Part shown: piece after piece, positions 1-46,694 of the stretch
Layout: every line of letters begins with the position of its first letter
Position numbering within the stretch: position 1 is the stretch's first letter
Origin: Candidatus Scatosoma sp.
GTDB lineage: Bacteria > Bacillota > Clostridia > Christensenellales > Borkfalkiaceae
NCBI GenBank assembly: GCA_045532525.1
Contig: JAZSGC010000085.1
Coordinates: 1-46,694, forward strand
Direction of reading: 5' to 3'
Length of the DNA stretch: 46,694 nucleotides
Program-made: the position numbers and the translations under genes
The notes under the pieces: model-generated
The model's input: only the letters and a program-made list of their open reading frames with translations
Databases searched by the model: none
What the model was told of the DNA's origin: nothing

Positions 1-25
1 GCAAAGAACGGTTAAAAATAAATAT

Positions 26-2485
26 ATGGAAAATTACACGATAAACGAAATGCAAACAACCAACTTACTCCCCGTCATTCCCCTTCGCGGCAAGGTAGCG
101 TTTCCTCACACGAACGTTTCCTTTGAAGTCGGTAGGGAAATGACCTTAAAAGCCATTCAGCAAGCGACGGCTACGGACAAGCTCGTTTTCATTCTTACCC
201 AACGCAAAACCGAGCAAACGGACGTCACCCCCGACGATTTATACACCGTCGGCTGCGTAGCAAAAATCAAACAAGTCGCACAGCTCACAGGCGGCGCGCT
301 CCGCGTCGTCTGCGAAGGCTTATACCGCGCCAAAGCCCGTTCCATCTCTTTGACCGACGGCTGTTTCCACGCGGTGACGGACCCTGTTAAAACCATTCAC
401 GGCGACGACGTATTAGAAGAAGCGTATTTCCGCACCGCCAAAGAGCTGGTGAAGGACGTGCTTGCCACCGACGGCAAAATCGGCAAGGAAACCATCGCCA
501 AATTAGATAGATGCGAAAACGCGGAAGAATATATGGACGTGGCTTTGTACAGTATGCGTATCCGCTTGGAAATCAAGCAAAAAGTACTGGAAGAGCCCCA
601 GCTTATCGAGCGTTTTAAACAGTTTGAACGCTGCTTAAACGACGAGCTGGAAATCTCCAAAATCGAAAAGAAAATCGCCAGCGCCGTACGCCAAAGCATT
701 GACAAAAACCAAAAGGAATATTTCTTACGCGAACAACTGAAAGCCATTCACAACGAGCTTGGCGACGATGGCAAGGAAGAAGACGAATACCGCGCTAAGG
801 TACTGGAAAAACACCTACCGCAGGATTTGGAAGTCAAATGCTTAAAAGAGATTGACAGACTGAGCAAAATGCCTTCGTCGTCCGCGGAATACACCGTTAT
901 CGCGGGGTATTTAGACCAAGTCCTTTCCCTGCCTTGGACGGAAGAAACGCAGGACACGGAAAGCCTTTCGGACTGTGCAAAAGTACTCGACGCCGACCAT
1001 TACGGACTGGAAAAAATCAAGGAACGCATCACCGAATATCTCGCCGTTTTAAAGCTGACGAACTCGATGAAAGCACCCATTTTATGCTTCGTAGGTCCTC
1101 CGGGCGTCGGTAAAACGAGCATTGCGCAATCGATTGCGCGCGCCTTGGGCAGAAAATTCGTACGAATGAGCCTTGGCGGCGTTAAAGACGAAGCGGAAAT
1201 CCGCGGCCACCGCCGCACCTATATCGGTGCGATGCCGGGTAGAATTCTTTACGGTATGAAAAACGCAGGCTCCATCAATCCCGTTTTCCTACTGGACGAA
1301 ATCGACAAAATCACGTCGGATATGCACGGCGATCCGTCCAGCGCGCTTTTGGAAGTGCTTGATCCCGAGCAAAACGTCAGCTTCCGCGATAGATATTTAG
1401 AAACGCCGTACGATTTAAGCAAAGTGCTCTTTATCACCACGGCAAACTCGCTAGAAACCATTCCCGCACCCTTGCGCGATAGAATGGAAATTATTCAGCT
1501 TTCGGGCTATACAATGGAAGAGAAAATGGAAATTGCGCGGCGGTATCTCGTACCCAAACAGCTCGCGGCAAACGGCTTGACCGACGAGCGCGCGGAATTT
1601 TTGGAAGACGGTATTCGCACGGCGATTGAAGGATATACCCGCGAAGCGGGCGTGCGCACCTTGGAACGCACCGTCGGCACGCTTTGCCGTAAAATTGCGG
1701 TGCAATACGCCGCGGATAAAAACCTGCCTAAGGTTAAGGTGGATAAAGAAAAGGTCGTCGAACTGCTTGGCGCAATCAAGTATAAAAAGGACGAAGACCG
1801 CTTTGTTTCCGAAGTTGGCGCGGTCAACGGCTTGGCTTGGACGTCGATTGGCGGCACGACCTTGACCGTGGAAGCCACGCTGATGCCCGGCAAGGGAGAA
1901 CTTAAATTGACGGGGCAGCTTGGCGACGTAATGAAGGAATCGGCGCTTGCCGCGCTCTCGTTTATCCGCGCGCACGCTGACATCTACGGCATTGACAGTG
2001 AAAAATTCACCAAATCGGATTTACACGTACACGTCCCCGAAGGCGCAACACCCAAGGACGGACCTAGCGCAGGCGTAACCATCGCTACGGCGATTTTGTC
2101 CGTGTTCACGGGTAGAAAGGTGCGCGGCGACGTTGCAATGACGGGCGAAATTACCCTTCGCGGCAGAGTCCTGCCCATCGGCGGTTTAAAGGAAAAGGCG
2201 CTTGCTGCAAGACGTTTGGGAATTAAAACGGTGGTGATTCCCTTGGATAACGCCAACGAAATTCCCGAGCTTCCCAAGGTCTTGCGCGACGAAATTACCT
2301 TCGTACCCGTCAAGCGCGTGGACGAAGTGTTCGATTTGGTTTTGGAAGGCGGAACGTCGTACGACGCATATAAAACGGAAACCAAAACTCCCAAGTCCCG
2401 CAAAAAACGCGCGCCCAAAGCGTTGCCCGTAATGGAAGAAAATCACGGCAGCCACGACGGCGTTCGTTGCGAACAATTTATTTAA
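26..2485 (+). CDS. lon: ATP-dependent Lon protease (LonA type)
   Basis: 819-aa ORF with an N-terminal LON domain. AAA+ Walker A 'GPPGVGKTS' and Walker B 'FLLDEIDK'. C-terminal protease domain with the 'PKDGPSAG' catalytic-Ser motif. Confidence 0.97.
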   Translation: MENYTINEMQTTNLLPVIPLRGKVAFPHTNVSFEVGREMTLKAIQQATATDKLVFILTQRKTEQTDVTPDDLYTVGCVAKIKQVAQLTGGALRVVCEGLYRAKARSISLTDGCFHAVTDPVKTIHGDDVLEEAYFRTAKELVKDVLATDGKIGKETIAKLDRCENAEEYMDVALYSMRIRLEIKQKVLEEPQLIERFKQFERCLNDELEISKIEKKIASAVRQSIDKNQKEYFLREQLKAIHNELGDDGKEEDEYRAKVLEKHLPQDLEVKCLKEIDRLSKMPSSSAEYTVIAGYLDQVLSLPWTEETQDTESLSDCAKVLDADHYGLEKIKERITEYLAVLKLTNSMKAPILCFVGPPGVGKTSIAQSIARALGRKFVRMSLGGVKDEAEIRGHRRTYIGAMPGRILYGMKNAGSINPVFLLDEIDKITSDMHGDPSSALLEVLDPEQNVSFRDRYLETPYDLSKVLFITTANSLETIPAPLRDRMEIIQLSGYTMEEKMEIARRYLVPKQLAANGLTDERAEFLEDGIRTAIEGYTREAGVRTLERTVGTLCRKIAVQYAADKNLPKVKVDKEKVVELLGAIKYKKDEDRFVSEVGAVNGLAWTSIGGTTLTVEATLMPGKGELKLTGQLGDVMKESALAALSFIRAHADIYGIDSEKFTKSDLHVHVPEGATPKDGPSAGVTIATAILSVFTGRKVRGDVAMTGEITLRGRVLPIGGLKEKALAARRLGIKTVVIPLDNANEIPELPKVLRDEITFVPVKRVDEVFDLVLEGGTSYDAYKTETKTPKSRKKRAPKALPVMEENHGSHDGVRCEQFI

Positions 2486-2515
2486 CGCAAGGCAAGCCCT
2501 TGCAAAGGCAAAATT

Positions 2516-3193
2516 ATGTACGAAAGGAAACAGGAAAAACAAGAAAAAACGCCGCCCGCCGTCGTGATTAAAAACGCAACGTTTATCACTAGCGCAGCAA
2601 AAAAAGAACAGTTTATCCACCCCGATAAACCGATGATTGCCGTTTGCGGAAAATCCAACGTGGGCAAAAGCTCGTTTATCAATATGCTTGCCAACCGCAA
2701 AAAGCTTGCCAAAACCAGCAGCGAGCCAGGCCGCACCCGCCTTGTCAATTATTTTGATTTCGGCGAGTTTATCTTGGCGGATTTACCCGGCTACGGCTTC
2801 GCGCGCGTTTCTAAGACCGAAAAAGAAAAGTGGGCGAAAACGCTGGATAGCTTTTTTAAGGACAAGGGCAAAATTGCGCACGTGTTTATGCTGGCGGATT
2901 CCCGTCACGACCCCACCGAAGACGACGTACAGATGATGGAGTTTTTGCATTTCCACACCCTGCCGTTTACCGTTGTGCTCACCAAGGCGGACAAGCTTTC
3001 AAAAATGAAATTGAAAGAGCATATCCGCGCCATCGCCGCCGATTTATATCTCGCGCCTAACAATTTGATTGCCACCAGCGCGGAAACTGGGTACGGAAAG
3101 GACGACGTATTGCGCAAGCTCCGTCACATTATCGACCTTGCCAACGCACCCGTTGAAGAAGACGATGAAATAGACGAAGAAACCGAAGAATAA
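2516..3193 (+). CDS. engB: Ribosome-biogenesis GTPase EngB/YsxC
   Basis: 225-aa ORF with G1 'GKSNVGKSS', G3 'DLPGYG' and G4 'TKADK'. lon-engB adjacency is typical of Firmicutes. Confidence 0.93.
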   Translation: MYERKQEKQEKTPPAVVIKNATFITSAAKKEQFIHPDKPMIAVCGKSNVGKSSFINMLANRKKLAKTSSEPGRTRLVNYFDFGEFILADLPGYGFARVSKTEKEKWAKTLDSFFKDKGKIAHVFMLADSRHDPTEDDVQMMEFLHFHTLPFTVVLTKADKLSKMKLKEHIRAIAADLYLAPNNLIATSAETGYGKDDVLRKLRHIIDLANAPVEEDDEIDEETEE

Positions 3194-3205
3194 GCTTTTA
3201 TGCAA

Positions 3206-3240
3206 AGAAAAACACGGTCAACCGACCGTGTTTTTTGTTT
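3206..3240. terminator. Bidirectional intrinsic terminator (engB / XRE gene)
   Basis: Stem acacggtc (3212-3219) / gaccgtgt (3224-3231) with loop aacc. An A-run lies upstream and a T-run downstream, so it can work on both strands. Confidence 0.85.
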
Positions 3241-3244
3241 TTCT

Positions 3245-3493
3245 TTAAGTCAATATTCCGTCAAAACTCTCATCGAAAATTTCACATAACCGCGCTAACA
3301 ACGCGTAACTTGGCTCGCATATCCCATTCTCCCACGCGCTCACCGTCCGTTGGTCTACCCCCAATTCTTCTGCGAGTTTCTTTTGCGATAAACCCGCGCT
3401 CTTTCGCAAGCTTCTCAAATTTTCCGCAAAACGTATGACCTTTTTTACCGTCCCTTCCAAGCCTTTATTTTCTTCTATTATTTTCTTTTCCAT
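3245..3493 (-). CDS. XRE-family helix-turn-helix transcriptional regulator
   Basis: 82-aa ORF with a single HTH_XRE motif 'LRSLRKSAGLSQKKLAEELGVDQRTVSAWENG'. It is divergent from two membrane-protein genes. Confidence 0.9.
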   Translation of the reverse strand: MEKKIIEENKGLEGTVKKVIRFAENLRSLRKSAGLSQKKLAEELGVDQRTVSAWENGICEPSYALLARLCEIFDESFDGILT

Positions 3494-3511
3494 ATAACCA
3501 TTCCTTTAATT

Positions 3512-3570
3512 AGAATATTACCAAAATTTATGGTAATATTCTTGACATACCAATTTTTTTGGTATATAAT
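3512..3570 (+). promoter_or_regulatory. Sigma-A-type promoter overlapped by two palindromic operators
   Basis: IR1 is AGAATATTACCA-N7-TGGTAATATTCT (3512-3542), with perfect 12-bp arms. The -35 TTGACA is at 3542-3547. IR2 is ATACCAA-N5-TTGGTAT (3547-3565). The -10 TATAAT is at 3565-3570 with a 17-nt spacer. Both IRs share the half-site TACCA/TGGTA. Confidence 0.75.
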
Positions 3571-3629
3571 TAAGGAAAAGCGTTATTCCGCGCCGGTTAA
3601 GTAGATATTTACAGGTTTGGAGAAATTTT

Positions 3630-3992
3630 ATGTATCACGATATGAGCAAAGCAGAAAAAGAAGATTTTAAACAAAAATTATACGAGCAGTTTAATTATGG
3701 GCGTTTACGGCAAATGGAAAAATCATTAAAACTGCTTCATGTTTTCTTTTGGGGTACAGTGACGCTGACTGTCGTTTTTGCCGTTATCACCGCTTTTTTA
3801 ATTCCTTCCCTTGCAAGTATCGTTACAGTAATGCTTTGCATCTTATTTTTGATGTGGACGTTGATATTTATAAAACCTTACAGAGAAAGCCTTAAAACCA
3901 TTAAAAAGGCTTTAAACGATTTTATAATGGAAATAAGTAACAGCAAAATGAATTATGACGAATACAAGGTTTATAAAAATCAGTTACATTGA
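3630..3992 (+). CDS. Hypothetical small membrane protein (2 TM)
   Basis: 120-aa ORF with SD 'ggag' at 3618-3621. Two hydrophobic helices. Codons are strongly A/T-biased compared with flanking genes. I recognise no family. Confidence 0.7.
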   Translation: MYHDMSKAEKEDFKQKLYEQFNYGRLRQMEKSLKLLHVFFWGTVTLTVVFAVITAFLIPSLASIVTVMLCILFLMWTLIFIKPYRESLKTIKKALNDFIMEISNSKMNYDEYKVYKNQLH

Positions 3993-4004
3993 TGAGGATA
4001 TATT

Positions 4005-4895
4005 ATGAACGAAAACAATCCCGTAAACGAAGAAGAAAAGCTCCCTGCAACGGAAACGCAAATTTTTCAAATCAAACGCGTTGTTTTTAAAAATAACACT
4101 CTATGTTTGATTCAATATATCGCAATTATTTTGATCGCAATATTATTTTTTCTTCCGCTTATTAATATTGATTTGGTTATAGCGGAAAAAAATATAAGCT
4201 TATTTGACACCATCATCGCTTCGTCAAAATCGGAAACGTTAAAAGGGCAATTAGCTTATATTTTGGGATCTACAGCGTTTAACGTCCCCGAAAAAATGGA
4301 TTACAATTTTTTCCTTGCAATTATTATAGCCCCTGTTGAATGTTGGGATTCTCAAAATATTGTAAAATCTATATTCACTATACTATGGAATGTTTTCTTC
4401 CTTTTTGGTTTTTTTATATTTCTCTATTATTTCATAATAAGAGCATTGTTTATGATTATACCGATATGTTTGCGTTATGACGTGGAACGGTATTTGCGAT
4501 ACGCAACGTCCGAAACGTTTGATAAACTGTTCTTTTTTAGAGATAAGAAACTGGTTGAAACGCCGACTTTTATATATGATTACGAAACAAATCTCGAAAA
4601 AAACTACCGTGAGCGTTTTAAAAATCGTAAAAAATTCAAAAAGGATTCTCGTCATTTAGTCGGCAATTGTATAGGACTCAGTTTTATCAACGTTTTTGCC
4701 GCGTGTTTTCCATTAAGTATGATATTTAAAGTTATGGCAGTGGAAGGTGTAACCGTTCATTTTTTATTACCTTTCTTAATAATTGCTCTTACGCTTTGCA
4801 TTATAGTATGTAATATACTCCAAATTATTCATTCTAGAAAATATATGCTCACTATACATCAAACCCAAGCCTTGAAACGTTTGATTAAAATTTAA
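4005..4895 (+). CDS. Hypothetical polytopic membrane protein
   Basis: 296-aa ORF with SD 'gagga', 12 nt after the previous stop. Several TM helices and a Lys/Arg-rich central loop. AT-rich codon usage. I recognise no family. Confidence 0.7.
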   Translation: MNENNPVNEEEKLPATETQIFQIKRVVFKNNTLCLIQYIAIILIAILFFLPLINIDLVIAEKNISLFDTIIASSKSETLKGQLAYILGSTAFNVPEKMDYNFFLAIIIAPVECWDSQNIVKSIFTILWNVFFLFGFFIFLYYFIIRALFMIIPICLRYDVERYLRYATSETFDKLFFFRDKKLVETPTFIYDYETNLEKNYRERFKNRKKFKKDSRHLVGNCIGLSFINVFAACFPLSMIFKVMAVEGVTVHFLLPFLIIALTLCIIVCNILQIIHSRKYMLTIHQTQALKRLIKI

Positions 4896-4926
4896 TAAGG
4901 AAGTTCTAAGGTGTTTGTATTAAATG

Positions 4927-4960
4927 AAAAGGGCGAGAAGACAAATTCTCACCCTTTTTT
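4927..4960. terminator. Bidirectional intrinsic terminator (island genes / rqcH)
   Basis: Stem gggcgagaa (4931-4939) / ttctcaccc (4946-4954) with one mismatch. Flanked by AAAA upstream and TTTTTT downstream. Confidence 0.8.
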
Positions 4961-4971
4961 GTTTTTATCAT

Positions 4972-6687
4972 TTAAAGCTTGGGCTTAACCAACACCGTTT
5001 TATAATCGGTATATACCACAAACCCCGCTTTGCTTTTGCTCGGTTTTTTTACAAATTTTCGCTTACAGTAATCCACGGGGATTTTATCTGCTTCCCGTCC
5101 GTCGGAGTAATACGCGCATATTTCCGCGGCTCGTAAAATAATTTCATCGCGTACCTGCCCCCCACGTACGGCAATAATTACGTGGGAAGAATGGTATTTT
5201 TGCGTGTGTAACCAAATATCGTCGGGGTCGGCTTCGCGCAGCAACCTGTCGTTTTGCAGGTTGTTCCGCCCCGCATAAATGGTAAAGCCTTCAAACGTAA
5301 ACTCGCGGAAAGGTAGGGGGGCTTCTTTTTTCTTGCCGCCCACCCGCTCTTTGGGCGCACGCAACAAGCCAAGCTCCGTCAATTCCTGTTCGATTTCCTT
5401 TAAGTCCAAAGCATTTTCGGCGTTTGTAATGGCGGAAAGAACGCTATCCGTGTATGCAATTTCCGCTTGCTCCGCTTGCAGCATCGGCGTTAAAATCTCG
5501 CTCGCGCGCTTATGTTTATTGTAAATTTTAAAATACCGCTGTGCATTTTTCGCAGGCGAAAGAGTGGTATCCAGCGCAATTTTCACCGTGCCGCCCTGCT
5601 CATCGTACCAGTTTTCTAATTCCACGCCGCGCATACCCTTTTCGATACGGTATAAATTCGCCGTCAACAGCTCGCCTTTTATGCGGTATTCTTCCGCTTT
5701 TTTCGCTTCATTTAAGCGTTCTAAGGTGTCTTGCAATTTTTTGGTTTGTTTCTTTTTTAACGCCCGCGCGGTGTTTTCCAGCTTGCGTTTTTTATCTTCA
5801 AACCCCTTTTTATTTTCCCGACGGGTGAAAAACTCGTCTTCCGCTTTGCACAGCGACGGCATCGGCTCGCCGCCGTCTACGGGAAAAGCAAAAAAATCCA
5901 CGGGCTGTCCGTTTTGCGTTTTTAAGCAGGGAACGCACGGCTCGTTTTGACAAAACTCGCCAACAAATTCCCAAAGCGGCGCACCGTACGCGGACGAAAG
6001 GGTGTTTTTCACCGAGCCTGCTTTCTTTGCCGCGCGCATAACGATTTCCCGCGCCGTAGGCAAAGCCAACCCCGAAACGTTTTCAAAAAGAAAAAAGGAA
6101 AGCCCTTCCGCGTCCGCTTCTTCTTGCCGCAGGGAAAGATAATTTTCCAGCCGTGAACGCATACCTGCCCCGTCGAAAGGGGATAATTTATCCTGCGGAA
6201 CGGGATATTCGTATCTCGCCCCCGCAAGCAAAACACGCCTAGAACTATCTTCCAGCGCCGTCGTTTTTAACGCGCCTAAAATCACTCCGTTTTCCGTTAA
6301 AATCACGTTGGAGTATTTGCCCATTAGTTCGCAATGCAGCGTGCGCTTGCTTTCGGAAAAATCGGTAGTACAATGCAAATCGATTTCGATAATGCGTTCA
6401 AAGGCGTATTGCCGCACCGTCAAAATTTCCGCGTTTTGCAGGTGCTTGCGAAGCAACATACAAAAATTCGGCGCGACGGGCGCGGGCTCTTTTTCCGTCA
6501 AAGACAAACAAACGCGTGCGTTGGACGCATTTGCACTCAAAATAAGTTTAACCGTCGATTTTTCGGTGTATATAATAAAGGTGAGCTCGTCCTTATTTAC
6601 TTGCGAAATGCGGTTTATTTTTCCGTGTACAAGCAAGGTATTCAGTTCGGTCGCCAAACGGCGAATATGAAAAGCGTCCTGCGGCAT
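4972..6687 (-). CDS. rqcH: Ribosome quality control protein RqcH (NFACT / FbpA family)
   Basis: 571-aa ORF with an NFACT-N domain, a central coiled coil and a C-terminal NFACT-R/DUF814 region ('WLHTQKYHSSHVII'). Confidence 0.9.
   Translation of the reverse strand: MPQDAFHIRRLATELNTLLVHGKINRISQVNKDELTFIIYTEKSTVKLILSANASNARVCLSLTEKEPAPVAPNFCMLLRKHLQNAEILTVRQYAFERIIEIDLHCTTDFSESKRTLHCELMGKYSNVILTENGVILGALKTTALEDSSRRVLLAGARYEYPVPQDKLSPFDGAGMRSRLENYLSLRQEEADAEGLSFFLFENVSGLALPTAREIVMRAAKKAGSVKNTLSSAYGAPLWEFVGEFCQNEPCVPCLKTQNGQPVDFFAFPVDGGEPMPSLCKAEDEFFTRRENKKGFEDKKRKLENTARALKKKQTKKLQDTLERLNEAKKAEEYRIKGELLTANLYRIEKGMRGVELENWYDEQGGTVKIALDTTLSPAKNAQRYFKIYNKHKRASEILTPMLQAEQAEIAYTDSVLSAITNAENALDLKEIEQELTELGLLRAPKERVGGKKKEAPLPFREFTFEGFTIYAGRNNLQNDRLLREADPDDIWLHTQKYHSSHVIIAVRGGQVRDEIILRAAEICAYYSDGREADKIPVDYCKRKFVKKPSKSKAGFVVYTDYKTVLVKPKL
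5143..5163 (+). repeat. Dispersed repeat copy j (inside rqcH)
   Basis: ttcatcgcgtacctgcccccc. Read by rqcH as 'GGQVRDE'. Confidence 0.7.
6154..6174 (+). repeat. Dispersed repeat copy i (inside rqcH)
   Basis: tgaacgcatacctgccccgtc. Read by rqcH as 'DGAGMRS', a different frame from copy j. Confidence 0.7.
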
Positions 6688-6855
6688 AACCTTACGTCTC
6701 CTTTCCCTAAATTATACCCTAATTTTACGAAATTGTAAATAAAAACGAGCAAAAAACGCTTTATTTTCTTCCTTAAATATGGTAAAATATAAAGCGGTAT
6801 TATCAAAAACCAAGAAAAAATAAAAATTCATATAGATTCAGGAGAATTTCAAACT

Positions 6856-8154
6856 ATGAAGTACACTACCAAAGCGGCAGAAAAAAGCACGGTAAAAATC
6901 ACCTTCAAAATCGACGGTGAAGAATGGAAAGCAGCGGTTCAAAACGCTTACCTTAAAACGAGAGGAAGATTTGCTATCAACGGCTTCCGTAAAGGCAAAG
7001 CTCCCAAATACGTTATCGAAGACGTTTACGGTAAGGGCGTATTTTACGAAGACGCGCTCAATAACCTTTTCAACGAAAATTATGGCAAGGTAATTGATAA
7101 GGAACAAAAGAAATTTACGGTCGTTGGCGATCCCGAAGTTTCCGTAGAGAAATTAGAAGAGGACAACGTTACCATCGTAGCGGTTGTTCCCGTAAAACCC
7201 GAAGTGAAAATTTCTTCCTACACGGGTATGAAAATTAAGCAATTTGCGTATACTGTAAAAGACGAAGAAATCGACGCGGAACTCAACCGCGTGCTCGATA
7301 GAAACGCTCGTAAAGTAGCGGTTACCGACCGCGCTGCACAAGACGGCGACATCGTAAACATCGACTTCGTTGGTACGGTGGACGGCGTGAAGTTCGACGG
7401 CGGTGAAGCGGAAGGCTACGATTTGACACTTGGTAGCGGTCAGTTCATTCCCGGCTTTGAAGAACAGGTCGTTGGTATGAACATCGGCGAAACGAGGGAC
7501 GTGAACGTTACCTTCCCCGAAAACTACCAGGCGGAAGCTTTGAAGGGCAAAGCGGCTGTGTTTGCCGTGAAATTGAACGGCATTCAGGCAAAGGAACTTC
7601 CCGAAGTTACCGACGAATTCATCAAGGAAGCTACGGGCAGCGAAACGCTTGACGCGTACAAGGCAAAAACGAGAGAAAAGCTTGAAAAGCAAGCGGAACG
7701 CCGTGCAAACGACGCAACCGAAAACAGCATTCTCGACGCAATCTCCGCAAACGCAGAAGTTGAAATTCCCCAAGCGATGATTGAAAGAGAAATCGACAAT
7801 CTCGTTAAGAAGTTTGAATATCAGCTTATGTATCAGGGCTTGAAGCTGCAAGACTACCTTGAATTCTTGAAAATCGACGTTTCCGAGTTTAGAAAGAACT
7901 ATGAAGAACAAGCAAAGAAGAACGTTTTGAACCAGCTTGTTATTTCTCAGCTTATTAAGGACGAAAAAATCGAAGCGACGGACGAAGAAGTAGACGCGCA
8001 AATCGCCAAGCAGGCAGCGGAAGTCAACAAGACGACGGAAGAATACAAGAAGAATATGGATCCCCGTCAATTCGACTATATCAGCAGCGATATCGTTATC
8101 ACCAAGCTTTTCGACTTCTTGAAAGCAAACAACGAAATGTACTTGGAAGACTAA
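6856..8154 (+). CDS. tig: Trigger factor
   Basis: 432-aa ORF with the ribosome-binding 'GFRKGKAP' motif, a central FKBP-type PPIase and a C-terminal chaperone domain. SD 'aggag' upstream. Confidence 0.96.
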   Translation: MKYTTKAAEKSTVKITFKIDGEEWKAAVQNAYLKTRGRFAINGFRKGKAPKYVIEDVYGKGVFYEDALNNLFNENYGKVIDKEQKKFTVVGDPEVSVEKLEEDNVTIVAVVPVKPEVKISSYTGMKIKQFAYTVKDEEIDAELNRVLDRNARKVAVTDRAAQDGDIVNIDFVGTVDGVKFDGGEAEGYDLTLGSGQFIPGFEEQVVGMNIGETRDVNVTFPENYQAEALKGKAAVFAVKLNGIQAKELPEVTDEFIKEATGSETLDAYKAKTREKLEKQAERRANDATENSILDAISANAEVEIPQAMIEREIDNLVKKFEYQLMYQGLKLQDYLEFLKIDVSEFRKNYEEQAKKNVLNQLVISQLIKDEKIEATDEEVDAQIAKQAAEVNKTTEEYKKNMDPRQFDYISSDIVITKLFDFLKANNEMYLED

Positions 8155-8207
8155 TCGCCGAAAAGTAAAACTGCTTTTATTGCGAATTTTTGCAAACCTG
8201 TTTATAC

Positions 8208-8234
8208 CGACGCGCCCGATTTTTGGGCGCGTCG
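8208..8234 (+). other. GC-rich stem-loop after tig (weak terminator or processing signal)
   Basis: cgacgcgccc / gggcgcgtcg, a 10-bp perfect stem with loop gattttt. No U-tract follows it. Confidence 0.4.
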
Positions 8235-8270
8235 CAAATTCCTAATCCAACATAAGGACGATTATTAAAA

Positions 8271-8861
8271 ATGGAAAAGAACGTTTTGGTTCCCTACGTT
8301 GTGGAACGCACTTCTTCGGGGGAAAGATCTTATGATTTATATTCCCGTTTGCTGGACGATAGAATTATCTTTTTAAGCGGCGAAATCAACGACGCGTTGG
8401 CAAATACCGTCGTTGCACAGCTCATCTATTTGGAGGGTAAGGATTCCACCAAAGACATCAGCTTGTATATCAACTCTCCCGGCGGCTCGGTTTCCGCTGG
8501 TATGGCGATTTACGACACGATGAACTACATCAAATGCGACGTTTCCACAATTTGTATCGGTTTGGCTGCGTCGATGGGCGCGTTCCTGCTTTCCAGCGGC
8601 GCGCGCGGTAAGCGTTACGCTTTGCCCAACTCCGAAATTATGATTCATCAGCCCCTTGGCGGCGCGCAAGGTCAGGCGAGCGATATCAAAATCCAAGCGG
8701 AGCATATCTTGCGTACCAAAGCAAAACTCAATCGTATTCTTGCTGAAAACACGGGCAAGGACATCTCGATTATCGAACGCGATACCGACCGCGACAATTA
8801 CATGTCTGCGGACGAAGCTCGCAATTACGGTTTGATTGACAGAGTATTCACTAGAAGATAA
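8271..8861 (+). CDS. clpP: ATP-dependent Clp protease proteolytic subunit
   Basis: 196-aa ORF with active-site Ser in '[11 protein letters not shown]' and His in 'MIHQPLGG'. Confidence 0.97.
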
Positions 8862-8880
8862 TCCTTTCGTTTGAGTGTTG

Positions 8881-8919
8881 CGCGCAAATTCCCCTTCGGG
8901 TTTTTGCGCGTTTTCTTCC
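8881..8919 (+). terminator. Intrinsic terminator/attenuator between clpP and clpX
   Basis: cgcgcaaa (8881-8888) / tttgcgcg (8903-8910) with an inner ccc/ggg pairing, followed by ttttcttcc. Confidence 0.7.
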
Positions 8920-8927
8920 AAAACCCC

Positions 8928-8957
8928 AAAACGAGTGGGGCAGGTATGCGATGAACG
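8928..8957 (-). repeat. Dispersed repeat copy a (clpP-clpX spacer, inverted orientation)
   Basis: The plus strand reads aaaacgagtggggcaggtatgcgatgaacg. Confidence 0.8.
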
Positions 8958-9022
8958 AAAGTTTTTCAAGCTTTCACCCTTTATTTTCGACGCGCATATC
9001 TATAAAAATATGGAGTTTAATT

Positions 9023-10267
9023 ATGGCAAATAAAAATCAGCATTGTTCTTTTTGCGGAAAACCCAAAGAAGAAACCCGCCGCTTAATTACTGGCCCTGAC
9101 GGGACTTGTATTTGCGACGAGTGTGTGGATATCTGCAAATCTATGATAGACGAATGGTCGGAAGATAAGGAAAAGAAGAACAGCAAGGTTCCTTTAAAAA
9201 AGCCCGCGGAAATTAAGGCGGAGCTTGATAACTATATCGTCGGTCAGGATAAGGCGAAGCGCGTGCTTTCGGTTGCCGTTTACAACCATTATAAGCGTAT
9301 CAACGCTACCGTCGGCAAAAAGAAAAAGGACGACGACGGCGTGGAAATCGAAAAGAGCAACGTGCTTTTACTTGGGCCTACGGGCAGCGGCAAAACCCTG
9401 CTTGCTCGTACGCTGGCAAAAATTTTAAACGTACCTTTCGCCACTTCGGACGCGACCACGCTCACCGAAGCGGGCTACGTTGGGGAAGACGTTGAAAATA
9501 TTTTGTTGAAGCTTATCCAAAACGCCGATTACGACATCGAACGCGCACAACGCGGTATTATCTATATCGACGAAATCGATAAAATTGCAAGAAAGAGCGA
9601 AAACGTCTCTATCACGCGCGACGTATCGGGCGAAGGCGTACAACAAGCGCTTTTGAAAATTATCGAAAGCACGACGGCAAGCGTACCCCCGCAGGGTGGC
9701 AGAAAGCACCCTAATCAAGAGCTTTTGCGCATTGACACCACGAATATTTTGTTTATTTGCGGCGGTGCGTACGTGGGGCTTGACCGAATCGTTTCTTCGC
9801 GTAAGGACGATACGACGCTCGGCTTCGGCGGCAAGGTTCGCCTTGGCGCAAACGAAGCGGATTACTCCGTCTTAGACGACGTTAAACCGCAGGATTTAAC
9901 GAAATTTGGGCTTATCCCCGAATTTGTCGGTAGACTTCCTATCGTAGTAAATCTTGACCCGCTTGGCGAAGACGCGTTAGTGAAAATTTTAACCGAACCC
10001 AAAAACGCAATTATCAAGCAATATCAAAAGCTTGTCGGCTTCGACGGCGTAAAGCTGACGGTGGAAGACGACGCGGTGCGTGAAATTGCGCAAACAGCAA
10101 TTCGTTTAAAGACGGGCGCGCGCGGACTTCGTACAATTATCGAAAACGTAATGACGGACGTTATGTATAAAATCCCTTCCGAAGAAAACGTAGAAGAAGT
10201 TGTCATCACTAAGGAATGTTTAACGGACGGCGCAACGCCTAAGCTTGTCTATAAGCAATCCGCTTAA
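9023..10267 (+). CDS. clpX: ATP-dependent Clp protease ATP-binding subunit ClpX
   Basis: N-terminal C4 zinc finger 'CSFCGK...CDEC', Walker A 'GPTGSGKT' and 'IYIDEIDK'. I moved the start from the track ORF (8951) to ATG 9023, which has SD 'tggag'. Confidence 0.95.
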
Positions 10268-10286
10268 ACGGCGATTATAAATAGAA

Positions 10287-10313
10287 AACGACCCTTAAAA
10301 AGGGTCGTTTTTA
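10287..10313 (+). terminator. Intrinsic terminator after clpX
   Basis: aacgaccct / agggtcgtt stem with loop taaaa, followed by a T-run. Confidence 0.85.
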
Positions 10314-10315
10314 AT

Positions 10316-10345
10316 TTCATCGCATACCTGGGTGGGGTGTTTTTG
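10316..10345 (+). repeat. Dispersed repeat copy b (after the clpX terminator)
   Basis: ttcatcgcatacctgggtggggtgtttttg. Confidence 0.8.
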
Positions 10346-10349
10346 TTTT

Positions 10350-11009
10350 TTAGCCCATTTTGGGTGATTCGTTTTCCGTTTCCGCCGTATTTTCCGTTAC
10401 TGCCGTCGGCACGTAAATCCACTGTTCAGGACCTGTATCGCGCATTAAAATTTTCTTGTCTTTATACTTAAAAAGCAATAAGCCCGTCATATATAAATCG
10501 CCAACGCAGCCGCCGACGTGCATACCGAATAAAAAGGCAAACAGCACGTAAAGTACGGGATTAAAGAAGTAGAATACTACCGCCAGCGCCGCAAACAGCA
10601 CACCGAACACAGCAAAGGGGGCAATCAACGCAAGGAACGCCGTTTTACGGTAGGTGTATACGTCGGGAACGCCACAAAAGGCACAGCTCCAACTCAGCCC
10701 GAATTTTAACTTTTGCTTGGTCATTGCTTTATATACGACGCCGTGTACCAGCTCGTGTAAAATCATATAAGCAACAATAGAAAGCATCAGCACGACGCAA
10801 AAAAGAGCCACCCACAAAAGCTGCGACGGGCTTGCGTCGCGGAATTCACTCAAATTAATGTCCGCCGTAAAAACCACCAAAATAATTACGCCGATCAAAG
10901 GAATAAAGGAAAGTAAATTCATCACCAAGCCCACCTTTTTCGAGCGCGCGTCAATGTGAAAGGCTTCCTTATAGTTTTGCGGCAACGCCGTTTCGTAATT
11001 CTTTTTCAT
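10350..11009 (-). CDS. DUF3267-like membrane protein (putative zincin, HExxH)
   Basis: 219-aa ORF with about 5 TM helices and a 'HELVHG' motif. Confidence 0.75.
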   Translation of the reverse strand: MKKNYETALPQNYKEAFHIDARSKKVGLVMNLLSFIPLIGVIILVVFTADINLSEFRDASPSQLLWVALFCVVLMLSIVAYMILHELVHGVVYKAMTKQKLKFGLSWSCAFCGVPDVYTYRKTAFLALIAPFAVFGVLFAALAVVFYFFNPVLYVLFAFLFGMHVGGCVGDLYMTGLLLFKYKDKKILMRDTGPEQWIYVPTAVTENTAETENESPKMG

Positions 11010-11071
11010 ACAACCACCTTTATTGCTGTTTTTATATATGTAGTACGTTAAATTTATACCTATTTACAAAA

Positions 11072-11101
11072 TGAAAAAAGCTCCGAGCAAATCGGAGCTT
11101 T
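11072..11101 (-). terminator. Intrinsic terminator of rplU-rpmA
   Basis: agctccga / tcggagct stem with loop gcaaa. The minus strand reads a U-run after the stem. Confidence 0.85.
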
Positions 11102-11105
11102 TCGT

Positions 11106-11381
11106 TTACGCGTTGGGATAAACGCTTGCTTTTTTCTTGTCTTTGCCCATTCTTTCATACCGAACGATACCATCAACAAGCGCGAAGAGCGTATCGTCTT
11201 TACCGATAGCTACGTTCGTGCCGGGATGGATTTTCGTGCCTCTTTGACGAACGAGAATGTTACCAGCGAGAACTGCCTGGCCATCGCTGCGCTTCACGCC
11301 AAGTCTTTTCGCTTCGCTATCTCTACCGTTGTGAGAGGAACCGGTACCTTTTTTATGAGCGAATAAACTGATAAAAATCAT
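11106..11381 (-). CDS. rpmA: 50S ribosomal protein L27 with N-terminal propeptide
   Basis: 91-aa ORF with '[22 protein letters not shown]' and SD 'aaggag'. Seven extra N-terminal residues, 'MIFISLF', precede 'AHKKG'. Confidence 0.96.
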
Positions 11382-11443
11382 TTTTATTTCTCCTTAAAAT
11401 TCAAATTTCTTCCGCTTTCCGTTAGGAAAGACTTGCGTTGCAA

Positions 11444-11749
11444 TTAGAGTTCAATTTTTTCAACTTTAACTGCGGTGAAGGGCTGTCTGTGACCCTGCTT
11501 CTTACGTTCGTTCTTCTTAGCCTTGTACTTGAAGACGATGATTTTCTTCGCCTTGTCCTGCTTAACGACCGTAGCGGTAACCTTTGCGGATTCAACTTCC
11601 GCGCCCGTCTTAATACCGTTTTCGTCGGCAACCATCAGCACTTTGAAAGATACGGTTTCGCCTTCCGCAGCCGCGAGCTTTTCCACTCTAACTACGTCGC
11701 CTTCCGCAACCTTGTACTGCTTGTTCCCATTATCGATGATAGCGTACAT
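11444..11749 (-). CDS. rplU: 50S ribosomal protein L21
   Basis: '[20 protein letters not shown]...'. I trimmed the start to ATG 11749, which is preceded by SD 'ggagg'. Confidence 0.95.
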
Positions 11750-11894
11750 AAAAAGTTTTACCTCCTCTTTCCAGTCTCGAAGAATATCCAAGGCGCAGCA
11801 CATTTTTTACTTTCGGCAAAAAAATTGCTGACTTAAAAAGCCCGTTTCTATCGGCTCGACTATCAATATACCACATTCTTTCTTTATCCGTCAA
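11750..11894 (-). promoter_or_regulatory. rplU promoter plus ~110-nt leader with a terminator-like hairpin (possible L21-leader-type attenuator)
   Basis: On the minus strand: TTGACG (11889-11894), an 18-nt spacer, then TGgTATATT (-10 at 11865-11870). The leader contains gagccgatagaaacgggcttttt (about 11836-11858). I did not check this against a covariance model. Confidence 0.45.
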
Positions 11895-12002
11895 GCATTT
11901 TTGCTTGTTTTTTGATATTTTTTCGATAAAAAACGGATTTTTCACGCGCGCGTATATACAATAGAAAAAAGCCGCATACTGTTAAAAAGGAGACGAGAGA
12001 TT

Positions 12003-12449
12003 ATGGAAAATAGAGATATCAAACAAACGGAAGAAGCGCTTGCGGAAATTTATCGCAACGCACAGCTTGCCCTGCAATCCATTTCCGATATTTTACCCGA
12101 AACGGAAGACGGGGAGCTTCGTGCGGAGCTTACCGCCGAACACGAAGCCTACGAGCATTTCTCCGCAAAGGCACAAATGCTGGCAAAGGATAAGGGTTTG
12201 GAGTTAAAAGAGCCAAACCCGATGAAAAAAGCAATGATGTGGGGGTCTATCAAAATGAGTACGCTTGCCGATAATTCCCGTTCGCACATCGCGGATATGA
12301 TGGTACAAGGCACGGTAATGGGGATCACCGCGCTGCGTACGACGGCAAACGATTTATCCGACCGCGGCGACGAAAGCGTAAAAACTTTGCTTAAAGAAAT
12401 GATTGAAAGGGAAGAAGAATTTGAAAAGAAATGGAAATCCTTTTTATAA
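12003..12449 (+). CDS. Hypothetical helical acidic protein
   Basis: 148-aa ORF with SD 'aaggag'. No TM segment. I recognise no family. Confidence 0.7.
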   Translation: MENRDIKQTEEALAEIYRNAQLALQSISDILPETEDGELRAELTAEHEAYEHFSAKAQMLAKDKGLELKEPNPMKKAMMWGSIKMSTLADNSRSHIADMMVQGTVMGITALRTTANDLSDRGDESVKTLLKEMIEREEEFEKKWKSFL

Positions 12450-12487
12450 AAGTAATTGATTAAAACGGCTCTTATTTTTACCGTTTG

Positions 12488-12520
12488 AAAGCGCGGCTTT
12501 TTCGCCGCGCTTTTCCTTTG
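12488..12520 (+). terminator. Intrinsic terminator
   Basis: aaagcgcggc / gccgcgcttt stem with loop tttttc, followed by a T-rich tail. Confidence 0.85.
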
Positions 12521-12567
12521 CTTTATTCTCGACAATTTTCGCATTATTATCTTATTAAAATATAAAA

Positions 12568-12595
12568 TTCAACGCATACCTGCCCTACGTTTTTA
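12568..12595 (+). repeat. Dispersed repeat copy c1
   Basis: ttcaacgcatacctgccctacgttttta. Confidence 0.85.
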
Positions 12596-12598
12596 ATT

Positions 12599-12627
12599 TT
12601 CAACGCATACCTGCCTGCCACATTTTG
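12599..12627 (+). repeat. Dispersed repeat copy c2 (tandem to c1, 31-nt offset)
   Basis: ttcaacgcatacctgcctgccacattttg. Confidence 0.85.
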
Positions 12628-12666
12628 TTGTTCTATGAAAATGTAGTGAAAAATAGCCTTTCCCCC

Positions 12667-12703
12667 TTTACTTTTTTAAAAATTTATGTTATACTATAAC
12701 ATA
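12667..12703 (+). promoter_or_regulatory. holB promoter with the -10 inside a perfect 19-bp palindrome
   Basis: TTTACT (12667-12672), a 17-nt spacer, then TATACT (12690-12695). The palindrome TATGTTATA-C-TATAACATA spans 12685-12703. Confidence 0.55.
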
Positions 12704-12754
12704 GTTAATTGTTTTTAAGGGAATTTGAAGGTAAAAACGCAAAAAGGGGACGTT

Positions 12755-13723
12755 ATGCAGGCTCTTTTACAAGAAACGCAAGCCTATAAAATCGTGCAAA
12801 ATGAAAAACGGGAAAACCGTCTTTCACACGCCTATTTACTGCTGATGGACGACGGCAAAAATTTGCGTTCCGTGTTAAAAACCTTTGCCAAGCTCCTACT
12901 CGTTGGCGACGCACAGGACGAAGAAGCCCAGCGTATTTCTAAGCTTGTAGAAACGGAAAGCTTTTCCGATTGTCTGTTTTTCCCTACCGACGGTAAAAAA
13001 CTCACCGTTGAAGACGCCAACGCTATTCACGAAGAATGTACGTTAAGCCCTGTGGAGGGAGAGAAAAAGCTGTTCGTTTTAGGCGACTTTGCCGAAGCCA
13101 ACACCCAAACTCAAAACAAGCTGTTAAAGCTGCTGGAAGAACCGCCCAAGCACGTGCTTTTTTTACTGGGCGCAACCTCGGCTTTCCCCGTTTTAACTAC
13201 CGTTCTTTCCCGTACCAAAAAGCTGGAAATCCCCGCCTTTGATATACAAAAGGTAACGGAATGTCTTGCCCGCATTTACGGAAATAAATACGACGAAGAA
13301 ACGCTGCGTTTTTGTGCGGCGGCTTCGGAAGGCAACGTGGGCAACGCCCAAAATCTTTTGGAGGGCGGCCATTACAAAATGCTGACGGACAACGCGTTTT
13401 CGCTGCTGCTTTCCCCCCTTTACAAGCTCCCAACCGCGGTGAAAGCGATAGCCGAAACGAAATACCAAAGGGAACTGCTTTCTACCCTGCGCCTTATTTT
13501 TCGCGACGCGTTGCTTTTAAAATCGCAACCAAACGCCGAAAAATTTCTTTTGCTTCGTTCCGAAAAAGAAAAATTGCAGGAAGTGGCTACCGTGTACGCG
13601 TTGAACGCGCTCTTGTATGCGCAAAACGCGCTTTCGGACGCGGAAAAACAAGTTAAATTCAACGCAGTATTCCCGCAATGCATTGAAATTTGCATTGCAA
13701 AAATTCGTAAAGAAAATAAGTAA
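12755..13723 (+). CDS. holB: DNA polymerase III subunit delta'
   Basis: 'SHAYLL' and 'NKLLKLLEEPP' clamp-loader motifs. I chose the start at ATG 12755 (SD 'aagggga') rather than TTG 12725. Confidence 0.88.
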   Translation: MQALLQETQAYKIVQNEKRENRLSHAYLLLMDDGKNLRSVLKTFAKLLLVGDAQDEEAQRISKLVETESFSDCLFFPTDGKKLTVEDANAIHEECTLSPVEGEKKLFVLGDFAEANTQTQNKLLKLLEEPPKHVLFLLGATSAFPVLTTVLSRTKKLEIPAFDIQKVTECLARIYGNKYDEETLRFCAAASEGNVGNAQNLLEGGHYKMLTDNAFSLLLSPLYKLPTAVKAIAETKYQRELLSTLRLIFRDALLLKSQPNAEKFLLLRSEKEKLQEVATVYALNALLYAQNALSDAEKQVKFNAVFPQCIEICIAKIRKENK

Positions 13724-13763
13724 AACACTCGCGTAAAATCACGCGAAAACGCTAAGGAAGATT

Positions 13764-14630
13764 ATGATTAAAGTTGTAGGAATTAAATTTAAAACAGGCG
13801 GAAAGCTGTACTATTTTTCGCCTAAACAAGGAGATAAATACGAACGGAATATGCCCGTCGTGGTAGAAACTTCTCGCGGACTTGAATTCGCTTGGGTTGC
13901 CTACCCCGAAAAGCTTGTTCCCGACGACGAAGTCGTTCAGCCCTTAAAGCCTATCATTCGTATCGCAACGGAAAAGGACAAAGAATTTTACGAGGCTTGC
14001 GAAGCAAAACGTCCGCAAGCAATGCAGCTTTGCAAGGAAAAAATTGCGGCAAGGGAGTTGGATATGAAGCTGGTGGACTGCGAATACGCTTTCGACGGCA
14101 GCAAAATCGTGTTCTATTTCACTTCGGCAAATCGCGTGGACTTCCGCGAACTGGTCAAGGACCTTGCTTCCGCTTTTCACACCCGTATCGAGCTTCGCCA
14201 GGTCGGCACGCGCGACGAAGCCAAATATCTGGGCGGCATCGCGCCTTGCGGCAGAATTTGTTGCTGCGCAGGGAATATGCCCGAATTTAAAAAGGTTAGC
14301 GTGAAAATGGCAAAAACGCAAGGCTTATCGTTAAATCCCGGAAAAATCAGCGGTCTTTGCGGCAGATTGATGTGCTGTTTAAGCTACGAAAACGATTACT
14401 ATGCCGAAGCGTCGCTGAAAATGCCAAAAATCGGCTCGGAGGTCGGCACCCCCGAAGGTAAAGCCACCGTCGCTTCCGTCAATATGCTGAAAATGCAGGT
14501 CAAAGTAAAAATCGACGATAAAAACGGCGGGCTTATCTTTAAGGATTATCCCGTAGACGAGCTTCGTTTTAAGAGAAAAAATCAACCTGAACCCAAAGAA
14601 GAAAACGACGATGAAGACGAACTCGATTAA
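13764..14630 (+). CDS. ricT: PSP1-domain protein RicT/YaaT
   Basis: 288-aa ORF with a PSP1 C-terminal domain and a Cys cluster 'CGRICCC...CGRLMCC'. holB-yaaT adjacency matches Bacillus. Confidence 0.9.
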   Translation: MIKVVGIKFKTGGKLYYFSPKQGDKYERNMPVVVETSRGLEFAWVAYPEKLVPDDEVVQPLKPIIRIATEKDKEFYEACEAKRPQAMQLCKEKIAARELDMKLVDCEYAFDGSKIVFYFTSANRVDFRELVKDLASAFHTRIELRQVGTRDEAKYLGGIAPCGRICCCAGNMPEFKKVSVKMAKTQGLSLNPGKISGLCGRLMCCLSYENDYYAEASLKMPKIGSEVGTPEGKATVASVNMLKMQVKVKIDDKNGGLIFKDYPVDELRFKRKNQPEPKEENDDEDELD

Positions 14631-14678
14631 CGCCGTTTTTTGAAAAAAATAAGAAAACTTTCAAAGGAGATTTTGTTT

Positions 14679-15782
14679 ATGGAATCTACTACGGAAAATA
14701 CTCCCGTTGCAGCAACGCCTGTAACTCCCGCTCAGCCTGTTCAACCCACAACGCCGGTAGCTCCTGCGCAACCCGCAACGCCGATAGCTTCTGCGCAACC
14801 TGCACAACCCGCAACGCCGATAGCTCCTGCGCAACCTACGCAACCCGCAACGCCGGTAGCTCCTGCTCAGCCTGCGCAACCTGCGCCCGTGGCAGCACAA
14901 GCACCTACGGCTACGCCTGCACCTGTGACGGTAACGGAATCCGCTCCGCAAGAAGAATCCGCGGAAGGGGAAGAGGAAGCGCCCCCGAAAATTATTTTAA
15001 ACACGCAACGAATTTTAGACGACTGGAAAGACGAAAAAGGCAAAGTACTTGTTTTCTTTATGAATCTTATTAATGTCTTTGCTATTTTAGGCTCTATCGG
15101 TTTGTTCTTTACGGGTTTCCTGTTCTTAATCGGTATTTCCACCGCCATCGGATTTTTGGAGAGAATCCGTGCGATCCCGAATATCGAAACAATTTCTATC
15201 GTATTGCTGATTGCGGCTACCTGCGTGGCGATTTGGTGCGATTTCGTACATAAACTCACCCCTTACTTTAAGGCGTTTAGTATTGCAAAATGGTTAAAGG
15301 ACAACAGTATCGACCCCAAAGAAGTAATGAAAATTTACTTACAAACCAAGCGGGAAAACGAGCTGACGAAATATCAGCACGGAAAGGGCGGTATCCGCGT
15401 AGAACAATCGGATTTATCCCAAGCGGCTTTTATCCTTTTAAACGACGAGCATAAATCCATCTACAAAAAAGAGCTTGTATGGACGCTTTTGTTCTGGGTA
15501 TTTCTCTCGGCAATCAAAGTACTTTTCGTGTACTGTTTAAACGAAATCGTCAGCGGTGTTTGCTTACAAATCGCTTCAATGACGAAAGGAAAATTCGATT
15601 TTCTCAGTCTTCTTACCCTTTTGCGCGATCCCTTGTTCCTTGGTTCTATCGGCGGTTGGATTGTACTTGGTATCACGCAAGCCATCGTCCGTGCTTCCAT
15701 TGCGCACGTGAGAAACAAAAATCAGCAAAAGTGGGTAAAAGCGTTTATGAAGGACGATATGCCGTCTAAGGAATATTATTAA
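14679..15782 (+). CDS. Hypothetical membrane protein with an N-terminal Pro/Ala/Gln repeat region
   Basis: Start at ATG 14679 with SD 'aaggag'. About 95 aa of (A/T)TP(V/I)APAQPAQP repeats, then an acidic linker, then at least 5 TM helices. Confidence 0.75.
   Translation: MESTTENTPVAATPVTPAQPVQPTTPVAPAQPATPIASAQPAQPATPIAPAQPTQPATPVAPAQPAQPAPVAAQAPTATPAPVTVTESAPQEESAEGEEEAPPKIILNTQRILDDWKDEKGKVLVFFMNLINVFAILGSIGLFFTGFLFLIGISTAIGFLERIRAIPNIETISIVLLIAATCVAIWCDFVHKLTPYFKAFSIAKWLKDNSIDPKEVMKIYLQTKRENELTKYQHGKGGIRVEQSDLSQAAFILLNDEHKSIYKKELVWTLLFWVFLSAIKVLFVYCLNEIVSGVCLQIASMTKGKFDFLSLLTLLRDPLFLGSIGGWIVLGITQAIVRASIAHVRNKNQQKWVKAFMKDDMPSKEYY
14748..14882 (+). repeat. In-frame tandem repeat (36-nt unit x3 plus a degenerate 27-nt unit)
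   Basis: Units start at 14775, 14811 and 14847 (gcaacgccgRtagctYctgc...). They encode ATP(I/V)A(P/S)AQP(A/T)QP. Confidence 0.85.
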
Positions 15783-15813
15783 AACAACCTACCCGTGTAC
15801 GGGTTGAAATGTA

Positions 15814-15850
15814 AAAACTCCGCATTTTTCAGCGGAGTTTTTTATTTTTT
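15814..15850. terminator. Bidirectional intrinsic terminator (membrane protein / rsmG)
   Basis: aaaactccgc / gcggagtttt stem with an 8-nt loop and T-runs on both strands. Confidence 0.85.
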
Positions 15851-15882
15851 ATTGTAGGCTTTTAATCATAAAAAACCGCCTT

Positions 15883-16578
15883 TTACAGCGGATTTTTTCT
15901 TTCCTTTCCTTGTCCCCTGGGATATTTTGCAGGGGTGTTTTTGTTCTTTTCCACGATAGCGAGTACTCTTTCGCCATATTCTTCGGGCAACGTGTAGGCG
16001 TGGACGCCGACAAGCTTTCCGCCTAAAATTTTATACGCGGTTTGCGCTTCTTCAATTTCCGTTACGTCGCCGCTTTTATAAGCGATAAATTTACCGCCGA
16101 CTTTAACAAACGGCATACAGTATTCGCAAAGGGTATTCATTCTCGCCACGGCGCGCGCCGTCACAAAATCAAACTTTTCGCGAAGCTCCGCATTTTTTGC
16201 GCCGTCTTCCGCGCGGATATTGTGGATACGCACGTTGGATAATCCTAATTTATCCACAACGACTTTTAAAAACTCACACTTTTTCCCCACGCTTTCTAAT
16301 AAATCGAAAGATAAATCGCCGCGCAAAATCTTTAATACGATGGACGGAAACCCTGCCCCCGAACCGATTTCCGCAACCTTGGCGTTTTGCGTAAACAAAT
16401 CCATTCCCGCCGCGCTGTCTAAAAAATGCTTATAATACACGTCCTTTTCTTCCAAAATGGTAGTGAGATTATAACGCTGATTATACTCTAAAAGCAGAGC
16501 GCGAAAGGCGTCGAGCTTCTCTTTCTTCTCGCCTAATATCTCCGTTTGATAAATTTCGTTGATGTTCCGTATCTTCAT
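15883..16578 (-). CDS. rsmG: 16S rRNA (guanine527-N7)-methyltransferase RsmG
   Basis: SAM-binding motif 'GSGAGFPS'. I placed the start at ATG 16578 because a -10 element lies inside the longer track ORF. Confidence 0.9.
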   Translation of the reverse strand: MKIRNINEIYQTEILGEKKEKLDAFRALLLEYNQRYNLTTILEEKDVYYKHFLDSAAGMDLFTQNAKVAEIGSGAGFPSIVLKILRGDLSFDLLESVGKKCEFLKVVVDKLGLSNVRIHNIRAEDGAKNAELREKFDFVTARAVARMNTLCEYCMPFVKVGGKFIAYKSGDVTEIEEAQTAYKILGGKLVGVHAYTLPEEYGERVLAIVEKNKNTPAKYPRGQGKERKNPL

Positions 16579-16587
16579 AGCCTGCTT

Positions 16588-16616
16588 ATTATACCACACG
16601 CAAAAAAAAATAGCAA
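16588..16616 (-). promoter_or_regulatory. rsmG promoter giving a near-leaderless mRNA
   Basis: On the minus strand: TTGCTA (16611-16616), a 17-nt spacer, then TGgTATAAT (-10 at 16588-16593). Only 9 nt separate the -10 from ATG 16578, and there is no SD. Confidence 0.55.
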
Positions 16617-16645
16617 CCTATTTACGATAAAGTTTTCCACTCGAA

Positions 16646-16950
16646 AGTGGATAAGGTTGTCCACAATGTGTAAAACCCTGTTGATAAATGGGTATATAAA
16701 ATATTTTTTCACTTTTTTAGTTTTCCTATTTTCTGTTTTTTAGAAAGCGATAGAAAAATCTCTCAACAAATCCACAAATGCTCCACAAAAATATCCACCT
16801 AAAAAACAGGGGTTGTCCACGGCTTGCACCTTTCCGTTTTTTGCTTATATTTCCATACTTTTCCGTGTGTGAAAGGATGGGGTTGTCCACATTTCCACCC
16901 TGCCTACTACTATTACTTCTATTTTTATTTATTAAAATAAATTCTTCGTA
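16646..16950. promoter_or_regulatory. oriC-like module: DnaA boxes, GC spacer, DnaA-trio-like tract and AT-rich unwinding element
   Basis: Boxes AGTGGATAA 16646-54, TTGTCCACA 16657-65, TTGTCCACG 16813-21 and TTGTCCACA 16883-91, with ATTTCCACC 16891-99 abutting the last one. Next comes CCCTGCC, then CTA CTA CTA TTA CTT CTA (16904-16921), then a 23-nt pure A/T run (16921-16943). Confidence 0.7.
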
Positions 16951-17014
16951 TAAAAGCCAAATCGAATGAAGAAAAAAGTTTGAGGAAATTTGCAAAAAAA
17001 GTGGCAGTGTTGCC

Positions 17015-17042
17015 TTGACAAATTTTCCCTGTATGGTATAAT
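17015..17042 (+). promoter_or_regulatory. Promoter of the DUF1273 gene
   Basis: TTGACA (17015-17020), a 16-nt spacer, then TGgTATAAT (-10 at 17037-17042). Confidence 0.65.
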
Positions 17043-17072
17043 AAATTCGACCGTTTTTTTAAGGGAGCGACG

Positions 17073-17567
17073 ATGGAACAAATAGGGATTTTCACAACTG
17101 AATCCGTACCCCCGAAAAGCTGTGCTTTTACAGGGCATAGAACGCTTTACGAAGGGTTTTCGCCGCGGAAATTAAAGAAAGAAATCAAACGGCTGATTTT
17201 GCAGGGCGTTACTACCTTTTATAACGGTATGGCGATGGGGTTTGATTTGCTCGCCGCGGAAAAGACGTTGGAATTAAAAAAGAGATTTCCGCAAATTAAG
17301 CTGATACTTTGTATCCCCTGCTATCACCAAGAAAAAAACTTTTCCGCTGCGGACAAGCGCCGTTACGTAAAAATCTATCAAAAAGCGGATGAAAAGATAC
17401 TGCTTTCCGAAAGCTATTATCGGGGCTGTATGCAAGCGCGCAATCGGTATATGGCGGACCGCGCGGACGCGCTGATCGCCTACTGTATCAAAGACGAAGG
17501 CGGCGCAGCGTATACGGTGAAGTATTTTCAAAAACACCGCCCAGAAAAAGAAATAATTTTTCTTTAA
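17073..17567 (+). CDS. DUF1273 / YpsA-like SLOG-family protein
   Basis: 164-aa ORF with SD 'aagggag'. Carries 'FTGHR' and 'GMAMGFDLLAAE' motifs typical of the YpsA/DUF1273 family. Confidence 0.8.
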   Translation: MEQIGIFTTESVPPKSCAFTGHRTLYEGFSPRKLKKEIKRLILQGVTTFYNGMAMGFDLLAAEKTLELKKRFPQIKLILCIPCYHQEKNFSAADKRRYVKIYQKADEKILLSESYYRGCMQARNRYMADRADALIAYCIKDEGGAAYTVKYFQKHRPEKEIIFL

Positions 17568-17574
17568 CAAAGGG

Positions 17575-17583
17575 TGTGGATAA
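17575..17583 (-). promoter_or_regulatory. Perfect DnaA box upstream of dnaN
   Basis: TGTGGATAA, the reverse complement of TTATCCACA. Confidence 0.6.
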
Positions 17584-17648
17584 ACGGTTTAAAGAAGATA
17601 TAAAAAAGGTTTATTTTCCCTTTCAAGGGAAAAACAGTGTGAATTCGC

Positions 17649-17678
17649 TTGCCAAAGCAAACGGAAATATGGTACAAT
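17649..17678 (+). promoter_or_regulatory. dnaN promoter
   Basis: TTGCCA, an 18-nt spacer, then TGgTACAAT. Confidence 0.5.
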
Positions 17679-17743
17679 AAAAAAGATAAAAACAAGGGCT
17701 GTTTTTCTTTAAGAAAAAAGCGAGAAATGAAGGAGTAATCAAG

Positions 17744-18856
17744 ATGAAATTTATTTGCGAAGGAACGGTACTTTCGGACGCGGCGTTTACGGTAAGCAAG
17801 GCTTGCGCGGCAAAGACGACCACCCCTATTTTAGAATGTATCAAATTGAAAGCGGAAAACGACGGCGTTATTTTGACTGCGTACGACGGGGAAATTTCCA
17901 TTGAAAAGAAAATCAAGGCGGACGTTTTGGAAGAAGGCGAGCTTTGCGTAAACGGGAAAACTTTCGCCGATTTTATCGGTAAAATTTCGATGCTGGAGGT
18001 TTCCATTAGCTCGGACGAAAAGGGCGTGGTTATACGTTATGCGGATTGCGAATCGTATATGCAGTCTTTGCCTGCGGACGATTTCCCCCGCTTTATCAAC
18101 CGCTCCACCGACGGGAAAGAGTATTTTGAAGTAAACGAAAATCAGTTAAAAACGTTGATTTCGCAAGTAGTTTTCTGCTGTGCGACGGACGAAAGCCGCC
18201 CCATTTTAAAAGGCGCGCTGTTGGTTGCCAAGGACGGTAAGCTGGAAGCGAGTGCGTTGGACGGGTTCCGTATGGCAAATTCCTATTGCGATATCGTGGG
18301 GACGAGTGCGGATATGAAAATCGTTTGCCCTGCAAGAACGCTTACGGAAATTGCGCGTATGCTGGACGATAAGGAAAACTTAAAGGTATATGCGGACAAA
18401 AATTCCCTTTCCGTTGCCGTGCAGGATACGATAATCACTTCCCGTTTGTACGCTGGGGAATTCGTAAAGAAAGAAAATATTTACCCCGTAGATTTCGTGA
18501 CCAAGGTCCGCGTGAAGAGAACGGAGCTTATCGACAGTATCGAACGTGCGTCCGTGCTTATCCGCGGAGATAAAAACAACTTAATTCAGTTTGATATTAA
18601 GATGAACAAAATCGTTATCAACGCCAACTCCGATTTGGGTAAGGTGGAAGAAACGGTTGCGGCGGATTTGGACGGTAAGGAATTAAAAATTGCAATGAAC
18701 GGCAAATTCTTGTTAGACGCAATCAAGGCTTTAAACGAAGAAATGATCGTATTATCCTTTAACACTTCGGTATCCCCTTTCATTTTGGAAAACGCCGAAG
18801 ACAAGCGTTGCCAGTATTTAATTTTGCCTGTCCGTACGGGAAACCAAGCAAATTAA
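17744..18856 (+). CDS. dnaN: DNA polymerase III beta sliding clamp
   Basis: 370-aa ORF with SD 'aaggag' and a three-domain beta-clamp pattern ('MKFICEG...', '...YLILPVR'). Confidence 0.95.
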   Translation: MKFICEGTVLSDAAFTVSKACAAKTTTPILECIKLKAENDGVILTAYDGEISIEKKIKADVLEEGELCVNGKTFADFIGKISMLEVSISSDEKGVVIRYADCESYMQSLPADDFPRFINRSTDGKEYFEVNENQLKTLISQVVFCCATDESRPILKGALLVAKDGKLEASALDGFRMANSYCDIVGTSADMKIVCPARTLTEIARMLDDKENLKVYADKNSLSVAVQDTIITSRLYAGEFVKKENIYPVDFVTKVRVKRTELIDSIERASVLIRGDKNNLIQFDIKMNKIVINANSDLGKVEETVAADLDGKELKIAMNGKFLLDAIKALNEEMIVLSFNTSVSPFILENAEDKRCQYLILPVRTGNQAN

Positions 18857-18986
18857 GCAAAGCAAAAAAAGACGTAGGCGCTTGGATTTAAAAGCCAAAC
18901 GGGCGAGTTATGTTTTTATTAAAATAAAAAAAAGCGAAAAAAGACTTTAAAATACGCAAAAGAAAGGAAAAAGCGTTAAAAATTGC

Positions 18987-19016
18987 TTGACGGACTTTGC
19001 GGATTTAAGGTATAAT
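18987..19016 (+). promoter_or_regulatory. rpmH promoter
   Basis: TTGACG (18987-18992), an 18-nt spacer, then TATAAT (19011-19016). Confidence 0.65.
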
Positions 19017-19088
19017 AATGAAGTTGTCGCGAAATTTCCGCGGCGTATATAAAAAAGAAAAATAAAAACCTAATCAGGAGAAAAAATT

Positions 19089-19223
19089 ATGAAAAGAACC
19101 TATCAACCCAAAAAGAGACAGAGAAGCAAAGTACACGGTTTCCGCAAGAGAATGGCGACGACTGCCGGCAGAAAGGTTTTGAAGAGACGTAGAGCAAAGG
19201 GCAGAAAGAGACTTACCCACTAA
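19089..19223 (+). CDS. rpmH: 50S ribosomal protein L34
   Basis: 44 aa, '[44 protein letters not shown]', with SD 'aggag'. It falls below the ORF-track length cutoff. Confidence 0.97.
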
Positions 19224-19253
19224 TAGAAAATATTTAAAATAAAAAGAAAGACA

Positions 19254-19296
19254 AATTCCTTTCCTTTACCCAAAGGAGAGGAATTGCCGTTTTTTA
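19254..19296 (+). terminator. Terminator/attenuator between rpmH and rnpA
   Basis: aattcctttcc / ggagaggaatt stem with one mismatch, followed by gccgtttttt. Confidence 0.6.
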
Positions 19297-19339
19297 AATC
19301 AAAGGAAATCTTTTTAAGTTTTCCGATTTTTTTAAAAGA

Positions 19340-19657
19340 ATGAAATATTTCAGATTAAAAAAACAGGCGGATTTTCAGCGATTATTCCAAAAAGGAAAGC
19401 GCGCGTTTTCCCCTTCTTTGACCATCGTCTACCGTCCTTCGGATAAAATGACGATGGGGATTTCCGTAGGAAAACGCCACGGAAAAAGCGTTATGCGCAA
19501 CCGTATTAAAAGGTTGCTGCGCGAAGCGTTTCGCTCCGTACAGCCTTTGATGCAAGGCACGTATAGCGTTATTCTTATTCCTAAGGTGAGCGAAGAATAC
19601 GCGTTTAAAACTTTTGAGCAGCATTTACAATGGATGATCAAAAAAGAAAAACTGTAA
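19340..19657 (+). CDS. rnpA: Ribonuclease P protein component
   Basis: 105-aa basic protein with 'LKKQADFQRLF' and 'RNRIKRLLREAF' motifs. Its position after rpmH fits. Confidence 0.92.
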   Translation: MKYFRLKKQADFQRLFQKGKRAFSPSLTIVYRPSDKMTMGISVGKRHGKSVMRNRIKRLLREAFRSVQPLMQGTYSVILIPKVSEEYAFKTFEQHLQWMIKKEKL

Positions 19658-19659
19658 AA

Positions 19660-19956
19660 ATGGAATTTGTTCCGCTTTTTTGCGAAAACTGGAAATACCT
19701 GCGCAAAAAAGTATTCCGTCCGCTTGGAAAAATCGTATGTATGCGGGCAATACGGTTTTATCAAAAATATATATCCAAGCACACTTGCTTATTTCGTCCT
19801 ACCTGCTCGCAATACACGCTGGAAAGTATCAACAACAACGGCGTGATTATCGGGATATGCCTTGGAGTATGGCGAATACTTCGGTGTAATCCTTTTTCTA
19901 AGGGCGGGTACGATCCCGCGCCTTTCCCCTATCTAAAAAAAAGATGGCTGCTTTAA
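19660..19956 (+). CDS. yidD: Membrane protein insertion efficiency factor YidD
   Basis: 'IRFYQKYIS...FRPTCSQYT...RILRCNPFSKGGYDP'. The start is ambiguous between 19630, 19660 and 19741. Confidence 0.85.
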   Translation: MEFVPLFCENWKYLRKKVFRPLGKIVCMRAIRFYQKYISKHTCLFRPTCSQYTLESINNNGVIIGICLGVWRILRCNPFSKGGYDPAPFPYLKKRWLL

Positions 19957-20037
19957 AAGCGGAGCGTTCCGTTTTTGATAAAAGCAAAGCCGAAAAATGA
20001 TAAAAGCGAAGCAGTTTTCTTCGCAAAAAGGTATATA

Positions 20038-22110
20038 ATGGGACTTTCAAATTTATTAGGTATATCCATCAATATATTTACGCAAACGTATACGGTGGAT
20101 ATCAATTTCATAGGGAAATTCATCGGGTTTTTGGTCGGTTTAGTCGGCGTCGGCTTCGGTGTTATTTTATTCTCGTTGGCGTTAAAGCTTGTTACCTTGC
20201 CTTTCGACGTGATACAAAGAAAGGCGATGCGCAAACAGAATATCCAAATGAAAGAAAATCAAGAGCGTATGGAAAAACTGCAAAAGCAGTACGCCAACGA
20301 TAAGGAGATGTATAACCAAAAGGTTATGGAAATGTACAAAGAGAACGGTATGTCGATGTTCTCTTCGTGCTTGCCTATGATTTTGTCGATGGTTATTTTC
20401 TTTATTGCCATCGGCGCGTTCAACTCCTATTCCGCATACGCAAACGTAGAAAACTATAACGATTTGGTCAGCGCGTACAACAGCGTGCTTTTGGACAAGG
20501 TTGCGGATACCGCGGACGTAGGCTGTGATTTTTCGGTAATCAGCGTAGAAGAAGTCAAAAATAAGAACGGCGAAATTACGGAATACGTATTCACCTATCA
20601 AGTAAAAGACGATACGCTTAGCAATGATAAGGTTTTGTATTATCAAGCAAAATACCACGAAAAAAATTTAGAGCTTGTAGAATTTAAAGCGGAAAACGAC
20701 GGCGTAGCAAGTATTCGTTATAAGAAAGACGGCGAAAACAATATTCCGTTGACAAGCGAAGAAGTAAGGCTGCTTTTAAGAAATAATTTAAAAGCGGAGT
20801 TGGAAGAAGAAGCCAACGCAGACGAAAAAATTACGAAAGCGGAAAGAAAGCAAATCAACGCGGCGTTGAAAGAAGCGGCAAAGTATGAAAAAACCTACTT
20901 CATCAACGACGAAAAAATAACGAGTTCGGTTACGGACGTAGACGTTTACGGTTATACCGTGCAGGTGCAAAAAATCTTCTCGCAGGAAGACGAAACGGAA
21001 GTTGTCGGTTACGAATTCGTTTACAGCGTTGCAAATAATAACACGTTTAACGGAGCTTTGCCTGTTATCAACTACACCGTTAAATATATCGAAAACGACC
21101 TTGAGCTGGTTAGCTACGATGAAACTAACCCTGCAAACAGCGTTCGCTATAAAAAAGACGGCGAAACTAAGGTTCCGTTGACGGAAGCGGACATAAAAGC
21201 GTATTTAAAATCCGATTTAAGTATTAAAGAATACGTGCGCGTAATCAATCCTGTAATCTCAGTATTACCAAAGGAAAACGACGGGTATCTTTTGTACCTG
21301 CAAGCTATCGAAGCGCAAAAGGCGTCTTTATTGAAGAAAAACCCCAACATTACGGCGGAAGCGTTGAGAAAATCCACGTACACGGGCTGTTTTGAAGACA
21401 TTGCGCAAACGGAAGTTGTTGCGGCGTATAAAGGCGGAATGAAATTCGACGGCTCGGGCAAATATACGGGCGTTGTAAATAAAACCAGCTTCCTTTGGAT
21501 TAAAAACGTTTGGGTAACGGACGCAATGTACAAAAATCCCGTTTTGGAATATAGGGATTTTGAAACGGCGATTGCGACCAAAAACGGTTGCTCCTGCTCG
21601 ACGACGAATAAAGCGAAGGATATTCCCGCGTATTCCAAAATCGGGTATAACACGGTAACGGAAAAGCTCGACAAGCAAAAAGACCAGTTTAACGGGTATT
21701 TCGTGCTTATTGCATTGTCAATCGGTACGATTTTATTGCAACAGTTTATTTCGATGCGTTCGCAAAAAGAACAGCAGAAATATTCGTCTGTGGACGGTCA
21801 GGGCGCAGGTCAGCAAAAGATGATGATGGTTATGATGACGGGTATGTTTGCGATTTTCTCGTTTATGTACAGCTCCGCGTTCTCCATCTACCTTATCGTA
21901 AGCAACCTGTTCTCGATGGGTTCTACGGTAATCATCAATAAAATCGTGGATAAATCCGTGGAAAAGAAAGAAGCGAAAGCCGCGGAAGAAAAATTTGAAA
22001 AGCGTTACGGCGGCAGAGTAGCGGCGGCGAAAGAAGCGGGCAAAAAGGCTGCGCAAGCAAGCAAAAATAAAAAATCCGTCGGCAAAAAAGACGAAAAGAA
22101 TAAAAAATGA
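20038..22110 (+). CDS. yidC: YidC/Oxa1-family membrane insertase with a ~370-aa extracytoplasmic insertion
   Basis: The YidC core is present: 'LPFDVIQRKAMRKQ...', a coiled C1 loop, 'NGMSMFSSCLPMILSMVIF', 'SFLWIKNVWVTD' and C-terminal TMs with a Lys-rich tail. ATG 20038 is assumed as the start. Confidence 0.85.
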   Translation: MGLSNLLGISINIFTQTYTVDINFIGKFIGFLVGLVGVGFGVILFSLALKLVTLPFDVIQRKAMRKQNIQMKENQERMEKLQKQYANDKEMYNQKVMEMYKENGMSMFSSCLPMILSMVIFFIAIGAFNSYSAYANVENYNDLVSAYNSVLLDKVADTADVGCDFSVISVEEVKNKNGEITEYVFTYQVKDDTLSNDKVLYYQAKYHEKNLELVEFKAENDGVASIRYKKDGENNIPLTSEEVRLLLRNNLKAELEEEANADEKITKAERKQINAALKEAAKYEKTYFINDEKITSSVTDVDVYGYTVQVQKIFSQEDETEVVGYEFVYSVANNNTFNGALPVINYTVKYIENDLELVSYDETNPANSVRYKKDGETKVPLTEADIKAYLKSDLSIKEYVRVINPVISVLPKENDGYLLYLQAIEAQKASLLKKNPNITAEALRKSTYTGCFEDIAQTEVVAAYKGGMKFDGSGKYTGVVNKTSFLWIKNVWVTDAMYKNPVLEYRDFETAIATKNGCSCSTTNKAKDIPAYSKIGYNTVTEKLDKQKDQFNGYFVLIALSIGTILLQQFISMRSQKEQQKYSSVDGQGAGQQKMMMVMMTGMFAIFSFMYSSAFSIYLIVSNLFSMGSTVIINKIVDKSVEKKEAKAAEEKFEKRYGGRVAAAKEAGKKAAQASKNKKSVGKKDEKNKK

Positions 22111-22160
22111 GAGAGTTAAGCCCCATTTTAACGATATCACACGGGGCAAGGAGTAGATAA

Positions 22161-23120
22161 ATGAATTACACGGAATTTACGGGGAAGACGGTTGACGAAG
22201 CGATTGAAAAGGGTTTGAAAGAGCTTGGTATCACCGCAGAACAAGCGGATATCCGCGTTTTGGAAGAAGGAAAAAAGAAGCTGTTTAAGTCGATTGCGGC
22301 GCGTGTAGAAATTGCTGTGAAAGAAAACGACAAAGCGGAAACGGAAAGCGTTTCCGCGGCTGAATGCGCACAGGAAAAGCCCTGCTGTGAAAAGGCGGAC
22401 GGCGCAACGGACGGGCAAAGAACGGTGGAATTTTTAGACGGTTTGTTCAAGCTTTTGAATATTACCGCTTGCACCGAGCTGGTTGCGGAAGGTGAAAAGG
22501 TGGAAATTAATGTTACGGCGGCGAACACCACGGCAATCATCGGTAAGCACGGCGCGATGCTGGACGCAATTCACACGCTTGCGGGCGCGGTTGCAAACAC
22601 GGGCAGGGACGAATACAAGCGCGTGGTTGTGGACTGTGAAAACTACCGTGAAAACCGTGAAGCGACGTTGAATAAGCTTTCTGAAAACCTTGCGCAAAAA
22701 GCCATTCGCTTGGGCAAGAAAATTCAGCTTGAACCGATGAACCCTTATGAAAGACGTATCATTCACGCGGCGCTTTCTGAAAGAGAAGGCGTTTCGACGA
22801 CGAGCGAAGGCAAAGAGCCGAACCGTTATATCGTGATTGTTCCCGATAACTTGGAAGACCCTTCCGCACCTGCGATTCCTGCAAGAAACGAACGCGGAAA
22901 CAGGGACAGACGCGACCGTGGCTACAATCGCGGTGGCAGAAGCCGTAACGACCGTGGCGGCAAGGATAGACGTGACCGCGGCGGCTACAACAAGAAGCCG
23001 TATAACCGCGATAGACGTTCTTCGGGCGGCTCAGCGACGGGCGGCACGACGTTGAAAACGTCCAACGATTTCTTCGGGATTTTCCTTGGAAACAGCGGCA
23101 ACAGCGAAGATAAAGAATAA
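22161..23120 (+). CDS. khpB: Jag/KhpB (Jag_N + KH + R3H RNA-binding protein) with an Arg/Gly-rich tail
   Basis: Jag_N region 'FTGKTVDEAIEKGLKELGI' and R3H region 'NPYERRIIHAAL'. The C-terminal ~80 aa are RDRG/RGG-rich. Confidence 0.9.
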   Translation: MNYTEFTGKTVDEAIEKGLKELGITAEQADIRVLEEGKKKLFKSIAARVEIAVKENDKAETESVSAAECAQEKPCCEKADGATDGQRTVEFLDGLFKLLNITACTELVAEGEKVEINVTAANTTAIIGKHGAMLDAIHTLAGAVANTGRDEYKRVVVDCENYRENREATLNKLSENLAQKAIRLGKKIQLEPMNPYERRIIHAALSEREGVSTTSEGKEPNRYIVIVPDNLEDPSAPAIPARNERGNRDRRDRGYNRGGRSRNDRGGKDRRDRGGYNKKPYNRDRRSSGGSATGGTTLKTSNDFFGIFLGNSGNSEDKE

Positions 23121-23126
23121 AAAGAG

Positions 23127-23152
23127 AAAGCTCCTTTTAAGGAGCTTTTTTT
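23127..23152 (+). terminator. Intrinsic terminator after jag
   Basis: aaagctcctt..aaggagcttttttt. Confidence 0.85.
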
Positions 23153-23232
23153 ACGCCTATTTTTATGTAAAACTGCGGTAAAGATAATATTCGCGCGAAC
23201 GGCAGGAAAATGTGAGGTAAACGATAATTGAT

Positions 23233-23763
23233 TTACGATAAGAAAGGCAGTTTTTTGCGCAGCTTGCGCACGGAGAAGAATAGCGGCGTACCTAATCCGT
23301 AAACCCAAATACATTCCGTGAGTGCAATCGAGCCTGCGTACGTGAAATACGCGATAGTAAGCGATGAAAAGTCTTCTCCCCCGCCGCATAAAAAGACGAT
23401 AATCAGCGGGATAAGTACGGCGTTAAATAGAACGGGGAAAAGTCCGCCGACTATAATTTTTAAGGGAGTATTTTTAATAAGTCTGCCCACCAGGTACGTA
23501 GCGACTGCTGAAAATAGGGTGGCAAGCGCGCCGATGGTTACGTCGTAAACAAGGTATGGCGACGTCAGGTTGGAAAGCATACACCCCACCCAAAGCGCAG
23601 GCACGGCTTCGGGAAATAAAAGCGCCAAAAGACAAGGCGCCTCTGCGGGACGGATTTGCAAGGGTCCGAAAGCAAAGGGCGCAAAAGCATACGTTAACGC
23701 CACGTACAGCGCGGCGATGATACCCGCTCGGCAAAGGCGTTTGGTCGTTGAAAATTTTTTCAT
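23233..23763 (-). CDS. queT: Queuosine-precursor transporter QueT (ECF S-component-like)
   Basis: 176-aa ORF with about 5 TM helices. The N-terminus 'RLCRAGIIAALYVALTYAFAPFAFGPLQIRPAEA' is typical of the QueT family. Confidence 0.8.
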   Translation of the reverse strand: MKKFSTTKRLCRAGIIAALYVALTYAFAPFAFGPLQIRPAEAPCLLALLFPEAVPALWVGCMLSNLTSPYLVYDVTIGALATLFSAVATYLVGRLIKNTPLKIIVGGLFPVLFNAVLIPLIIVFLCGGGEDFSSLTIAYFTYAGSIALTECIWVYGLGTPLFFSVRKLRKKLPFLS

Positions 23764-23866
23764 TTTTCACCTCGGTTTTTTTAATAAGGCTGCGCGCCTT
23801 GGGAAGTGTTTTCCGAAAACCTTCCTAACGTTTGGTATTATACCACGCAAAAGCGGGGTTTGTCAA
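23764..23866 (-). promoter_or_regulatory. queT promoter plus structured leader (candidate preQ1-responsive riboswitch, class unresolved)
   Basis: On the minus strand: TTGACA (23861-23866), an 18-nt spacer, then TGgTATAAT (-10 at 23837-23842). The leader reads ggaaggttttcggaaaacacttcc, then aaggcgcgcagcctt, then attaaaaaaaccgaggtg immediately before the ATG. Confidence 0.4.
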
Positions 23867-23870
23867 TAAT

Positions 23871-24512
23871 TTACGCCTTTTTAAGGCAAGAATTTTTATG
23901 GCTTCGCTCCCAAAGCAGGGCGGCGATGGCGTCGGAGATGATTTCCGACATCGTATATACCAAATTTAAGCGGGTGGTGTTTAAAAGTCCGTAGTTTGCC
24001 AAGGATTTTTCGGCGACGATACCCATAATTGAAATATCCCCCAGCGCGCCCAGCTTCTTATTTGCGCCTGCGCCCGGCATTAGCGGCGCGTCGGTAACGC
24101 GGATAAGTCCCACGTCCCCCTTTTCCCCCACCGCCGCGTCGATGGCGAGAATTTGGCTGTCCGCGTGCGTTTCTTTTAAAAAGGTTTGCATATATTTAAT
24201 CTCTTTGGCGGTAACCGGTGCGGCGAGCGTGCCGTAGATATACGCGCCCACGCCCTGCGTTTTATATTGCAGCATCGAGCCGGTTATCGGGCCTAAGCTA
24301 TCCCCGATGGCAAGGTCGCTGCCCACGCAAACCACCACGGGCGGCTTGTGGGCAAATTCCGTTTTCAAAAGGGCGGAAACTGCCCGTGAACTCGTACCTG
24401 CCCCCGTCATTTTATTTTTTTTCTTATTTAAATTTTCCGTTAAAAGCCGATCGGTTGCCATTGTTGCGCCGTCTGTGGCAAGCTTATTATAAATATGAAA
24501 GGAATATTCCAT
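23871..24512 (-). CDS. yyaC: YyaC-like putative sporulation protease (GPR/HybD-like fold family)
   Basis: 'VVVCVGSDLAIGDSLGP' matches the YyaC signature 'IGTDRSTGDSLGP'. SD 'aaggag' lies before ATG 24512. Confidence 0.8.
   Translation of the reverse strand: MEYSFHIYNKLATDGATMATDRLLTENLNKKKNKMTGAGTSSRAVSALLKTEFAHKPPVVVCVGSDLAIGDSLGPITGSMLQYKTQGVGAYIYGTLAAPVTAKEIKYMQTFLKETHADSQILAIDAAVGEKGDVGLIRVTDAPLMPGAGANKKLGALGDISIMGIVAEKSLANYGLLNTTRLNLVYTMSEIISDAIAALLWERSHKNSCLKKA
24387..24413 (+). repeat. Dispersed repeat copy k (inside yyaC)
   Basis: tgaactcgtacctgcccccgtcatttt. Read by yyaC as 'MTGAGTSS'. Confidence 0.6.
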
Positions 24513-24773
24513 TATCGCTTCTCCTTTACCTATTATCGCAAAAGCTATCGGCTTTTTAATACGTTTTACGCCGCCAAAAAAGTATTGCCGTAAATTGCGT
24601 AGAATAAACGCCGAAAAAGGAGAAAAAAGCGTGGAAATGCGTTGTAAAAAAAATCAAAATGCGGTATAATAGAAAAAAGCATTTTCGTTTTGTGGTTGCG
24701 CTGAATAAATGCAGAAAGCGGAGCGGCGCGCTATGTAAACACTCGGCTTTTTATAACGCGAAGGAGGAAAAGA

Positions 24774-25499
24774 ATGTCGGTGACGATGTCTACACAACAG
24801 CTTTTGGCTGCGACTTGGTCGAATTATCTAATCGACGTGGTTATTTTACTCTTTATCGCGGGGCTAACGATATTGTGCGCAAAACGCGGGCTTATAGAGT
24901 GTATGTTCGATTTTGCGTCTACGCTCGTTTCCTTTATCGTGGCGATTTTGCTTGCTAAGCTGCTGATTTTTATCACAGGCGGGCTGTTTGGTTTTCAGGA
25001 CTGGCTGGGCGGTTCGTTCTCTAAGGTATTTATAAAAATCGATGGATTTGACGCAATTTTATCCGAAGACGGCGCAAAAAACGCTTTGTTGGACAAGAAT
25101 ATCGCGGGGGTTATCGCCAACCTTGCCGTGCGCTGGTTTGCCAAAGGAAAGGTTGCAAACGGAACGACGATTGCCGCGTTGCTTGGCAAAATTACAGCAA
25201 GACTGTTTACTTTATTGATTTTAAGCGTCATTCTTTTCTTTGCGGCAAAGCTCTTATTGCTCTTAACGAAAAAATTCTTGACGGAAATCATCGACCGTAT
25301 CACTCTTTTGGACGCAACGAATACCGCTCTTGGCGCGGTGGTTGGGTTCTCGCAAGCGTTGCTCATTGTCGGCGCGGTGTTGGCGCTGTTTGCCGTAATT
25401 CCCTCTCCGCCCATCGACAACTACCTTTCCAACTGCTTATTCTTAGGCTGGTTGTACGAAAATAATATTGTCGTAGCCTTGTTAGGGCTGCTGATTTAG
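24774..25499 (+). CDS. cvpA: CvpA-family membrane protein
   Basis: 241-aa ORF with SD 'aaggagg'. The N-terminus 'NYLIDVVILLFIAGLTILCAKRGLIE' is typical of CvpA. Confidence 0.8.
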   Translation: MSVTMSTQQLLAATWSNYLIDVVILLFIAGLTILCAKRGLIECMFDFASTLVSFIVAILLAKLLIFITGGLFGFQDWLGGSFSKVFIKIDGFDAILSEDGAKNALLDKNIAGVIANLAVRWFAKGKVANGTTIAALLGKITARLFTLLILSVILFFAAKLLLLLTKKFLTEIIDRITLLDATNTALGAVVGFSQALLIVGAVLALFAVIPSPPIDNYLSNCLFLGWLYENNIVVALLGLLI

Positions 25500-25569
25500 C
25501 AAAAATCGACGAAAAGGCATTAAAATAAGAGATACACAGCAACGATATTAGTTTGACGAAATTCAACAA

Positions 25570-25606
25570 AAAATCCGCTTTTTTGCAAGGCGGATTTTTC
25601 TTTTTA
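25570..25606 (+). terminator. Intrinsic terminator after cvpA
   Basis: aaaatccgc / gcggatttt stem followed by a T-run. Confidence 0.85.
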
Positions 25607-25640
25607 TGCGTTTTTCGGTGTATAATTTGCATAATCAAAA

Positions 25641-26136
25641 TGTGTATAACTGTGGATAATTTTCCGCGAAGTCAAGAAAAGAACGTTTGTTTGTGGATAA
25701 AACGAACATTTTGGCGTTATTTTACGATAAATATTTACATTTTTTCCCATAAATTTTTATTGGAGAAAAAGTTATCCACGAAAAATTGAGATGAAGCGTA
25801 TATCTAACATTTCGGGAAATGCGCAGGTTATCCACAGAAAAATCCCGTGATTTCGCGGTAAAATCGCGCAAAAGCGTTTGTTATTGCAAATGCATTTTAT
25901 CTATTCGGGTGAAGTTATACACAATTTACTGACTGTATGGGTGGACAACCTGTACTTATCCACATTTATACACAAATAAGGGCTTATGGCTGTTTTTTAT
26001 TATGCGGCTTAGGTTATTTTTCGACAGTTTTCAACAAGCGCAGACAAATTGCGACAAGGACAATTTTTCCGCATTGTGGATAAATTTTTAGAGATGGACA
26101 ACCGACCATACCCCTACGCGCATTTATTGTGGATAT
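25641..26136. promoter_or_regulatory. Dense DnaA-box cluster in non-coding DNA between convergent genes
   Basis: Five perfect TTATCCACA/TGTGGATAA boxes at 25651-59, 25692-700, 25828-36, 25956-64 and 26075-83. Five one-mismatch boxes at 25641-49, 25772-80, 25915-23, 25966-74 and 26128-36. Also GGTTGTCCAC-type sites at 25941-50 and 26094-26103, and an AT-rich stretch at 25720-25770. Confidence 0.8.
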
Positions 26137-26160
26137 TTATAGAACGGTGTAAAAAAGGCA

Positions 26161-27459
26161 TCAGCGCACGCCTTTAAACTGGACGTCAACTTCTAACACC
26201 GTATTGGAAAGCAGGGTGCTTTCGTAGGCGGAATAGGCGCGGTTGCCCGTTTTGCGAAGTCTATCGCGCAGGCTGAACACGTCGCAATCGAGCGCGCGGG
26301 TCTTTTCAAAAAGGCTGATGATTTCACCCGTCAACTTTTTTTGCGCCGCGGAAAATACGCCCGCGGGCACGTCCCCCGCGTCGGAAAGCTTATCAGCGGG
26401 CAGGGATTTGGAGTAATCCAAAAGCCCCGCAACGACGGTGAGTTGAATTTTTAAATTCGCCATTCCGTTTTTGGCGACGTGCAGCTTGATTTTCGGCGCG
26501 TTTTGCTTAAAGGAAAGGGTGCAGGTGGCGTCTTGTGTAGCAACGGAGTAGGGCGCAAGGCGAAGCTCGTTTAATACTGCATTGCAGGCAAACGTTTCTT
26601 CCGCGGTGAGTGTGCCGACCTTTTTTCCGTGTTTAAAAAGGGCGGTTTCGCCTGCGCTGAATACGGGTTTTTGCGCTTCTCCCCCTTTCTTGCCGCCGTT
26701 CCCCGATTGATTTTGCGAAGACTGCTCGTTGCCCTGCTGTCCCTTTTCTTGCTGACCACCGCTTTTTTCGTTTCCTTGTTTTTCTTCCTTGGGCGGGGAA
26801 GAATTTTCTTGCGGGGTTTGGTTGGGGGTACTTTCTCCGTCGGGTTCTTGTTGGTTTTGTAGCTTGACAATGGGCAAAAGTCCGCAAGCGTTGTCCGCAA
26901 AATATCCCATTGCAAAGGTACGGAGAGTGGACGTATACACCGTGCCGACCTGTTCTGCGTGGTGAGAAAGCACCTTTTGTATTGCGGCGGACGAAGAAGA
27001 ATCGACTAGCGCATCGGCATTAAGCACGTCTTTTGCCGTACCGTCGCAGGCGGCAACAAGGCAGTTATCGCTTAAATATTCGTCCAACAAAAAATAGTCC
27101 AGCGCGTCGAAAACGTTGTTTTTTACCGTTTCTTCGCCCAACAAAATTAAATTGCAAAACACGAGCTTGGGATACCAGCCTGTTTTGGCGTTGATTTCTT
27201 CAAAGGCTTCGGCAACCGTTTTGCCGCGGCTGACGATTTGTACGGCGTTGGCGGCGTTGCCTTGGTCGGACGGCTCGGGAATGGCAACCTGCGAAGTGAC
27301 GATGAAGTCTTCTCCGTCACGATCGATACCCGCCGCGATAATGATGGCGGTTTTTTGAACGTCTATCAGCCCGAAATCGTTAGAAAAAAATAAAAAGGTT
27401 AGAAACACGACGATTAAAAGGAAATATCGGACGGTGTTTCGGTTGTGTGTTCTATACAT
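26161..27459 (-). CDS. Spore germination protein, Ger(x)C family
   Basis: 432-aa ORF with an N-terminal hydrophobic anchor and Ger(x)C N- and C-terminal regions. It is interrupted by a ~60-aa Q/G/N/E/K-rich insert. Third gene of the ger operon. Confidence 0.85.
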   Translation of the reverse strand: MYRTHNRNTVRYFLLIVVFLTFLFFSNDFGLIDVQKTAIIIAAGIDRDGEDFIVTSQVAIPEPSDQGNAANAVQIVSRGKTVAEAFEEINAKTGWYPKLVFCNLILLGEETVKNNVFDALDYFLLDEYLSDNCLVAACDGTAKDVLNADALVDSSSSAAIQKVLSHHAEQVGTVYTSTLRTFAMGYFADNACGLLPIVKLQNQQEPDGESTPNQTPQENSSPPKEEKQGNEKSGGQQEKGQQGNEQSSQNQSGNGGKKGGEAQKPVFSAGETALFKHGKKVGTLTAEETFACNAVLNELRLAPYSVATQDATCTLSFKQNAPKIKLHVAKNGMANLKIQLTVVAGLLDYSKSLPADKLSDAGDVPAGVFSAAQKKLTGEIISLFEKTRALDCDVFSLRDRLRKTGNRAYSAYESTLLSNTVLEVDVQFKGVR

Positions 27460-28669
27460 TTTTCTTCTCCGTTGCTTTTGTAGTAGGGGTGTTATTTGTT
27501 TGTTTTTCGGAATTCATCGCATACCTGCCCCCTTCATTTTGTTTTTTGGACTGCATTTTTTCGCGGTTTGGCAACAACAGACAAAAAAGCGGAATTAAGT
27601 TGGCAAACAGCCAAAAAACGGGCGGGAGCTTGTGGCTGATGACACGGTAAAAGGCGTCGTAGTGTCGGTTAAAGAAAAGTATGGCGATGAGCAGGGAAAA
27701 ATTGAGCAGCGCGGAAATAAAGGTTTTGCGTTCGGTGGGGAAAAATGCCGAAATTGCGTGTGTAGCGTACTGTAAGGGTAAGCAAAGAAAAAATAGCAGT
27801 ACGACGGATAAAAAGTAGACGAAGACCAAGTCGATTCGCCCCACCACGGAAAGGGCGGGGAAATACTGACCGATTTTGGTAAATGCGTAATGCTCGCGCT
27901 CCGCAAGCGAAGCGTACAGCGAATAAAACACAGCCAAAAACAAAAGGGTGAGAAGCGCGCCCCCACCGTAGCCCGCCACGATTTTTGCGCCGTCGTTTTT
28001 CTTATAACGGAGATTCGCAATTAAAGGAAAGATCAAAATTGCGTCGGAAAAATGCGGCGTTGTACGGCTGAATGCGGTGAAGCTACGAGAAAGCTTTGTG
28101 CCGAAGAATGGGAGCAGGTTGGAAAAATCCGTTTCGGGTACAGCCATAAACAACAGCGCGATAAAGGGAAGCAAGAAAAGAAAAAGGCATAAATCAGCAC
28201 ACCTGCCGATGGACTTCACCCCCTTTGTGCAAACAAACGCGCTGAACAAAAAGAAGACGCCGAAAGAAAACAGCGTGGGCGCGGTGTCGAAATAGGTGGC
28301 GTAGACAAATTTTTCCGCATCGAGTAAGGGCAAAGCCGCGGAGAACAGGAAATATACCGCATATAGCGCGTACACGACAAAAATACCCTTTCCGAGCGCG
28401 GCTTTTAAGCGGTCTATCAAAGGTGTCTCCGATTTAGAAGCGGCATAAAGAAGCCCCAAGAGCACCAGCGTTTGTACAAGGAAATGTAAAATGGCAGGAA
28501 AAAGCAAGTCTCCCCCTGCGTGCTTGGATAAAATGGACGGCACTTCTAAAAGCTTAGCCATCGGTAGGATGAACGCCGCGGCAAAGGCTGCTTGTCTTGC
28601 GTTTACGCCGTCCTTGTTTTTTAAAAGGCTTGGTGCTGGGGCGGTGGGTAAAAAATCGGGTTTGGTCAT
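27452..28669 (-). CDS. Spore germination protein, GerAB/GerKB-type permease subunit
   Basis: 405-aa ORF with about 10 TM helices and SD 'aggag'. It overlaps the gerXC start by 8 nt. Confidence 0.88.
   Translation of the reverse strand: MTKPDFLPTAPAPSLLKNKDGVNARQAAFAAAFILPMAKLLEVPSILSKHAGGDLLFPAILHFLVQTLVLLGLLYAASKSETPLIDRLKAALGKGIFVVYALYAVYFLFSAALPLLDAEKFVYATYFDTAPTLFSFGVFFLFSAFVCTKGVKSIGRCADLCLFLFLLPFIALLFMAVPETDFSNLLPFFGTKLSRSFTAFSRTTPHFSDAILIFPLIANLRYKKNDGAKIVAGYGGGALLTLLFLAVFYSLYASLAEREHYAFTKIGQYFPALSVVGRIDLVFVYFLSVVLLFFLCLPLQYATHAISAFFPTERKTFISALLNFSLLIAILFFNRHYDAFYRVISHKLPPVFWLFANLIPLFCLLLPNREKMQSKKQNEGGRYAMNSEKQTNNTPTTKATEKKNV
27513..27541 (+). repeat. Dispersed repeat copy d (in the 3' tail of gerXB)
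   Basis: ttcatcgcatacctgcccccttcattttg. Read as 'EGGRYAMN'. Confidence 0.85.
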
Positions 28670-28705
28670 AACGGACTCCTTATTTTTTTTGTGAGATGAA
28701 TTGCG

Positions 28706-28735
28706 TTCAACGCATACCTGGTATGCGCATTTTTC
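28706..28735 (+). repeat. Dispersed repeat copy e (gerXA-gerXB spacer, palindromic variant)
   Basis: ttcaacgcatacctggtatgcgcattttt. It contains the hairpin cgcatacc/ggtatgcg followed by a T-run on the plus strand. Confidence 0.85.
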
Positions 28736-28749
28736 TTTTTAAGTGCATT

Positions 28750-30309
28750 TTACGCATTGTTGGCGGACTTATTTTCTTGGTTTTCCGTTTGCGTGCGCAA
28801 GCGAGTTTTATTTTTTGAGTTAAGAAAAGCAGGGCGTTTTTTTAAGGTAAACAGATTGTATTTCAAGAAGGAATCCCGTAAATCTTTGGGAATAAGCGGG
28901 GAAAACGGAGCAAGTAAGGGTGTGCCGAAGGAATCGGCGGAGATAAGATAGTACAACAAAAAGGCAATCAGCAGCACAATACCAAACGGGCCGATACTGC
29001 CCGCGACAAGCAAAAACAGCCAACGCAAAATACTGCCCGTTTCCACAAAATTCGGCACGGTATATAAGCAAATTCCCGAAAAAGCGACGATAATGATGGC
29101 GGGCGTGGAAAGAAAACCTGCGGAAACCGCCGTTTCGCCAAGCACCAGCGCACCGACGACGGAAAGGGACATTCCCACGTATTTAGGCATACGGATGCTC
29201 GCTTCCTTTAAAATTTCCAAAAGTAACAGCACCACGAACATTTCCAAGCTTGGCGAAAGTGGTAAGCCGCGGATACTGCTGGCAATGGTCAGCATTAAAT
29301 CCAACGGCAAAAGCTGCATTTTAAAAAGCTGCGTGGACACGTAAAACGCGGGCAGTAAAATGGCGACGATAAGCGCGATACAACGCAGGAAACGAACGAC
29401 GGTTGCCATAAAGGGCGACACGAAATAGTCTTCGCTGCTTTGCAGGTCTTCCGTTAAGATAAAAGGCAAGGTGAGCGCGATGGGCGAGCCGTCGACGAGA
29501 AGCCCCACTCTGCCTTCGCAAATTTTTGCGGCGAAAACGTCGGGCTTTTCCGTTGTGCCAACGGTGTGAAACACGGAATGCTTGCGCGGAGAAAGAAGCG
29601 CGGCAAGATAGGACGAATCCGCCACGTTGTCAATTTGGATTTTTTGTAGTTTTTCCGAAAGCTGATTTTTAAGCTTATCGTCCGCAATACCGTTCAGCCA
29701 GCAAAGAGTGACGGCGGTATCCGAACGCTTACCAACACGCAGGGTTTCAAAACGTAAATCGGCAGATTTTAAGCGTTTGCGAACGAGCGCCATATTCGTT
29801 TTTACGTCTTCGATAAAACCTTCGCGCGGGCCTTTGACGGTGACGTCGGTGGGCGGCTCAATAACGGCGCGGTTGGGTAAAAGCTTTGCGCCGATAATAA
29901 ACCCAACGGAAACGCCGTCGACGATCAGCAGGCTGTTTCCGTCTAAAATCTCCGATTTCGCGTCGGAAAACTCGGTAACCGTCTTTAATTCGGGGAAAAG
30001 CAAGGTGCTTTTAATTTGCTCCACTACCCCATCTTGTTCGGATTGTTTATCGTTGGATTTTTGCGCGGTTTTTTCGTTCAATGCGTACCTGCCCACGCCA
30101 TTTTCCGTTTTTAACGATAAACGGATACGGGAGAGCGGGCGTGCGACAAGGTCGCCGAGTAGCTGTTTATTCACTACGCCGTCGGCATACACGATAAAGC
30201 AGGGCGTTCCGTTTTCCGTTTCAAAGGTATAGTACAGAATATCTTCGGACGGAAGGAGAGTTTTTAGCTCCGTTTGATTTTTTTGTAAGCTTGCGGATAA
30301 AGTGTTCAC
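28750..30309 (-). CDS. Spore germination protein, GerAA/GerKA-type subunit
   Basis: 519-aa ORF with the GerA family core ('PREGFIEDVKTNMALVRKRL', C-terminal TM bundle). GTG start with no obvious SD. Confidence 0.88.
   Translation of the reverse strand: MNTLSASLQKNQTELKTLLPSEDILYYTFETENGTPCFIVYADGVVNKQLLGDLVARPLSRIRLSLKTENGVGRYALNEKTAQKSNDKQSEQDGVVEQIKSTLLFPELKTVTEFSDAKSEILDGNSLLIVDGVSVGFIIGAKLLPNRAVIEPPTDVTVKGPREGFIEDVKTNMALVRKRLKSADLRFETLRVGKRSDTAVTLCWLNGIADDKLKNQLSEKLQKIQIDNVADSSYLAALLSPRKHSVFHTVGTTEKPDVFAAKICEGRVGLLVDGSPIALTLPFILTEDLQSSEDYFVSPFMATVVRFLRCIALIVAILLPAFYVSTQLFKMQLLPLDLMLTIASSIRGLPLSPSLEMFVVLLLLEILKEASIRMPKYVGMSLSVVGALVLGETAVSAGFLSTPAIIIVAFSGICLYTVPNFVETGSILRWLFLLVAGSIGPFGIVLLIAFLLYYLISADSFGTPLLAPFSPLIPKDLRDSFLKYNLFTLKKRPAFLNSKNKTRLRTQTENQENKSANNA
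30077..30104 (+). repeat. Dispersed repeat copy f (inside gerXA)
   Basis: ttcaatgcgtacctgcccacgccatttt. Read as 'GVGRYALN'. Confidence 0.75.
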
Positions 30310-30384
30310 GAAAACAGCGTGTGTGATTGCGGGGAAAAGTATGCGAAAAAACGGATAGCGCGGCGTTTTGCTTGGCGGTTGCTC

Positions 30385-30413
30385 TTGACAAGCGGCGCGG
30401 GATTTGTTATACT
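30385..30413 (+). promoter_or_regulatory. Promoter of the methyltransferase-rsmI unit
   Basis: TTGACA (30385-30390), a 17-nt spacer, then TATACT (30408-30413). It lies inside the long track ORF 30319.., which argues for the downstream start. Confidence 0.65.
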
Positions 30414-30486
30414 ATATTATAGGACGGCGCGGAAAAACGCGAAAGTGAAAAGTCGCGCACGTGTAAAAAAGGTTAGGTGGCAAGGC

Positions 30487-31179
30487 GTGGACGAAAAAAT
30501 CGTGCTTAGTGAAAACGAAGTTTTAGACGATATGCTGTTGGACGGATTAAAAATCGTGCAGGATACGCGATTGTATCGGTTTACGTCCGATTCCGTGCTG
30601 TTATCTCGTTTCGCAAAAGCGAAAAAGGGAGATAACGTTGCTGATTTTTGTGCGGGGAGCGGTATTGTTGCGTTTCATTTTTATGCCTTAAATAAAGCGG
30701 TTTCGGGGTTGCAATTTACTTTGTTTGAATTGCAGGAGGAGCTGTCGGCTTTATCGAAAAAGACGGCGATTTATAACGGCTTTGAAAACTTTACCTTTGA
30801 GCAGGGCAAGCTGCAAGACATAAAAAAAGAGTACAACGAGAAATTTTCGCTGGTGCTTTGCAATCCGCCTTACGAGCGCGGGGGCTTTGAAAACGATGAT
30901 TATGCAAAAGCCATTTGCCGCAAGGAATTGACGATAAATTTAAAGGAGATTGCTCGCGCGGCGGCGTTTGCTTTAAAATATGGCGGTCGGCTTTGTATGC
31001 TACACCGCGCGGATCGGCTTACGGAGGTTTGTTACACGCTTCACGACGTGGGGATAGAAGTGAAAAAAATCCAGTTTGTAGGGGGCAGGTGTGGATCGAA
31101 GCCCTATTTGGTGATGATTGAAGGGGTAAAAGGCGGAAAGCCCTGCAATGAAATTTTGCCCACGATTTGGAATAGTTAA
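30487..31179 (+). CDS. YabB/TrmN6-like SAM-dependent N6-adenine methyltransferase
   Basis: 'CNPPY' catalytic motif and 'DFCAGSG' SAM motif. GTG 30487 follows SD 'aggtgg'. Confidence 0.8.
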   Translation: MDEKIVLSENEVLDDMLLDGLKIVQDTRLYRFTSDSVLLSRFAKAKKGDNVADFCAGSGIVAFHFYALNKAVSGLQFTLFELQEELSALSKKTAIYNGFENFTFEQGKLQDIKKEYNEKFSLVLCNPPYERGGFENDDYAKAICRKELTINLKEIARAAAFALKYGGRLCMLHRADRLTEVCYTLHDVGIEVKKIQFVGGRCGSKPYLVMIEGVKGGKPCNEILPTIWNS

Positions 31180-31199
31180 TAAGAAAAACGGAGTAGAAT

Positions 31200-32003
31200 A
31201 TGGTTAGTTTTGTAGCAACGCCCATAGGGAATTTGAAGGATATCACCTTGCGCGCGTTGGAAACGTTAAAGGAAGCGGACGTGATTTTTTGTGAAGATAC
31301 GCGGCATACCATCAAGCTGTTAAACGCGTACGAAATCAAAAAACCGCTGTATGCTTGTCATAAATTCAATGAAAAGGAAGCGGCGGAAAAAATTCTTGCC
31401 GCGTCTCGCCGCGGGGAAAAGGTGGCGGTGGTTTCGGACGCGGGTACGCCCGTGGTTTCCGACCCCGGAAACGTCGTTTGCAAGGTGTTGCGTGAAGCGG
31501 GAGAGCCGTTCACACTCATTCCCGGCGCGTGCGCGTTTGTGGCGGCGTTGGTTTTATCTGCGTTGCCGGCGGGGCGGTTTGCGTTTATCGGTTTTTTACC
31601 TGAGAAAAAGAGTGAAAAGGCGGCGGTTTTGGAAAAATACAAGGACAGCGATTTGACGCTGGCGTTCCACTGTGCGCCGCAGGACGTCGACAAGGACGTA
31701 AAGGCGATGTACGAGATTTTTGGCGACAGAGCGGCGTGTGCCGTGCGCGAAATCAGTAAAATTCACGAAGAAGCGATACCTTTCCGGCTTTCGCAGGGCT
31801 TGGAAGGGGAAAAACGCGGGGAGTACGTGCTTGTCGTGGAAGGAGCGCAGGAGAAAGAATGCGCGTTAAATTCCCTTTCCGAAAAGGAACACATTCAGCA
31901 TTATATGTTGGCGGGGCTGGATAAAAAAGAAGCGTTAAAACGGGCTGCGAAAGACCGCGGTGTTTCTAAATCGGAGTTGTATCCGTTCTCCGTCGATTTA
32001 TAA
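31200..32003 (+). CDS. rsmI: 16S rRNA (cytidine1402-2'-O)-methyltransferase RsmI
   Basis: 'TPIGNLKDITLRALETLKEADVIFCEDTRHT' and 'VSDAGTPVVSDPG'. Confidence 0.93.
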   Translation: MVSFVATPIGNLKDITLRALETLKEADVIFCEDTRHTIKLLNAYEIKKPLYACHKFNEKEAAEKILAASRRGEKVAVVSDAGTPVVSDPGNVVCKVLREAGEPFTLIPGACAFVAALVLSALPAGRFAFIGFLPEKKSEKAAVLEKYKDSDLTLAFHCAPQDVDKDVKAMYEIFGDRAACAVREISKIHEEAIPFRLSQGLEGEKRGEYVLVVEGAQEKECALNSLSEKEHIQHYMLAGLDKKEALKRAAKDRGVSKSELYPFSVDL

Positions 32004-32143
32004 AAAAAGAAAACAAGGTGCGGCGGCTTCCGCGCGGCGGTGAGAATATGCGCGAAAAACTAAATGAACGCGTACACGGGTGCTGCATTTTTGTGTTTCA
32101 ATGGGAAAATATTCGGGTATACTTATAATAAAGGAGTATTAAA

Positions 32144-32878
32144 ATGTTAGAATACTATTTAATTTCCATAGGCGTGATGTTATTTTGTGCGATGATTGCG
32201 GGAATTGCCAGCGCACGCGTACATTCCGCATATAAAAAATACGGCAATATGACGACGCAATCGCATATGACGGGTTATGATACGGCGACTCGATTGCTCC
32301 GCGCGAACGGCGTGACCGATATCCGCGTAGACAGGGTAGGCGGTACGCTTTCCGATCATTATCATCCTAAGAAAAAGGTGGTAAATTTGTCTATTGACGT
32401 GTACCGCAACGACTCTATCGCCGCTTGTGCCGTCGCGGCGCACGAGGTTGGGCACGTTATGCAAAAAAAGAAGGGATATTTGCCGTATAAAATGCGTTCG
32501 GCGTTGGTGATGATTACGAATATCGGCAGCCGTTTAGCGGTACCTTTGGTATTGATTGGGTTGGTGCTGGATATTTTTGTTTCCGCGACGAAAAACAGCG
32601 ACGCGGGCTTCTACCTTGCGTTGGTTGGCGTGGGATTATACGGGCTTTCCACCCTGTTTGCGTTCGTAACCCTGCCCGTGGAGCTTAACGCAAGCCGCCG
32701 CGCGAAGAAAATGCTGGTACAGGAAGGGATTTTAACCGAGCAGGAGCTGCCTTATGCGGATAAAATGTTAGACGCCGCGGCGCAAACCTATCTTGCTTCG
32801 TTGCTGACTTCCTTTATTTATTTCCTGCGGTTTTTGCTGTGGGTGTTGATGTTGTTCGGGCGCAGACGTAAAAATTAA
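32144..32878 (+). CDS. YugP-like membrane zinc metallopeptidase
   Basis: 244-aa ORF with 'HEVGH' plus 'LPVELNAS', typical of the Zn_peptidase_2 family. TM helices at both ends. Confidence 0.82.
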   Translation: MLEYYLISIGVMLFCAMIAGIASARVHSAYKKYGNMTTQSHMTGYDTATRLLRANGVTDIRVDRVGGTLSDHYHPKKKVVNLSIDVYRNDSIAACAVAAHEVGHVMQKKKGYLPYKMRSALVMITNIGSRLAVPLVLIGLVLDIFVSATKNSDAGFYLALVGVGLYGLSTLFAFVTLPVELNASRRAKKMLVQEGILTEQELPYADKMLDAAAQTYLASLLTSFIYFLRFLLWVLMLFGRRRKN

Positions 32879-32916
32879 AAAAATTTTTTAATACAGCGAA
32901 CAAGAATAAAAATCAT

Positions 32917-32945
32917 TTCAATCCATACCTGGTGGCTTGATTTTT
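32917..32945 (+). repeat. Dispersed repeat copy g (after the Zn-peptidase gene)
   Basis: ttcaatccatacctggtggcttgattttt. It can fold imperfectly (tcaa-tcca / tgg-ttga) ahead of a T-run. Confidence 0.7.
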
Positions 32946-33084
32946 GATAAAACCTACAAAAAAATACAAAAATCGCAAAAATATTGCGGCAACCTGCAAA
33001 AAAAAGTTGTAACAAAAAGCACTTGTCTCTGCATACTATGGTAAGGCAGAGACTTTTTATTGAAAAACGCAAATGAGGCACGCT

Positions 33085-33816
33085 ATGAAAAACGCAAAAA
33101 CAACAATAAAACTGCAAGAAAAGGGAAATATCCGCATGATTGCGCACCGCGGGCTTTCAGGCTTGCAACGAGAAAACACGTGCAAAGCGTTCGTTGCTGC
33201 GGCGAAGCGGAGCTACTACGGTATAGAGACGGATATTCGCGTGACCAAAGACGGGAAATTTGTGTTATTCCACGATAAGGATTTAAGCCGTATCTTTGGG
33301 CAAGGCGGCAAGCTAAACGCTTACACGCAAGCCGAGCTACGCGCATTGAGAATGGCGGACTTGAACGGCGTGCGTCGGCCTGAATTGCAAATTCCGCTTC
33401 TATCTGAATTCTTGGCGATTTGCAGGCGGTACGGAAAGCAAGCGGTGCTGGAAATTAAAGAAAAACTGACGAGAGAAAAAGTGAAAGAGCTCGTAGAGCT
33501 CGTGCGGAAGGAAAACTGGTTGAAGCGTACGACGTTTATTTCCTTTCACAAGAAAAATTTGCTCTACGTTCGGGCGGCGTATCCGCAAGCGGACTTGCAG
33601 TATTTAAGCAAAAAAGCTTCCTTTTGGGATATGCGGTTTATGCTGAAAAACCGTATAGACGCGGATATTCGGGTGAGCGCGCTTTGTACGGATACGGCAA
33701 AGACGTTGCACGACGCGGGCAGGAAAATCAACGTTTGGACGATTGACGATCAGGAAAAATTCGCTTTGGCGATGGAATACGGTGCGGATTTTGTAACGAC
33801 GAACATTTTGGAGTAG
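33085..33816 (+). CDS. Glycerophosphodiester phosphodiesterase family protein
   Basis: 'IAHRGLSG..ENT', 'GIETDIRVTKDGKFVLFHD' and 'VWTIDD'. The start is ATG 33085 (SD 'gagg'); 33073 and 33136 remain possible. Confidence 0.85.
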   Translation: MKNAKTTIKLQEKGNIRMIAHRGLSGLQRENTCKAFVAAAKRSYYGIETDIRVTKDGKFVLFHDKDLSRIFGQGGKLNAYTQAELRALRMADLNGVRRPELQIPLLSEFLAICRRYGKQAVLEIKEKLTREKVKELVELVRKENWLKRTTFISFHKKNLLYVRAAYPQADLQYLSKKASFWDMRFMLKNRIDADIRVSALCTDTAKTLHDAGRKINVWTIDDQEKFALAMEYGADFVTTNILE

Positions 33817-33898
33817 GTTAGGCGGCGGAATTTGGGATTGCCCCAAAAAGCGCGACGCGCCTTTTTTGTGCACGGCGAGAAGAGAATACGGAGAAACG

Positions 33899-33926
33899 AA
33901 AAGAGCGGATAAAACGCTCTTTTTTG
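33899..33926 (+). terminator. Intrinsic terminator after the GDPD gene
   Basis: aagagcg / cgctctt stem with loop gataaaa, followed by a T-run. Confidence 0.7.
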
Positions 33927-34071
33927 CTTGCCTTGTTTTAAGTAAAACGCACGGAAAGACGTTTGTGTTTTGGGCGAAAGGAAAAAGCAAGGGAAAAATA
34001 AGGAAAAAGACGGCGCTTTTTTCGGTTAAAAAGCATAAAAAAATATTATTTTTTTGTACATTATTCCAAAA

Positions 34072-34145
34072 ATGCAAAAAATTGATTAAATTTGCATATT
34101 TTTTTTGTTTTGCCTATTGACAACGCGTAAAATTTGTAGTAAAAT
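34072..34145 (+). promoter_or_regulatory. Promoter of the SPFH operon with an upstream inverted repeat
   Basis: IR ATGCAAA (34072-78) - N12 - TTTGCAT (34091-97). Then TTGACA (34117-22), a 17-nt spacer and TAAAAT (34140-45). Confidence 0.6.
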
Positions 34146-34245
34146 GTAAAATAAGGACGAAAAATAGCGTCTTAAAAACACTCGGATGGAAAAAACTTGT
34201 AAAAATTCATACAAAAGACCGAGAAAAAGACGTTAGAAAAAGTCC

Positions 34246-34278
34246 TTTCTTTCGTATATTGACGGCATACGAAAGAAA
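34246..34278 (+). promoter_or_regulatory. Perfect 12-bp hairpin in the ~180-nt 5' leader of the SPFH operon
   Basis: tttctttcgtat (34246-57) / atacgaaagaaa (34267-78) with a 9-nt loop attgacggc. No U-tract follows. It sits 45 nt upstream of the ATG. Confidence 0.6.
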
Positions 34279-34323
34279 TCCACTCGTCAAAATAAAAAAA
34301 TTATTATAAAGAGGTGCAACATT

Positions 34324-35643
34324 ATGGCAGAAACCGGTGGAACTCACATCATCAAATGGGATGAGGGTTGGGGCGACATCAACGAAGTGCTCATTTACAA
34401 GCACGCCGTAGAAGACTTCAAAACCCATTCCGTACTTATCGTTAACCCTTCCCAGGTTGCAATCGTTTACGATTCTCAAACTCGTAAGCCGCACGTTTTC
34501 AGAGAAGGCAGACACGAAAAAGCACTTGAGCAACTTAACCAGAACCACATCTTGCGTATGGGGCTCGGCGACAAGATTTTGTACAAAGAAAACACGTCTT
34601 ATCACATCGACGTTTACTTTGTAAATCTCGTTTACTTAAAGATGAAATTCGGTACGCCCGATCCCATTCAGCTTTACGATCCGATGGAAGACATTAACTT
34701 CGATTTGAAAGCTGCTGCCGGTTACGAATTGCAAATTGCTGAACCCGCTATGTTTAAAGAATTGCTCAGCGGTACGAAGCATTTGTTCACCAAGACGGAT
34801 TTAAAGACGTTCATCAACGATAAAATTATCGAATTGGTTACGACGGAAACGGCTTCCTTGTTCAAGGATCCCAATAGCGGCTTCAACATCTATCAAATGA
34901 GCGCGCAGGCTTCCGTGCTTTCCAAGGCGGTGGAACAGGCTATCGTTCCCTACTTGCAGGAACGCGGTATCGCAATCAAGAACTTCTCGTTTGTAAACCT
35001 TGAAGCAAGCGGCGAACAATACAAAGAAGCTTTGAAGGCAAACGTAGCAATGAGAAACGAAGCAAGAAGATTGCAGAAGCTCGGCATTACGTACGCACAA
35101 GAAAAGCAGATCGAAGTAATGAAGACGGCGGCTGGCAACGAATCCGCTGGTATGGCTCCGTTTATGGGCGCTGGTATGGGTATCGGTATGGGCGTCGGTA
35201 TGGGCGGCGCATTCGGCGCAGGTATGGCGAATATGGCGAACCAAGCGTTTGCTCCCCAAGGTCAACCCCAGCAACCCTACGGTTATCCCCAACAGCCCTA
35301 TGGCTATCCCCCTCAGGGTTATCCTCAGCAGCCTTACGGCTATCCCCCTCAGGGTCAAGCGCCCCAAGGCTATCCTCAACAGCCCTACGGCTATCCCCCT
35401 CAGGGTCAAGCGCCCCAAGGCTATCCTCAACAGCCTTACGGCTATCCCCCTCAGGGTCAAGCGCCTCAAGGCTATCCTCAACAGCCCTATGGCTATCCCC
35501 CTCAGGGCGCACCTGCACCCGCTCCCGAAGGCGCACCCGCTCCTGCTCCTGCACCCGCTCCTGCGGCTGCGGTATGCCCGAAGTGCGGTCAGCCCGTTCA
35601 ACCCGGCGCAACGGTTTGCGCTTGCGGTCAGCAACTTGTATAA
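34324..35643 (+). CDS. SPFH/band-7 protein of the COG4260 (YdjI-like) type with a G/M-rich segment, a P/Q/Y-rich repeat linker and a C-terminal zinc ribbon
   Basis: 439-aa ORF with SD 'gaggtg'. '...VYFVN...KFGTPDPIQLYDP...' matches the YdjI-type SPFH core. Also 'GMGIGMGVGMGGAFGAGMANMAN', (YPQQPYGYPPQGQAPQG)n and 'CPKCGQP...CACGQQ'. Confidence 0.8.
   Translation: MAETGGTHIIKWDEGWGDINEVLIYKHAVEDFKTHSVLIVNPSQVAIVYDSQTRKPHVFREGRHEKALEQLNQNHILRMGLGDKILYKENTSYHIDVYFVNLVYLKMKFGTPDPIQLYDPMEDINFDLKAAAGYELQIAEPAMFKELLSGTKHLFTKTDLKTFINDKIIELVTTETASLFKDPNSGFNIYQMSAQASVLSKAVEQAIVPYLQERGIAIKNFSFVNLEASGEQYKEALKANVAMRNEARRLQKLGITYAQEKQIEVMKTAAGNESAGMAPFMGAGMGIGMGVGMGGAFGAGMANMANQAFAPQGQPQQPYGYPQQPYGYPPQGYPQQPYGYPPQGQAPQGYPQQPYGYPPQGQAPQGYPQQPYGYPPQGQAPQGYPQQPYGYPPQGAPAPAPEGAPAPAPAPAPAAAVCPKCGQPVQPGATVCACGQQLV
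35320..35508 (+). repeat. Near-identical 51-nt in-frame tandem repeat (3 full units plus partial units)
   Basis: Units at 35320-35370, 35371-35421 and 35422-35472, with a partial unit at 35473-35508. Degenerate copies lie upstream from about 35266. Units differ only by a few synonymous changes. Confidence 0.9.
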
Positions 35644-35663
35644 TGTAAAGGAGAATATAAATT

Positions 35664-36446
35664 ATGGATGCAAAGAAAGGCTTTAAAAAGCATTACGTGC
35701 TCATCGGTTGGGCAATCGTATGGGTAATTTTCTTGATTCTTGCGTTGACGCTTCCCGCAACGACGTATAAGGGAGAAAAGGTGGTGGCTGGTATCACCGT
35801 AAAAGATCCTTCTCAAGACGGTTTGAAAGGCGCAGGCTTCACGTACTGGGGCGGCTTCATCTTCATCAACATCGCGTTTATCGTAGTTGGTGCGGTGATG
35901 TTCCTTGTACAACGCAAAGGCACGACGCACGCAAACAGCCAAATTACGACGTACCTTGCAGTTGGCGGATATTTCGCAGTTGCGTTTATCCTGAACTTCA
36001 TCTTTATGTGCGTTTATAAGAAGACCTGGGCGGCAGGCGTGTTGATTCCCAACATCATTCTTTTGTTGCTTGCGGCTGGTTTGATTATGTTCGTACTTCG
36101 TGCGGAAGGTCACGTTGCGGAAGTAGGCGAAAAGCTTACGGAAAAAGCGGTTGTTTTGGAAAACTTCGAAATCAGAGTAAGCGCACTTGTTATGCTTGCA
36201 AACGATTACGACGTAAAGAAAGCGCTTGAAACCTTGTACAACGAAGTAAGATATGCGGATTCGATGAGCGTTCCCGCTGCGCAACAGCAAGAAAACGCGT
36301 TTATGGAAAAATTGGTTGAACTTCAAGAAATGCTTGAAGACGAAGCTTCCGACAAGGAAGAAATCCTTAAACTCGTTAAGAAGGCTAGCACGGCTTGGAA
36401 AATCAGAAACGAATTCGTTCAAGTTTACAACAGCAGAATGGGCTAA
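35664..36446 (+). CDS. Hypothetical membrane protein (4 TM plus ~110-aa helical cytoplasmic tail)
   Basis: 260-aa ORF with SD 'aaggag', 20 nt after gene 1. I recognise no family. Confidence 0.8.
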   Translation: MDAKKGFKKHYVLIGWAIVWVIFLILALTLPATTYKGEKVVAGITVKDPSQDGLKGAGFTYWGGFIFINIAFIVVGAVMFLVQRKGTTHANSQITTYLAVGGYFAVAFILNFIFMCVYKKTWAAGVLIPNIILLLLAAGLIMFVLRAEGHVAEVGEKLTEKAVVLENFEIRVSALVMLANDYDVKKALETLYNEVRYADSMSVPAAQQQENAFMEKLVELQEMLEDEASDKEEILKLVKKASTAWKIRNEFVQVYNSRMG

Positions 36447-36474
36447 GATATAGCTGAGAAAACGGATAAGTGCA

Positions 36475-36505
36475 GCTCTGCCGTGGCGTTAGGTTGCGGC
36501 AGAGC
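36475..36505 (+). other. Intercistronic GC-rich hairpin
   Basis: gctctgccg (36475-83) / cggcagagc (36497-505), a 9-bp perfect stem with a 13-nt loop. No U-tract follows. Confidence 0.55.
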
Positions 36506-36546
36506 GCAACATAATATTATAAATAAAAAATAAGAGGTGTCAATTT

Positions 36547-37347
36547 ATGGAAGCTCAGGTATATAAATGTCCAGGCTGTGGTCAGCCTATCGACTTTGCC
36601 AGCGTAGACTTTAAAACGCGCCGCGCACATTGCGAATGGTGTGAAAACGACGTCGTTTTGCCTAGACAGGAAGTTGCAAATTCCGATAAAGTATTAAACG
36701 AATTGAAACAAGCGGTTCGTTTCTTCACGGAAAAGGATTTCCCTATGGCGCAAAAATATGCGGAAGAAGTGTTGACGACGGCTGTCGACCACGCGGTAGG
36801 TTTATTTATTCACGGATACGTGCGCGCGTTCGTGGACAGCGGCAAGAAGAGAGAAACGCTGAACAAGTTCTTTAGCGAAACTCTCCCCACCATCGATATG
36901 ACGGACGAAGAATTGGAAGGCTTTAAGAGCTGCGTTCTTTCGGTTGCGCCGAATATCGTGGACTACGAAGAACCCATTTTGGCGGCGGTGCTCGCAAACG
37001 ACCCCAACGGCGTGGTAGCGTTCACCGAAGCATTCTCGCCCGCTTGCGTTATGAACCGCACGGACATCGAATGGGTAAACGACAACATTTTCAACATCTA
37101 CAAAGAAATCGGTTCAAGAGGGGTTCTTCCCAAAACGTGGTATGCGTTGTTTGCAGGTATGCTGCAAAATCCGTACTCGCCGTATAAATCCGGTTTCCAC
37201 TTAAAGACCCGCGCGAACATCTTCCTTGAAAAGTACGTAAACCGTTTGGAAGCTTTGTTCAACGCGATCCCCGACGCAACGTTGCGCGCAAAATTCTACG
37301 GCGCGTTTACGAATAAAAAACAAGAATTCATGTCAAAGATGAATTAA
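36547..37347 (+). CDS. Zinc-ribbon protein with a helical C-terminal domain (YdjG-like in architecture only)
   Basis: 266-aa ORF with SD 'gaggtg'. N-terminus 'CPGCGQP...CEWCEN'. No TM segment. Confidence 0.8.
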   Translation: MEAQVYKCPGCGQPIDFASVDFKTRRAHCEWCENDVVLPRQEVANSDKVLNELKQAVRFFTEKDFPMAQKYAEEVLTTAVDHAVGLFIHGYVRAFVDSGKKRETLNKFFSETLPTIDMTDEELEGFKSCVLSVAPNIVDYEEPILAAVLANDPNGVVAFTEAFSPACVMNRTDIEWVNDNIFNIYKEIGSRGVLPKTWYALFAGMLQNPYSPYKSGFHLKTRANIFLEKYVNRLEALFNAIPDATLRAKFYGAFTNKKQEFMSKMN

Positions 37348-37366
37348 ATAAAGGAGGCAACAAAAA

Positions 37367-39166
37367 ATGTCAGATTATGTACAAGTCAGTATTGACTATA
37401 ACCACATAGCCCGTATAGTCAATAATGCAGTTAGCCCTATCGACAACAACGTTAGAGTTGTGTCGCGTCAGGTAGAAGAAGCGCAACAAGATATTCTTAG
37501 ATTGCAACGCGAACTTGCGGATTTCAGAAAGCAACAAGAATTCGCAGCAGCGTTACAGCGCGCTATCACCGAAATCATTCGTGTTCGTCAAGAACTCGAC
37601 GAAAAATTCGGTACGCACAAGCAAGTTAGAGACAATATGCTTGGTATTTTGCAGGCAAACGATCTCGCGCTCGTTGGTAAAGACGCAATCAGCAAGTGCT
37701 CGGAAGAACTTATGCTTTCCGCGCCCGAATACTGGCTTGCTCCTTCCCTTATCGCATTGGCAGCTTGGATCGGCAACAACAAAGCGCTTGCTGACCGTGC
37801 TATCAAAGAAGCTTGTAAGCGTGACAAAGAAAAGACCGCATTGTTGTTCGCGTTGATTTGCCGTAGAAACGGTAGAACCAAGGCTTGCTTCAAGTGGTTG
37901 CTCGTATACTTCGATCAGCAAGATCCTCTTGCAATGAGAAAGAGTATCATCGCTTTCGTTGACGCATACTCCAACGGCGTATTCGGCGAAGACGAAGAAA
38001 ACATTTGTAAAGAAACCATCGACGACTGGATGGAACAGCTTAAAGAAGCAAACAGCCAGTTCGACGCAGATCAAAAGGCTTACTGGTCCAACTACTACCT
38101 TACGATGTGCGCAGGCAACCCTTCCCTTGGCGCAGACTACGAACTCTTGAAGAAAGTCAGCCCCCAAGCAAAGGCTATGGACGAATACGTTTCCAGAATC
38201 GTTGCTGTGGACAGATCGAAAGGTATCAGAGAAAGCTTCAACGAAATTTTGTATGCTGAAATCAACGTAACGCCGCTCGTTAAAGAAATCGACAAGCAGC
38301 TCTTCAACTTGGTTACGGCTTATGAAAAAGAAGAAGAAAGCCTTCGTGGCGAAGAACAATTCTTCACCCTCGTTAAAGAATACAGCGGTGACGAAAAGCT
38401 TGCTAAGAAGATTATGCGTATCCAAGAAGCAAGAAAGTACGATCCCCCCGTTGACTTCGCAAAGAGATTGTCGCAGTCCATTACGGCGAAGGGTGAACAG
38501 GAAGCTGCTGTGGCTATGTCCGCAAAGAAGACGGCTTTGAAATTGCTCCGTACATATATCGAAAGCGCATTTGAAGACTTCTTGCTTGAAAAGAAAGACG
38601 CTTATCCTCAGGAAATCAGCCTTGTTATCAGCGAAAAAGGTACGACGGCTGGTAAGTTTACGGGTAAGAACTTCAAGTGGGTTGGCAAGACGGCTGACGG
38701 CGAAAACGGCGACGAATTGAAGAAAGACCTTGCTTCTAAGTACGAAACGGCAAAGAATGAAAGTATCGCTTCCGTTGTGGATTCCAAGAAACCTTTGGTA
38801 TTGACGATTATCTTCGGCGTATTGTTCGTTGCAGGTTTGATTATGGGTCTTTGCAAGGTTGGCTTCGGCTGGTTCTTGTTTGCAGTTGGTATCGTTGGTG
38901 CAATTTTTGGCGTTGTATTGTTGCTCAAAGAAAAGAAGACCAACAAGATGAACAAAGAATTGTTCCAGAACTATTATACGGCAGCTAACGTGAAAGCAGG
39001 TAAGATTGTTGACGAAGCTTTGAAAGCAAGAGCAAGAATCAATGCTTTGGTTGCTGCATTCGAAGCTAACGAAAACTCCACGAAGTTGTTCGTTCCTAAG
39101 ACGGAAGCTGCGGAAGTTGCAGAAGAAGTTGTTGAAGAAGTTGCAGTTGCAGAGGAGGTAGAATAA
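37367..39166 (+). CDS. Large hypothetical coiled-coil / TM-hairpin protein
   Basis: 599-aa ORF with SD 'aaggagg'. N-terminal coiled coil, a long helical region, a TM hairpin 'LVLTIIFGVLFVAGLIMGLCKVGFGWFLFAVGIVGAIFGVVLLL' and an acidic tail 'EVAEEVVEEVAVAEEVE'. I recognise no family. Confidence 0.8.
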   Translation: MSDYVQVSIDYNHIARIVNNAVSPIDNNVRVVSRQVEEAQQDILRLQRELADFRKQQEFAAALQRAITEIIRVRQELDEKFGTHKQVRDNMLGILQANDLALVGKDAISKCSEELMLSAPEYWLAPSLIALAAWIGNNKALADRAIKEACKRDKEKTALLFALICRRNGRTKACFKWLLVYFDQQDPLAMRKSIIAFVDAYSNGVFGEDEENICKETIDDWMEQLKEANSQFDADQKAYWSNYYLTMCAGNPSLGADYELLKKVSPQAKAMDEYVSRIVAVDRSKGIRESFNEILYAEINVTPLVKEIDKQLFNLVTAYEKEEESLRGEEQFFTLVKEYSGDEKLAKKIMRIQEARKYDPPVDFAKRLSQSITAKGEQEAAVAMSAKKTALKLLRTYIESAFEDFLLEKKDAYPQEISLVISEKGTTAGKFTGKNFKWVGKTADGENGDELKKDLASKYETAKNESIASVVDSKKPLVLTIIFGVLFVAGLIMGLCKVGFGWFLFAVGIVGAIFGVVLLLKEKKTNKMNKELFQNYYTAANVKAGKIVDEALKARARINALVAAFEANENSTKLFVPKTEAAEVAEEVVEEVAVAEEVE

Positions 39167-39393
39167 TGGCTGATATGGATTTGGGATTGGACTTAGGTTT
39201 GTCCTTAGACGATATTGGTGTTGACGCAGCGGAAATGGAAAAGCTCGCACCCGAAACGAAAGTAGAACTCGCTGAAAACCTTGACGGTTTCGCAAACGGG
39301 TTCAGCGCTGACTGGGATTTGGACGTTCCTGCCGAAGTTATGCAAGAAATCGCGGCAAAGAAAGAAAGAAGAAAAGCAGCAAAGAAAAGATAA
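39166..39393 (+). CDS. Small acidic protein with a basic C-terminal tail
   Basis: 75-aa ORF. Its start overlaps the upstream stop (TAATG), and SD 'agaggagg' lies upstream. 'MADMDLGLDLGLSLDD...KKERRKAAKKR'. Confidence 0.7.
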   Translation: MADMDLGLDLGLSLDDIGVDAAEMEKLAPETKVELAENLDGFANGFSADWDLDVPAEVMQEIAAKKERRKAAKKR

Positions 39394-39415
39394 TTTCAGA
39401 AATTAAATTATCCAT

Positions 39416-39454
39416 AAAAAGTCCCGTCGCGGTATTCCGCGGCGGGATTTTTTA
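39416..39454 (+). terminator. Intrinsic terminator of the SPFH operon
   Basis: tcccgtcgcgg / ccgcggcggga stem with one G-T pair and loop tatt, followed by tttttt. Confidence 0.85.
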
Positions 39455-39495
39455 CGTGGTGAAAGTGTGCATAGCGCGGAGCGTAATTTCATAAA

Positions 39496-39518
39496 GGACA
39501 TACCAGATACGCGTTGAA
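39496..39518 (-). repeat. Dispersed repeat copy h (between the SPFH-operon and gap terminators, inverted orientation)
   Basis: The plus strand reads ggacataccagatacgcgttgaa. The reverse complement is ttcaacgcgtatctggtatgtcc. Confidence 0.6.
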
Positions 39519-39530
39519 AGTAAATAAAGG

Positions 39531-39568
39531 CAAAAAAAGACCTTCTACGGAAAACCCGTAGAAGGTCG
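39531..39568 (-). terminator. Intrinsic terminator of gap
   Basis: gaccttctacgg / ccgtagaaggtc, a 12-bp stem. The minus strand reads a U-run after it. Confidence 0.88.
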
Positions 39569-39596
39569 ATTTCGTTTGTTTTAAACTCGCAAGCGA

Positions 39597-40616
39597 TTAA
39601 AGTTCAGCGAAGTACTTAATCGTTCTAACCATTTGGCTGGTGTAGGAGTTTTCGTTGTCGTACCAGGAAACAACCTTAACAAGCGTCGTGCCGTCGCCCA
39701 TAGGCATACACTTCGTTTGCGTAGCGTCGAACAACGAACCGTAGGTGATACCGATGATGTCGGACGAAACGAGTTCTTCTTCCGTGTAACCGAAGGAAGC
39801 GGAAGCAGCAGCTTTCATTGCGTTGTTTACGGTAGCCGCGTCAACTTCGCCTTCGCAGATTGCAACGAGTTGGGTAAGCGAACCGGTGGGAACGGGAACG
39901 CGTTGTGCGCAACCGTCGAGAACGCCGTTAAGTTCGGGGATAACAAGACCGATAGCCTTCGCTGCGCCCGTGGAGTTGGGAACGATGTTTGCAGCAGCAG
40001 CTCTTGCACGGCGAAGGTCACCCTTTCTGTGGGGACCGTCGAGAACCATTTGGTCGCCCGTGTAAGCGTGAATGGTGGTCATATAGCCTTTCTTAATTTT
40101 GGAAAGCTTGTTAAGCGTGTTTGCCATAGGAGCAAGGCAGTTGGTGGTGCAGGAAGCCGCGGAGATGATCGTGTCTTCTGCTTTCAACGTCTTTTCGTTT
40201 ACGCTGTAAACGATGGTAGGAAGGTCGTTACCAGCGGGAGCGGAGATAACAACTTTCTTAGCGCCTGCTTTGATGTGCGCTTCGGACTTTGCTTTGGAGC
40301 AGTAGAAGCCGGTGCATTCGAGAACAACGTCTACGTTGTACTCGCCCCAAGGGCAGTTTGCAGCGTCTTTTTCCGCATAGATTCTGATCGTTTTGCCGTT
40401 TACGGTAATCGTACCTGCTTCGTCGTCAGCGGTAACCTTATCGCAGTACTTATATCTGCCTTGTGCAGTATCGTACTTCAAAAGGTGCGCGAGCATAGAA
40501 GGGCTGGTAAGGTCGTTGATAGCAACAACTTCATAGCCTTCTGCATCGAACATCTGTCTGAACGCAAGACGGCCGATACGACCGAAACCGTTAATTGCAA
40601 CTTTTACGTTTGCCAT
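39597..40616 (-). CDS. gap: Glyceraldehyde-3-phosphate dehydrogenase
   Basis: '[16 protein letters not shown]' and the active site 'SCTTNCLAP'. I trimmed the start to ATG 40616 after SD 'ggagg'. Confidence 0.96.
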
Positions 40617-40829
40617 AATTGATTTCCTCCAATATATTGAAAAATTTTGTTTTGTGACGAATGTTATACGGTGCAAAACCGTTCCGTTTTTAAGCGGCGT
40701 TTCCGCAAATCCGTTTTTGTCCGAATACTATTTTATCAAACTTTTTTCCATTCGTCAACGATTTTATGCGCAAGTTATAAAAATATTTTTTATTGCGTGT
40801 TTTAAACGCCCATTTCGTCGGGCGTATTA

Positions 40830-40864
40830 CAAATAAAAACGGAGTGGAAAATTCCGCTCCGTTC
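40830..40864 (-). terminator. Intrinsic terminator of fba
   Basis: acggagtgg / ccgctccgt stem with one wobble pair. The minus strand reads a U-run after it. Confidence 0.8.
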
Positions 40865-40881
40865 CTTTTATACAATGAAAA

Positions 40882-41820
40882 TTAGAAAGCTTTACCCGCC
40901 GAGCCAAGCACGTTGACGATTTTGTGTTTTACCATTTCCTTCATCATTGCGCGTGCGTCGCCAAGGTATTGACGGGGGTCGAAGTGACCGGGGAAATCGC
41001 TGTAATGCTTACGGATAGCCGCCGTGAACGCTACGCGAAGGTCGCTGTCGATATTGATTTTGCAAACCGCCATTTGCGCAGCCTTGCGAAGCTCGGATTC
41101 GGGAATACCGATTGCGTCGGGCATATGGCCGCCATACTGGTTGACGATGGCAACCTTGTCCTGAGGAACGGAAGAAGCGCCGTGAAGAACGATGGGGAAG
41201 CCGGGCAATCTCTTGCCGATTTCTTCCAAAATATCCAAACGGAGCTTGGGGTCTTGACCGGGTTTAAACTTATATGCGCCGTGGGAAGTACCGATAGCGA
41301 TTGCCAAAGAGTCGATACCCGTAGCCGCAACGAAATCCTGTACCTCGTCGGGGGACGTGAAGTGCGCGTGCTCCGCGGAAACGTTTACGTCGTCTTCGAT
41401 ACCGGCAAGCGTGCCGAGTTCCGCTTCAACAACCACGCCGTGGTCGTGTGCGTATTCTACTACCTTTTTGGTGATAGCGATGTTTTCTTCCCAAGGATGA
41501 GAAGAAGCGTCGATCATAACCGACGTAAAGCCGCCGTCGATAGAAGCTTTACAAATTTCAAAATCTGCGCCGTGGTCAAGGTGCATAGCGATGGGAATAT
41601 CCGTCGTTTCCACGGCCGCTTGTACAAGGTGCTTCAAGTATACGGGGTTTGCATACTTTCTTGCGCCTGCGGATACTTGCAGGATAACGGGAGATTTTTC
41701 TTCGTTAGCCGCTTCTACAATGGCTTGAATCATTTCCATATTGTTTACGTTAAAAGCGCCGATGGCATATTTGCCTGCGTACGCCTTTTTAAACATTTCG
41801 GTAGTAGTTACCAAAGGCAT
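40882..41820 (-). CDS. fba: Class II fructose-1,6-bisphosphate aldolase
   Basis: 'MPLVTTTEMFKKAYAGKYAIGAFNVNNME', 'HLDHG' and 'LHGASS'. I trimmed the start to ATG 41820 after SD 'ggagg'. Confidence 0.95.
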   Translation of the reverse strand: MPLVTTTEMFKKAYAGKYAIGAFNVNNMEMIQAIVEAANEEKSPVILQVSAGARKYANPVYLKHLVQAAVETTDIPIAMHLDHGADFEICKASIDGGFTSVMIDASSHPWEENIAITKKVVEYAHDHGVVVEAELGTLAGIEDDVNVSAEHAHFTSPDEVQDFVAATGIDSLAIAIGTSHGAYKFKPGQDPKLRLDILEEIGKRLPGFPIVLHGASSVPQDKVAIVNQYGGHMPDAIGIPESELRKAAQMAVCKINIDSDLRVAFTAAIRKHYSDFPGHFDPRQYLGDARAMMKEMVKHKIVNVLGSAGKAF

Positions 41821-41960
41821 AATTTTTTGTCCTCCAAATGACATTTATTTTATCCGTGGTTATTATACCCCATTTTTTAAAAAAAAGCAACGAAATAACG
41901 CACTTCTTCCAAATTTCAAAAAATTTTTCTATTTTTCGCAACAAAATTTTTAAAAGGTTA

Positions 41961-42017
41961 TTGACAAACACAAATTTTTCCAGTATACTATAACAAAAAC
42001 TATAATGCGTTATAGTT
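41961..42017 (+). promoter_or_regulatory. tetR promoter and palindromic operator
   Basis: TTGACA (41961-66), a 17-nt spacer, then TATACT (41984-89). Operator AACTATAA-TGCG-TTATAGTT spans 41998-42017 with perfect 8-bp arms. Confidence 0.7.
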
Positions 42018-42028
42018 ATAGGGGCGTG

Positions 42029-42718
42029 ATGGTTGTAATGGCGGAGCTTACGAAAGCCAAAAAGAGTGAAAAAATCAAATCAAAAATACTGCACGCAGCG
42101 GCAAGGCTGTTTTTAGCCAAAGGTTATGCGGAATCGACGGTGAAAGAGATTGCACGAGAAGCTGGGGTGAACTTAGGTTCGTTGACGTTCGTGTTTAAAA
42201 ACAAAGAAAACATCTTGTGCGAGTTGGTCGGCAACGTCTTAGAATGGCAATTTGAAGCGGCAAAAAAGGCGTTAAAGGGAATCACCGACGACAAGGTGCT
42301 TTTTTACGCGGTGGAGACGGTAATGCAGTTGCATATGGCGGAATCCAGCGAGCATATGCGTGAAATGTATTCGGTTTCCTATTCCCTTCCGCACTCGTCG
42401 CAAATTATCTATCGCACGATTACGGGAAAGCTGGAATATATATTTAAGGAGTACCTGCCCCACTTGGAAGCAAAAGATTTTTATGAAAGAGAGATTGCGT
42501 CGGGCGGGATTATGCGCGGATTTATGACCGTGCCTTGCGATATGTATTTTACAATGGAGAGAAAGATAAAAAGTTTTTTAGAAACGACCTTTCTCGTATA
42601 CGAAGTACCCAAGGAGAAGATTGCGGAAGCGATTGCGTTTGTGGGACGCTTCGATTTTGAAAAGCTTGCCCAAAGCACCATTGACAATATGCTGAAATAT
42701 TTAGAAAGTAAAACCTAA
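42029..42718 (+). CDS. TetR/AcrR-family transcriptional regulator
   Basis: N-terminal HTH 'ILHAAARLFLAKGYAESTVKEIAREAGVNLGSLTFVFKNKENIL'. The start is uncertain (42029 or 42038). The track start 42005 lies inside the operator. Confidence 0.88.
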   Translation: MVVMAELTKAKKSEKIKSKILHAAARLFLAKGYAESTVKEIAREAGVNLGSLTFVFKNKENILCELVGNVLEWQFEAAKKALKGITDDKVLFYAVETVMQLHMAESSEHMREMYSVSYSLPHSSQIIYRTITGKLEYIFKEYLPHLEAKDFYEREIASGGIMRGFMTVPCDMYFTMERKIKSFLETTFLVYEVPKEKIAEAIAFVGRFDFEKLAQSTIDNMLKYLESKT

Positions 42719-42740
42719 TAAAAATAACAGGGGAAGGATT

Positions 42741-44549
42741 ATGAGAAGTAAAAAATTGTGCAATATTATAACGGCAGGGATTATCGGCGCGTGTGCATTT
42801 GGCATAGGCGTGTACGCGTTGAACGGCGATTTTAAAGCAAAAGCGGACGCTTTGAATTCCGTAACGAATGCGGTAGAGCTTACCATTGATGAAACGACCA
42901 CGGGCTACGTAAGCTTTGAGAAAGCGTTAACGGCGGCGAGCGGCGCGGAATATGCGGAAATTAAATTGCTTATGGATACGCAAGGCGTACAAGGACACGT
43001 ATTGACGAATTTAACGATTGACCTGAACGGCTTCACCTTAGAAAACACGGCTTTATCCACCAAGAAAGTGAGCGGCGGCGTTAGCGTTACGTACGCGTCT
43101 TTGATAATTGTGGATTACAGCAACGCGAAAACGGGCAAGGTGACCGGGATACCCGGTTTTGGCTGGACGTTTTATAAGGGTAATAATGCCATCTACGGCG
43201 GTCAATTCGATAAAAACGTAGGATTTTTTATTGACGGCGAAGGTACTACGCTGGAAATTGCTGGGGGGAGCTTTGAGCGGCTTTCCGCCAAGAGTGAAAA
43301 TCAAGGTGCGCTCACGTTGTACGACTTTGAAACGGAAGAACTTCGCCTCAGAGCTTCCACAGGTGGAACGGTAGTTTGTCAGGGCGGTTCGTTTCAAAAG
43401 TGGGAAAGCAATGAAGGAATGCTTTCCGACTGGCTTGCGGACGGATATAAAATTTTCGACCCCAACAAATTGGAAGTGAATGCGGAAACGCAATCTATCG
43501 TCGCGCCGGATGGGGAATATTATACGATAATAGAACATTCCGAGTGCTACTATGACGAATATGCACATACGGAAACCGAGCATTGGCAAGGCTGTACTTG
43601 CGGTGCGACGGCAAACGGCGCAACACCCGAAAAAGAAGAACATACCTGGGAAAACGGTTACTGTAACGTATGTTATTTCTCGCATAAACACGAAAAATTA
43701 GACGAAAAGGGATATTGTTCCGTTTGTGAAGGGCAAATGGCAATAAAAGTTGTCGACGGGGAAAACGCAACGTTTTATAACGATCTTTCAGACGCAGTTT
43801 TTAAAATGCCCGAAAACGCCACCTTAACGCTGATAAAAGATGTTTATACTTCGGGTAAGAGTCTTTATATCACCAAGCCCATAACGTTGGATTTAAACGG
43901 AAAAAACATTGAATTGGTTAGTTCGGAAAATATATACGTAGAAGCGCCCGTCACCATTATCGACCGTGTGGGAACGGGGTTTGTTGCTCCAGAGTTGATT
44001 TTAGGGAACACGGCGGTTCTTAAGGGCGGTACGTATCACTACATATCCGTTCACGTAGAAGGGAAAAAGTATAGCGACTTTCTTGGTGCAGGATACCATT
44101 ACTATTTAGAAGGCGCAACGTTGGGCGAGGATCAGCCGTTGACCGACGAACAAATAGCGGAAGCGTGGCAAAACTACCAAAACGTAAAAGTGGTTTTGGA
44201 TTGCGCGCATACGGGCGGTTCGGCAACCTGTCAAGCAAAAGCGGTTTGTGAAATTTGCGGTAACGAATACGGCGGGCTTAGCGGACATACGCCCGATGGA
44301 AATTGGCGTCAAGACGAAACGCATCATTGGCAGGATTGCGTTTTGGCTGGGAACGATGAAAATCACGAAAAATTAAATTTCGGCGCGCATCAGGACAAAG
44401 ATAAAAATGGGAAATGCGACGTTTGCAATAAAGTAACGTCTAAGGAAACGAAAAATGGCTGCGGAAGCGTGATGGGCGGCGGCACGGCGTTGGCGTTGCT
44501 TTCCGCGGCGGCGGGGGCGTTTGCGTTCCGCAAGAAGAAAGAAAACTAA
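42741..44549 (+). CDS. Large secreted/surface protein with Cys/His/Trp repeat motifs and a C-terminal TM anchor
   Basis: 602-aa ORF with SD 'ggggaagga'. Signal peptide 'MRSKKLCNIITAGIIGACAFGIGVYA'. Repeated 'H.W..C.C' and 'C..C' motifs. C-terminus 'NGCGSVMGGGTALALLSAAAGAFAFRKKKEN'. Confidence 0.8.
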   Translation: MRSKKLCNIITAGIIGACAFGIGVYALNGDFKAKADALNSVTNAVELTIDETTTGYVSFEKALTAASGAEYAEIKLLMDTQGVQGHVLTNLTIDLNGFTLENTALSTKKVSGGVSVTYASLIIVDYSNAKTGKVTGIPGFGWTFYKGNNAIYGGQFDKNVGFFIDGEGTTLEIAGGSFERLSAKSENQGALTLYDFETEELRLRASTGGTVVCQGGSFQKWESNEGMLSDWLADGYKIFDPNKLEVNAETQSIVAPDGEYYTIIEHSECYYDEYAHTETEHWQGCTCGATANGATPEKEEHTWENGYCNVCYFSHKHEKLDEKGYCSVCEGQMAIKVVDGENATFYNDLSDAVFKMPENATLTLIKDVYTSGKSLYITKPITLDLNGKNIELVSSENIYVEAPVTIIDRVGTGFVAPELILGNTAVLKGGTYHYISVHVEGKKYSDFLGAGYHYYLEGATLGEDQPLTDEQIAEAWQNYQNVKVVLDCAHTGGSATCQAKAVCEICGNEYGGLSGHTPDGNWRQDETHHWQDCVLAGNDENHEKLNFGAHQDKDKNGKCDVCNKVTSKETKNGCGSVMGGGTALALLSAAAGAFAFRKKKEN

Positions 44550-44863
44550 GTTTAGCAGTATTTATAAATAAAACGGAAGCGGCGTTCTTTTCTATAACCA
44601 AAGGGCGCCCTTTCTTTTGCGATAAAAGAAGCGGAAAACAATTTATCGCCTATAAAATACAATTATAATATCACGCGGATGGGCGCGCAAGGGCGCGCGT
44701 GATATACGCGCGTGCGCGCTTGTAGACGGTTGCGGGGCGGAGCTTTTTTGCAATAAAACGCAGGAATTTAAAGGGAAAAAGGGTGTGAAATTGTAGAAAA
44801 GTAGGAAACGTAAAAAAAAGTTAAAAAAAATTAAAAAAGTTGAAAAACCCCACGCAAAACAGC

Positions 44864-45018
44864 TTGACTTAAATTTCTTTTCATACTACAATAAATAGGC
44901 AAGCTGAGCGGAATGCCTTAAAAAATCCGTTTTTCCCCGTTAGTTGAACGGTTTACAAAGGAAAATTCTCGCAGCTCCGAACATTAAAAAATACACACGA
45001 AACAAGGAGTAACATATT
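44864..45018 (+). promoter_or_regulatory. rplM-rpsI promoter and ~125-nt leader (possible r-protein autoregulatory leader)
   Basis: TTGACT (44864-69), a 17-nt spacer, then TACAAT (44887-92). The leader contains the small hairpins aggca..tgcct and ccgtt..aacgg. I did not compare it with any model. Confidence 0.45.
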
Positions 45019-45450
45019 ATGAAGACCTATATGGCTAAGGCCGAAGCGGTTGAAAGAAAATGGTACGTTGTTGACGCGGCAGGCGTTCCCCTTGGACGTC
45101 TTGCAAGTAAGGTTGCGTCCGTACTTCGCGGCAAGAACAAACCCACCTACACGCCCAACGTAGACACCGGCGATTTCGTAATCGTTATCAACACCGACAA
45201 AACGGTTTTGACGGGTAAAAAGTTGGAAAATAAATTTTACAGATACCACACCGGTTACATCGGTGGGTTGAAGGAAATTTCCTACAAGAAAATGATGGCT
45301 GAAAAGAGCGACCTTGCCGTTTACGAAGCGGTAAAGGGTATGTTGCCCAAGAACAGCCTTGGCAGAGCTATGCTCAAAAAGCTCAAAGTGTACAAGGGTG
45401 CTGAACACAACCACGCAGCGCAAAAACCCGAAGAATTGAAGGTTGACTAA
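45019..45450 (+). CDS. rplM: 50S ribosomal protein L13
   Basis: 143 aa, '[19 protein letters not shown]...'. SD 'aaggag'. Confidence 0.97.
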
Positions 45451-45467
45451 GGAGAGGATAGAAAATT

Positions 45468-45881
45468 ATGGCTAAAGCAAGCGTTAAAAAGAAAATCCAA
45501 TTCTGGGGCACGGGTAGAAGAAAGAAGGCGATCGCTCGTGTTCGTCTTATCCCCGGCGGCAACGGCACGATCGTAATCAACGACCGCGCTTTTGAAGATT
45601 ATTTCCCTCAGGGTACTCTTCAATACATCGTTAAACAACCCATCGTTTTGTTGGAAGTGGAAGCAAAATACGATATTATCGTAAACGTAATCGGCGGCGG
45701 TTACACCGGTCAGGCGGGCGCTATCCGTCTTGGCGTTGCAAGAGCGTTGCTCGAAGCAGAAGAAAACAGCCGTTCCGCATTGAAAGCGGCTGGCTTCTTG
45801 ACGAGAGACCCTCGCGCAAAGGAAAGAAAGAAGTACGGCTTGAAGAAAGCTCGTCGCGCTCCTCAGTTCTCGAAGAGATAA
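45468..45881 (+). CDS. rpsI: 30S ribosomal protein S9
   Basis: 137 aa, ending '...[17 protein letters not shown]'. SD 'aaggagagg'. Confidence 0.97.
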
Positions 45882-45893
45882 TTTCAAAAAATG

Positions 45894-45926
45894 GAAAACG
45901 TGCCTTGTGCGCGTTTTCTTTTTTTA
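45894..45926 (+). terminator. Intrinsic terminator after rpsI
   Basis: ggaaaacgtgc / gcgcgttttc stem followed by a T-run. Confidence 0.8.
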
Positions 45927-46131
45927 CGAGCTTTCTTTTGATACGTAGGGCATAAAGAAAATTATTGAGAATGCAGGGCGGTTGAATAAAAATCAAGCGC
46001 CCTATTTACTTTTTTTTAACGGTATGGTACAATAACGAAAACACAACCAAAGAGAAAATGTAAAAAAATGTAAAAAACGGTGAGTAAAAACCCCTTCTGC
46101 TCCGTTATATAAGTGAAGAGAGAGGTGAACT

Positions 46132-46694
46132 ATGTCCGAAAGGAAAGGATTTGACGCAATACGTTGTTACCGTCGGTTTTTAAGCGGTGACGCGGAAGCG
46201 TTGGAGCGGCTTGTTCGCGAATACAGCGACGCGCTCGTTCGCTTTGCGTATTGCTACGTGAAGGATTCTGCCATCGCAGAGGACGTTATGGAAGACGCGT
46301 TTGCGGCGCTGATAGTCAAACGCCGTCCTTTTAATGACGCCGATAATCTTCGCGCGTACCTATATAAAATGGTGCGGAATAAGTGTGTGGACTATTTACG
46401 CTTGCACAAAAAGCGCGTGTCTTTGTCGGACGTGGATCGGGTACTTGTCGGCTCGGAAACGGAAACCGCCGTGCTACGTCGCGAAAACAGCCGTACGGTA
46501 TATAAAGCGTTGCAAAAGCTGCCGCCGCAATATCGGGAGGTTTTATATCTTACATACTTTGAAGAATACGGCGTTAACGAACTAAGCCATCTCTTGAAAC
46601 GCACAAAAAAACAAATCTATAACCTTTTATCGCGGGCAAAACTCTCTCTCAAACAACTGCTGATACAGGAAGGGATTTTTTATGAAAACTTATA
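46132..46694 (+). CDS. ECF-type sigma-70 family sigma factor (3' end runs off the window)
   Basis: My own translation from ATG 46132 (SD 'agaggtg') stays open to the window end. Region 2 'AEDVMEDAFAALI...LRAYLYKMVRNKCVDYLR' and region 4 'LPPQYREVLYLTYFEEYGVNELSHLL..TKKQIYNLLSRAK'. It is absent from the ORF track because no stop codon is reached. Confidence 0.85.
   Translation, partial: MSERKGFDAIRCYRRFLSGDAEALERLVREYSDALVRFAYCYVKDSAIAEDVMEDAFAALIVKRRPFNDADNLRAYLYKMVRNKCVDYLRLHKKRVSLSDVDRVLVGSETETAVLRRENSRTVYKALQKLPPQYREVLYLTYFEEYGVNELSHLLKRTKKQIYNLLSRAKLSLKQLLIQEGIFYENL

Follow-up and report, generated by a model that had tools for sequence, protein, structure and literature searches.

A clade-specific, abundant DNA word of uncultured gut Clostridia with similarities to DNA uptake signals

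Introduction

What is the short repeat that recurs in both coding and intergenic DNA of a contig from Candidatus Scatosoma sp. (GCA_045532525.1, JAZSGC010000085.1:1-46694)? That stretch, 46,694 nt in full and referred to here as the window, was the subject of an earlier note made from its sequence, which described a dispersed family of at least 12 good and four weaker copies with two sub-types, an orientation held regardless of nearby genes and a 7-codon mini-ORF on the complementary strand. The family, its good copies and its sub-types stand, whereas the weaker copies, the orientation claim and the mini-ORF do not. Here we describe the architecture, origin and distribution of the motif and weigh the explanations that have been or can be proposed for it.

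Results

Detection and architecture of the motif

A search of the window for TTCAWCGCATACCTGSCCC, allowing up to 3 mismatches, returned 9 matches against 0.04 expected, and a 32-nt position-weight matrix at a threshold of 12 returned 16 copies against 0.28 expected in the 46.7 kb, confirming the anticipated enrichment. All 12 good copies were recovered, three of them at shifted positions (6153, 24386 and 39491), together with four that had been overlooked (13578-, 15781-, 32064+ and 42796-); none of the weaker copies at 28193, 30329, 31081 and 42448 reaches the threshold. The 16 copies, with their matrix scores, are:

5143..5170, plus strand: copy in rqcH (minus-strand gene 4972-6687); 33.2
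6153..6180, plus strand: copy in rqcH, GTGAAC variant; 17.8
8928..8955, minus strand: copy in the clpP-clpX gap, the true clpX ATG (9023, set by alignment) lying 68 nt downstream of it; 38.4
10316..10343, plus strand: copy in a convergent gap, with the clpX terminator (10285-10311) to its left and the stop codon of minus-strand gene 10350-11009 to its right; 30.2
12568..12595, plus strand: first of a tandem pair with 31-nt spacing; 33.6
12599..12626, plus strand: second of the tandem pair; 37.3
13578..13605, minus strand: additional copy in holB (plus-strand gene); 22.3
15781..15808, minus strand: additional copy abutting the stop of plus-strand gene 14925-15782 and directly preceding terminator 15813-15842; 21.0
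24386..24413, plus strand: copy in the 5' part of a DUF1256 gene (minus strand), GTGAAC variant; 28.5
27513..27540, plus strand: copy upstream of gerC, within the part of a minus-strand spore germination permease gene that encodes the C-terminal tail; 39.6
28706..28733, plus strand: copy between gerA and gerB, GGTATGC sub-type; 34.8
30077..30104, plus strand: copy within the minus-strand gerA reading frame, in its 5' region; 31.8
32064..32091, plus strand: additional weaker copy between two plus-strand genes; 15.6
32917..32944, plus strand: copy between Zn-peptidase and GDPD genes (both plus strand); 23.4
39491..39518, minus strand: copy in the convergent gap that precedes gap (GAPDH); 24.6
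42796..42823, minus strand: additional copy at nt 55, near the 5' end, of the gene for a 602-aa protein (plus strand); 22.5

The consensus consists of a 15-bp core, TTCAWCGCRTACMTG, after which come an 8-nt segment, either C-rich (CCCCC) or G-rich, then a T-tract and then another A/T tract, the whole being asymmetric and spanning ~30-45 bp. In the logo the T-tract occupies +24 to +27, and A/T tracts that lie beyond the matrix span occupy +31 to +35 and -9 to -6; a distance of ~7-8 nt, with no helical phasing, separates the two T/A tracts. Both sub-types, CCTGCCCC and CCTGG..., are real. In the aligned copies there is no sequence conservation past ~45 nt, no longer unit and no target duplication, and Rfam returned no match in the window at the gathering score of any family. 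The mini-ORF is not family-wide, and the CAT supplying its ATG is unconserved (A at position 23 in 15 of 67 and 23 of 49 copies).

Coding copies arise by substitution and are conserved at the DNA level

About half of the copies in the window and in loci chosen without reference to the motif lie in coding DNA; in the window these number 7 of 16, and 5 of the 12 good copies, as previously counted. At three coding sites aligned by codon, the motif-free orthologues have the same length and altered residues, so that here the motif arose by substitution and not by insertion. The complement of the 5143 copy is the sense strand of rqcH and encodes GGQVRDE, a site that is kept in L200 and L203 and is replaced by GREASEE, at equal length, in L202. 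Similarly, the 6153 copy encodes DGAGMRS, where L203 has DEEGLRE, and the complement of the 13578 copy is on the sense strand and encodes TVYALN, where L200 has AAHTLS and L085 has EKYQAG, all at equal length. The GTGAAC variant at 6153 avoids an in-frame TGA. At this same rqcH site, 27 of 27 nt (9 codons, every third position included) are identical in the window, L200 and L202, as compared to a gene-wide third-position identity of 0.51-0.64. Synonymous sites within the motif are thus frozen, and the motif is maintained at the DNA level. Other coding copies are also orthologous: L298 carries a match at the position equivalent to the 24386 copy, as do L299 and L300 in weak form, and the 27513 copy has an L298 counterpart at equal distance from the start. 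The 42796 copy encodes GIGVYALN.

Contrary to the claim that orientation disregards nearby genes, the purine-rich reverse complement is on the sense strand in 7 of 7 coding copies in the window, and orientation switches with the gene strand (for example 24386+ within a minus-strand gene and 42796- within a plus-strand gene). In a large sample the coding bias is 2-2.7:1, against 2.2-2.7:1 from a codon-usage simulation. In the motif-blind loci it is 24:1, above the codon-usage prediction, but these sites are not independent, since many are orthologous. Opposite-sense copies occur in real genes, namely an L049 ORF (which, judging from its sequence, we take to be TatD-like), L008, L085 and queT of L298.

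Intergenic copies, pairs and folding

Between genes, conserved copies included, both orientations are present, and many copies directly abut a stop codon or lie in the interval from a stop codon to a canonical terminator. The clpP-clpX gap has equal length with or without a copy; relatives hold one (L200), two (L202) or none (L203) there. At 32064 and 32917 the sense of the copy matches that of the flanking genes, and L298 has copies at the corresponding intergenic sites. Direct tandem pairs at spacings of 31-43 nt are conserved; the 12568/12599 pair, downstream of terminator 12487-12514 and upstream of the holB promoter, is kept in L200, L202 and L203. Such pairs fit cooperative binding by another kind of protein equally well.

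Overlapping inverted pairs form perfect palindromes with 14-bp arms at seven loci, between genes and mostly at gene ends. One such pair folds at -35.6 kcal/mol (z = -9.8), and these gene-end hairpins may act as terminators. In contrast, single copies gave no structure on folding (z = -1.6 to +1.35), and a G+C-rich hairpin with a U-tract, as in intrinsic terminators, is found only in the palindromic pairs and some G sub-type copies. The 28706 copy, which has an orthologue in L298, does form the hairpin (7 bp) and T-run described for it. Hairpin pairing is not maintained across the G sub-type.

The window holds DnaA-box clusters at 16.2-17.6 kb and 25.6-26.1 kb as well as a GC-skew minimum. No orientation flip was seen in the window across either cluster or the minimum, the plus and minus copies numbering 5 and 3 left of 17 kb against 6 and 2 on its right, and 6 and 3 left of 25.9 kb against 5 and 2 on its right.

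Density and distribution across relatives

The matrix search of relatives, as the earlier note had proposed, showed that the motif recurs: loci picked without reference to it hold 49 copies in 126.6 kb, or ~1 per 2.5-2.6 kb, where 0.28 per 46.7 kb would be expected. Extrapolation from this density gives an estimated whole-genome total of several hundred. A sister clade (ClpX 74-82% identical) has no copies in 59 kb, relatives with 56-60% GerC identity have ~1 weak copy per 21 kb, and viral contigs are near chance level with 93 single matches. About half of 119 genome matches come from Ca. Scatosoma or gut Clostridia MAGs. Related species share the motif in dialects, with CTC replacing the consensus CGC in 5 of 5 copies in L203 and mostly CGCGTACATG in L200, and outside the clade it is absent or rare. 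A single clade of uncultured, spore-forming gut Clostridia thus carries this word, and in very large numbers.

Discussion

The observations to be explained are the abundance and clade restriction of the motif, its origin by substitution, its frozen synonymous sites, its architecture and its orientation behaviour. The best explanation, to which we assign a probability of only about 0.38, is that the motif may be the preferred recognition word of a sequence-specific DNA-binding machinery, most like the USS and DUS uptake signals of naturally transformable bacteria, and we infer, purely by analogy, that uptake machinery would be its reader. Motif-bearing fragments would be taken up and recombined preferentially, and the word would accumulate wherever the genome tolerates it, such as gene ends, variable protein segments and inverted pairs doubling as terminators, with substitutions creating it in coding and non-coding DNA alike.

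In the H. influenzae USS a 9-bp core is flanked by two T-tracts, and 1302 of 2000 sites are genic (PMC3458573). The motif is likewise a non-palindromic core followed by two short T-rich tracts, in a unit of ~30 nt (PMC3458573), and shares with the USS several hundred copies per genome (extrapolated in the case of the motif), a genic location of the majority or about half of the sites with per-base enrichment between genes, and occurrence in related species with a variant consensus. Known uptake sequences are biased in orientation within genes and, in Pasteurellaceae, towards gene termini, and the motif resembles the USS in its bias to gene ends and perhaps in its within-gene orientation bias (PMC2346458). 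However, its core is 15 bp as opposed to 9 bp and unrelated in sequence, its T/A tracts are 7-8 nt apart and not one helical turn, and its host is a spore-forming Clostridia clade and not Gram-negative. The core is longer than that of every DUS or USS. Resemblance to the DUS is seen in the intergenic inverted pairs, which for the DUS are frequent, hairpin-capable and proposed terminators (PMC2346458), and in the single copies found in 3' regions and genes. Gene callers sometimes start frames at an ATG within the DUS (PMC2346458), and called frames likewise sometimes begin at the motif-internal ATG. Dialects of the DUS have been described ('Dialects of the DNA Uptake Sequence in Neisseriaceae', PMC3630211), and the consensus of the motif likewise drifts between lineages. 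The DUS differs in being 10-12 nt long and without T-tracts.

ComEC (PF03772 with DUF4131) is encoded upstream of holA in related genomes L005 and L112. ComEC is widespread among bacteria not known to transform. The reader of the DUS is the minor pilin ComP; a weak regular-expression test of ~0.5 Mb of clade DNA gave no pilin, ComEA or PilB signatures. In the literature consulted, uptake sequences are reported only from Neisseriaceae and Pasteurellaceae. DNA uptake by B. subtilis and S. pneumoniae is not known to favour any sequence. The cyanobacterial highly iterated 8-bp palindrome HIP1 (GCGATCGC) is similar to the motif in being very abundant, both coding and non-coding, and generated by substitution, whereas the motif is long and asymmetric with flanking tracts.

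It is possible, though we consider it less likely, that an abundant sequence-specific DNA-binding protein with no part in uptake binds the motif, its sites being kept by selection for binding, and that this protein might serve in nucleoid or chromosome organisation, in spore-chromosome packaging, or as a global regulator or roadblock. Such a protein would account equally for the DNA-level conservation, the function of intergenic copies in both orientations and the clade restriction, and overlapping inverted pairs would fit a dimer. The tandem spacings of 31-32 and 42-43 nt, close to 3 and to 4 turns of the helix, are conserved in the clpP-clpX gap and ahead of the holB promoter, and suggest cooperative binding on one helix face. 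However, regulator sites are normally degenerate and promoter-proximal, and no nucleoid or partition protein is known whose near-perfect 15-mer sites number in the order of 800 per genome, half of them coding. It appears doubtful that the functional form is instead the purine-rich complement in mRNA (AAAANG-N3-GGGGCAGGUAUGCGWUGAA), acting either as a cassette for translation initiation or coupling (with SD-like GGGG, AUG-CGN-UGA and a restart at an overlapping A/UUG) or as a site for binding or processing by an RNA-binding protein. This would be consistent with the purine-rich strand being sense in 24 of 25 coding copies in the motif-blind loci, with copies before gerB and gerC, upstream of clpX and in the 5' part of the gerA frame, with a motif NTG in the gene frame in 6 of 8 copies near gene 5' ends, and with an ATG straight after TTGAA in 8 of ~55 clade copies. 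Yet true opposite-sense copies exist in real genes, the overall coding ratio equals the codon-usage expectation, the mini-ORF ATG is not conserved and the SD-like stretch is missing from the G-rich sub-type. Moreover, conserved intergenic copies are opposite-sense, or occupy stretches between a terminator and a promoter in which transcription of either strand is not expected, and single copies lack both structure and an Rfam match; the conserved intergenic copies in both orientations and the unfolded single copies also weaken the RNA-binding version of the earlier proposal.

That the copies are transcription terminators or other 3'-end elements, in the reading TTCA...CCCC...TTTT, is improbable: the full palindromes and the GGTATGC sub-type do present a hairpin and then a T-run, and many copies lie at or just past stop codons, but most have no hairpin partner and stay unfolded, the G sub-type pairing is not maintained, and half of the copies are within genes, where terminator-sense copies occur in real genes. 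We regard a miniature mobile element, whether a REP/RAYT-type repeat, a MITE or an IS end, as very unlikely. The family is dispersed, and its head-to-tail 31-nt tandem pairs and palindromic doublets recall REPINs; indeed REP/BIME elements are also dispersed 30-40 nt units, which in intergenic gaps stand alone, in tandem pairs or as inverted doublets. They are, however, imperfect palindromes that are strictly extragenic and spread as units, whereas the motif is mostly non-palindromic, half of its copies are coding and its positions are stably orthologous. A REP/RAYT (REPIN) assignment fails on the coding half and the unfolded single copies, and a MITE or IS end on the lack of conserved flank, target duplication or longer unit, on the substitution origin and on the equal clpP-clpX gap length; for coding copies the three codon alignments, with no change in length, reject the mobile element that had been suggested. 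Nor is a replichore-polar chromosome signal of the KOPS/SRS/Chi type at all probable. Plus-strand reading prevails in 11 of the 16 window copies, and Chi, KOPS and SRS are over-represented chromosomal words as well, but their length is 5-8 nt and their strand changes at both origin and terminus, while the motif shows no switch across the origin region. The polar architectural signal once suggested is left unsupported, with orientation following the gene strand in coding DNA and mixed intergenically. The exclusion of REP, Chi, KOPS and CRISPR in the earlier note was correct, the copies being dispersed at 0.85-8.6 kb and the tandems, at 31-43 nt, being of two copies only, unlike a CRISPR array.

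Of the interpretations offered previously, that of an uptake signal or abundant DNA-binding protein site survives and is strengthened by the clade spread, density and coding presence of the motif, with further backing from the frozen synonymous sites, T-tract architecture and inverted pairs.

Detection and anatomy of the motif

The dispersed ~30-nt repeat that an earlier note had picked out by eye is real: its pattern has nine matches in the window at three mismatches or fewer, where 0.04 are expected. A matrix 32 nt wide, built from 130 copies of the clade and applied at a threshold of 12, finds 16 copies in the window against 0.28 expected under a Markov null. All 12 copies previously listed as good are recovered, none of the four listed as weak reaches the threshold, and the matrix adds copies at 13578 (−), 15781 (−), 32064 (+) and 42796 (−). 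Searching the literature for the core turned up only primers and oligonucleotides; the family is clade-wide and apparently undescribed.

Elements of the motif by position, from a logo drawn on copies in loci fetched without use of the motif
−9 to −6: A/T-rich tract
0 to 14: core TTCAWCGCRTACMTG
15 to 22: C-run, or G-rich stretch (GGTGGGG, GTATGC)
24 to 27: T-tract
31 to 35: second A/T tract

The matrix covers neither the first nor the last of these elements, so the two A/T tracts count as independent observations. Two sub-types, as proposed earlier, are borne out. Folding reveals no significant secondary structure in single copies (z −1.6 to +1.35), and a hairpin in the G sub-type was rejected, its pair counts showing neither maintained pairing nor covariation; the copy at 28706 does fold into a hairpin followed by a T-run, as had been described. 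Overlapping inverted pairs (GGGGCAGGTATGCG-TTCAA-CGCATACCTGCCCC) are intergenic and mostly at gene ends, with a fold of −35.6 kcal/mol (z = −9.8), and tail-to-tail pairs and direct tandems at 31–43 nt are also found. Rfam has no match in the window.

Gene content and probable replication origin of the window

The window, 46.7 kb at ~45% G+C, is one complete contig from the chromosome of a member of the spore-forming Clostridia. Its genes include lon, an engB-like GTPase gene, rqcH, tig, clpP, clpX, L21/L27, holB, ricT and rsmG, together with dnaN, yidC, jag, the gerA-gerB-gerC operon, gap, fba and L13/S9. A phage origin was rejected on account of these chromosomal genes (lon, rqcH, tig, clpP, clpX, dnaN, yidC, gerABC) and of a Megablast search of 25 kb, which gave no near match among phage records. 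The window holds 32 DnaA boxes against 7 expected, with two clusters:

25641–26136: 11 boxes, 5 perfect, in a 660-nt gene-free gap between a cvpA-like gene and gerC
16221–17583: 7 boxes, around rsmG, ypsA and dnaN

Since the cumulative GC skew also reaches its minimum at 16–18 kb, the window most likely includes the replication origin; the clusters are probably oriC, which is possibly bipartite. No dnaA gene adjoins dnaN. Further features were observed in three reading frames:

35320–35507 (also 35163–35570): in-frame 51-nt tandem repeat, 3.7 copies, 95% identical, encoding the Pro/Gln/Tyr/Gly-rich tail of an SPFH/Band-7 protein (34324–35643)
14742–14881: 27- and 36-nt tandem repeats, 2–3 copies, 90% identical, at the 5' end of frame 14640–15782, which has no Pfam match and may truly start at 14925
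19975–22110: YidC-like frame of 711 aa, matched by YidC models in its N-terminal part only (best stretches within residues 45–174)

The YidC-like protein is 566 aa long in L298 and 465 aa in L300, both loci of related genomes, and appears to carry a variable extension.

Distribution among related genomes

An exact scan with TTCAWCGCATACCTG, taking one genome per species, returned at least 119 loci. About half of the matches listed are metagenome-assembled genomes named Candidatus Scatosoma, or gut Clostridia/Clostridiales from chicken, deer, sheep and human samples; the others listed are single matches in unrelated phyla, with flanks that look coding by eye, and are taken to be chance. Loci retrieved by the word itself conserve the 15-mer by ascertainment, so our conservation claims rest on relatives fetched through their proteins, which escape this bias.

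Motif copies in protein-fetched loci of relatives
L200, RqcH homologue (group at 78–89% identity): 10 copies in 21.4 kb
L202, RqcH homologue (group at 78–89% identity): 12 copies in 21.7 kb
L203, RqcH homologue (group at 78–89% identity): 5 copies in 15.5 kb
L298, GerC homologue (69% identity): 6 copies in 21.3 kb

Counted with the window, these loci bring the total to 49 copies over 126.6 kb, a density of one per 2.6 kb. A ClpX-based metagenome scan returned the sister clade and distant Firmicutes only, which served as negative controls; the sister clade (ClpX 74–82%, RqcH 45–50% identity) has no copy in 59 kb. In more distant relatives (GerC 56–60% identity) the density drops to a single weak copy in every 21 kb. 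Two loci at this distance, L299 and L300, are syntenic with the window and nearly devoid of the motif, and both retain a weak copy at the same DUF1256 gene position; this may be an ancestral seed or may just reflect conservation of the protein. Among viral contigs, 93 loci have one exact match each and none has several, which we estimate to be about the number expected by chance.

Origin by substitution, conservation and turnover

Codon alignments at three coding sites compare orthologues with and without the motif; those without it are of equal length and have other residues.

Residues at three coding sites
rqcH site 1: DGAGMRSR with the motif, DEEGLRER without
rqcH site 2: GGQVRDE with the motif, GREASEE without
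holB: TVYALN with the motif, AAHTLS or EKYQAG without

The equal lengths and changed residues show that at coding sites the word came about through substitution, which alters the protein, and not through insertion. At rqcH site 1, 27 of 27 nt are identical in three species, the gene-wide third-position identity being 0.51–0.64. Intergenic copies are kept at orthologous places despite diverged surroundings: four genomes retain the tandem pair that precedes the conserved holB promoter, and the clpP-clpX copy is present in three of four. The window and L298 have in common the gerA-gerB copy, a copy in the gerB tail and the copies flanking a Zn-peptidase gene. All five copies in L203 read CTC in place of the consensus CGC. 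The motif shows turnover as well as this drift of dialect.

Downstream of the tandem pair, at 12640–12700 and in the orthologous regions of L200, L202 and L203, lies a strongly conserved promoter-like block (CCCCCTTTAC-N-TTTTTTAA...TGTTATACT), which in L203 precedes a methyltransferase gene inserted ahead of holB. A small RNA containing the pair was considered and rejected, with no terminator after it and no convincing promoter before it. At 8951–9022 the longest clpX frame begins at an ATG within the motif, the true start being 9023 by alignment with relatives. Gene callers may extend frames too far, into copies of the motif; the same has been reported for the Neisseria DUS (PMC2346458).

Orientation

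In each of the window's seven coding copies it is the purine-rich complement that reads as sense, and orientation flips with the strand of the gene, contrary to the earlier note, in which orientation was independent of genes. A second error concerns the seven-codon mini-ORF (MKGAGMR): the base that would complete its ATG is not conserved, so the mini-ORF does not characterise the family. In other respects the earlier description is largely correct. In the protein-fetched loci the coding ratio is 24:1 for the complement as sense, with many sites orthologous, and in a larger clade sample it is 2–2.7:1. Real opposite-sense coding copies exist, and an antisense-terminator idea requiring absolute exclusion from the sense strand was rejected on this ground. 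As 36 Mb of coding sequence simulated from clade codon usage gives 2.2–2.7:1 for near-matches, most of the coding bias is probably explained by normal constraints from coding and purine loading. Intergenic copies occur in both orientations, each conserved, and no switch is seen across either DnaA-box cluster in the window.

Discussion

The motif is present in very many copies, is restricted to one clade and has dialects; it lies within and between genes, with enrichment near gene ends. It arose by substitution, and its synonymous sites are frozen. T-tracts follow its core, and its inverted pairs form hairpins that resemble terminators. The uptake signals of Pasteurellaceae (USS) and Neisseriaceae (DUS) have been described as sharing this set of properties (PMC3458573; PMC2346458), by which the motif differs from REP elements, MITEs, Chi, KOPS, CRISPR arrays and ordinary operators. 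A short ComEC gene lies directly upstream of holA in two further loci of related genomes (L005, 3969–5399; L112, 1209–2879). Its product has a Competence domain, and in L112 also DUF4131, with no beta-lactamase domain detected, and each gene contains one motif copy. The presence of this DNA-import channel in the clade is weak evidence for uptake. By analogy from these likenesses we rank first, at a probability of about 0.38, the reading that the motif is the recognition word of a DNA uptake machinery, spread by uptake-biased recombination; an uptake-type signal or protein-binding site was among the options offered previously and is the one that the evidence favours.

Second in rank, with a somewhat lower probability, the motif would be the site of another abundant DNA-binding protein, which the helically spaced tandem pairs would suit. 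The orientation pattern fits a DNA-level feature working either way round, argues against a replichore-polar signal and weakens an RNA-level role. A polar chromosome signal and an mRNA-level element rank after these two, as do a terminator family (strong folding is seen in the inverted pairs, no significant structure in single copies) and a mobile element. Promoters of the sigma-70, sigma-54, sigma-H, ECF and sporulation sigma classes were rejected, since spacing and hexamers misfit in both orientations when compared by eye and no conserved sequence lies downstream of the motif; an altered Shine-Dalgarno sequence was rejected because ordinary GGAG sites precede the window genes.

If the motif is an uptake word, a putative receptor in a Gram-positive-type competence apparatus would read ~30 bp with a 15-bp core in spore-forming gut Clostridia (Candidatus Scatosoma and relatives), and molecular drive through uptake would spread the word through genes and intergenic DNA. 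That this clade so transforms sequence-selectively, with the first uptake signal outside Proteobacteria, is a tentative proposal, which we hold to be less likely than not and slightly less probable than the general reading. The passages of literature found on the subject describe sequence-selective DNA uptake in two proteobacterial families only. Model Gram-positive transformers are regarded as non-selective.

Such a word, at about one copy per 2.6 kb in an abundant uncultured clade, would imply that members of the gut microbiome exchange genes preferentially with their own kind, and would open a way of searching for a new kind of DNA receptor. Adding it to donor DNA would provide a practical means of transforming the clade's members, and it could serve for binning or tracking clade DNA. 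Even if the word is read by other machinery, a 15-mer is imposed on protein-coding sequence with amino acids changed; this would suggest that an abundant and so far unrecognised system binds DNA sequence-specifically.

Follow-up and report, generated by a model that had tools for sequence, protein, structure and literature searches.

A continuous 310-bp region between rsmG and the ypsA-dnaN genes is, to judge from its sequence and its conservation, very probably the active chromosomal origin of replication (oriC) of Scatosoma-like Clostridia, built on the Bacillus type and with its initiator gene, dnaA, encoded elsewhere. It was found in a 46,694-nt contig stretch, analysed at its full length and called the window here. 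A preliminary description of this DNA had left two possibilities: that the origin had become separated from its initiator gene, or that the region is a relic. The first is supported by agreement with the rules for the basal unwinding system (BUS), by conservation, by the local strand skew and by the absence of dnaA across the clade. The second is argued against by the conserved trios and A/T composition and by the skew minimum. Because a conserved module, a skew minimum and a clade-wide lack of dnaA occur together, the region is read as an active, dnaA-separated origin and not as a relic.

Architecture of the unwinding module

The elements of the region and of its surroundings are collected in Table 1. 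A re-reading of the sequence found the box pair, the trios and the A/T run of the preliminary description each in place. A G+C-rich spacer is present as well, but the CCCTGCC proposed for it takes in the last bases of box 2 and the C with which the trios begin, leaving CTGC as the true spacer. The pure A/T run, put at 23 nt, measures 22 or 24 nt. The several DnaA-box-like 9-mers noticed earlier amount to nine further boxes with at most 2 mismatches upstream of the terminal pair, between 16633 and 16821.

Table 1. Features of the proposed origin and its surroundings, in window coordinates
Feature	Position	Strand	Description
rsmG (gidB)	15883-16599	-	PF02527; left flank of the origin in all clade loci
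Promoter-like site for rsmG	16588-16616	-	10/12 matches; directed leftward, away from the origin
Intergenic region rsmG/ypsA	16600-17072		473 bp
Proposed oriC, whole region	16633-16943		single continuous 310-bp region, Bacillus type
Left DnaA-box group	16633-16687	mixed	5 boxes: TTTTCCACT (+), TTATCCACT (-), TTGTCCACA (+), TTTTACACA (-), TTATCAACA (-)
Inter-group spacer	16690-16760		A/T-rich, weakly conserved; second least stable 25-mer at 16693
Right DnaA-box array	16768-16821	+	AAATCCACA, TGCTCCACA, ATATCCACC, TTGTCCACG; all in the same orientation, toward the unwinding site
Box 1 of terminal pair	16883-16891	+	TTGTCCACA, 1 mismatch to TTATCCACA
Box 2 of terminal pair	16891-16899	+	ATTTCCACC, 3 mismatches; 1 nt shared with box 1
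G+C-rich spacer	16900-16903	+	CTGC, 4 nt
Six DnaA-trios	16904-16921	-	plus strand reads CTA CTA CTA TTA CTT CTA
A/T tract, putative DNA unwinding element	16920-16943		24 nt of pure A/T if the TA of the last trio is included; 22 nt (16922-16943) without it
Predicted sigma-70-type promoter	17015-17042	+	TTGACA-16-TG-TATAAT, 12/12 matches; serves ypsA-dnaN-rpmH-rnpA-yidD-yidC-jag
ypsA (SLOG family, formerly DUF1273)	17073-17567	+	PF06908
dnaN (beta clamp)	17744-18856	+	right-hand landmark of the origin
rpmH	19089-19223	+	downstream of dnaN; followed by rnpA, yidD, yidC and jag, all +
Cluster 2	25617-26136		520 bp; 16 boxes with at most 2 mismatches, 5 of them perfect TTATCCACA

The upstream boxes form two groups. 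In an alignment of ten sequences (A1), the TCCAC / GTGGATAA cores of the left group vary little or not at all, and the TCCAC cores of the right array show no variation. The first three boxes of the right array start 11-12 bp apart, and TTGTCCACG lies 22 bp beyond. On the minus strand the trios are NAN repeats of the 5'-TAG-3' type, ten NTN triplets standing in register on the plus strand, and the minus strand is the one that ATP-DnaA would bind as single-stranded DNA. The least stable 25-mer of the intergenic region lies inside the A/T tract and ranks in the top 0.013% of the 25-mers of the window.

The BUS of the B. subtilis incC region is reportedly also treated in work by Richardson and colleagues from 2016 and 2019. 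Pelliciari et al. 2021 (PMC8287927) searched for it by explicit rules: a first box with at most 2 mismatches, an optional tandem box with at most 4 mismatches no more than 3 bp from the first, 0-16 bp (most commonly ~13) between the first box and the trios, and at least three NAN trios. In the window the first box, TTGTCCACA at 16883-16891, has 1 mismatch and the tandem box, ATTTCCACC, has 3 and overlaps it by 1 nt. A stretch of 12 nt (16892-16903), ending in CTGC, separates the first box from six trios, and the 24-nt A/T run lies distal to these. The order of box pair, GC cluster, trios and AT-rich DUE that had been likened to the BUS therefore agrees with every published sequence rule. Lederbergia lenta (L023), a member of the Bacillaceae with the canonical jag-rnpA-dnaA-dnaN order, served as a positive control. 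Its dnaA-dnaN spacer reads TTATCCACA TATTCACAG GCC CTA TTA CTA TTA CTA CTA, followed by an A/T tract. The 12 nt between first box and trios, the box offset of 8, the 4-nt spacer length (GGCC in L. lenta) and the orientation of the trios relative to the boxes are the same in both.

Neither the boxes nor their arrangement is what the composition of this DNA would yield. With at most 1 mismatch, TTATCCACA occurs 32 times in the window against 7.1 expected, a count reached in 0 of 100 shuffles, and these boxes gather in two tight clusters. A strict pattern was defined as a box with at most 1 mismatch, a second box with at most 3 mismatches at an offset of 8-12, a spacer of 2-6 nt, and at least six in-register NTN triplets, at least three of them CTA. 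It has exactly one match in the window and none in 300 Markov shuffles of the window composition or in 300 samples of 47 kb with intergenic composition.

Gene neighbourhood and a satellite array of DnaA boxes

The flanking genes named in the preliminary description, rsmG, a DUF1273/SLOG gene and dnaN, are correctly identified. The promoter of the ypsA-dnaN unit points away from the unwinding element, and A1 shows conservation of its hexamers. A scan with DnaN brought together 22 related loci, all from MAGs and with DnaN 58-89% identical. Their genomes bear the names Clostridia bacterium or Candidatus Scatosoma and were recovered from the guts of humans, chickens, ruminants and deer; NCBI places the genus Scatosoma in Clostridia incertae sedis. 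A protein search of public data returned at least 120 DnaN clusters of at least 72% identity, so the clade is abundant. Every clade locus has the order rsmG (minus strand), intergenic region, (ypsA) dnaN-rpmH-rnpA-yidD-yidC-jag, as does an independent NCBI assembly (L025) whose DnaN is 99% identical. In the most distant subgroup (L014-L017, L021 and L022) ypsA is a minus-strand gene to the left of rsmG, and the module immediately precedes dnaN. Because ypsA is placed there in other clade members, it is not a component of the origin.

Several other features of the window were recorded. YidC (19975-22110) has 711 aa, the same length as in L025, compared with the 260-300 aa usual in Firmicutes. 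Two stretches match its 60KD_IMP domain, the best covering residues 60-151 only, and alignments with relatives break into two blocks with a variable middle between them. The stretch 3001-5000 has a GC content of 0.32-0.38 against ~0.46 elsewhere, carries two ORFs of no known function (3630-3992 and 4005-4895), and may be acquired DNA. At 34324-39166 an SPFH/Band-7 gene is followed by three plus-strand ORFs (260, 266 and 599 aa) with no Pfam match, the longest of which weakly matches a CCC-motif membrane protein family.

The statement that dnaA is absent from the whole 46.7 kb is borne out. No large ORF of the window matches Pfam Bac_DnaA, and a six-frame tblastn search of the window with the DnaA of L. 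lenta, a Bacillaceae protein, returned nothing even at E<=10. The same query found no dnaA within 10 kb on either side of dnaN in the 22 clade loci at E<=1e-5, and it recovered its own gene in L. lenta. Because the absence is clade-wide and is seen in independent assemblies, it is a trait of the clade and not an assembly artefact. We infer from the conserved boxes and trios alone that the clade genomes would encode a DnaA. A 432-aa ORF beside the second box cluster (26161-27459, minus strand), considered as a candidate dnaA, proved to be GerAC; it carries a long low-complexity insert rich in Q, G, E, K and S between its N- and C-terminal domains. In the rearranged loci L007, L019 and L020 the second cluster has MFS, FtsH/ParB-like and MatE genes as neighbours, and no dnaA.

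This second cluster (cluster 2), absent from the preliminary description, is denser than the origin and has five perfect boxes where the origin of the window has none. It fills a non-coding gap of 660 bp where a cvpA-like gene and gerAC converge with their 3' ends; given that setting, it is not a promoter region. Relatives have its boxes at orthologous positions, with many indels in the spacers between them. In 11 loci its distance from the origin is 4-10 kb, to the left or to the right, and it never adjoins dnaA. In L007 and L009, whose gerA operon has been relocated to the left of the origin, the cluster still follows the 3' end of gerAC. In the most distant subgroup no second cluster was found within 10 kb on either side of dnaN, and the origin itself has more perfect boxes. 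Loose and strict scans of cluster 2 found no second unwinding module and no trio tract, and no Rfam family matches it. A hidden gene was rejected, as the only ORFs are short and not conserved and the alignment is full of indels. Cluster 2 is probably an origin-proximal DnaA-binding sink, titrating DnaA, or an auxiliary site.

In a conserved 24-nt element within it, AAAAGAACGTTTGTTTGTGGATAAAA (25671-25700 in the window), a GAAC-N4-GTTT motif is joined to a perfect DnaA box. The element recurs in L002 (17591-17611) and L004 (17992-18012), and L007, L009 and L012 carry a similar one at the cluster's other end and on the other strand. The motif is LexA/Cheo-box-like. A LexA box was rejected, GAAC-N4-GTTY not being enriched in the window (7 found, 4.9 expected).

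The wider gene order allows a bolder account. Between holB-yaaT (PSP1) at 12725-14630 and a yabB-like methyltransferase gene with rsmI (yabC) at 30319-32003 lies a block of 14.5 kb that holds rsmG, the origin, dnaN, jag, cluster 2 and gerA. In B. subtilis the two gene sets adjoin, in the order holB-yaaT-yabA-yabB-yazA-yabC. The difference suggests insertion or inversion of the origin block into the holB...yabC cluster. It is a possible but rather unlikely extension that the origin, dnaN and rpmH-jag were relocated as one block into the holB-yaaT / yabB-rsmI cluster without dnaA, with cluster 2, a dedicated box array that has no promoter, compensating for the lost linkage from a distance. Cluster 2 would then be the second half of a gene-spanning bipartite origin or an obligatory DnaA reservoir, and the clade would be a natural experiment parting a Firmicute origin from its initiator gene. 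Downstream of yaaT, a 380-aa ORF (14640-15782) takes the place of yabA in Bacillus. Its identity to close relatives is 54-57%, against 93-97% for PSP1, and it is therefore evolving fast; with no Pfam or NCBIfam match, it was rejected as a YabA-like regulator.

A sub-variant of the preferred reading would make the module at 16.9 kb and the array at 25.6-26.1 kb the two halves of one split origin, which DnaA would join over 4-10 kb of ordinary genes and not over dnaA. Its models are incC with incA/B in Bacillus and oriC2 with oriC1 in H. pylori and C. difficile, and bipartite origins that loop out the intervening DNA are established (PMC7561715). The surplus of perfect boxes in cluster 2, its non-coding position between convergent 3' ends, where no promoter is expected, its box-by-box conservation and its retention at 4-10 kb from the origin even where it switches sides (L007 and L009) all accord with such a bridge. 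Cluster 1, however, seems self-sufficient, with about ten boxes and an unwinding module. The most distant subgroup does without a nearby second cluster and has more perfect boxes at the origin, and origin-proximal clusters outside the origin of B. subtilis are negative regulators (PMC3245932). A split origin is accordingly unlikely, and for cluster 2 the role of a distant second half is less likely than one resembling that of the B. subtilis clusters.

Conservation, strand asymmetry and the proposed mechanism

The preliminary description had called for a comparison with related genomes, and the arrangement of boxes and trios is kept wherever a clade locus includes the whole intergenic region. 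Each such locus has one copy by a loose scan, or by eye in the alignment for L005, and the scan gave a single off-target match in ~450 kb searched on both strands. Mean identity per column in A1 is only 40%. Invariant columns number 59 among the 116 that fall in boxes and trios and 15 among the remaining 345 (odds ratio 22.8, p = 5e-28), and the 18 trio columns include 13 of the invariant ones. The A/T tract behaves differently: its A+T content stays at 83-100% in the relatives while the sequence itself drifts. This signature points to selection on DnaA-binding motifs together with an unwinding element constrained in composition, and it argues against a decaying relic. The alignment indicates that the module is under purifying selection across a clade in which DnaN has diverged to 58% identity.

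The strand asymmetry of the DNA changes at the same place. The cumulative GC skew, proposed earlier as a check and here computed locally, reaches its lowest point at 16963, ~20 bp beyond the A/T tract, with 16.9 kb to the left and 29.7 kb to the right in the window. Of the 15 clade loci of at least 15 kb, fragmented MAGs covered over 10 kb on either side, 12 reach their local minimum at a distance of 32-601 bp, most often 50-70 bp, on the right of the module. The 12 include L007 and L009, in which cluster 2 and the flanking genes are differently arranged; in the other three (L015, L016 and L020) the local minimum lies away from the module. The location of a BUS at the skew minimum is thus found locally, in the window as in most relatives. 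GC3 skew, expressed on the plus strand, is -0.154 for plus-strand and -0.099 for minus-strand genes left of the origin, and +0.024 and +0.229, respectively, to the right. Since GC3 shifts on genes of both strands, the change in skew is not an artefact of gene orientation.

Gene orientation on the left flank is a separate matter. Ten of the 13 genes to the left (26-15782) lie on the plus strand, head-on to replication from 16.9 kb, and they include lon, engB, tig, clpP, clpX, holB and yaaT/PSP1. A mostly head-on left flank is atypical for Firmicutes. Because the left plus-strand genes still have negative GC3 skew, the arrangement is old. The holB-PSP1 pair is head-on in every clade locus that carries it, on either side of the origin (L017 and L021).

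These data bear directly on the second alternative of the preliminary description. As a relic, the module would be a former incC kept for DnaA-responsive control of the ypsA-dnaN operon, with initiation at a dnaA-linked origin elsewhere. DnaA is a known transcription factor (PMC4447404, PMC13438810), a strong predicted promoter lies ~70 bp downstream of the module, no dnaA is nearby and most left-flank genes run head-on. An operator, however, needs neither phased trios nor an A/T tract conserved in composition, yet both are conserved. In the window, and in most relatives despite their differing flanks, no more than ~60 bp separate the skew minimum from the A/T tract, and the negative GC3 skew of the left plus-strand genes requires long-term replication from the module. 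A relic is thus very unlikely. Chance resemblance in A/T-rich intergenic DNA, or a chimeric MAG contig that lost dnaA, is next to negligible even though the window comes from an uncultured organism and every clade comparator is a MAG, given a strict pattern absent from all 300 trials under each of two nulls, the recurrence of this gene order and module in 22 MAG loci that were assembled independently and stem from different hosts and studies, and the agreement of the contig with 99% identical DnaN.

For the active, dnaA-separated origin a mechanism can be proposed, in which we infer DnaA binding, unwinding, the effect of the promoters and the role of cluster 2. DnaA, encoded elsewhere in the genome, would fill about ten DnaA boxes, including the phased four-box array of uniform orientation and the terminal overlapping pair. 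From this pair an oligomer of ATP-DnaA would grow onto the six minus-strand trios and stretch the DNA, so that the adjacent 24-nt A/T tract melts and the helicase could be loaded there. Replication would leave the origin in both directions. The divergent promoters, of rsmG to the left and of ypsA-dnaN to the right, may aid opening through negative supercoiling, and cluster 2, 9 kb away, would most likely act as an origin-proximal DnaA-binding sink or auxiliary site.

No new mechanism is involved here. Origins unlinked from dnaA are well known, and a dnaN-side origin without dnaA is unusual for Firmicutes, not unprecedented; a literature search found nothing on origins of Christensenellales or Scatosoma. 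The clade would give origin-prediction tools a documented Firmicute exception, and its layout places all accessory boxes on one side and adds a separate satellite array. It suggests that a Bacillus-type module works, or at least is maintained by selection, without an adjacent dnaA. This supports the view that the module of box pair, trios and A/T tract is the portable core of the origin, and offers a natural test of whether the linkage of dnaA to oriC and looping across dnaA matter.

Comparison with known origins

The conserved Firmicute order is rnpA-rpmH-dnaA-dnaN, with a bipartite origin around dnaA (PMC7561715). The clade departs from this norm in having no dnaA at the locus and in carrying rpmH-jag downstream of dnaN on the same strand. 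In place of a dnaA immediately upstream with flanking box clusters there is rsmG, and in place of a divergent rpmH-rnpA on the side opposite dnaN, all genes after dnaN are on the plus strand.

The closest likeness is to the incC/BUS of B. subtilis. Both have an overlapping box pair, a 4-nt G+C spacer, at least six trios of the 3'-GAT-5' type and an A/T tract, and both stand immediately upstream of the dnaN transcription unit. The Bacillus module, however, has dnaA on one side and dnaN on the other, and forms a bipartite origin with the incA/B clusters upstream of dnaA. The module of the window has no dnaA, has rsmG as its left neighbour and has its accessory boxes directly beside it.

In E. 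coli, oriC lies between gidA (mnmG) / gidB (rsmG) and mioC, ~42 kb from dnaA. The window resembles it, and the gid-linked origins of endosymbionts, in an unlinked dnaA and a gid-family neighbour (rsmG being gidB), and it shares with E. coli oriC transcription units that diverge from the unwinding region. It differs from the 13-mer DUE, the R, I and tau sites and the IHF and Fis sites of E. coli oriC, and in E. coli dnaN adjoins dnaA. Origins adjacent to gidA have been described (PMC4009838).

Most cyanobacteria have oriC next to dnaN with dnaA elsewhere, for which a translocation of dnaA has been proposed (PMC4009838). The origins of Synechococcus elongatus PCC 7942 and Anabaena PCC 7120 (PMC4009838) are, like that of the window, linked to dnaN and distant from the initiator gene. 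The history proposed for both is likewise one in which dnaA moved out of an ancestral dnaA-oriC-dnaN arrangement (PMC4009838). The cyanobacteria belong to another phylum, however, and prefer another box, TTTTCCACA.

Finally, cluster 2, an array packed with high-affinity DnaA boxes, has its own counterparts in the DnaA-box clusters (DBCs) of B. subtilis and in datA of E. coli. The oriC-proximal DBCs restrain initiation by binding DnaA (Okumura et al. 2012, PMC3245932). Cluster 2 shares with these systems that it is dense, lies outside but near the origin and is conserved. It differs in its setting, since the B. subtilis DBCs are mostly in promoter regions, whereas cluster 2 sits between two convergent 3' ends.

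Follow-up and report, generated by a model that had tools for sequence, protein, structure and literature searches.

A conserved DnaA-box array stands apart from the unwinding origin in Candidatus Scatosoma and related gut Clostridia

Introduction

What does a dense array of DnaA boxes do when it stands several kilobases away from the origin of replication, in a gap in which no gene begins and far from any dnaA gene? In clostridia, the boxes of the origin are distributed over two regions: oriC1, with 9-19 boxes and no DnaA-trio, and oriC2, with 5-9 boxes, a trio and a DUE (PMC7561715). In C. difficile, oriC2 does not melt in vitro without oriC1, both halves being required for melting in this assay (PMC7561715). 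In its canonical form, oriC1 occupies the interval between rpmH and dnaA, includes the dnaA promoter and is ~1.4 kb away from oriC2.

We analysed a contig stretch of 46,694 nucleotides from Candidatus Scatosoma sp. (JAZSGC010000085.1; hereafter the 46.7-kb window). An earlier note on this DNA had pointed to two clusters of DnaA boxes, which we call c1 and c2, and had offered two readings of the second: the incA/B half of a bipartite origin, with c1 as its incC-like partner, or a DBC/datA-like cluster. Here we describe the composition, conservation and surroundings of c2 and weigh these readings against each other and against other explanations.

Results

Ten DnaA boxes between the ends of two convergent genes

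The gap containing c2 spans positions 25500-26160 (661 bp). It is flanked by cvpA (24774-25499, + strand; Pfam Colicin_V) and by a GerAC-type gerXC (26161-27459, − strand), the 3′ ends of which both face it, in agreement with the gene-free gap of ~660 bp between convergent genes that had been described before. As both neighbours end there, no promoter is needed in the gap of this genome, another point of the earlier description that holds. The Pfam-based gene order is lon, engB, rqcH(−), tig, clpP, clpX, holB, yaaT, an unknown gene and rsmG(−) to the left of c1; a YpsA-SLOG gene, dnaN, rpmH, rnpA, yidD, yidC, jag, queT(−), yyaC/DUF1256(−) and cvpA between the clusters; and gerXC(−), gerXB(−), gerXA(−), a methyltransferase, rsmI and further genes to the right of c2. 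Ten genes and about 9 kb (8.7 kb) hence separate c1 from c2. The gene dnaA is absent from the whole 46.7-kb window, across which there are also no tRNA genes and no matches to Rfam families. There is no parS site within 2 mismatches.

When the window was scanned for TTATCCACA with at most one mismatch, the ten sites that had been reported were recovered in c2 (25641-26136), on both strands: five perfect boxes starting at 25651(−), 25692(−), 25828(+), 25956(+) and 26075(−), and five with one mismatch at 25641(−), 25772(+), 25915(+), 25966(+) and 26128(−). Three of the latter are TTATACACA, a sequence rated as consensus (TTATNCACA) in the B. subtilis literature (PMC2533591). The window holds 32 boxes in total where 7.1 ± 2.5 are expected. 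Across 200 simulated versions of the window (first-order Markov) no interval of 500 bp exceeded 3 boxes, against 10 in c2, and simulations with the composition of the gap (n=3000) gave a mean of 0.21 boxes and again a maximum of 3. Only two of the 15 intergenic gaps longer than 150 bp carry more than one box, the c2 gap (10) and the rsmG-ypsA gap (4), the latter being the location of c1.

The two clusters also stand out by the value A, a criterion derived from B. subtilis in which the summed affinity of four successive boxes is divided by their mean spacing and the cut-off is set at 0.3. In that organism, A > 0.3 singled out exactly the eight regions that are stably bound by DnaA in vivo (Ishikawa et al., PMC2533591). 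Within the 46.7-kb window the cut-off is exceeded only by c1 (1.33) and by c2, where A peaks at 2.40 (25617-25659), with values of up to 0.79 over 25626-25700. Ten of the 11 c2 orthologues tested show values of 0.33-1.5, the exception being L009, in which no c2 region rises above 0.3.

A motif recurring in both clusters, GGTTGTCCAC, had also been singled out. All of its positions are confirmed (16655, 16811 and 16881 on the + strand, 25941 on the − strand, and a one-mismatch copy at 26094 on the − strand), but it is not a special shared motif, being a TTGTCCAC-variant DnaA box with a GG flank. The features of both clusters are collected in Table 1.

Table 1. Coordinates of c1, c2 and the parts of c2 in the window, with the evidence for each
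Feature	Position	Strand	Evidence or conservation
c1, oriC2/incC-like origin between rsmG and ypsA-dnaN	16600-17072	+	boxes, trio module, skew minimum, A 1.33
Basal unwinding module of c1: GGTTGTCCACA-TTTCCACCC, GC spacer ctgc, DnaA-trios CTACTACTATTACTTCTA, AT-rich DUE	16881-16950	+	
cvpA intrinsic terminator, 13-bp stem and U tract, left insulator of c2	25569-25599	+	−14.4 kcal/mol, z = −3.4
c2, whole DnaA-box array between two terminators	25641-26136	.	box excess, phylogenetic footprint, A 2.40
Tandem box pair TTATCCACAgTTATACACA, left arm of 19-nt inverted repeat	25641-25659	−	95% complementary to 25956-74
Perfect box (25692-25700) with invariant flank GAACGtttGTTTG	25681-25700	−	AAC and GTTTGTGGA invariant in 9 species
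AT-rich spacer, 82% AT	25720-25770	.	~70 bp length kept; sequence and AT peak not
Conserved box TTATCCACg, 56 bp ahead of next box	25772-25780	+	0.93
Perfect box, conserved	25828-25836	+	0.95
Box TTATaCACA here, TTATCCACA in relatives	25915-25923	+	0.98
Invariant variant box GGTTGTCCAC, + strand reading GTGGACAACC; reference point of the conserved geometry	25941-25950	−	1.00
Perfect box and tandem TTATACACA, right arm of inverted repeat	25956-25974	+	first 0.98, second 0.53
Spo0A-box-like block: TGTCGAA (26020-26), one-mismatch copies (26030-36, 26050-56)	26020-26056	−	starts 10, then 20 bp apart
Perfect box, position conserved, orientation different in L005, L012, L007 and L009	26075-26083	−	0.78
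Peripheral one-mismatch box, not conserved	26128-26136	−	0.37
Terminator-like hairpin and U6 at gerXC stop codon, right insulator	26148-26175	−	−9.8 kcal/mol, weak z = −1.3

The unwinding features lie at c1

The basal unwinding module of c1 closely resembles the C. difficile oriC2 trio CACCTACTACTATTACTACTATGA (PMC7561715) and the incC of Lederbergia lenta, which bears out the earlier suggestion of an incC-like module at 16.9 kb, 9 kb from c2. The cumulative GC-skew minimum of the window falls at 16963, 13 bp beyond this module and still within c1. Since the minimum lies just past the trio module, replication starts at c1, and the origin of this region is located there. The skew minimum falls within c1 in 8 of 10 genomes. 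A strict regular expression requiring at least 4 consecutive trios, which covered the regions upstream of dnaN only, detected this module in the window's c1 as well as in that of at least three relatives (L017, L020 and L021). The number of boxes in c1 ranges from 3 to 9. In the subclade of the window, where c2 is 4-10 kb off, 0-2 of them are perfect, and in the clade with c2 ~14 kb away 4-5 are, a relation between c1 box strength and c2 distance that reflects a single phylogenetic contrast.

Four features of an unwinding origin were looked for at c2, and of these only the box cluster is present. No trio or GC-spacer module adjoins either of its two tandem pairs. The AT-rich stretch noted earlier at about 25720-25770 does exist in this genome, but its standing as a conserved DUE is lost in the comparison: in relatives the AT maximum shifts and the spacer is 65-76% AT, so that neither position nor content is kept. 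Finally, GC skew measures +0.106 on the left flank of c2 and +0.109 on the right flank, the switch of sign being absent there and c2 lying within the right replichore.

The array is conserved while its surroundings are rearranged

Relatives were found by a DnaN protein scan with one genome per GTDB species, which yielded 24 loci, 23 from MAGs of uncultured gut Clostridia or 'Candidatus Scatosoma' (dnaN 58-89% identical) and one from the outgroup Lederbergia lenta, which has the canonical arrangement rpmH<-[boxes]->dnaA->[boxes]->dnaN. All 23 relatives keep dnaN-rpmH-rnpA-yidD-...-jag on the same strand with c1 upstream. The window and all 24 loci were searched by tblastn with the DnaA of Lederbergia lenta as query; dnaA was found neither in the window nor, in the 23 related MAG loci, at a distance of up to 10 kb from dnaN.

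c2 is found in every relative whose contig extends far enough; its absence from close relatives, which the earlier note had named as the outcome that would speak against it, is hence not observed. It lies between cvpA and gerXC in L002, L004, L005, L008, L012 and L024; in L007 and L009 it is placed some 4-5 kb left of c1 and has gerXC on one flank and the 3′ end of rpmA-rplU on the other; in L019 it comes after queT and before ftsH, and in L020 after yyaC and before a MATE gene. In L055, a metagenome contig of the Scatosoma-type clade, it follows cvpA upstream of ftsH, ~14.1 kb downstream of the dnaN start, and in loci of this type it is ~14.4 kb from c1. For L010, which has no left flank, the 10 kb to the right of dnaN contain no c2. 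The setting between convergent genes, with terminators on both sides, is shared by the window and at least 8 relatives. Comparison of the distance and content between the clusters among relatives, as proposed before, shows that everything around the array varies: it lies 4-14.5 kb from c1, on either side, in either orientation, and next to gerXC, rpmA, ftsH or a MATE gene. Detection reached 10 kb to either side of dnaN, or relied on metagenome contigs, and because of this limited reach the constant position within 15 kb is an observation on the captured cases and not a proven rule.

Two further ideas were discarded in the course of this comparison. A fixed orientation of c2 relative to fork direction is refuted by L012, in which the array is inverted in place, and by L007 and L009, in which it sits on the other replichore in the same absolute orientation. 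A fusion of c1 and c2 in the relatives that seemingly have no c2 is also refuted, as c1 has its usual layout there, with better boxes, and c2 is found ~14 kb downstream (L055).

At least 11 species-level relatives, together with metagenome contigs, keep the order, orientation and spacing of the c2 boxes while the spacers have diverged. In a nine-species alignment, the mean majority fraction is 0.82 for columns within boxes (48 of 100 invariant) and 0.53 for columns outside them (20 of 431 invariant). Spacers keep their lengths and not their sequences. From left to right, the conserved order begins with a − strand tandem pair (10-bp step), followed after 41 bp by a − strand box with its flank and by an AT-leaning spacer of ~70 bp. 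Two + boxes 56 bp apart come next, then, after ~87 bp, another + box, and 26 bp further the invariant GTGGACAACC, that is, a TTGTCCAC box on the − strand. A + box (tandem in some species) lies 15 bp past GTGGACAACC, and after ~65 bp the array ends with one to three TTCGACA copies and a final box. Relative to GTGGACAACC the positions are >D −166, >D −110, >D −26, <d 0 and >D +15, and they repeat almost to the base in distant Scatosoma-type metagenome contigs. Seven c2 boxes are deeply conserved (0.88-1.00), the box at 26075 is intermediate (0.78), and those at 25641, 25966 and 26128 are lineage-specific (0.37-0.64). The tandem pair illustrates both classes, with 0.88 for its inner box (25651-59) and 0.64 for the outer one (25641-49).

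The flank of the − strand box 41 bp past the tandem pair is invariant as GAACGnnnGTTTG in the nine-species alignment. As a side observation, this flank (GAACGtttGTTTG in the window) is similar to a Cheo/LexA box, and GAAC-N4-GTTY is rare in the window.

We also searched metagenomes with the pattern GTGGACAACC-N5-6-TTRTCCAC. It gave 120 matches, mostly lone inverted box pairs in high-GC organisms, and in ten dnaA-linked contigs the GTGGACAACC inverted pair was located in the dnaA-dnaN spacer. The pattern is unspecific and hence unusable as an argument for descent of c2 from either oriC1 or oriC2.

A conserved block resembling Spo0A boxes

The heptamer TGTCGAA, known in Bacillus and Clostridium as the Spo0A '0A box', is found at only two places in the window, where 7 would be expected, and one of the two copies is inside c2. 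Taking 11 orthologues together, we count 10 copies within 5.3 kb of c2 sequence and 15 within the 237 kb outside it, an excess that arises because one site is conserved and does not count independent events. Indeed, a TTCGACA block is present at the same position of c2 in most relatives, often with starts 10 or 20 bp apart. TTCGACA also occurs among the DnaA boxes of the rpmH-dnaA region of Lederbergia lenta. In B. subtilis, Spo0A reportedly binds such boxes in oriC and blocks unwinding (Boonstra 2013, as cited in PMC7561715). The conserved block of c2 suggests that Spo0A~P, if it binds there, may provide an input at the array during sporulation.

Comparison with known DnaA-box clusters

B. 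subtilis has six DBCs, mostly near oriC, the deletion of all of which leads to early initiation, and how strongly a reintroduced DBC acts is set mainly by its gene dosage and hence by how close it lies to oriC (PMC3245932). Jointly they curb initiation in a manner that follows dosage and tolerates changes of position. They are located at gcp-ydiF, thdF-jag, yydA-yycS, ywcI-vpr, ywlC-ywlB and yqeG-sda (PMC2533591, PMC3245932), the first of these pairs being convergent (PMC2533591), and they seem to be species-specific, a few excepted (PMC3245932). c2 shares their features: it is intergenic, carries near-consensus boxes, at least 4 of them close together with A > 0.3, has no unwinding element, lies outside the unwinding origin and is close to oriC, as most of the DBCs are. 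The thdF-jag DBC even has a similar place, a few kb from oriC and beyond the rpmH-jag operon. Lederbergia lenta has a small box cluster upstream of trmE, ~4.5 kb from its rpmH-dnaA cluster. The likeness between c2 and the B. subtilis DBCs is one of features and not of demonstrated sequence homology, and there are clear differences. Whereas the DBCs have 4-8 boxes, c2 and its orthologues have 10-15, closer to the 9-19 of clostridial oriC1; its geometry is strictly conserved over a family-level clade, as is the Spo0A-box-like block; and in its host the origin has no dnaA within 10 kb.

Two clusters from outside the Firmicutes are also comparable. The datA locus of E. coli, a set of high-affinity DnaA boxes away from the origin, is described in PMC3245932 as reducing the initiation potential. 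It works with IHF, stimulates DnaA-ATP hydrolysis and lies hundreds of kb from oriC; the likeness is a functional analogy only, and we claim neither homology nor an IHF-type site in c2. datA is replicated soon after initiation, and Firmicutes use HBsu. In Streptomyces, an extra box cluster close to oriC reportedly reduces initiation; unlike c2, it belongs to a different phylum and to a different box consensus context.

On the other hand, c2 resembles the oriC1/incAB of Firmicutes in composition, being rich in boxes, free of trios and paired with a box-poorer partner that carries trio and DUE, as oriC2 does, and in having Spo0A boxes interspersed. It differs from canonical oriC1 in position, since it lies between cvpA and gerXC and not between rpmH and dnaA, 4-15 kb and not ~1.3-1.5 kb from c1, with variable side and orientation, with no promoter role here and with dnaA elsewhere. 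As the sequence and positional features of a DBC are present, and three of the four features of an unwinding site and the position of an oriC1 are not, c2 would work like a DBC, or possibly like an oriC1. Judged from these comparisons, c2 is larger than the known DBCs, architecturally fixed, furnished with Spo0A-type boxes and free of promoters, in a clade of Firmicutes where dnaA and the origin are unlinked.

Discussion

Our results point with high confidence to a DnaA assembly site at c2 that is functional and linked to the origin but does not unwind, and this core is common to the two readings that we take most seriously. The one we prefer, at a probability of about one half, is that c2 is a DBC/datA-like sink or inactivation site in the control circuit of c1. 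We infer that DnaA occupies c2 and that the sign of its effect is negative. The seven deeply conserved, high-affinity boxes, with their fixed order and spacing, are predicted to hold a stable DnaA oligomer, which would keep DnaA off the weak boxes of c1 in the way of the oriC-proximal DBCs of B. subtilis and of E. coli datA. Because c2 is only 4-15 kb from the origin, it would be copied within seconds of firing; its duplication would double the sink and thereby discourage re-initiation, and during sporulation Spo0A~P would act at c2 as well. What makes us lean to a DBC-like element is the variable distance, side and orientation of c2, as expected of a site that depends on dosage and proximity and has no strict geometry towards c1. 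A position-tolerant DnaA assembly site probably fits c2 better than a rigid half-origin. Some points speak against a sink. With only 0-2 perfect boxes in the c1 of this subclade, c1 might depend on c2, and in C. difficile oriC2 needs oriC1 to melt in vitro. The number of boxes in c2 is nearer to that of clostridial oriC1 than to that of the DBCs. The internal layout of c2, stricter and more deeply conserved than is reported for B. subtilis DBCs, hints at a specific machine and not a passive sink.

Between the two readings of the earlier note, then, the variable placement favours the DBC-like cluster, and the numbers of boxes and the absence of dnaA keep the bipartite half alive. In this second reading, which we consider a strong competitor though less probable than a sink, a bipartite Firmicute origin would have been pulled apart: dnaA would have moved away, c1 would sit beside dnaN, and c2 would be the detached, free-standing oriC1 (incA/B-type) half, a positive element loading DnaA onto the weak boxes and trios of c1 by enhancer-like looping over 4-15 kb, with an additional input from Spo0A and perhaps LexA. 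The counts do mirror those of clostridial origins, with 10-15 boxes and no trio at c2 and 3-9 boxes with a trio at c1, but c1 is already equipped with a complete set of boxes and its own unwinding module. The scarcity of perfect c1 boxes when c2 is 4-10 kb away, against 4-5 when it is ~14 kb away, would suit such a division of labour, a correlation limited by the single contrast behind it. No dnaA, and hence no canonical oriC1, exists within 10 kb of dnaN in the window or in the 23 related MAG loci, although dnaA may have its own oriC1 elsewhere. Spo0A boxes lie among the DnaA boxes of oriC1 in Bacillaceae (Lederbergia lenta; Boonstra 2013, as cited in PMC7561715), and in B. subtilis oriC1 and oriC2 are joined by looping, with oriC1 as a possible enhancer (PMC13220808). 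c2 has moreover stayed within 15 kb of c1 despite several rearrangements. Yet the halves of known bipartite origins are ~1.3-1.5 kb apart with dnaA between them, and no known bipartite origin tolerates spacing, side and orientation as variable as those of c2. If this reading were true, the role of oriC1 in replication would be separable from dnaA autoregulation and from tight spacing.

We regard it as improbable that c2 is a region through which DnaA and Spo0A control the transcription of a neighbouring gene, or of a small gene or RNA that is missing from the annotation. Several B. subtilis DBCs do regulate adjacent genes (PMC3245932), c2 is upstream of ftsH in L019, L027, L036 and L040 or of a MATE gene in L020, and a TATAAT-like block precedes the 0A boxes in six of nine species. 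Nevertheless, in the window and at least 8 relatives c2 is confined between convergent gene ends with terminators on both sides, the downstream gene varies by lineage and the module is inverted in L012. The promoter scan at c2 gave no signal above shuffle expectation, the window has no Rfam family, and no ORF in c2 is conserved across species. The small ORFs of the gap (42-78 aa) were considered as genes and rejected, as the similarity between the peptides of different species spans 12-44 residues, appears in all frames and follows the boxes.

Still less probable is a second, independent unwinding origin at c2 (dual oriC): the dense boxes and the 82% AT stretch of this genome would suit it, but neither tandem pair has an adjoining trio or GC-spacer module, the AT peak is positionally unconserved, and the skew does not change sign across c2 but does so at c1. 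Finally, chance accumulation, recent acquisition or decay of a former dnaA promoter region, for which the only point is that neither the window nor the relatives have a dnaA within 10 kb of dnaN, is effectively refuted as an account of c2 by a layout kept in at least 11 species down to 58% dnaN identity with randomised spacers, and by simulations that never exceeded 3 boxes.

These observations carry a warning for origin prediction: among these Clostridia, a search for the densest cluster of boxes would miss the origin, and dnaA does not mark it either. The contribution of box-rich oriC1/incAB regions and of DBCs to Firmicute initiation is hard to isolate, for oriC1 in part because in model organisms it overlaps with the dnaA promoter and the unwinding site is 1.4 kb away. 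c2 is a natural array of fixed layout, free of promoters, insulated by terminators, and moved and flipped relative to the origin over a family-level clade. It would hence be a clean substrate for asking whether such an array serves as a sink or as an enhancer.

An origin region without dnaA

The origin occupies the interval between rsmG and dnaN, or rsmG and ypsA-dnaN, in the window and in 23 related loci (L001-L022 and L024), where dnaN is followed on the same strand by rpmH-rnpA-yidD-yidC-jag. No dnaA was found in the 46.7-kb window, nor within 10 kb of dnaN in the 23 related genomes. Given that the order rnpA-rpmH-dnaA-dnaN is regarded as conserved in Firmicutes, this arrangement is unusual. 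In the short stretch that separates the stop of ypsA from the start of dnaN there is a single perfect DnaA box, 169 bp upstream of dnaN; it may be a leftover of DnaA control over the dnaN promoter. The YidC ORF of the window encodes 711 aa, much above the usual length; its Pfam 60KD_IMP match is strongest at residues 60-151, and outside these residues similarity to relatives is only partial.

Possible rearrangements around the origin

In the window, lon, engB, tig, clpP, clpX, holB and yaaT, which make up most of the genes to the left of the origin, lie on the + strand and are hence head-on to forks leaving the DnaA-box origin (cluster 1), and the GC skew of this arm is only -0.03. Furthermore, tig-clpP-clpX is found on the other strand in the related locus L004. 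Taken together, these observations suggest a recent inversion adjoining the origin in the lineage of the window. In B. subtilis, holB-yaaT adjoins the pair formed by a yabB-like methyltransferase gene and rsmI; in the window the two pairs are kept apart by the whole origin segment (rsmG to gerXA), as if it had been inserted between them. A low-GC stretch (0.32-0.38 versus about 0.46) contains two ORFs for which no Pfam match was found, and may be an acquired island.

Position and orientation of the second DnaA-box cluster

The DnaA-box array between the convergent genes cvpA and gerXC (cluster 2) is inverted in place in one related locus (L012), and lies on the origin's opposite side in two others (L007 and L009). 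An origin-spanning inversion separates these two from the window, and yet the absolute orientation of the module is unchanged, which implies an additional flip. In the window, the core of the module is flanked by a 19-nt inverted repeat. One of the module's boxes is overlapped by an 11-nt flank, GAACGtttGTTTG, invariant across nine species and similar to the Cheo/LexA box (GAAC-N4-GTTY), a motif counted only four times in the window. This flank could be a site for a second protein or an extended DnaA contact.

Coordinates of the features
Feature	Sequence	Position
+ strand genes left of origin	window	26-15782
Low-GC stretch	window	3200-4900
ORFs in low-GC stretch	window	3630-3992; 4005-4895
holB-yaaT	window	12725-14630
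Perfect DnaA box	window	17575-17583
YidC ORF	window	19975-22110
19-nt inverted repeat	window	25641-59 / 25956-74
DnaA box with overlapping flank	window	25681-25700
Methyltransferase-rsmI	window	30319-32003
tig-clpP-clpX	L004	2237-7443
Cluster 2 module	L007	3511-3926
Cluster 2 module	L009	4678-5105
Cluster 2 module	L012	19175-19625
Box array	L026	575-949
Box array	L085	1015-1235
Inverted box pair	L049, L052, L066, L071, L077, L096, L101, L108, L135, L144	

Box arrays and box pairs in metagenome contigs

Two unrelated metagenome contigs carry extremely dense arrays, with 19 DnaA boxes within 375 bp (L026) and 14 within 220 bp (L085). No origin genes could be recognised near either array, and both may be phage or plasmid elements serving DnaA titration or replication. 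In ten dnaA-linked contigs, which come from other lineages of higher GC content, the inverted box pair GTGGACAACC-N5-6-TTRTCCAC is located just downstream of dnaA, that is, in the dnaA-dnaN spacer on those contigs that also carry dnaN. As a feature of origins, the geometry of this pair seems to be widespread.

Follow-up and report, generated by a model that had tools for sequence, protein, structure and literature searches.

In a 46,694-nt window, the whole stretch of Candidatus Scatosoma DNA analysed here, we have characterised a five-gene operon, conserved across hundreds of species of gut bacteria, that combines an SPFH scaffold protein with four undescribed protein families. The products of its last two genes, genes 4 and 5, appear to form an ancient dyad that also occurs outside the SPFH set; we refer to the five-gene module as type A and to the second arrangement in which the dyad is found as type B. 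No description of the five-gene module was found in the curated libraries or the literature searched, in agreement with the initial annotation, which had put it forward as an undescribed system.

Layout, expression signals and inheritance of the operon

The five genes are co-directional on the + strand, at 34324-35643 (gene 1, 439 aa), 35664-36446 (gene 2, 260 aa), 36547-37347 (gene 3, 266 aa), 37367-39166 (gene 4, 599 aa) and 39166-39393 (gene 5, 75 aa). They are separated by gaps of 20, 100 and 19 nt, and genes 4 and 5 share a TAATG overlap by which gene 5 is probably translationally coupled to gene 4; its ORF is called independently in public annotation. Strong Shine-Dalgarno sequences can be read before each gene (AGAGGTG for gene 1, AAGGAG for gene 2, AGAGGTG for gene 3, AAGGAGG for gene 4 and GAGGAGG for gene 5). 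Positions, gaps, overlap and strong Shine-Dalgarno sites are as the initial annotation had them, and the sigma-A-type promoter and strong terminator that it reported were likewise recovered both by scanning and by direct reading. The promoter (TTGACA-17-TAAAAT; 34117..34145, + strand) agrees with the consensus at 11 of 12 positions, is the top + strand match of the region in a promoter scan, and is kept in the closest relative, L001. It appears to be of the constitutive or housekeeping type, sigma-A-like rather than ECF, and a motif search of the window found no sigma-W-type motif. A structured 5' leader of about 175 nt follows (34150..34323, + strand), with a 13-bp hairpin at 34246-34278 and a predicted folding energy of -36.2 kcal/mol against -20.4 for shuffled sequence (z = -4.74); it matched no Rfam family, and we infer for it a regulatory role. 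Within the 100 nt that separate genes 2 and 3 lies a G+C-rich hairpin of 9 bp (36475..36505, + strand), read directly and with no T-run behind it, that may act in mRNA processing or stability. The intrinsic terminator (39422..39453, + strand) was read directly as an 11-bp G+C-rich stem with one G-U pair (arms 39422-39432 and 39437-39447), a 4-nt loop and T6 at 39448-39453, the automatic scan having caught only the inner 6 pairs of the stem. As read from these signals, the locus is a single operon, and its G+C content (0.471, against 0.453 for the window) shows no anomaly.

The gene 4 family was seen in 320 reference species. Synteny was assessed in a sample of 80 loci from different species, with per-gene counts limited to the loci long enough. 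Gene 1 lies upstream of gene 4 on the same strand in 67 of 68 loci and gene 3 in 76 of 76, and genes 1, 3, 4 and 5 are all there in the same order in 63 of 66, which answers in the affirmative whether they co-occur and keep their order across genomes. The proteins of the module also co-diverge (rho 0.80 and 0.54). Since order is kept in 63/66 loci and the proteins co-diverge, the adjacency does not arise by chance, and these sequence comparisons show inheritance of the five genes as a unit across several phyla. In a lineage where gene 1 has lost its SPFH domain, gene 4 is frameshifted or deleted, a decay that fits functional interdependence.

Architecture of the five proteins

Gene 1, the only one of the five proteins with a known family, scores 51.5 bits (cut-off 24; E = 1.3e-13) with Pfam Band_7_1 (PF13421), the match covering residues 29-244 (34408..35055, + strand), and hydropathy analysis found no TM segment in it. 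A tandem repeat of a 51-bp unit (35320..35507, + strand; 3.7 copies, 95% identity, Tandem Repeats Finder) codes for the (YPQQPYGYPPQGQAPQG)n stretch of a Gly/Met/Pro/Gln-rich linker, which is of low complexity and variable in length and composition among orthologues. The protein ends in a zinc ribbon at residues 417-436 (CPKCG...CACG; 35572..35631, + strand), seen as sub-threshold Zn_ribbon matches, and CxxC...CxxC is found at the end of 69 of 72 orthologues, mostly as a double ribbon. Gene 1 is thus of the YdjI type, as originally proposed: a putative soluble SPFH protein in which a flexible linker precedes the zinc ribbon.

Gene 2 has four TM segments (residues 12-30, 64-82, 99-117 and 126-144) followed by a helical tail that is predicted to be cytoplasmic. 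Asn111 in TM3 and Asn130 in TM4 are invariant in the orthologue alignment, and in 68 loci the slot is occupied by an ORF of 225-265 aa. Gene 3 has no TM segment; its AF2 model (pLDDT 93.5, pTM 0.87) comprises four short strands and then 13 helices, for which a fold search returned only weak TPR-like matches such as MamA (probability 0.97, E = 0.09). The four cysteines of its zinc ribbon (C8, C11, C29 and C32; residues 5-37, CPGCG...CEWCE; 36559..36657, + strand) are invariant in the orthologue alignment, and the ribbon profile resembles that of Rpo12/eS27-type ribbons (E = 7e-4). The model points to a cytosolic protein in which the N-terminal zinc ribbon is followed by a helical solenoid of TPR-like form. 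The likeness to YdjG in architecture that had been suggested therefore holds for the N-terminal ribbon but not for the remainder, YdjG having two ribbons, an NTF2-like domain and a TM segment.

In its AF2 model (pLDDT 82.7), gene 4 consists of an N-terminal long helix or coiled coil, a helical solenoid, a membrane hairpin and a C-terminal helix; the coiled coil and hairpin had been recognised at the outset, whereas the acidic tail noted with them is not conserved. The best-conserved core in a two-clade alignment, residues 60-250 (37544..38116, + strand), is common to the AAA-linked type B homologues and abundant in invariant Trp, Arg and Glu (EELM..P.YWL.P...W...); a second block shared with these homologues covers residues 309-346. 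The hairpin (residues 476-520; 38792..38926, + strand), located by a hydropathy scan and AF2 helices 475-495 and 501-567, is made of two hydrophobic helices with a KVGFG turn between them. In some orthologues the hydrophobic stretch is shorter and has a Pro or Gly at its centre, which fits a hairpin with both ends cytoplasmic, as we infer here. Gene 2, with four TM segments, and gene 4, with this hairpin, are probably the only membrane-embedded components. The fold matches of genes 3 and 4 to the TPR type, including the C-terminal-peptide receptors Tom71 and PEX5, are weak and not significant (E of at least 0.02); the models themselves suggest helical-repeat (TPR-like) domains in both proteins.

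Gene 5 is small, acidic and disordered, with a basic tail after its C-terminal motif, FANGFSADWDLDV (39289..39327, + strand, regex match), which departs slightly from the family motif [FL]-A-x-x-[FL]-P-x-W-D-[LI]-x-P-P. The motif occurs in 76 of 78 loci, its Trp is invariant in both types, and a small ORF lies immediately 3' of gene 4 in about 70 of the 80 loci. The family comprises at least 402 clusters and, among those listed, is 52-79 aa throughout. Described at first as an orphan, gene 5 has indeed no database family match but belongs to a conserved family whose C-terminal motif hardly varies. No match was found for genes 2-5 in Pfam, NCBIfam, PADLOC, PDB sequences or PDB folds, so that genes 2 and 4 are as unassignable as the initial annotation found them; gene 4 has no significant relative by sequence or fold and founds a family that numbers at least 756 clusters.

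The gene 4/gene 5 dyad and its type B setting

Type B consists of a gene 4 homologue, a gene 5 homologue, a helical protein of ~185 aa, a single-domain Cdc48-like AAA ATPase (Cdc48/VAT-like, 3e-61) and a protein of ~160 aa, the two small proteins being undescribed as well, and the module as a whole likewise appears to be undescribed. Gene 4 of the two types shares 30-33% identity over residues 16-500, the type B gene 5 homologue has the same FPxWD[LI]xP motif and basic tail, and the dyad genes are adjacent and in the same order in both. The SPFH, 4-TM and zinc-ribbon/TPR proteins are absent from type B; genes 4 and 5 are the only components common to both types. On mobile elements without any SPFH gene, the dyad is thus coupled with a Cdc48-like AAA ATPase. 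The module, SPFH-centred in the initial annotation, may have another centre, and its persistent evolutionary core is the gene 4/gene 5 dyad.

Type B is carried by a 14-kb Streptococcus satellite phage, small Komagataeibacter plasmids in which IS and toxin-antitoxin genes adjoin the module, a megaplasmid and two proviral IMG/VR contigs, with hosts in Proteobacteria, Fusobacteria and Streptococcus. Carriage on plasmids and satellites suggests for type B a conflict function more than housekeeping. Type A is spread patchily over Firmicutes, Coriobacteriia and one spirochaete, in gut habitats throughout and with variable flanks, a pattern suggestive of an accessory trait that has spread horizontally. 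The module could on these grounds be an anti-phage or conflict system, in which the dyad would sense infection, the membrane parts (the gene 4 hairpin, and gene 2 with its buried Asn) would disrupt the membrane and so abort infection, and the SPFH ring would restrain them; the two invariant polar Asn in the gene 2 TM helices are also consistent with this. We consider it unlikely, as neither the five proteins nor the small proteins specific to type B have a PADLOC match, the only one in type B being its AAA ATPase, of a generic IetA/TRIP13 type. Moreover, in the 80 loci type A lies closest to genes of housekeeping or metabolism, any one defence family is seen in at most 2 of 124 neighbours, the searches of viral, phage and plasmid collections yielded no type A module, and both the constitutive-type promoter and the G+C content argue against it. 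The module may have a role in envelope or phage stress, as first supposed. Its promoter is sigma-A-like and not ECF, and type A lies among housekeeping genes and not in defence islands.

Relation to known SPFH systems and a proposed function

The envelope-stress operon pspA-ydjGHI of B. subtilis (renamed samGHI) encodes a soluble SPFH protein, YdjI, that the membrane proteins YdjG and YdjH recruit (PMC8581546; bioRxiv 10.64898/2026.02.06.704340). The module described here shares with that locus a soluble Band_7_1 SPFH protein with a low-complexity linker and C-terminal zinc ribbon, co-encoded membrane proteins, and a zinc ribbon at the start of one partner, as would be expected of an ordinary phage-shock locus whose partners had diverged past recognition. 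This explanation is largely refuted and highly improbable. The module lacks PspA and a TPM-domain YdjH, has two extra conserved genes (4 and 5), has its SPFH gene first, and has a sigma-A-type promoter where that of pspA-ydjGHI is sigma-W-type. No PspA/IM30 gene was found in the window, as already noted in the initial annotation, or within ~8 kb of the module in the 80 related loci (positive control, 5e-20); there is no PspA family among recurrent neighbours and no TPM domain among the five proteins in Pfam, and gene 3 has a TPR-like solenoid rather than an NTF2-like fold. The suggestion that the gene 4 N-terminus might be ESCRT-III/PspA-like also proved negative, with no homology by Pfam, none by Foldseek against the PDB and an hhalign probability of 0.8% against PspA. 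The module is therefore distinct from pspA-ydjGHI, as had been claimed, with different partners and the YdjI-type SPFH protein alone in common.

PspA/Snf7 proteins are partnered by Band-7 or by AAA+ proteins (PMC11237479), in archaeal ESCRT-like loci of the 'adaptin' type Vps4/Cdc48-like ATPases accompany an SPFH + coiled-coil + zinc-ribbon protein (PMC11188069), and in some bacteria a TPR membrane protein (TPR-6TM) takes the place of Snf7 beside a Vps4-like ATPase (PMC11188069, PMC11237479). The present modules resemble these systems in having a membrane-proximal core with either an SPFH/coiled-coil/zinc-ribbon protein or a classical AAA ATPase, but differ in that gene 4, at ~600 aa and with a membrane hairpin, is no ESCRT-III/PspA homologue by profile or fold, and in that type A has no ATPase. 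With the classical SPFH operons (HflK/C-FtsH, stomatin/QmcA-NfeD and flotillin (FloT/YqiK)-YqiJ/YuaF) the module shares an SPFH scaffold and a dedicated membrane partner; unlike them, gene 1 has no membrane anchor of its own, there is no protease, and the four partner families are all undescribed, no NfeD/YqiJ-type partner being matched in Pfam at E <= 1.

SPFH cages are known to surround the AAA protease FtsH and to regulate it (cited in PMC11188069). On the pattern of HflK/C-FtsH, the module could serve in the quality control or extraction of membrane proteins, with clients picked by gene 4 being handled in type A by the SPFH assembly and in type B by the Cdc48-like unfoldase, and gene 5 acting as an adaptor, regulator or degron-like tail. 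The type B partner is of the Cdc48/VAT unfoldase type, and gene 5, disordered, acidic and with a conserved terminal peptide, resembles adaptor or unfoldase-recognised tails. Nevertheless, we regard this role as distinctly unlikely: the operon encodes neither protease nor ATPase, an FtsH gene is linked in none of the 80 loci, and the SPFH-for-AAA exchange may mean different biology rather than equal roles.

The reading we prefer, though tentatively, goes beyond co-inheritance and has the operon encode a five-protein complex on the cytoplasmic membrane face with a role in membrane organisation or maintenance. Genes 2 and 4 would recruit the gene 1 SPFH protein to the membrane, as YdjG/YdjH recruit YdjI, where it would oligomerise into a scaffold, with gene 3 (zinc-ribbon/TPR) in an adaptor role. 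Gene 5 would dock by its C-terminal FPxWDLxPP peptide on the Trp/Arg/Glu-rich solenoid of gene 4, to which it is assigned because gene 4 is the only other component in both types; alternatively, the motif could have as its target the membrane or a host factor encoded at another locus. Against this reading stand the carriage of type B on plasmids and satellites, the patchy spread of type A and the lack of significance of the fold matches to TPR peptide receptors. The dyad would thus fill the place of PspA/ESCRT-III in pspA-ydjGHI and the archaeal ESCRT-like loci, by analogy only, because gene 4 has no PspA/ESCRT-III homology or fold. With the dyad in such a place beside an SPFH or ATPase partner, membrane organisation or maintenance is the most likely of the roles considered, and this might take the form of membrane integrity, microdomains or membrane-protein turnover, under a housekeeping-type promoter and a structured leader. 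The conserved operon, and the pairing of genes 4 and 5 with a protein-unfolding ATPase, suggest an unrecognised membrane-associated machine.

Layout and conservation of the operon

The five open reading frames of the SPFH-containing operon are present exactly where the initial annotation had placed them, on the forward strand at positions 34324-35643 (gene 1), 35664-36446 (gene 2), 36547-37347 (gene 3), 37367-39166 (gene 4) and 39166-39393 (gene 5). The strong Shine-Dalgarno sequence claimed for each gene, the gaps of 20, 100 and 19 nt and the TAATG overlap of genes 4 and 5 were all read directly, as was the proposed sigma-A-type promoter (TTGACA-17-TAAAAT, 34117-34145); the proposed terminator (39422-39453) consists of a G+C-rich stem of 11 bp, a loop of 4 nt and a T6 run. 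The promoter is retained in the closest relative, and the G+C content of the module is unremarkable.

Two features had gone unmentioned in that annotation, a strongly structured leader and a hairpin in the spacer downstream of gene 2. The 5' leader of approximately 175 nt (34150-34323; -36.2 kcal/mol, z = -4.74) contains a 13-bp hairpin at 34246-34278, and its first small hairpin is kept in the closest relative; it may be regulatory. A search of the entire 46.7-kb window against Rfam at gathering thresholds gave no matches to any tRNA, riboswitch or leader, indicating that the structured leader belongs to no known riboswitch class. Within the 100 nt that separate genes 2 and 3 lies a 9-bp G+C-rich hairpin (36475-36505, GCTCTGCCG / CGGCAGAGC, 13-nt loop), not followed by a T-run, which might make mRNA abundance differ between genes 1-2 and genes 3-5. 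On the minus strand of the same gap, a perfect sigma-70 consensus (TTGACA-16-TATAAT, 12/12 matches, 36516-36543) overlaps the gene 3 ribosome-binding site and faces gene 2; it could be a chance occurrence in an A+T-rich spacer or a true antisense promoter. Downstream, between the operon terminator and the convergent gap (GAPDH-like) gene, lies a perfect hairpin of 12-13 bp with T-runs on both strands (39539-39567). This is probably the terminator of the minus-strand gap gene, in which case two separate terminators would insulate transcription from both sides.

Gene 4 has more than 300 homologues in a collection of 5.8 billion proteins, all of them unnamed and none with a Pfam domain. Scanning one genome per species located relatives in 320 species, and 80 loci were retained. 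These span Clostridia (Lachnospiraceae, Oscillospiraceae, Christensenellaceae), Bacilli and Erysipelotrichaceae, and also include Coriobacteriaceae/Collinsella and one Spirochaetales MAG. Nearly all come from gut or rumen samples, an origin shared by many of the 320 reference species (Lachnospiraceae, Oscillospiraceae, Christensenellaceae, Erysipelotrichaceae, Collinsella). As mapped by tblastn and ORF calling, the order and strand are uniform: an SPFH protein of ~400-480 aa, proteins of ~235, ~269 and ~555 aa, and a small ORF. Where the contig was long enough, gene 1 was present in 67 of 68 loci, gene 3 in all 76 and the gene 5 motif in 76 of 78; the gene 2 slot is occupied by an ORF of 225-265 aa in 68 loci. 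Component identities co-vary: those of gene 4 correlate with those of gene 3 at a Spearman rho of 0.80 and with those of gene 1 at 0.54. Whether the genes co-occur and keep their order in relatives had been raised as a check on the initial annotation: they are linked beyond chance, with genes 1, 3, 4 and 5 found jointly in 63 of 66 loci on sufficiently long contigs, and the order is kept. No further gene family recurs beside the module, the one recurrent cluster consisting of generic ABC ATPases.

A decaying copy occurs in a Herbinix-like cellulolytic lineage (loci L087-L090, e.g. GCA_900198705.1 FZPS01000181.1; locus coordinates ~5570-9162). Here gene 1 is reduced to its last ~70 codons and gene 4 is, in several assemblies, either broken into 409 and 138 aa by a frameshift or partially deleted; genes 2, 3 and 5 are intact. 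This pattern fits a mutual dependence of the components.

An SPFH operon distinct from psp loci

Gene 1 is a new member of a known SPFH family. It matches Band_7_1 (PF13421) over residues 29-244 (E = 1.3e-13, with 51.5 bits where the cut-off is 24), and this was the sole significant match for genes 1-5 in Pfam, NCBIfam, PADLOC and PHROGs. The SPFH domain is followed by a linker of Gly/Met- and Pro/Gln-rich repeats and then by a C-terminal zinc ribbon, CPKCG...CACG; a CxxC...CxxC terminus, mostly a double ribbon, is found in 69 of 72 orthologues. Part of the linker is encoded by a 51-bp tandem repeat (35320-35507, 3.7 copies, 95% identical) that specifies the YPQQPYGYPPQGQAPQG repeats, and the near identity of the copies suggests recent expansion and a variable linker length. 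Linker compositions of the orthologues are quite unlike one another. No hydrophobic or transmembrane segment was found in the window protein or in the 72 orthologues, so that gene 1, unlike FloA/FloT, has no membrane anchor of its own. B. subtilis YdjI is reported to have the same architecture and to be soluble (PMC8581546).

The resemblance to pspA-ydjGHI/samGHI ends with YdjI, the only one of the YdjG, YdjH and YdjI architectures that occurs in the module. YdjG is described as combining two zinc ribbons with a YpeB-like NTF2 domain and a transmembrane segment, YdjH as a TPM domain and YdjI as Band-7 plus a zinc ribbon (PMC11237479). No YdjH-type TPM protein was found: genes 2-5 gave no TPM_phosphatase match at E <= 1, and gene 2 has four transmembrane helices and a helical tail. 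The architectural likeness of gene 3 to YdjG in the initial annotation holds for the N-terminal zinc ribbon and fails for the second ribbon, the NTF2 domain and the transmembrane segment; judged against the description of YdjG, gene 3 is set apart by a single ribbon, the lack of a transmembrane segment and an all-helical TPR-like body. The module likewise differs from stomatin/flotillin-NfeD/YqiJ operons in that genes 2-5 have no NfeD match at E <= 1. Whereas pspA-ydjGHI is under sigma-W control, the operon has a sigma-A-like promoter, and the sigma-W consensus TGAAAC-N16/17-CGTA is absent from the window (the ECF sigma factors of this host may differ).

The claimed absence of a PspA/IM30-type gene was borne out. 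Genes 1-5 gave no PspA_IM30 or Snf7 match at E <= 1, and phmmer searches that used the PspA proteins of E. coli and B. subtilis, which detect each other at 5e-20, found no PspA in the window or in the sequence around the module in the 80 related loci. Nor is PspA among the recurrent neighbour families. The locus is not a psp locus.

Gene 2 carries an invariant Asn in each of TM3 and TM4 and an L.KLKE.VDYS motif in its cytoplasmic helical tail. For gene 3, an AF2 model made with database homologues (pLDDT 93.5, pTM 0.87) comprises a zinc ribbon of four strands and, after it, a solenoid of 13 helices, and the family profile gave one TPR-like repeat match (E = 0.003). The gene 4 model (pLDDT 82.7) opens with an N-terminal helix of 86 residues (11-96) and a compact helical solenoid that reaches residue ~410. 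A small beta element comes next, then the membrane hairpin (476-520) and a long helix towards the C-terminus; the acidic tail, which is unconserved, is disordered. Top Foldseek matches of both models were TPR proteins (MamA, consensus TPR, Tom71, PEX5, PilF), all weak (E >= 0.02, low TM-scores), and none reached E <= 0.001, whether the gene 4 model was searched in the PDB and the viral BFVD library or the gene 3 model in the PDB. Genes 3 and 4 were considered as possible paralogues, both being helical repeat proteins, but the hhalign probability was 0.1%.

The ESCRT-III fold consists of a long alpha1-alpha2 hairpin followed by shorter helices. The question whether the gene 4 N-terminus is ESCRT-III/PspA-like was answered in the negative: in the model it is a single continuous helix. 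Gene 4 had no PspA_IM30 or Snf7 match in Pfam, hhalign of the family against PspA gave a probability of 0.8% (E = 0.074), and among the 50 PDB matches listed by Foldseek for the full-length model there was no ESCRT-III/PspA entry (best E 0.02). The reading of gene 4 as a cryptic PspA was rejected on the basis of Pfam, Foldseek, phmmer with PspA queries and hhalign.

More broadly, genes 2-5 had no significant PDB sequence match, either singly or as family profiles, and such matches as appeared in sequence and profile searches were generic (coiled coils, an Rpo12-type ribbon, one TPR repeat, designed helical bundles). The statement that genes 2, 4 and 5 could not be assigned to any family was upheld by the Pfam, NCBIfam, PADLOC, PHROGs and PDB sequence searches.

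A shared gene 4/gene 5 dyad and the type B module

Gene 5 encodes a small acidic protein whose C-terminal region carries the near-invariant motif L-x-x-[DN]-L-x-G-F-A-x-x-F-P-x-W-D-L-x-P-P and, after it, a short basic tail; the window protein (FANGFSADWDLDV...) is a mildly divergent member of the family. Public annotation independently calls this ORF, and the family comprises at least 402 clusters at 90% identity, those listed being 52-79 aa long and unnamed. Tblastn located gene 5 in just 3 of the 80 loci, a false negative that arises because the acidic N-terminus is of low complexity; conservation was established instead by extracting the ORF directly 3' of gene 4 in each locus. Some orthologues carry an extra N-terminal CxxC...CxxC zinc ribbon (L011 9742-10101, L017 9664-9966, L021 4800-5108 and L024 9742-10098, four loci in other genomes), so that three of the five proteins are ribboned in such lineages. 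The recurrence of zinc ribbons hints that they mediate assembly or membrane contact.

Homologues of gene 4 with 30-33% identity over residues 16-500 were also located by tblastn on plasmids and phages, namely the Streptococcus satellite phage Javan368, two small Komagataeibacter plasmids, a Comamonas megaplasmid and a Fusobacterium replicon; two IMG/VR contigs likewise hold them. An SPFH gene was found in none of these loci. They carry instead a sister set, which we term type B, the SPFH-containing module being type A. Six such loci lie at 9674-14257 in the Javan368 sequence (L081, MK448457.1), 1106-5629 in L082, 6447-10982 in L083, 6932-11405 in L084, 7986-12522 in L085 and 7473-12240 in L086. 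In type B the gene 4 homologue is immediately followed by a small ORF with the gene 5 motif (...AFPEWDLLPATQFVRRR; ...LPSWDIVPPQLLVRRKRQK; unannotated in Javan368), and the set further includes a helical protein of ~155-185 aa (TYAEW...W...QKSLE.SA..DRSG), a ~520 aa protein with a single classical AAA domain nearest the D2 domain of VAT/p97/Cdc48 (3e-61), and a ~160 aa protein (KCYLG.PYEVH...IIEH). No part of the type B proteins other than the AAA domain matched Pfam or PADLOC. The Javan368 ORF of the gene 5 type (58 aa, ...FAEGLPSWDIVPPQLLVRRKRQK) lies at 11409-11585 on the plus strand, between JavanS368_0004 and _0003, so that the deposited annotation omits a conserved gene.

The type B partners were also compared with genes 2 and 3, and no significant homology was found. 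The best local match is a faint resemblance between the gene 2 tail (residues ~221-247, 36324-36404, LEDEASDKEEILKLVKKASTAWK) and the N-terminus of the ~185-aa protein of the Javan368 locus (11585-12049, FKNKDDDETVLKMMKSGTIEWQ), over a 26-residue stretch (hhalign E = 0.006, probability 5.9%). It could be a common docking element for gene 4, or chance.

An exhaustive profile search recovered at least 756 clusters of the gene 4 family, and among 140 sampled representatives 48 group with type A and 92 with type B. Two stretches of gene 4, ~60-250 and ~309-346, are conserved across both types and contain numerous invariant Trp, Arg and Glu residues. Since the dyad of genes 4 and 5 is common to both types, it is the persistent core, with the SPFH and AAA sets as alternative add-ons.

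Type B is the mobile form, and its mobility favours a rival reading in which the dyad serves a conflict or abortive-infection system. Type A was not found in the viral, phage or plasmid collections searched. Its nearest neighbours are ordinary housekeeping genes, encoding ribosomal protein L7/L12, nitroreductases, regulators and transporters, and the window module is flanked by rsmI-like, peptidase, phosphodiesterase, gap and fba-like ORFs. Defence matches near type A are rare, at most 2 of 124 neighbours, and PADLOC-DB 2.0 gave nothing better than E = 0.02 for genes 1-5. A protein quality-control module is a further rival.

Possible function and significance

The finding is real and robust. 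Neither the five-gene system with its four partner families, nor the motif of gene 5, nor the type B module is described in the searchable libraries and literature.

Membrane anchors are confined to genes 2 and 4, and the soluble domains are all predicted to face the cytoplasm. In B. subtilis, YdjG/H recruit YdjI (PMC8581546). By analogy, genes 2 and 4 would recruit the SPFH protein, which would oligomerise at the membrane, and gene 3 could act as an adaptor of the zinc-ribbon/TPR type. The peptide at the C-terminus of gene 5 is proposed to dock on the conserved gene 4 solenoid, since the one other protein that accompanies the motif in every case is gene 4.

The partners of PspA/Snf7 proteins are Band-7 proteins or AAA+ ATPases (PMC11237479), and archaeal ESCRT-like loci combine SPFH, coiled-coil and zinc-ribbon proteins with Vps4/Cdc48-like ATPases (PMC11188069). 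The partners of the dyad match these, so that by analogy it may be a non-homologous functional counterpart with a part in organising, repairing or remodelling the membrane. Extending this, we put forward as a tentative reading, and one that is itself somewhat doubtful, that the dyad is the core of an unrecognised class of machine at the inner membrane face, a non-homologous counterpart of ESCRT-III/PspA that plugs into either an SPFH scaffold or a Cdc48-like unfoldase, giving two new systems and at least six undescribed families. Gene 4 would be a solenoid anchored through its hairpin, and gene 5, small and acidic, would carry the FPxWDLxPP tail; the SPFH version would be the chromosomal type A of gut Firmicutes and Coriobacteriia, and the unfoldase version the mobile type B. 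There is a real chance that the dyad is categorically new.

Proteins with an SPFH domain, such as flotillins, stomatins, prohibitins and HflK/C, are found across all domains of life. To our knowledge, what they scaffold is mostly unknown, and the sole YdjI-type SPFH protein to have been studied is defined by its link to PspA. Here the YdjI subtype is tied to a wholly different and strictly conserved set of partners. Four protein families without relatives are added, with confident or usable structure models, and the gene 5 motif is a sharply defined peptide whose binding is directly testable. If type B is a defence or addiction system, type A would exemplify a shared core in housekeeping and conflict roles. 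The swap of SPFH and AAA sets around the dyad, as reported for ESCRT-III/PspA, offers a route to the relation between SPFH scaffolds and AAA unfoldases at membranes.
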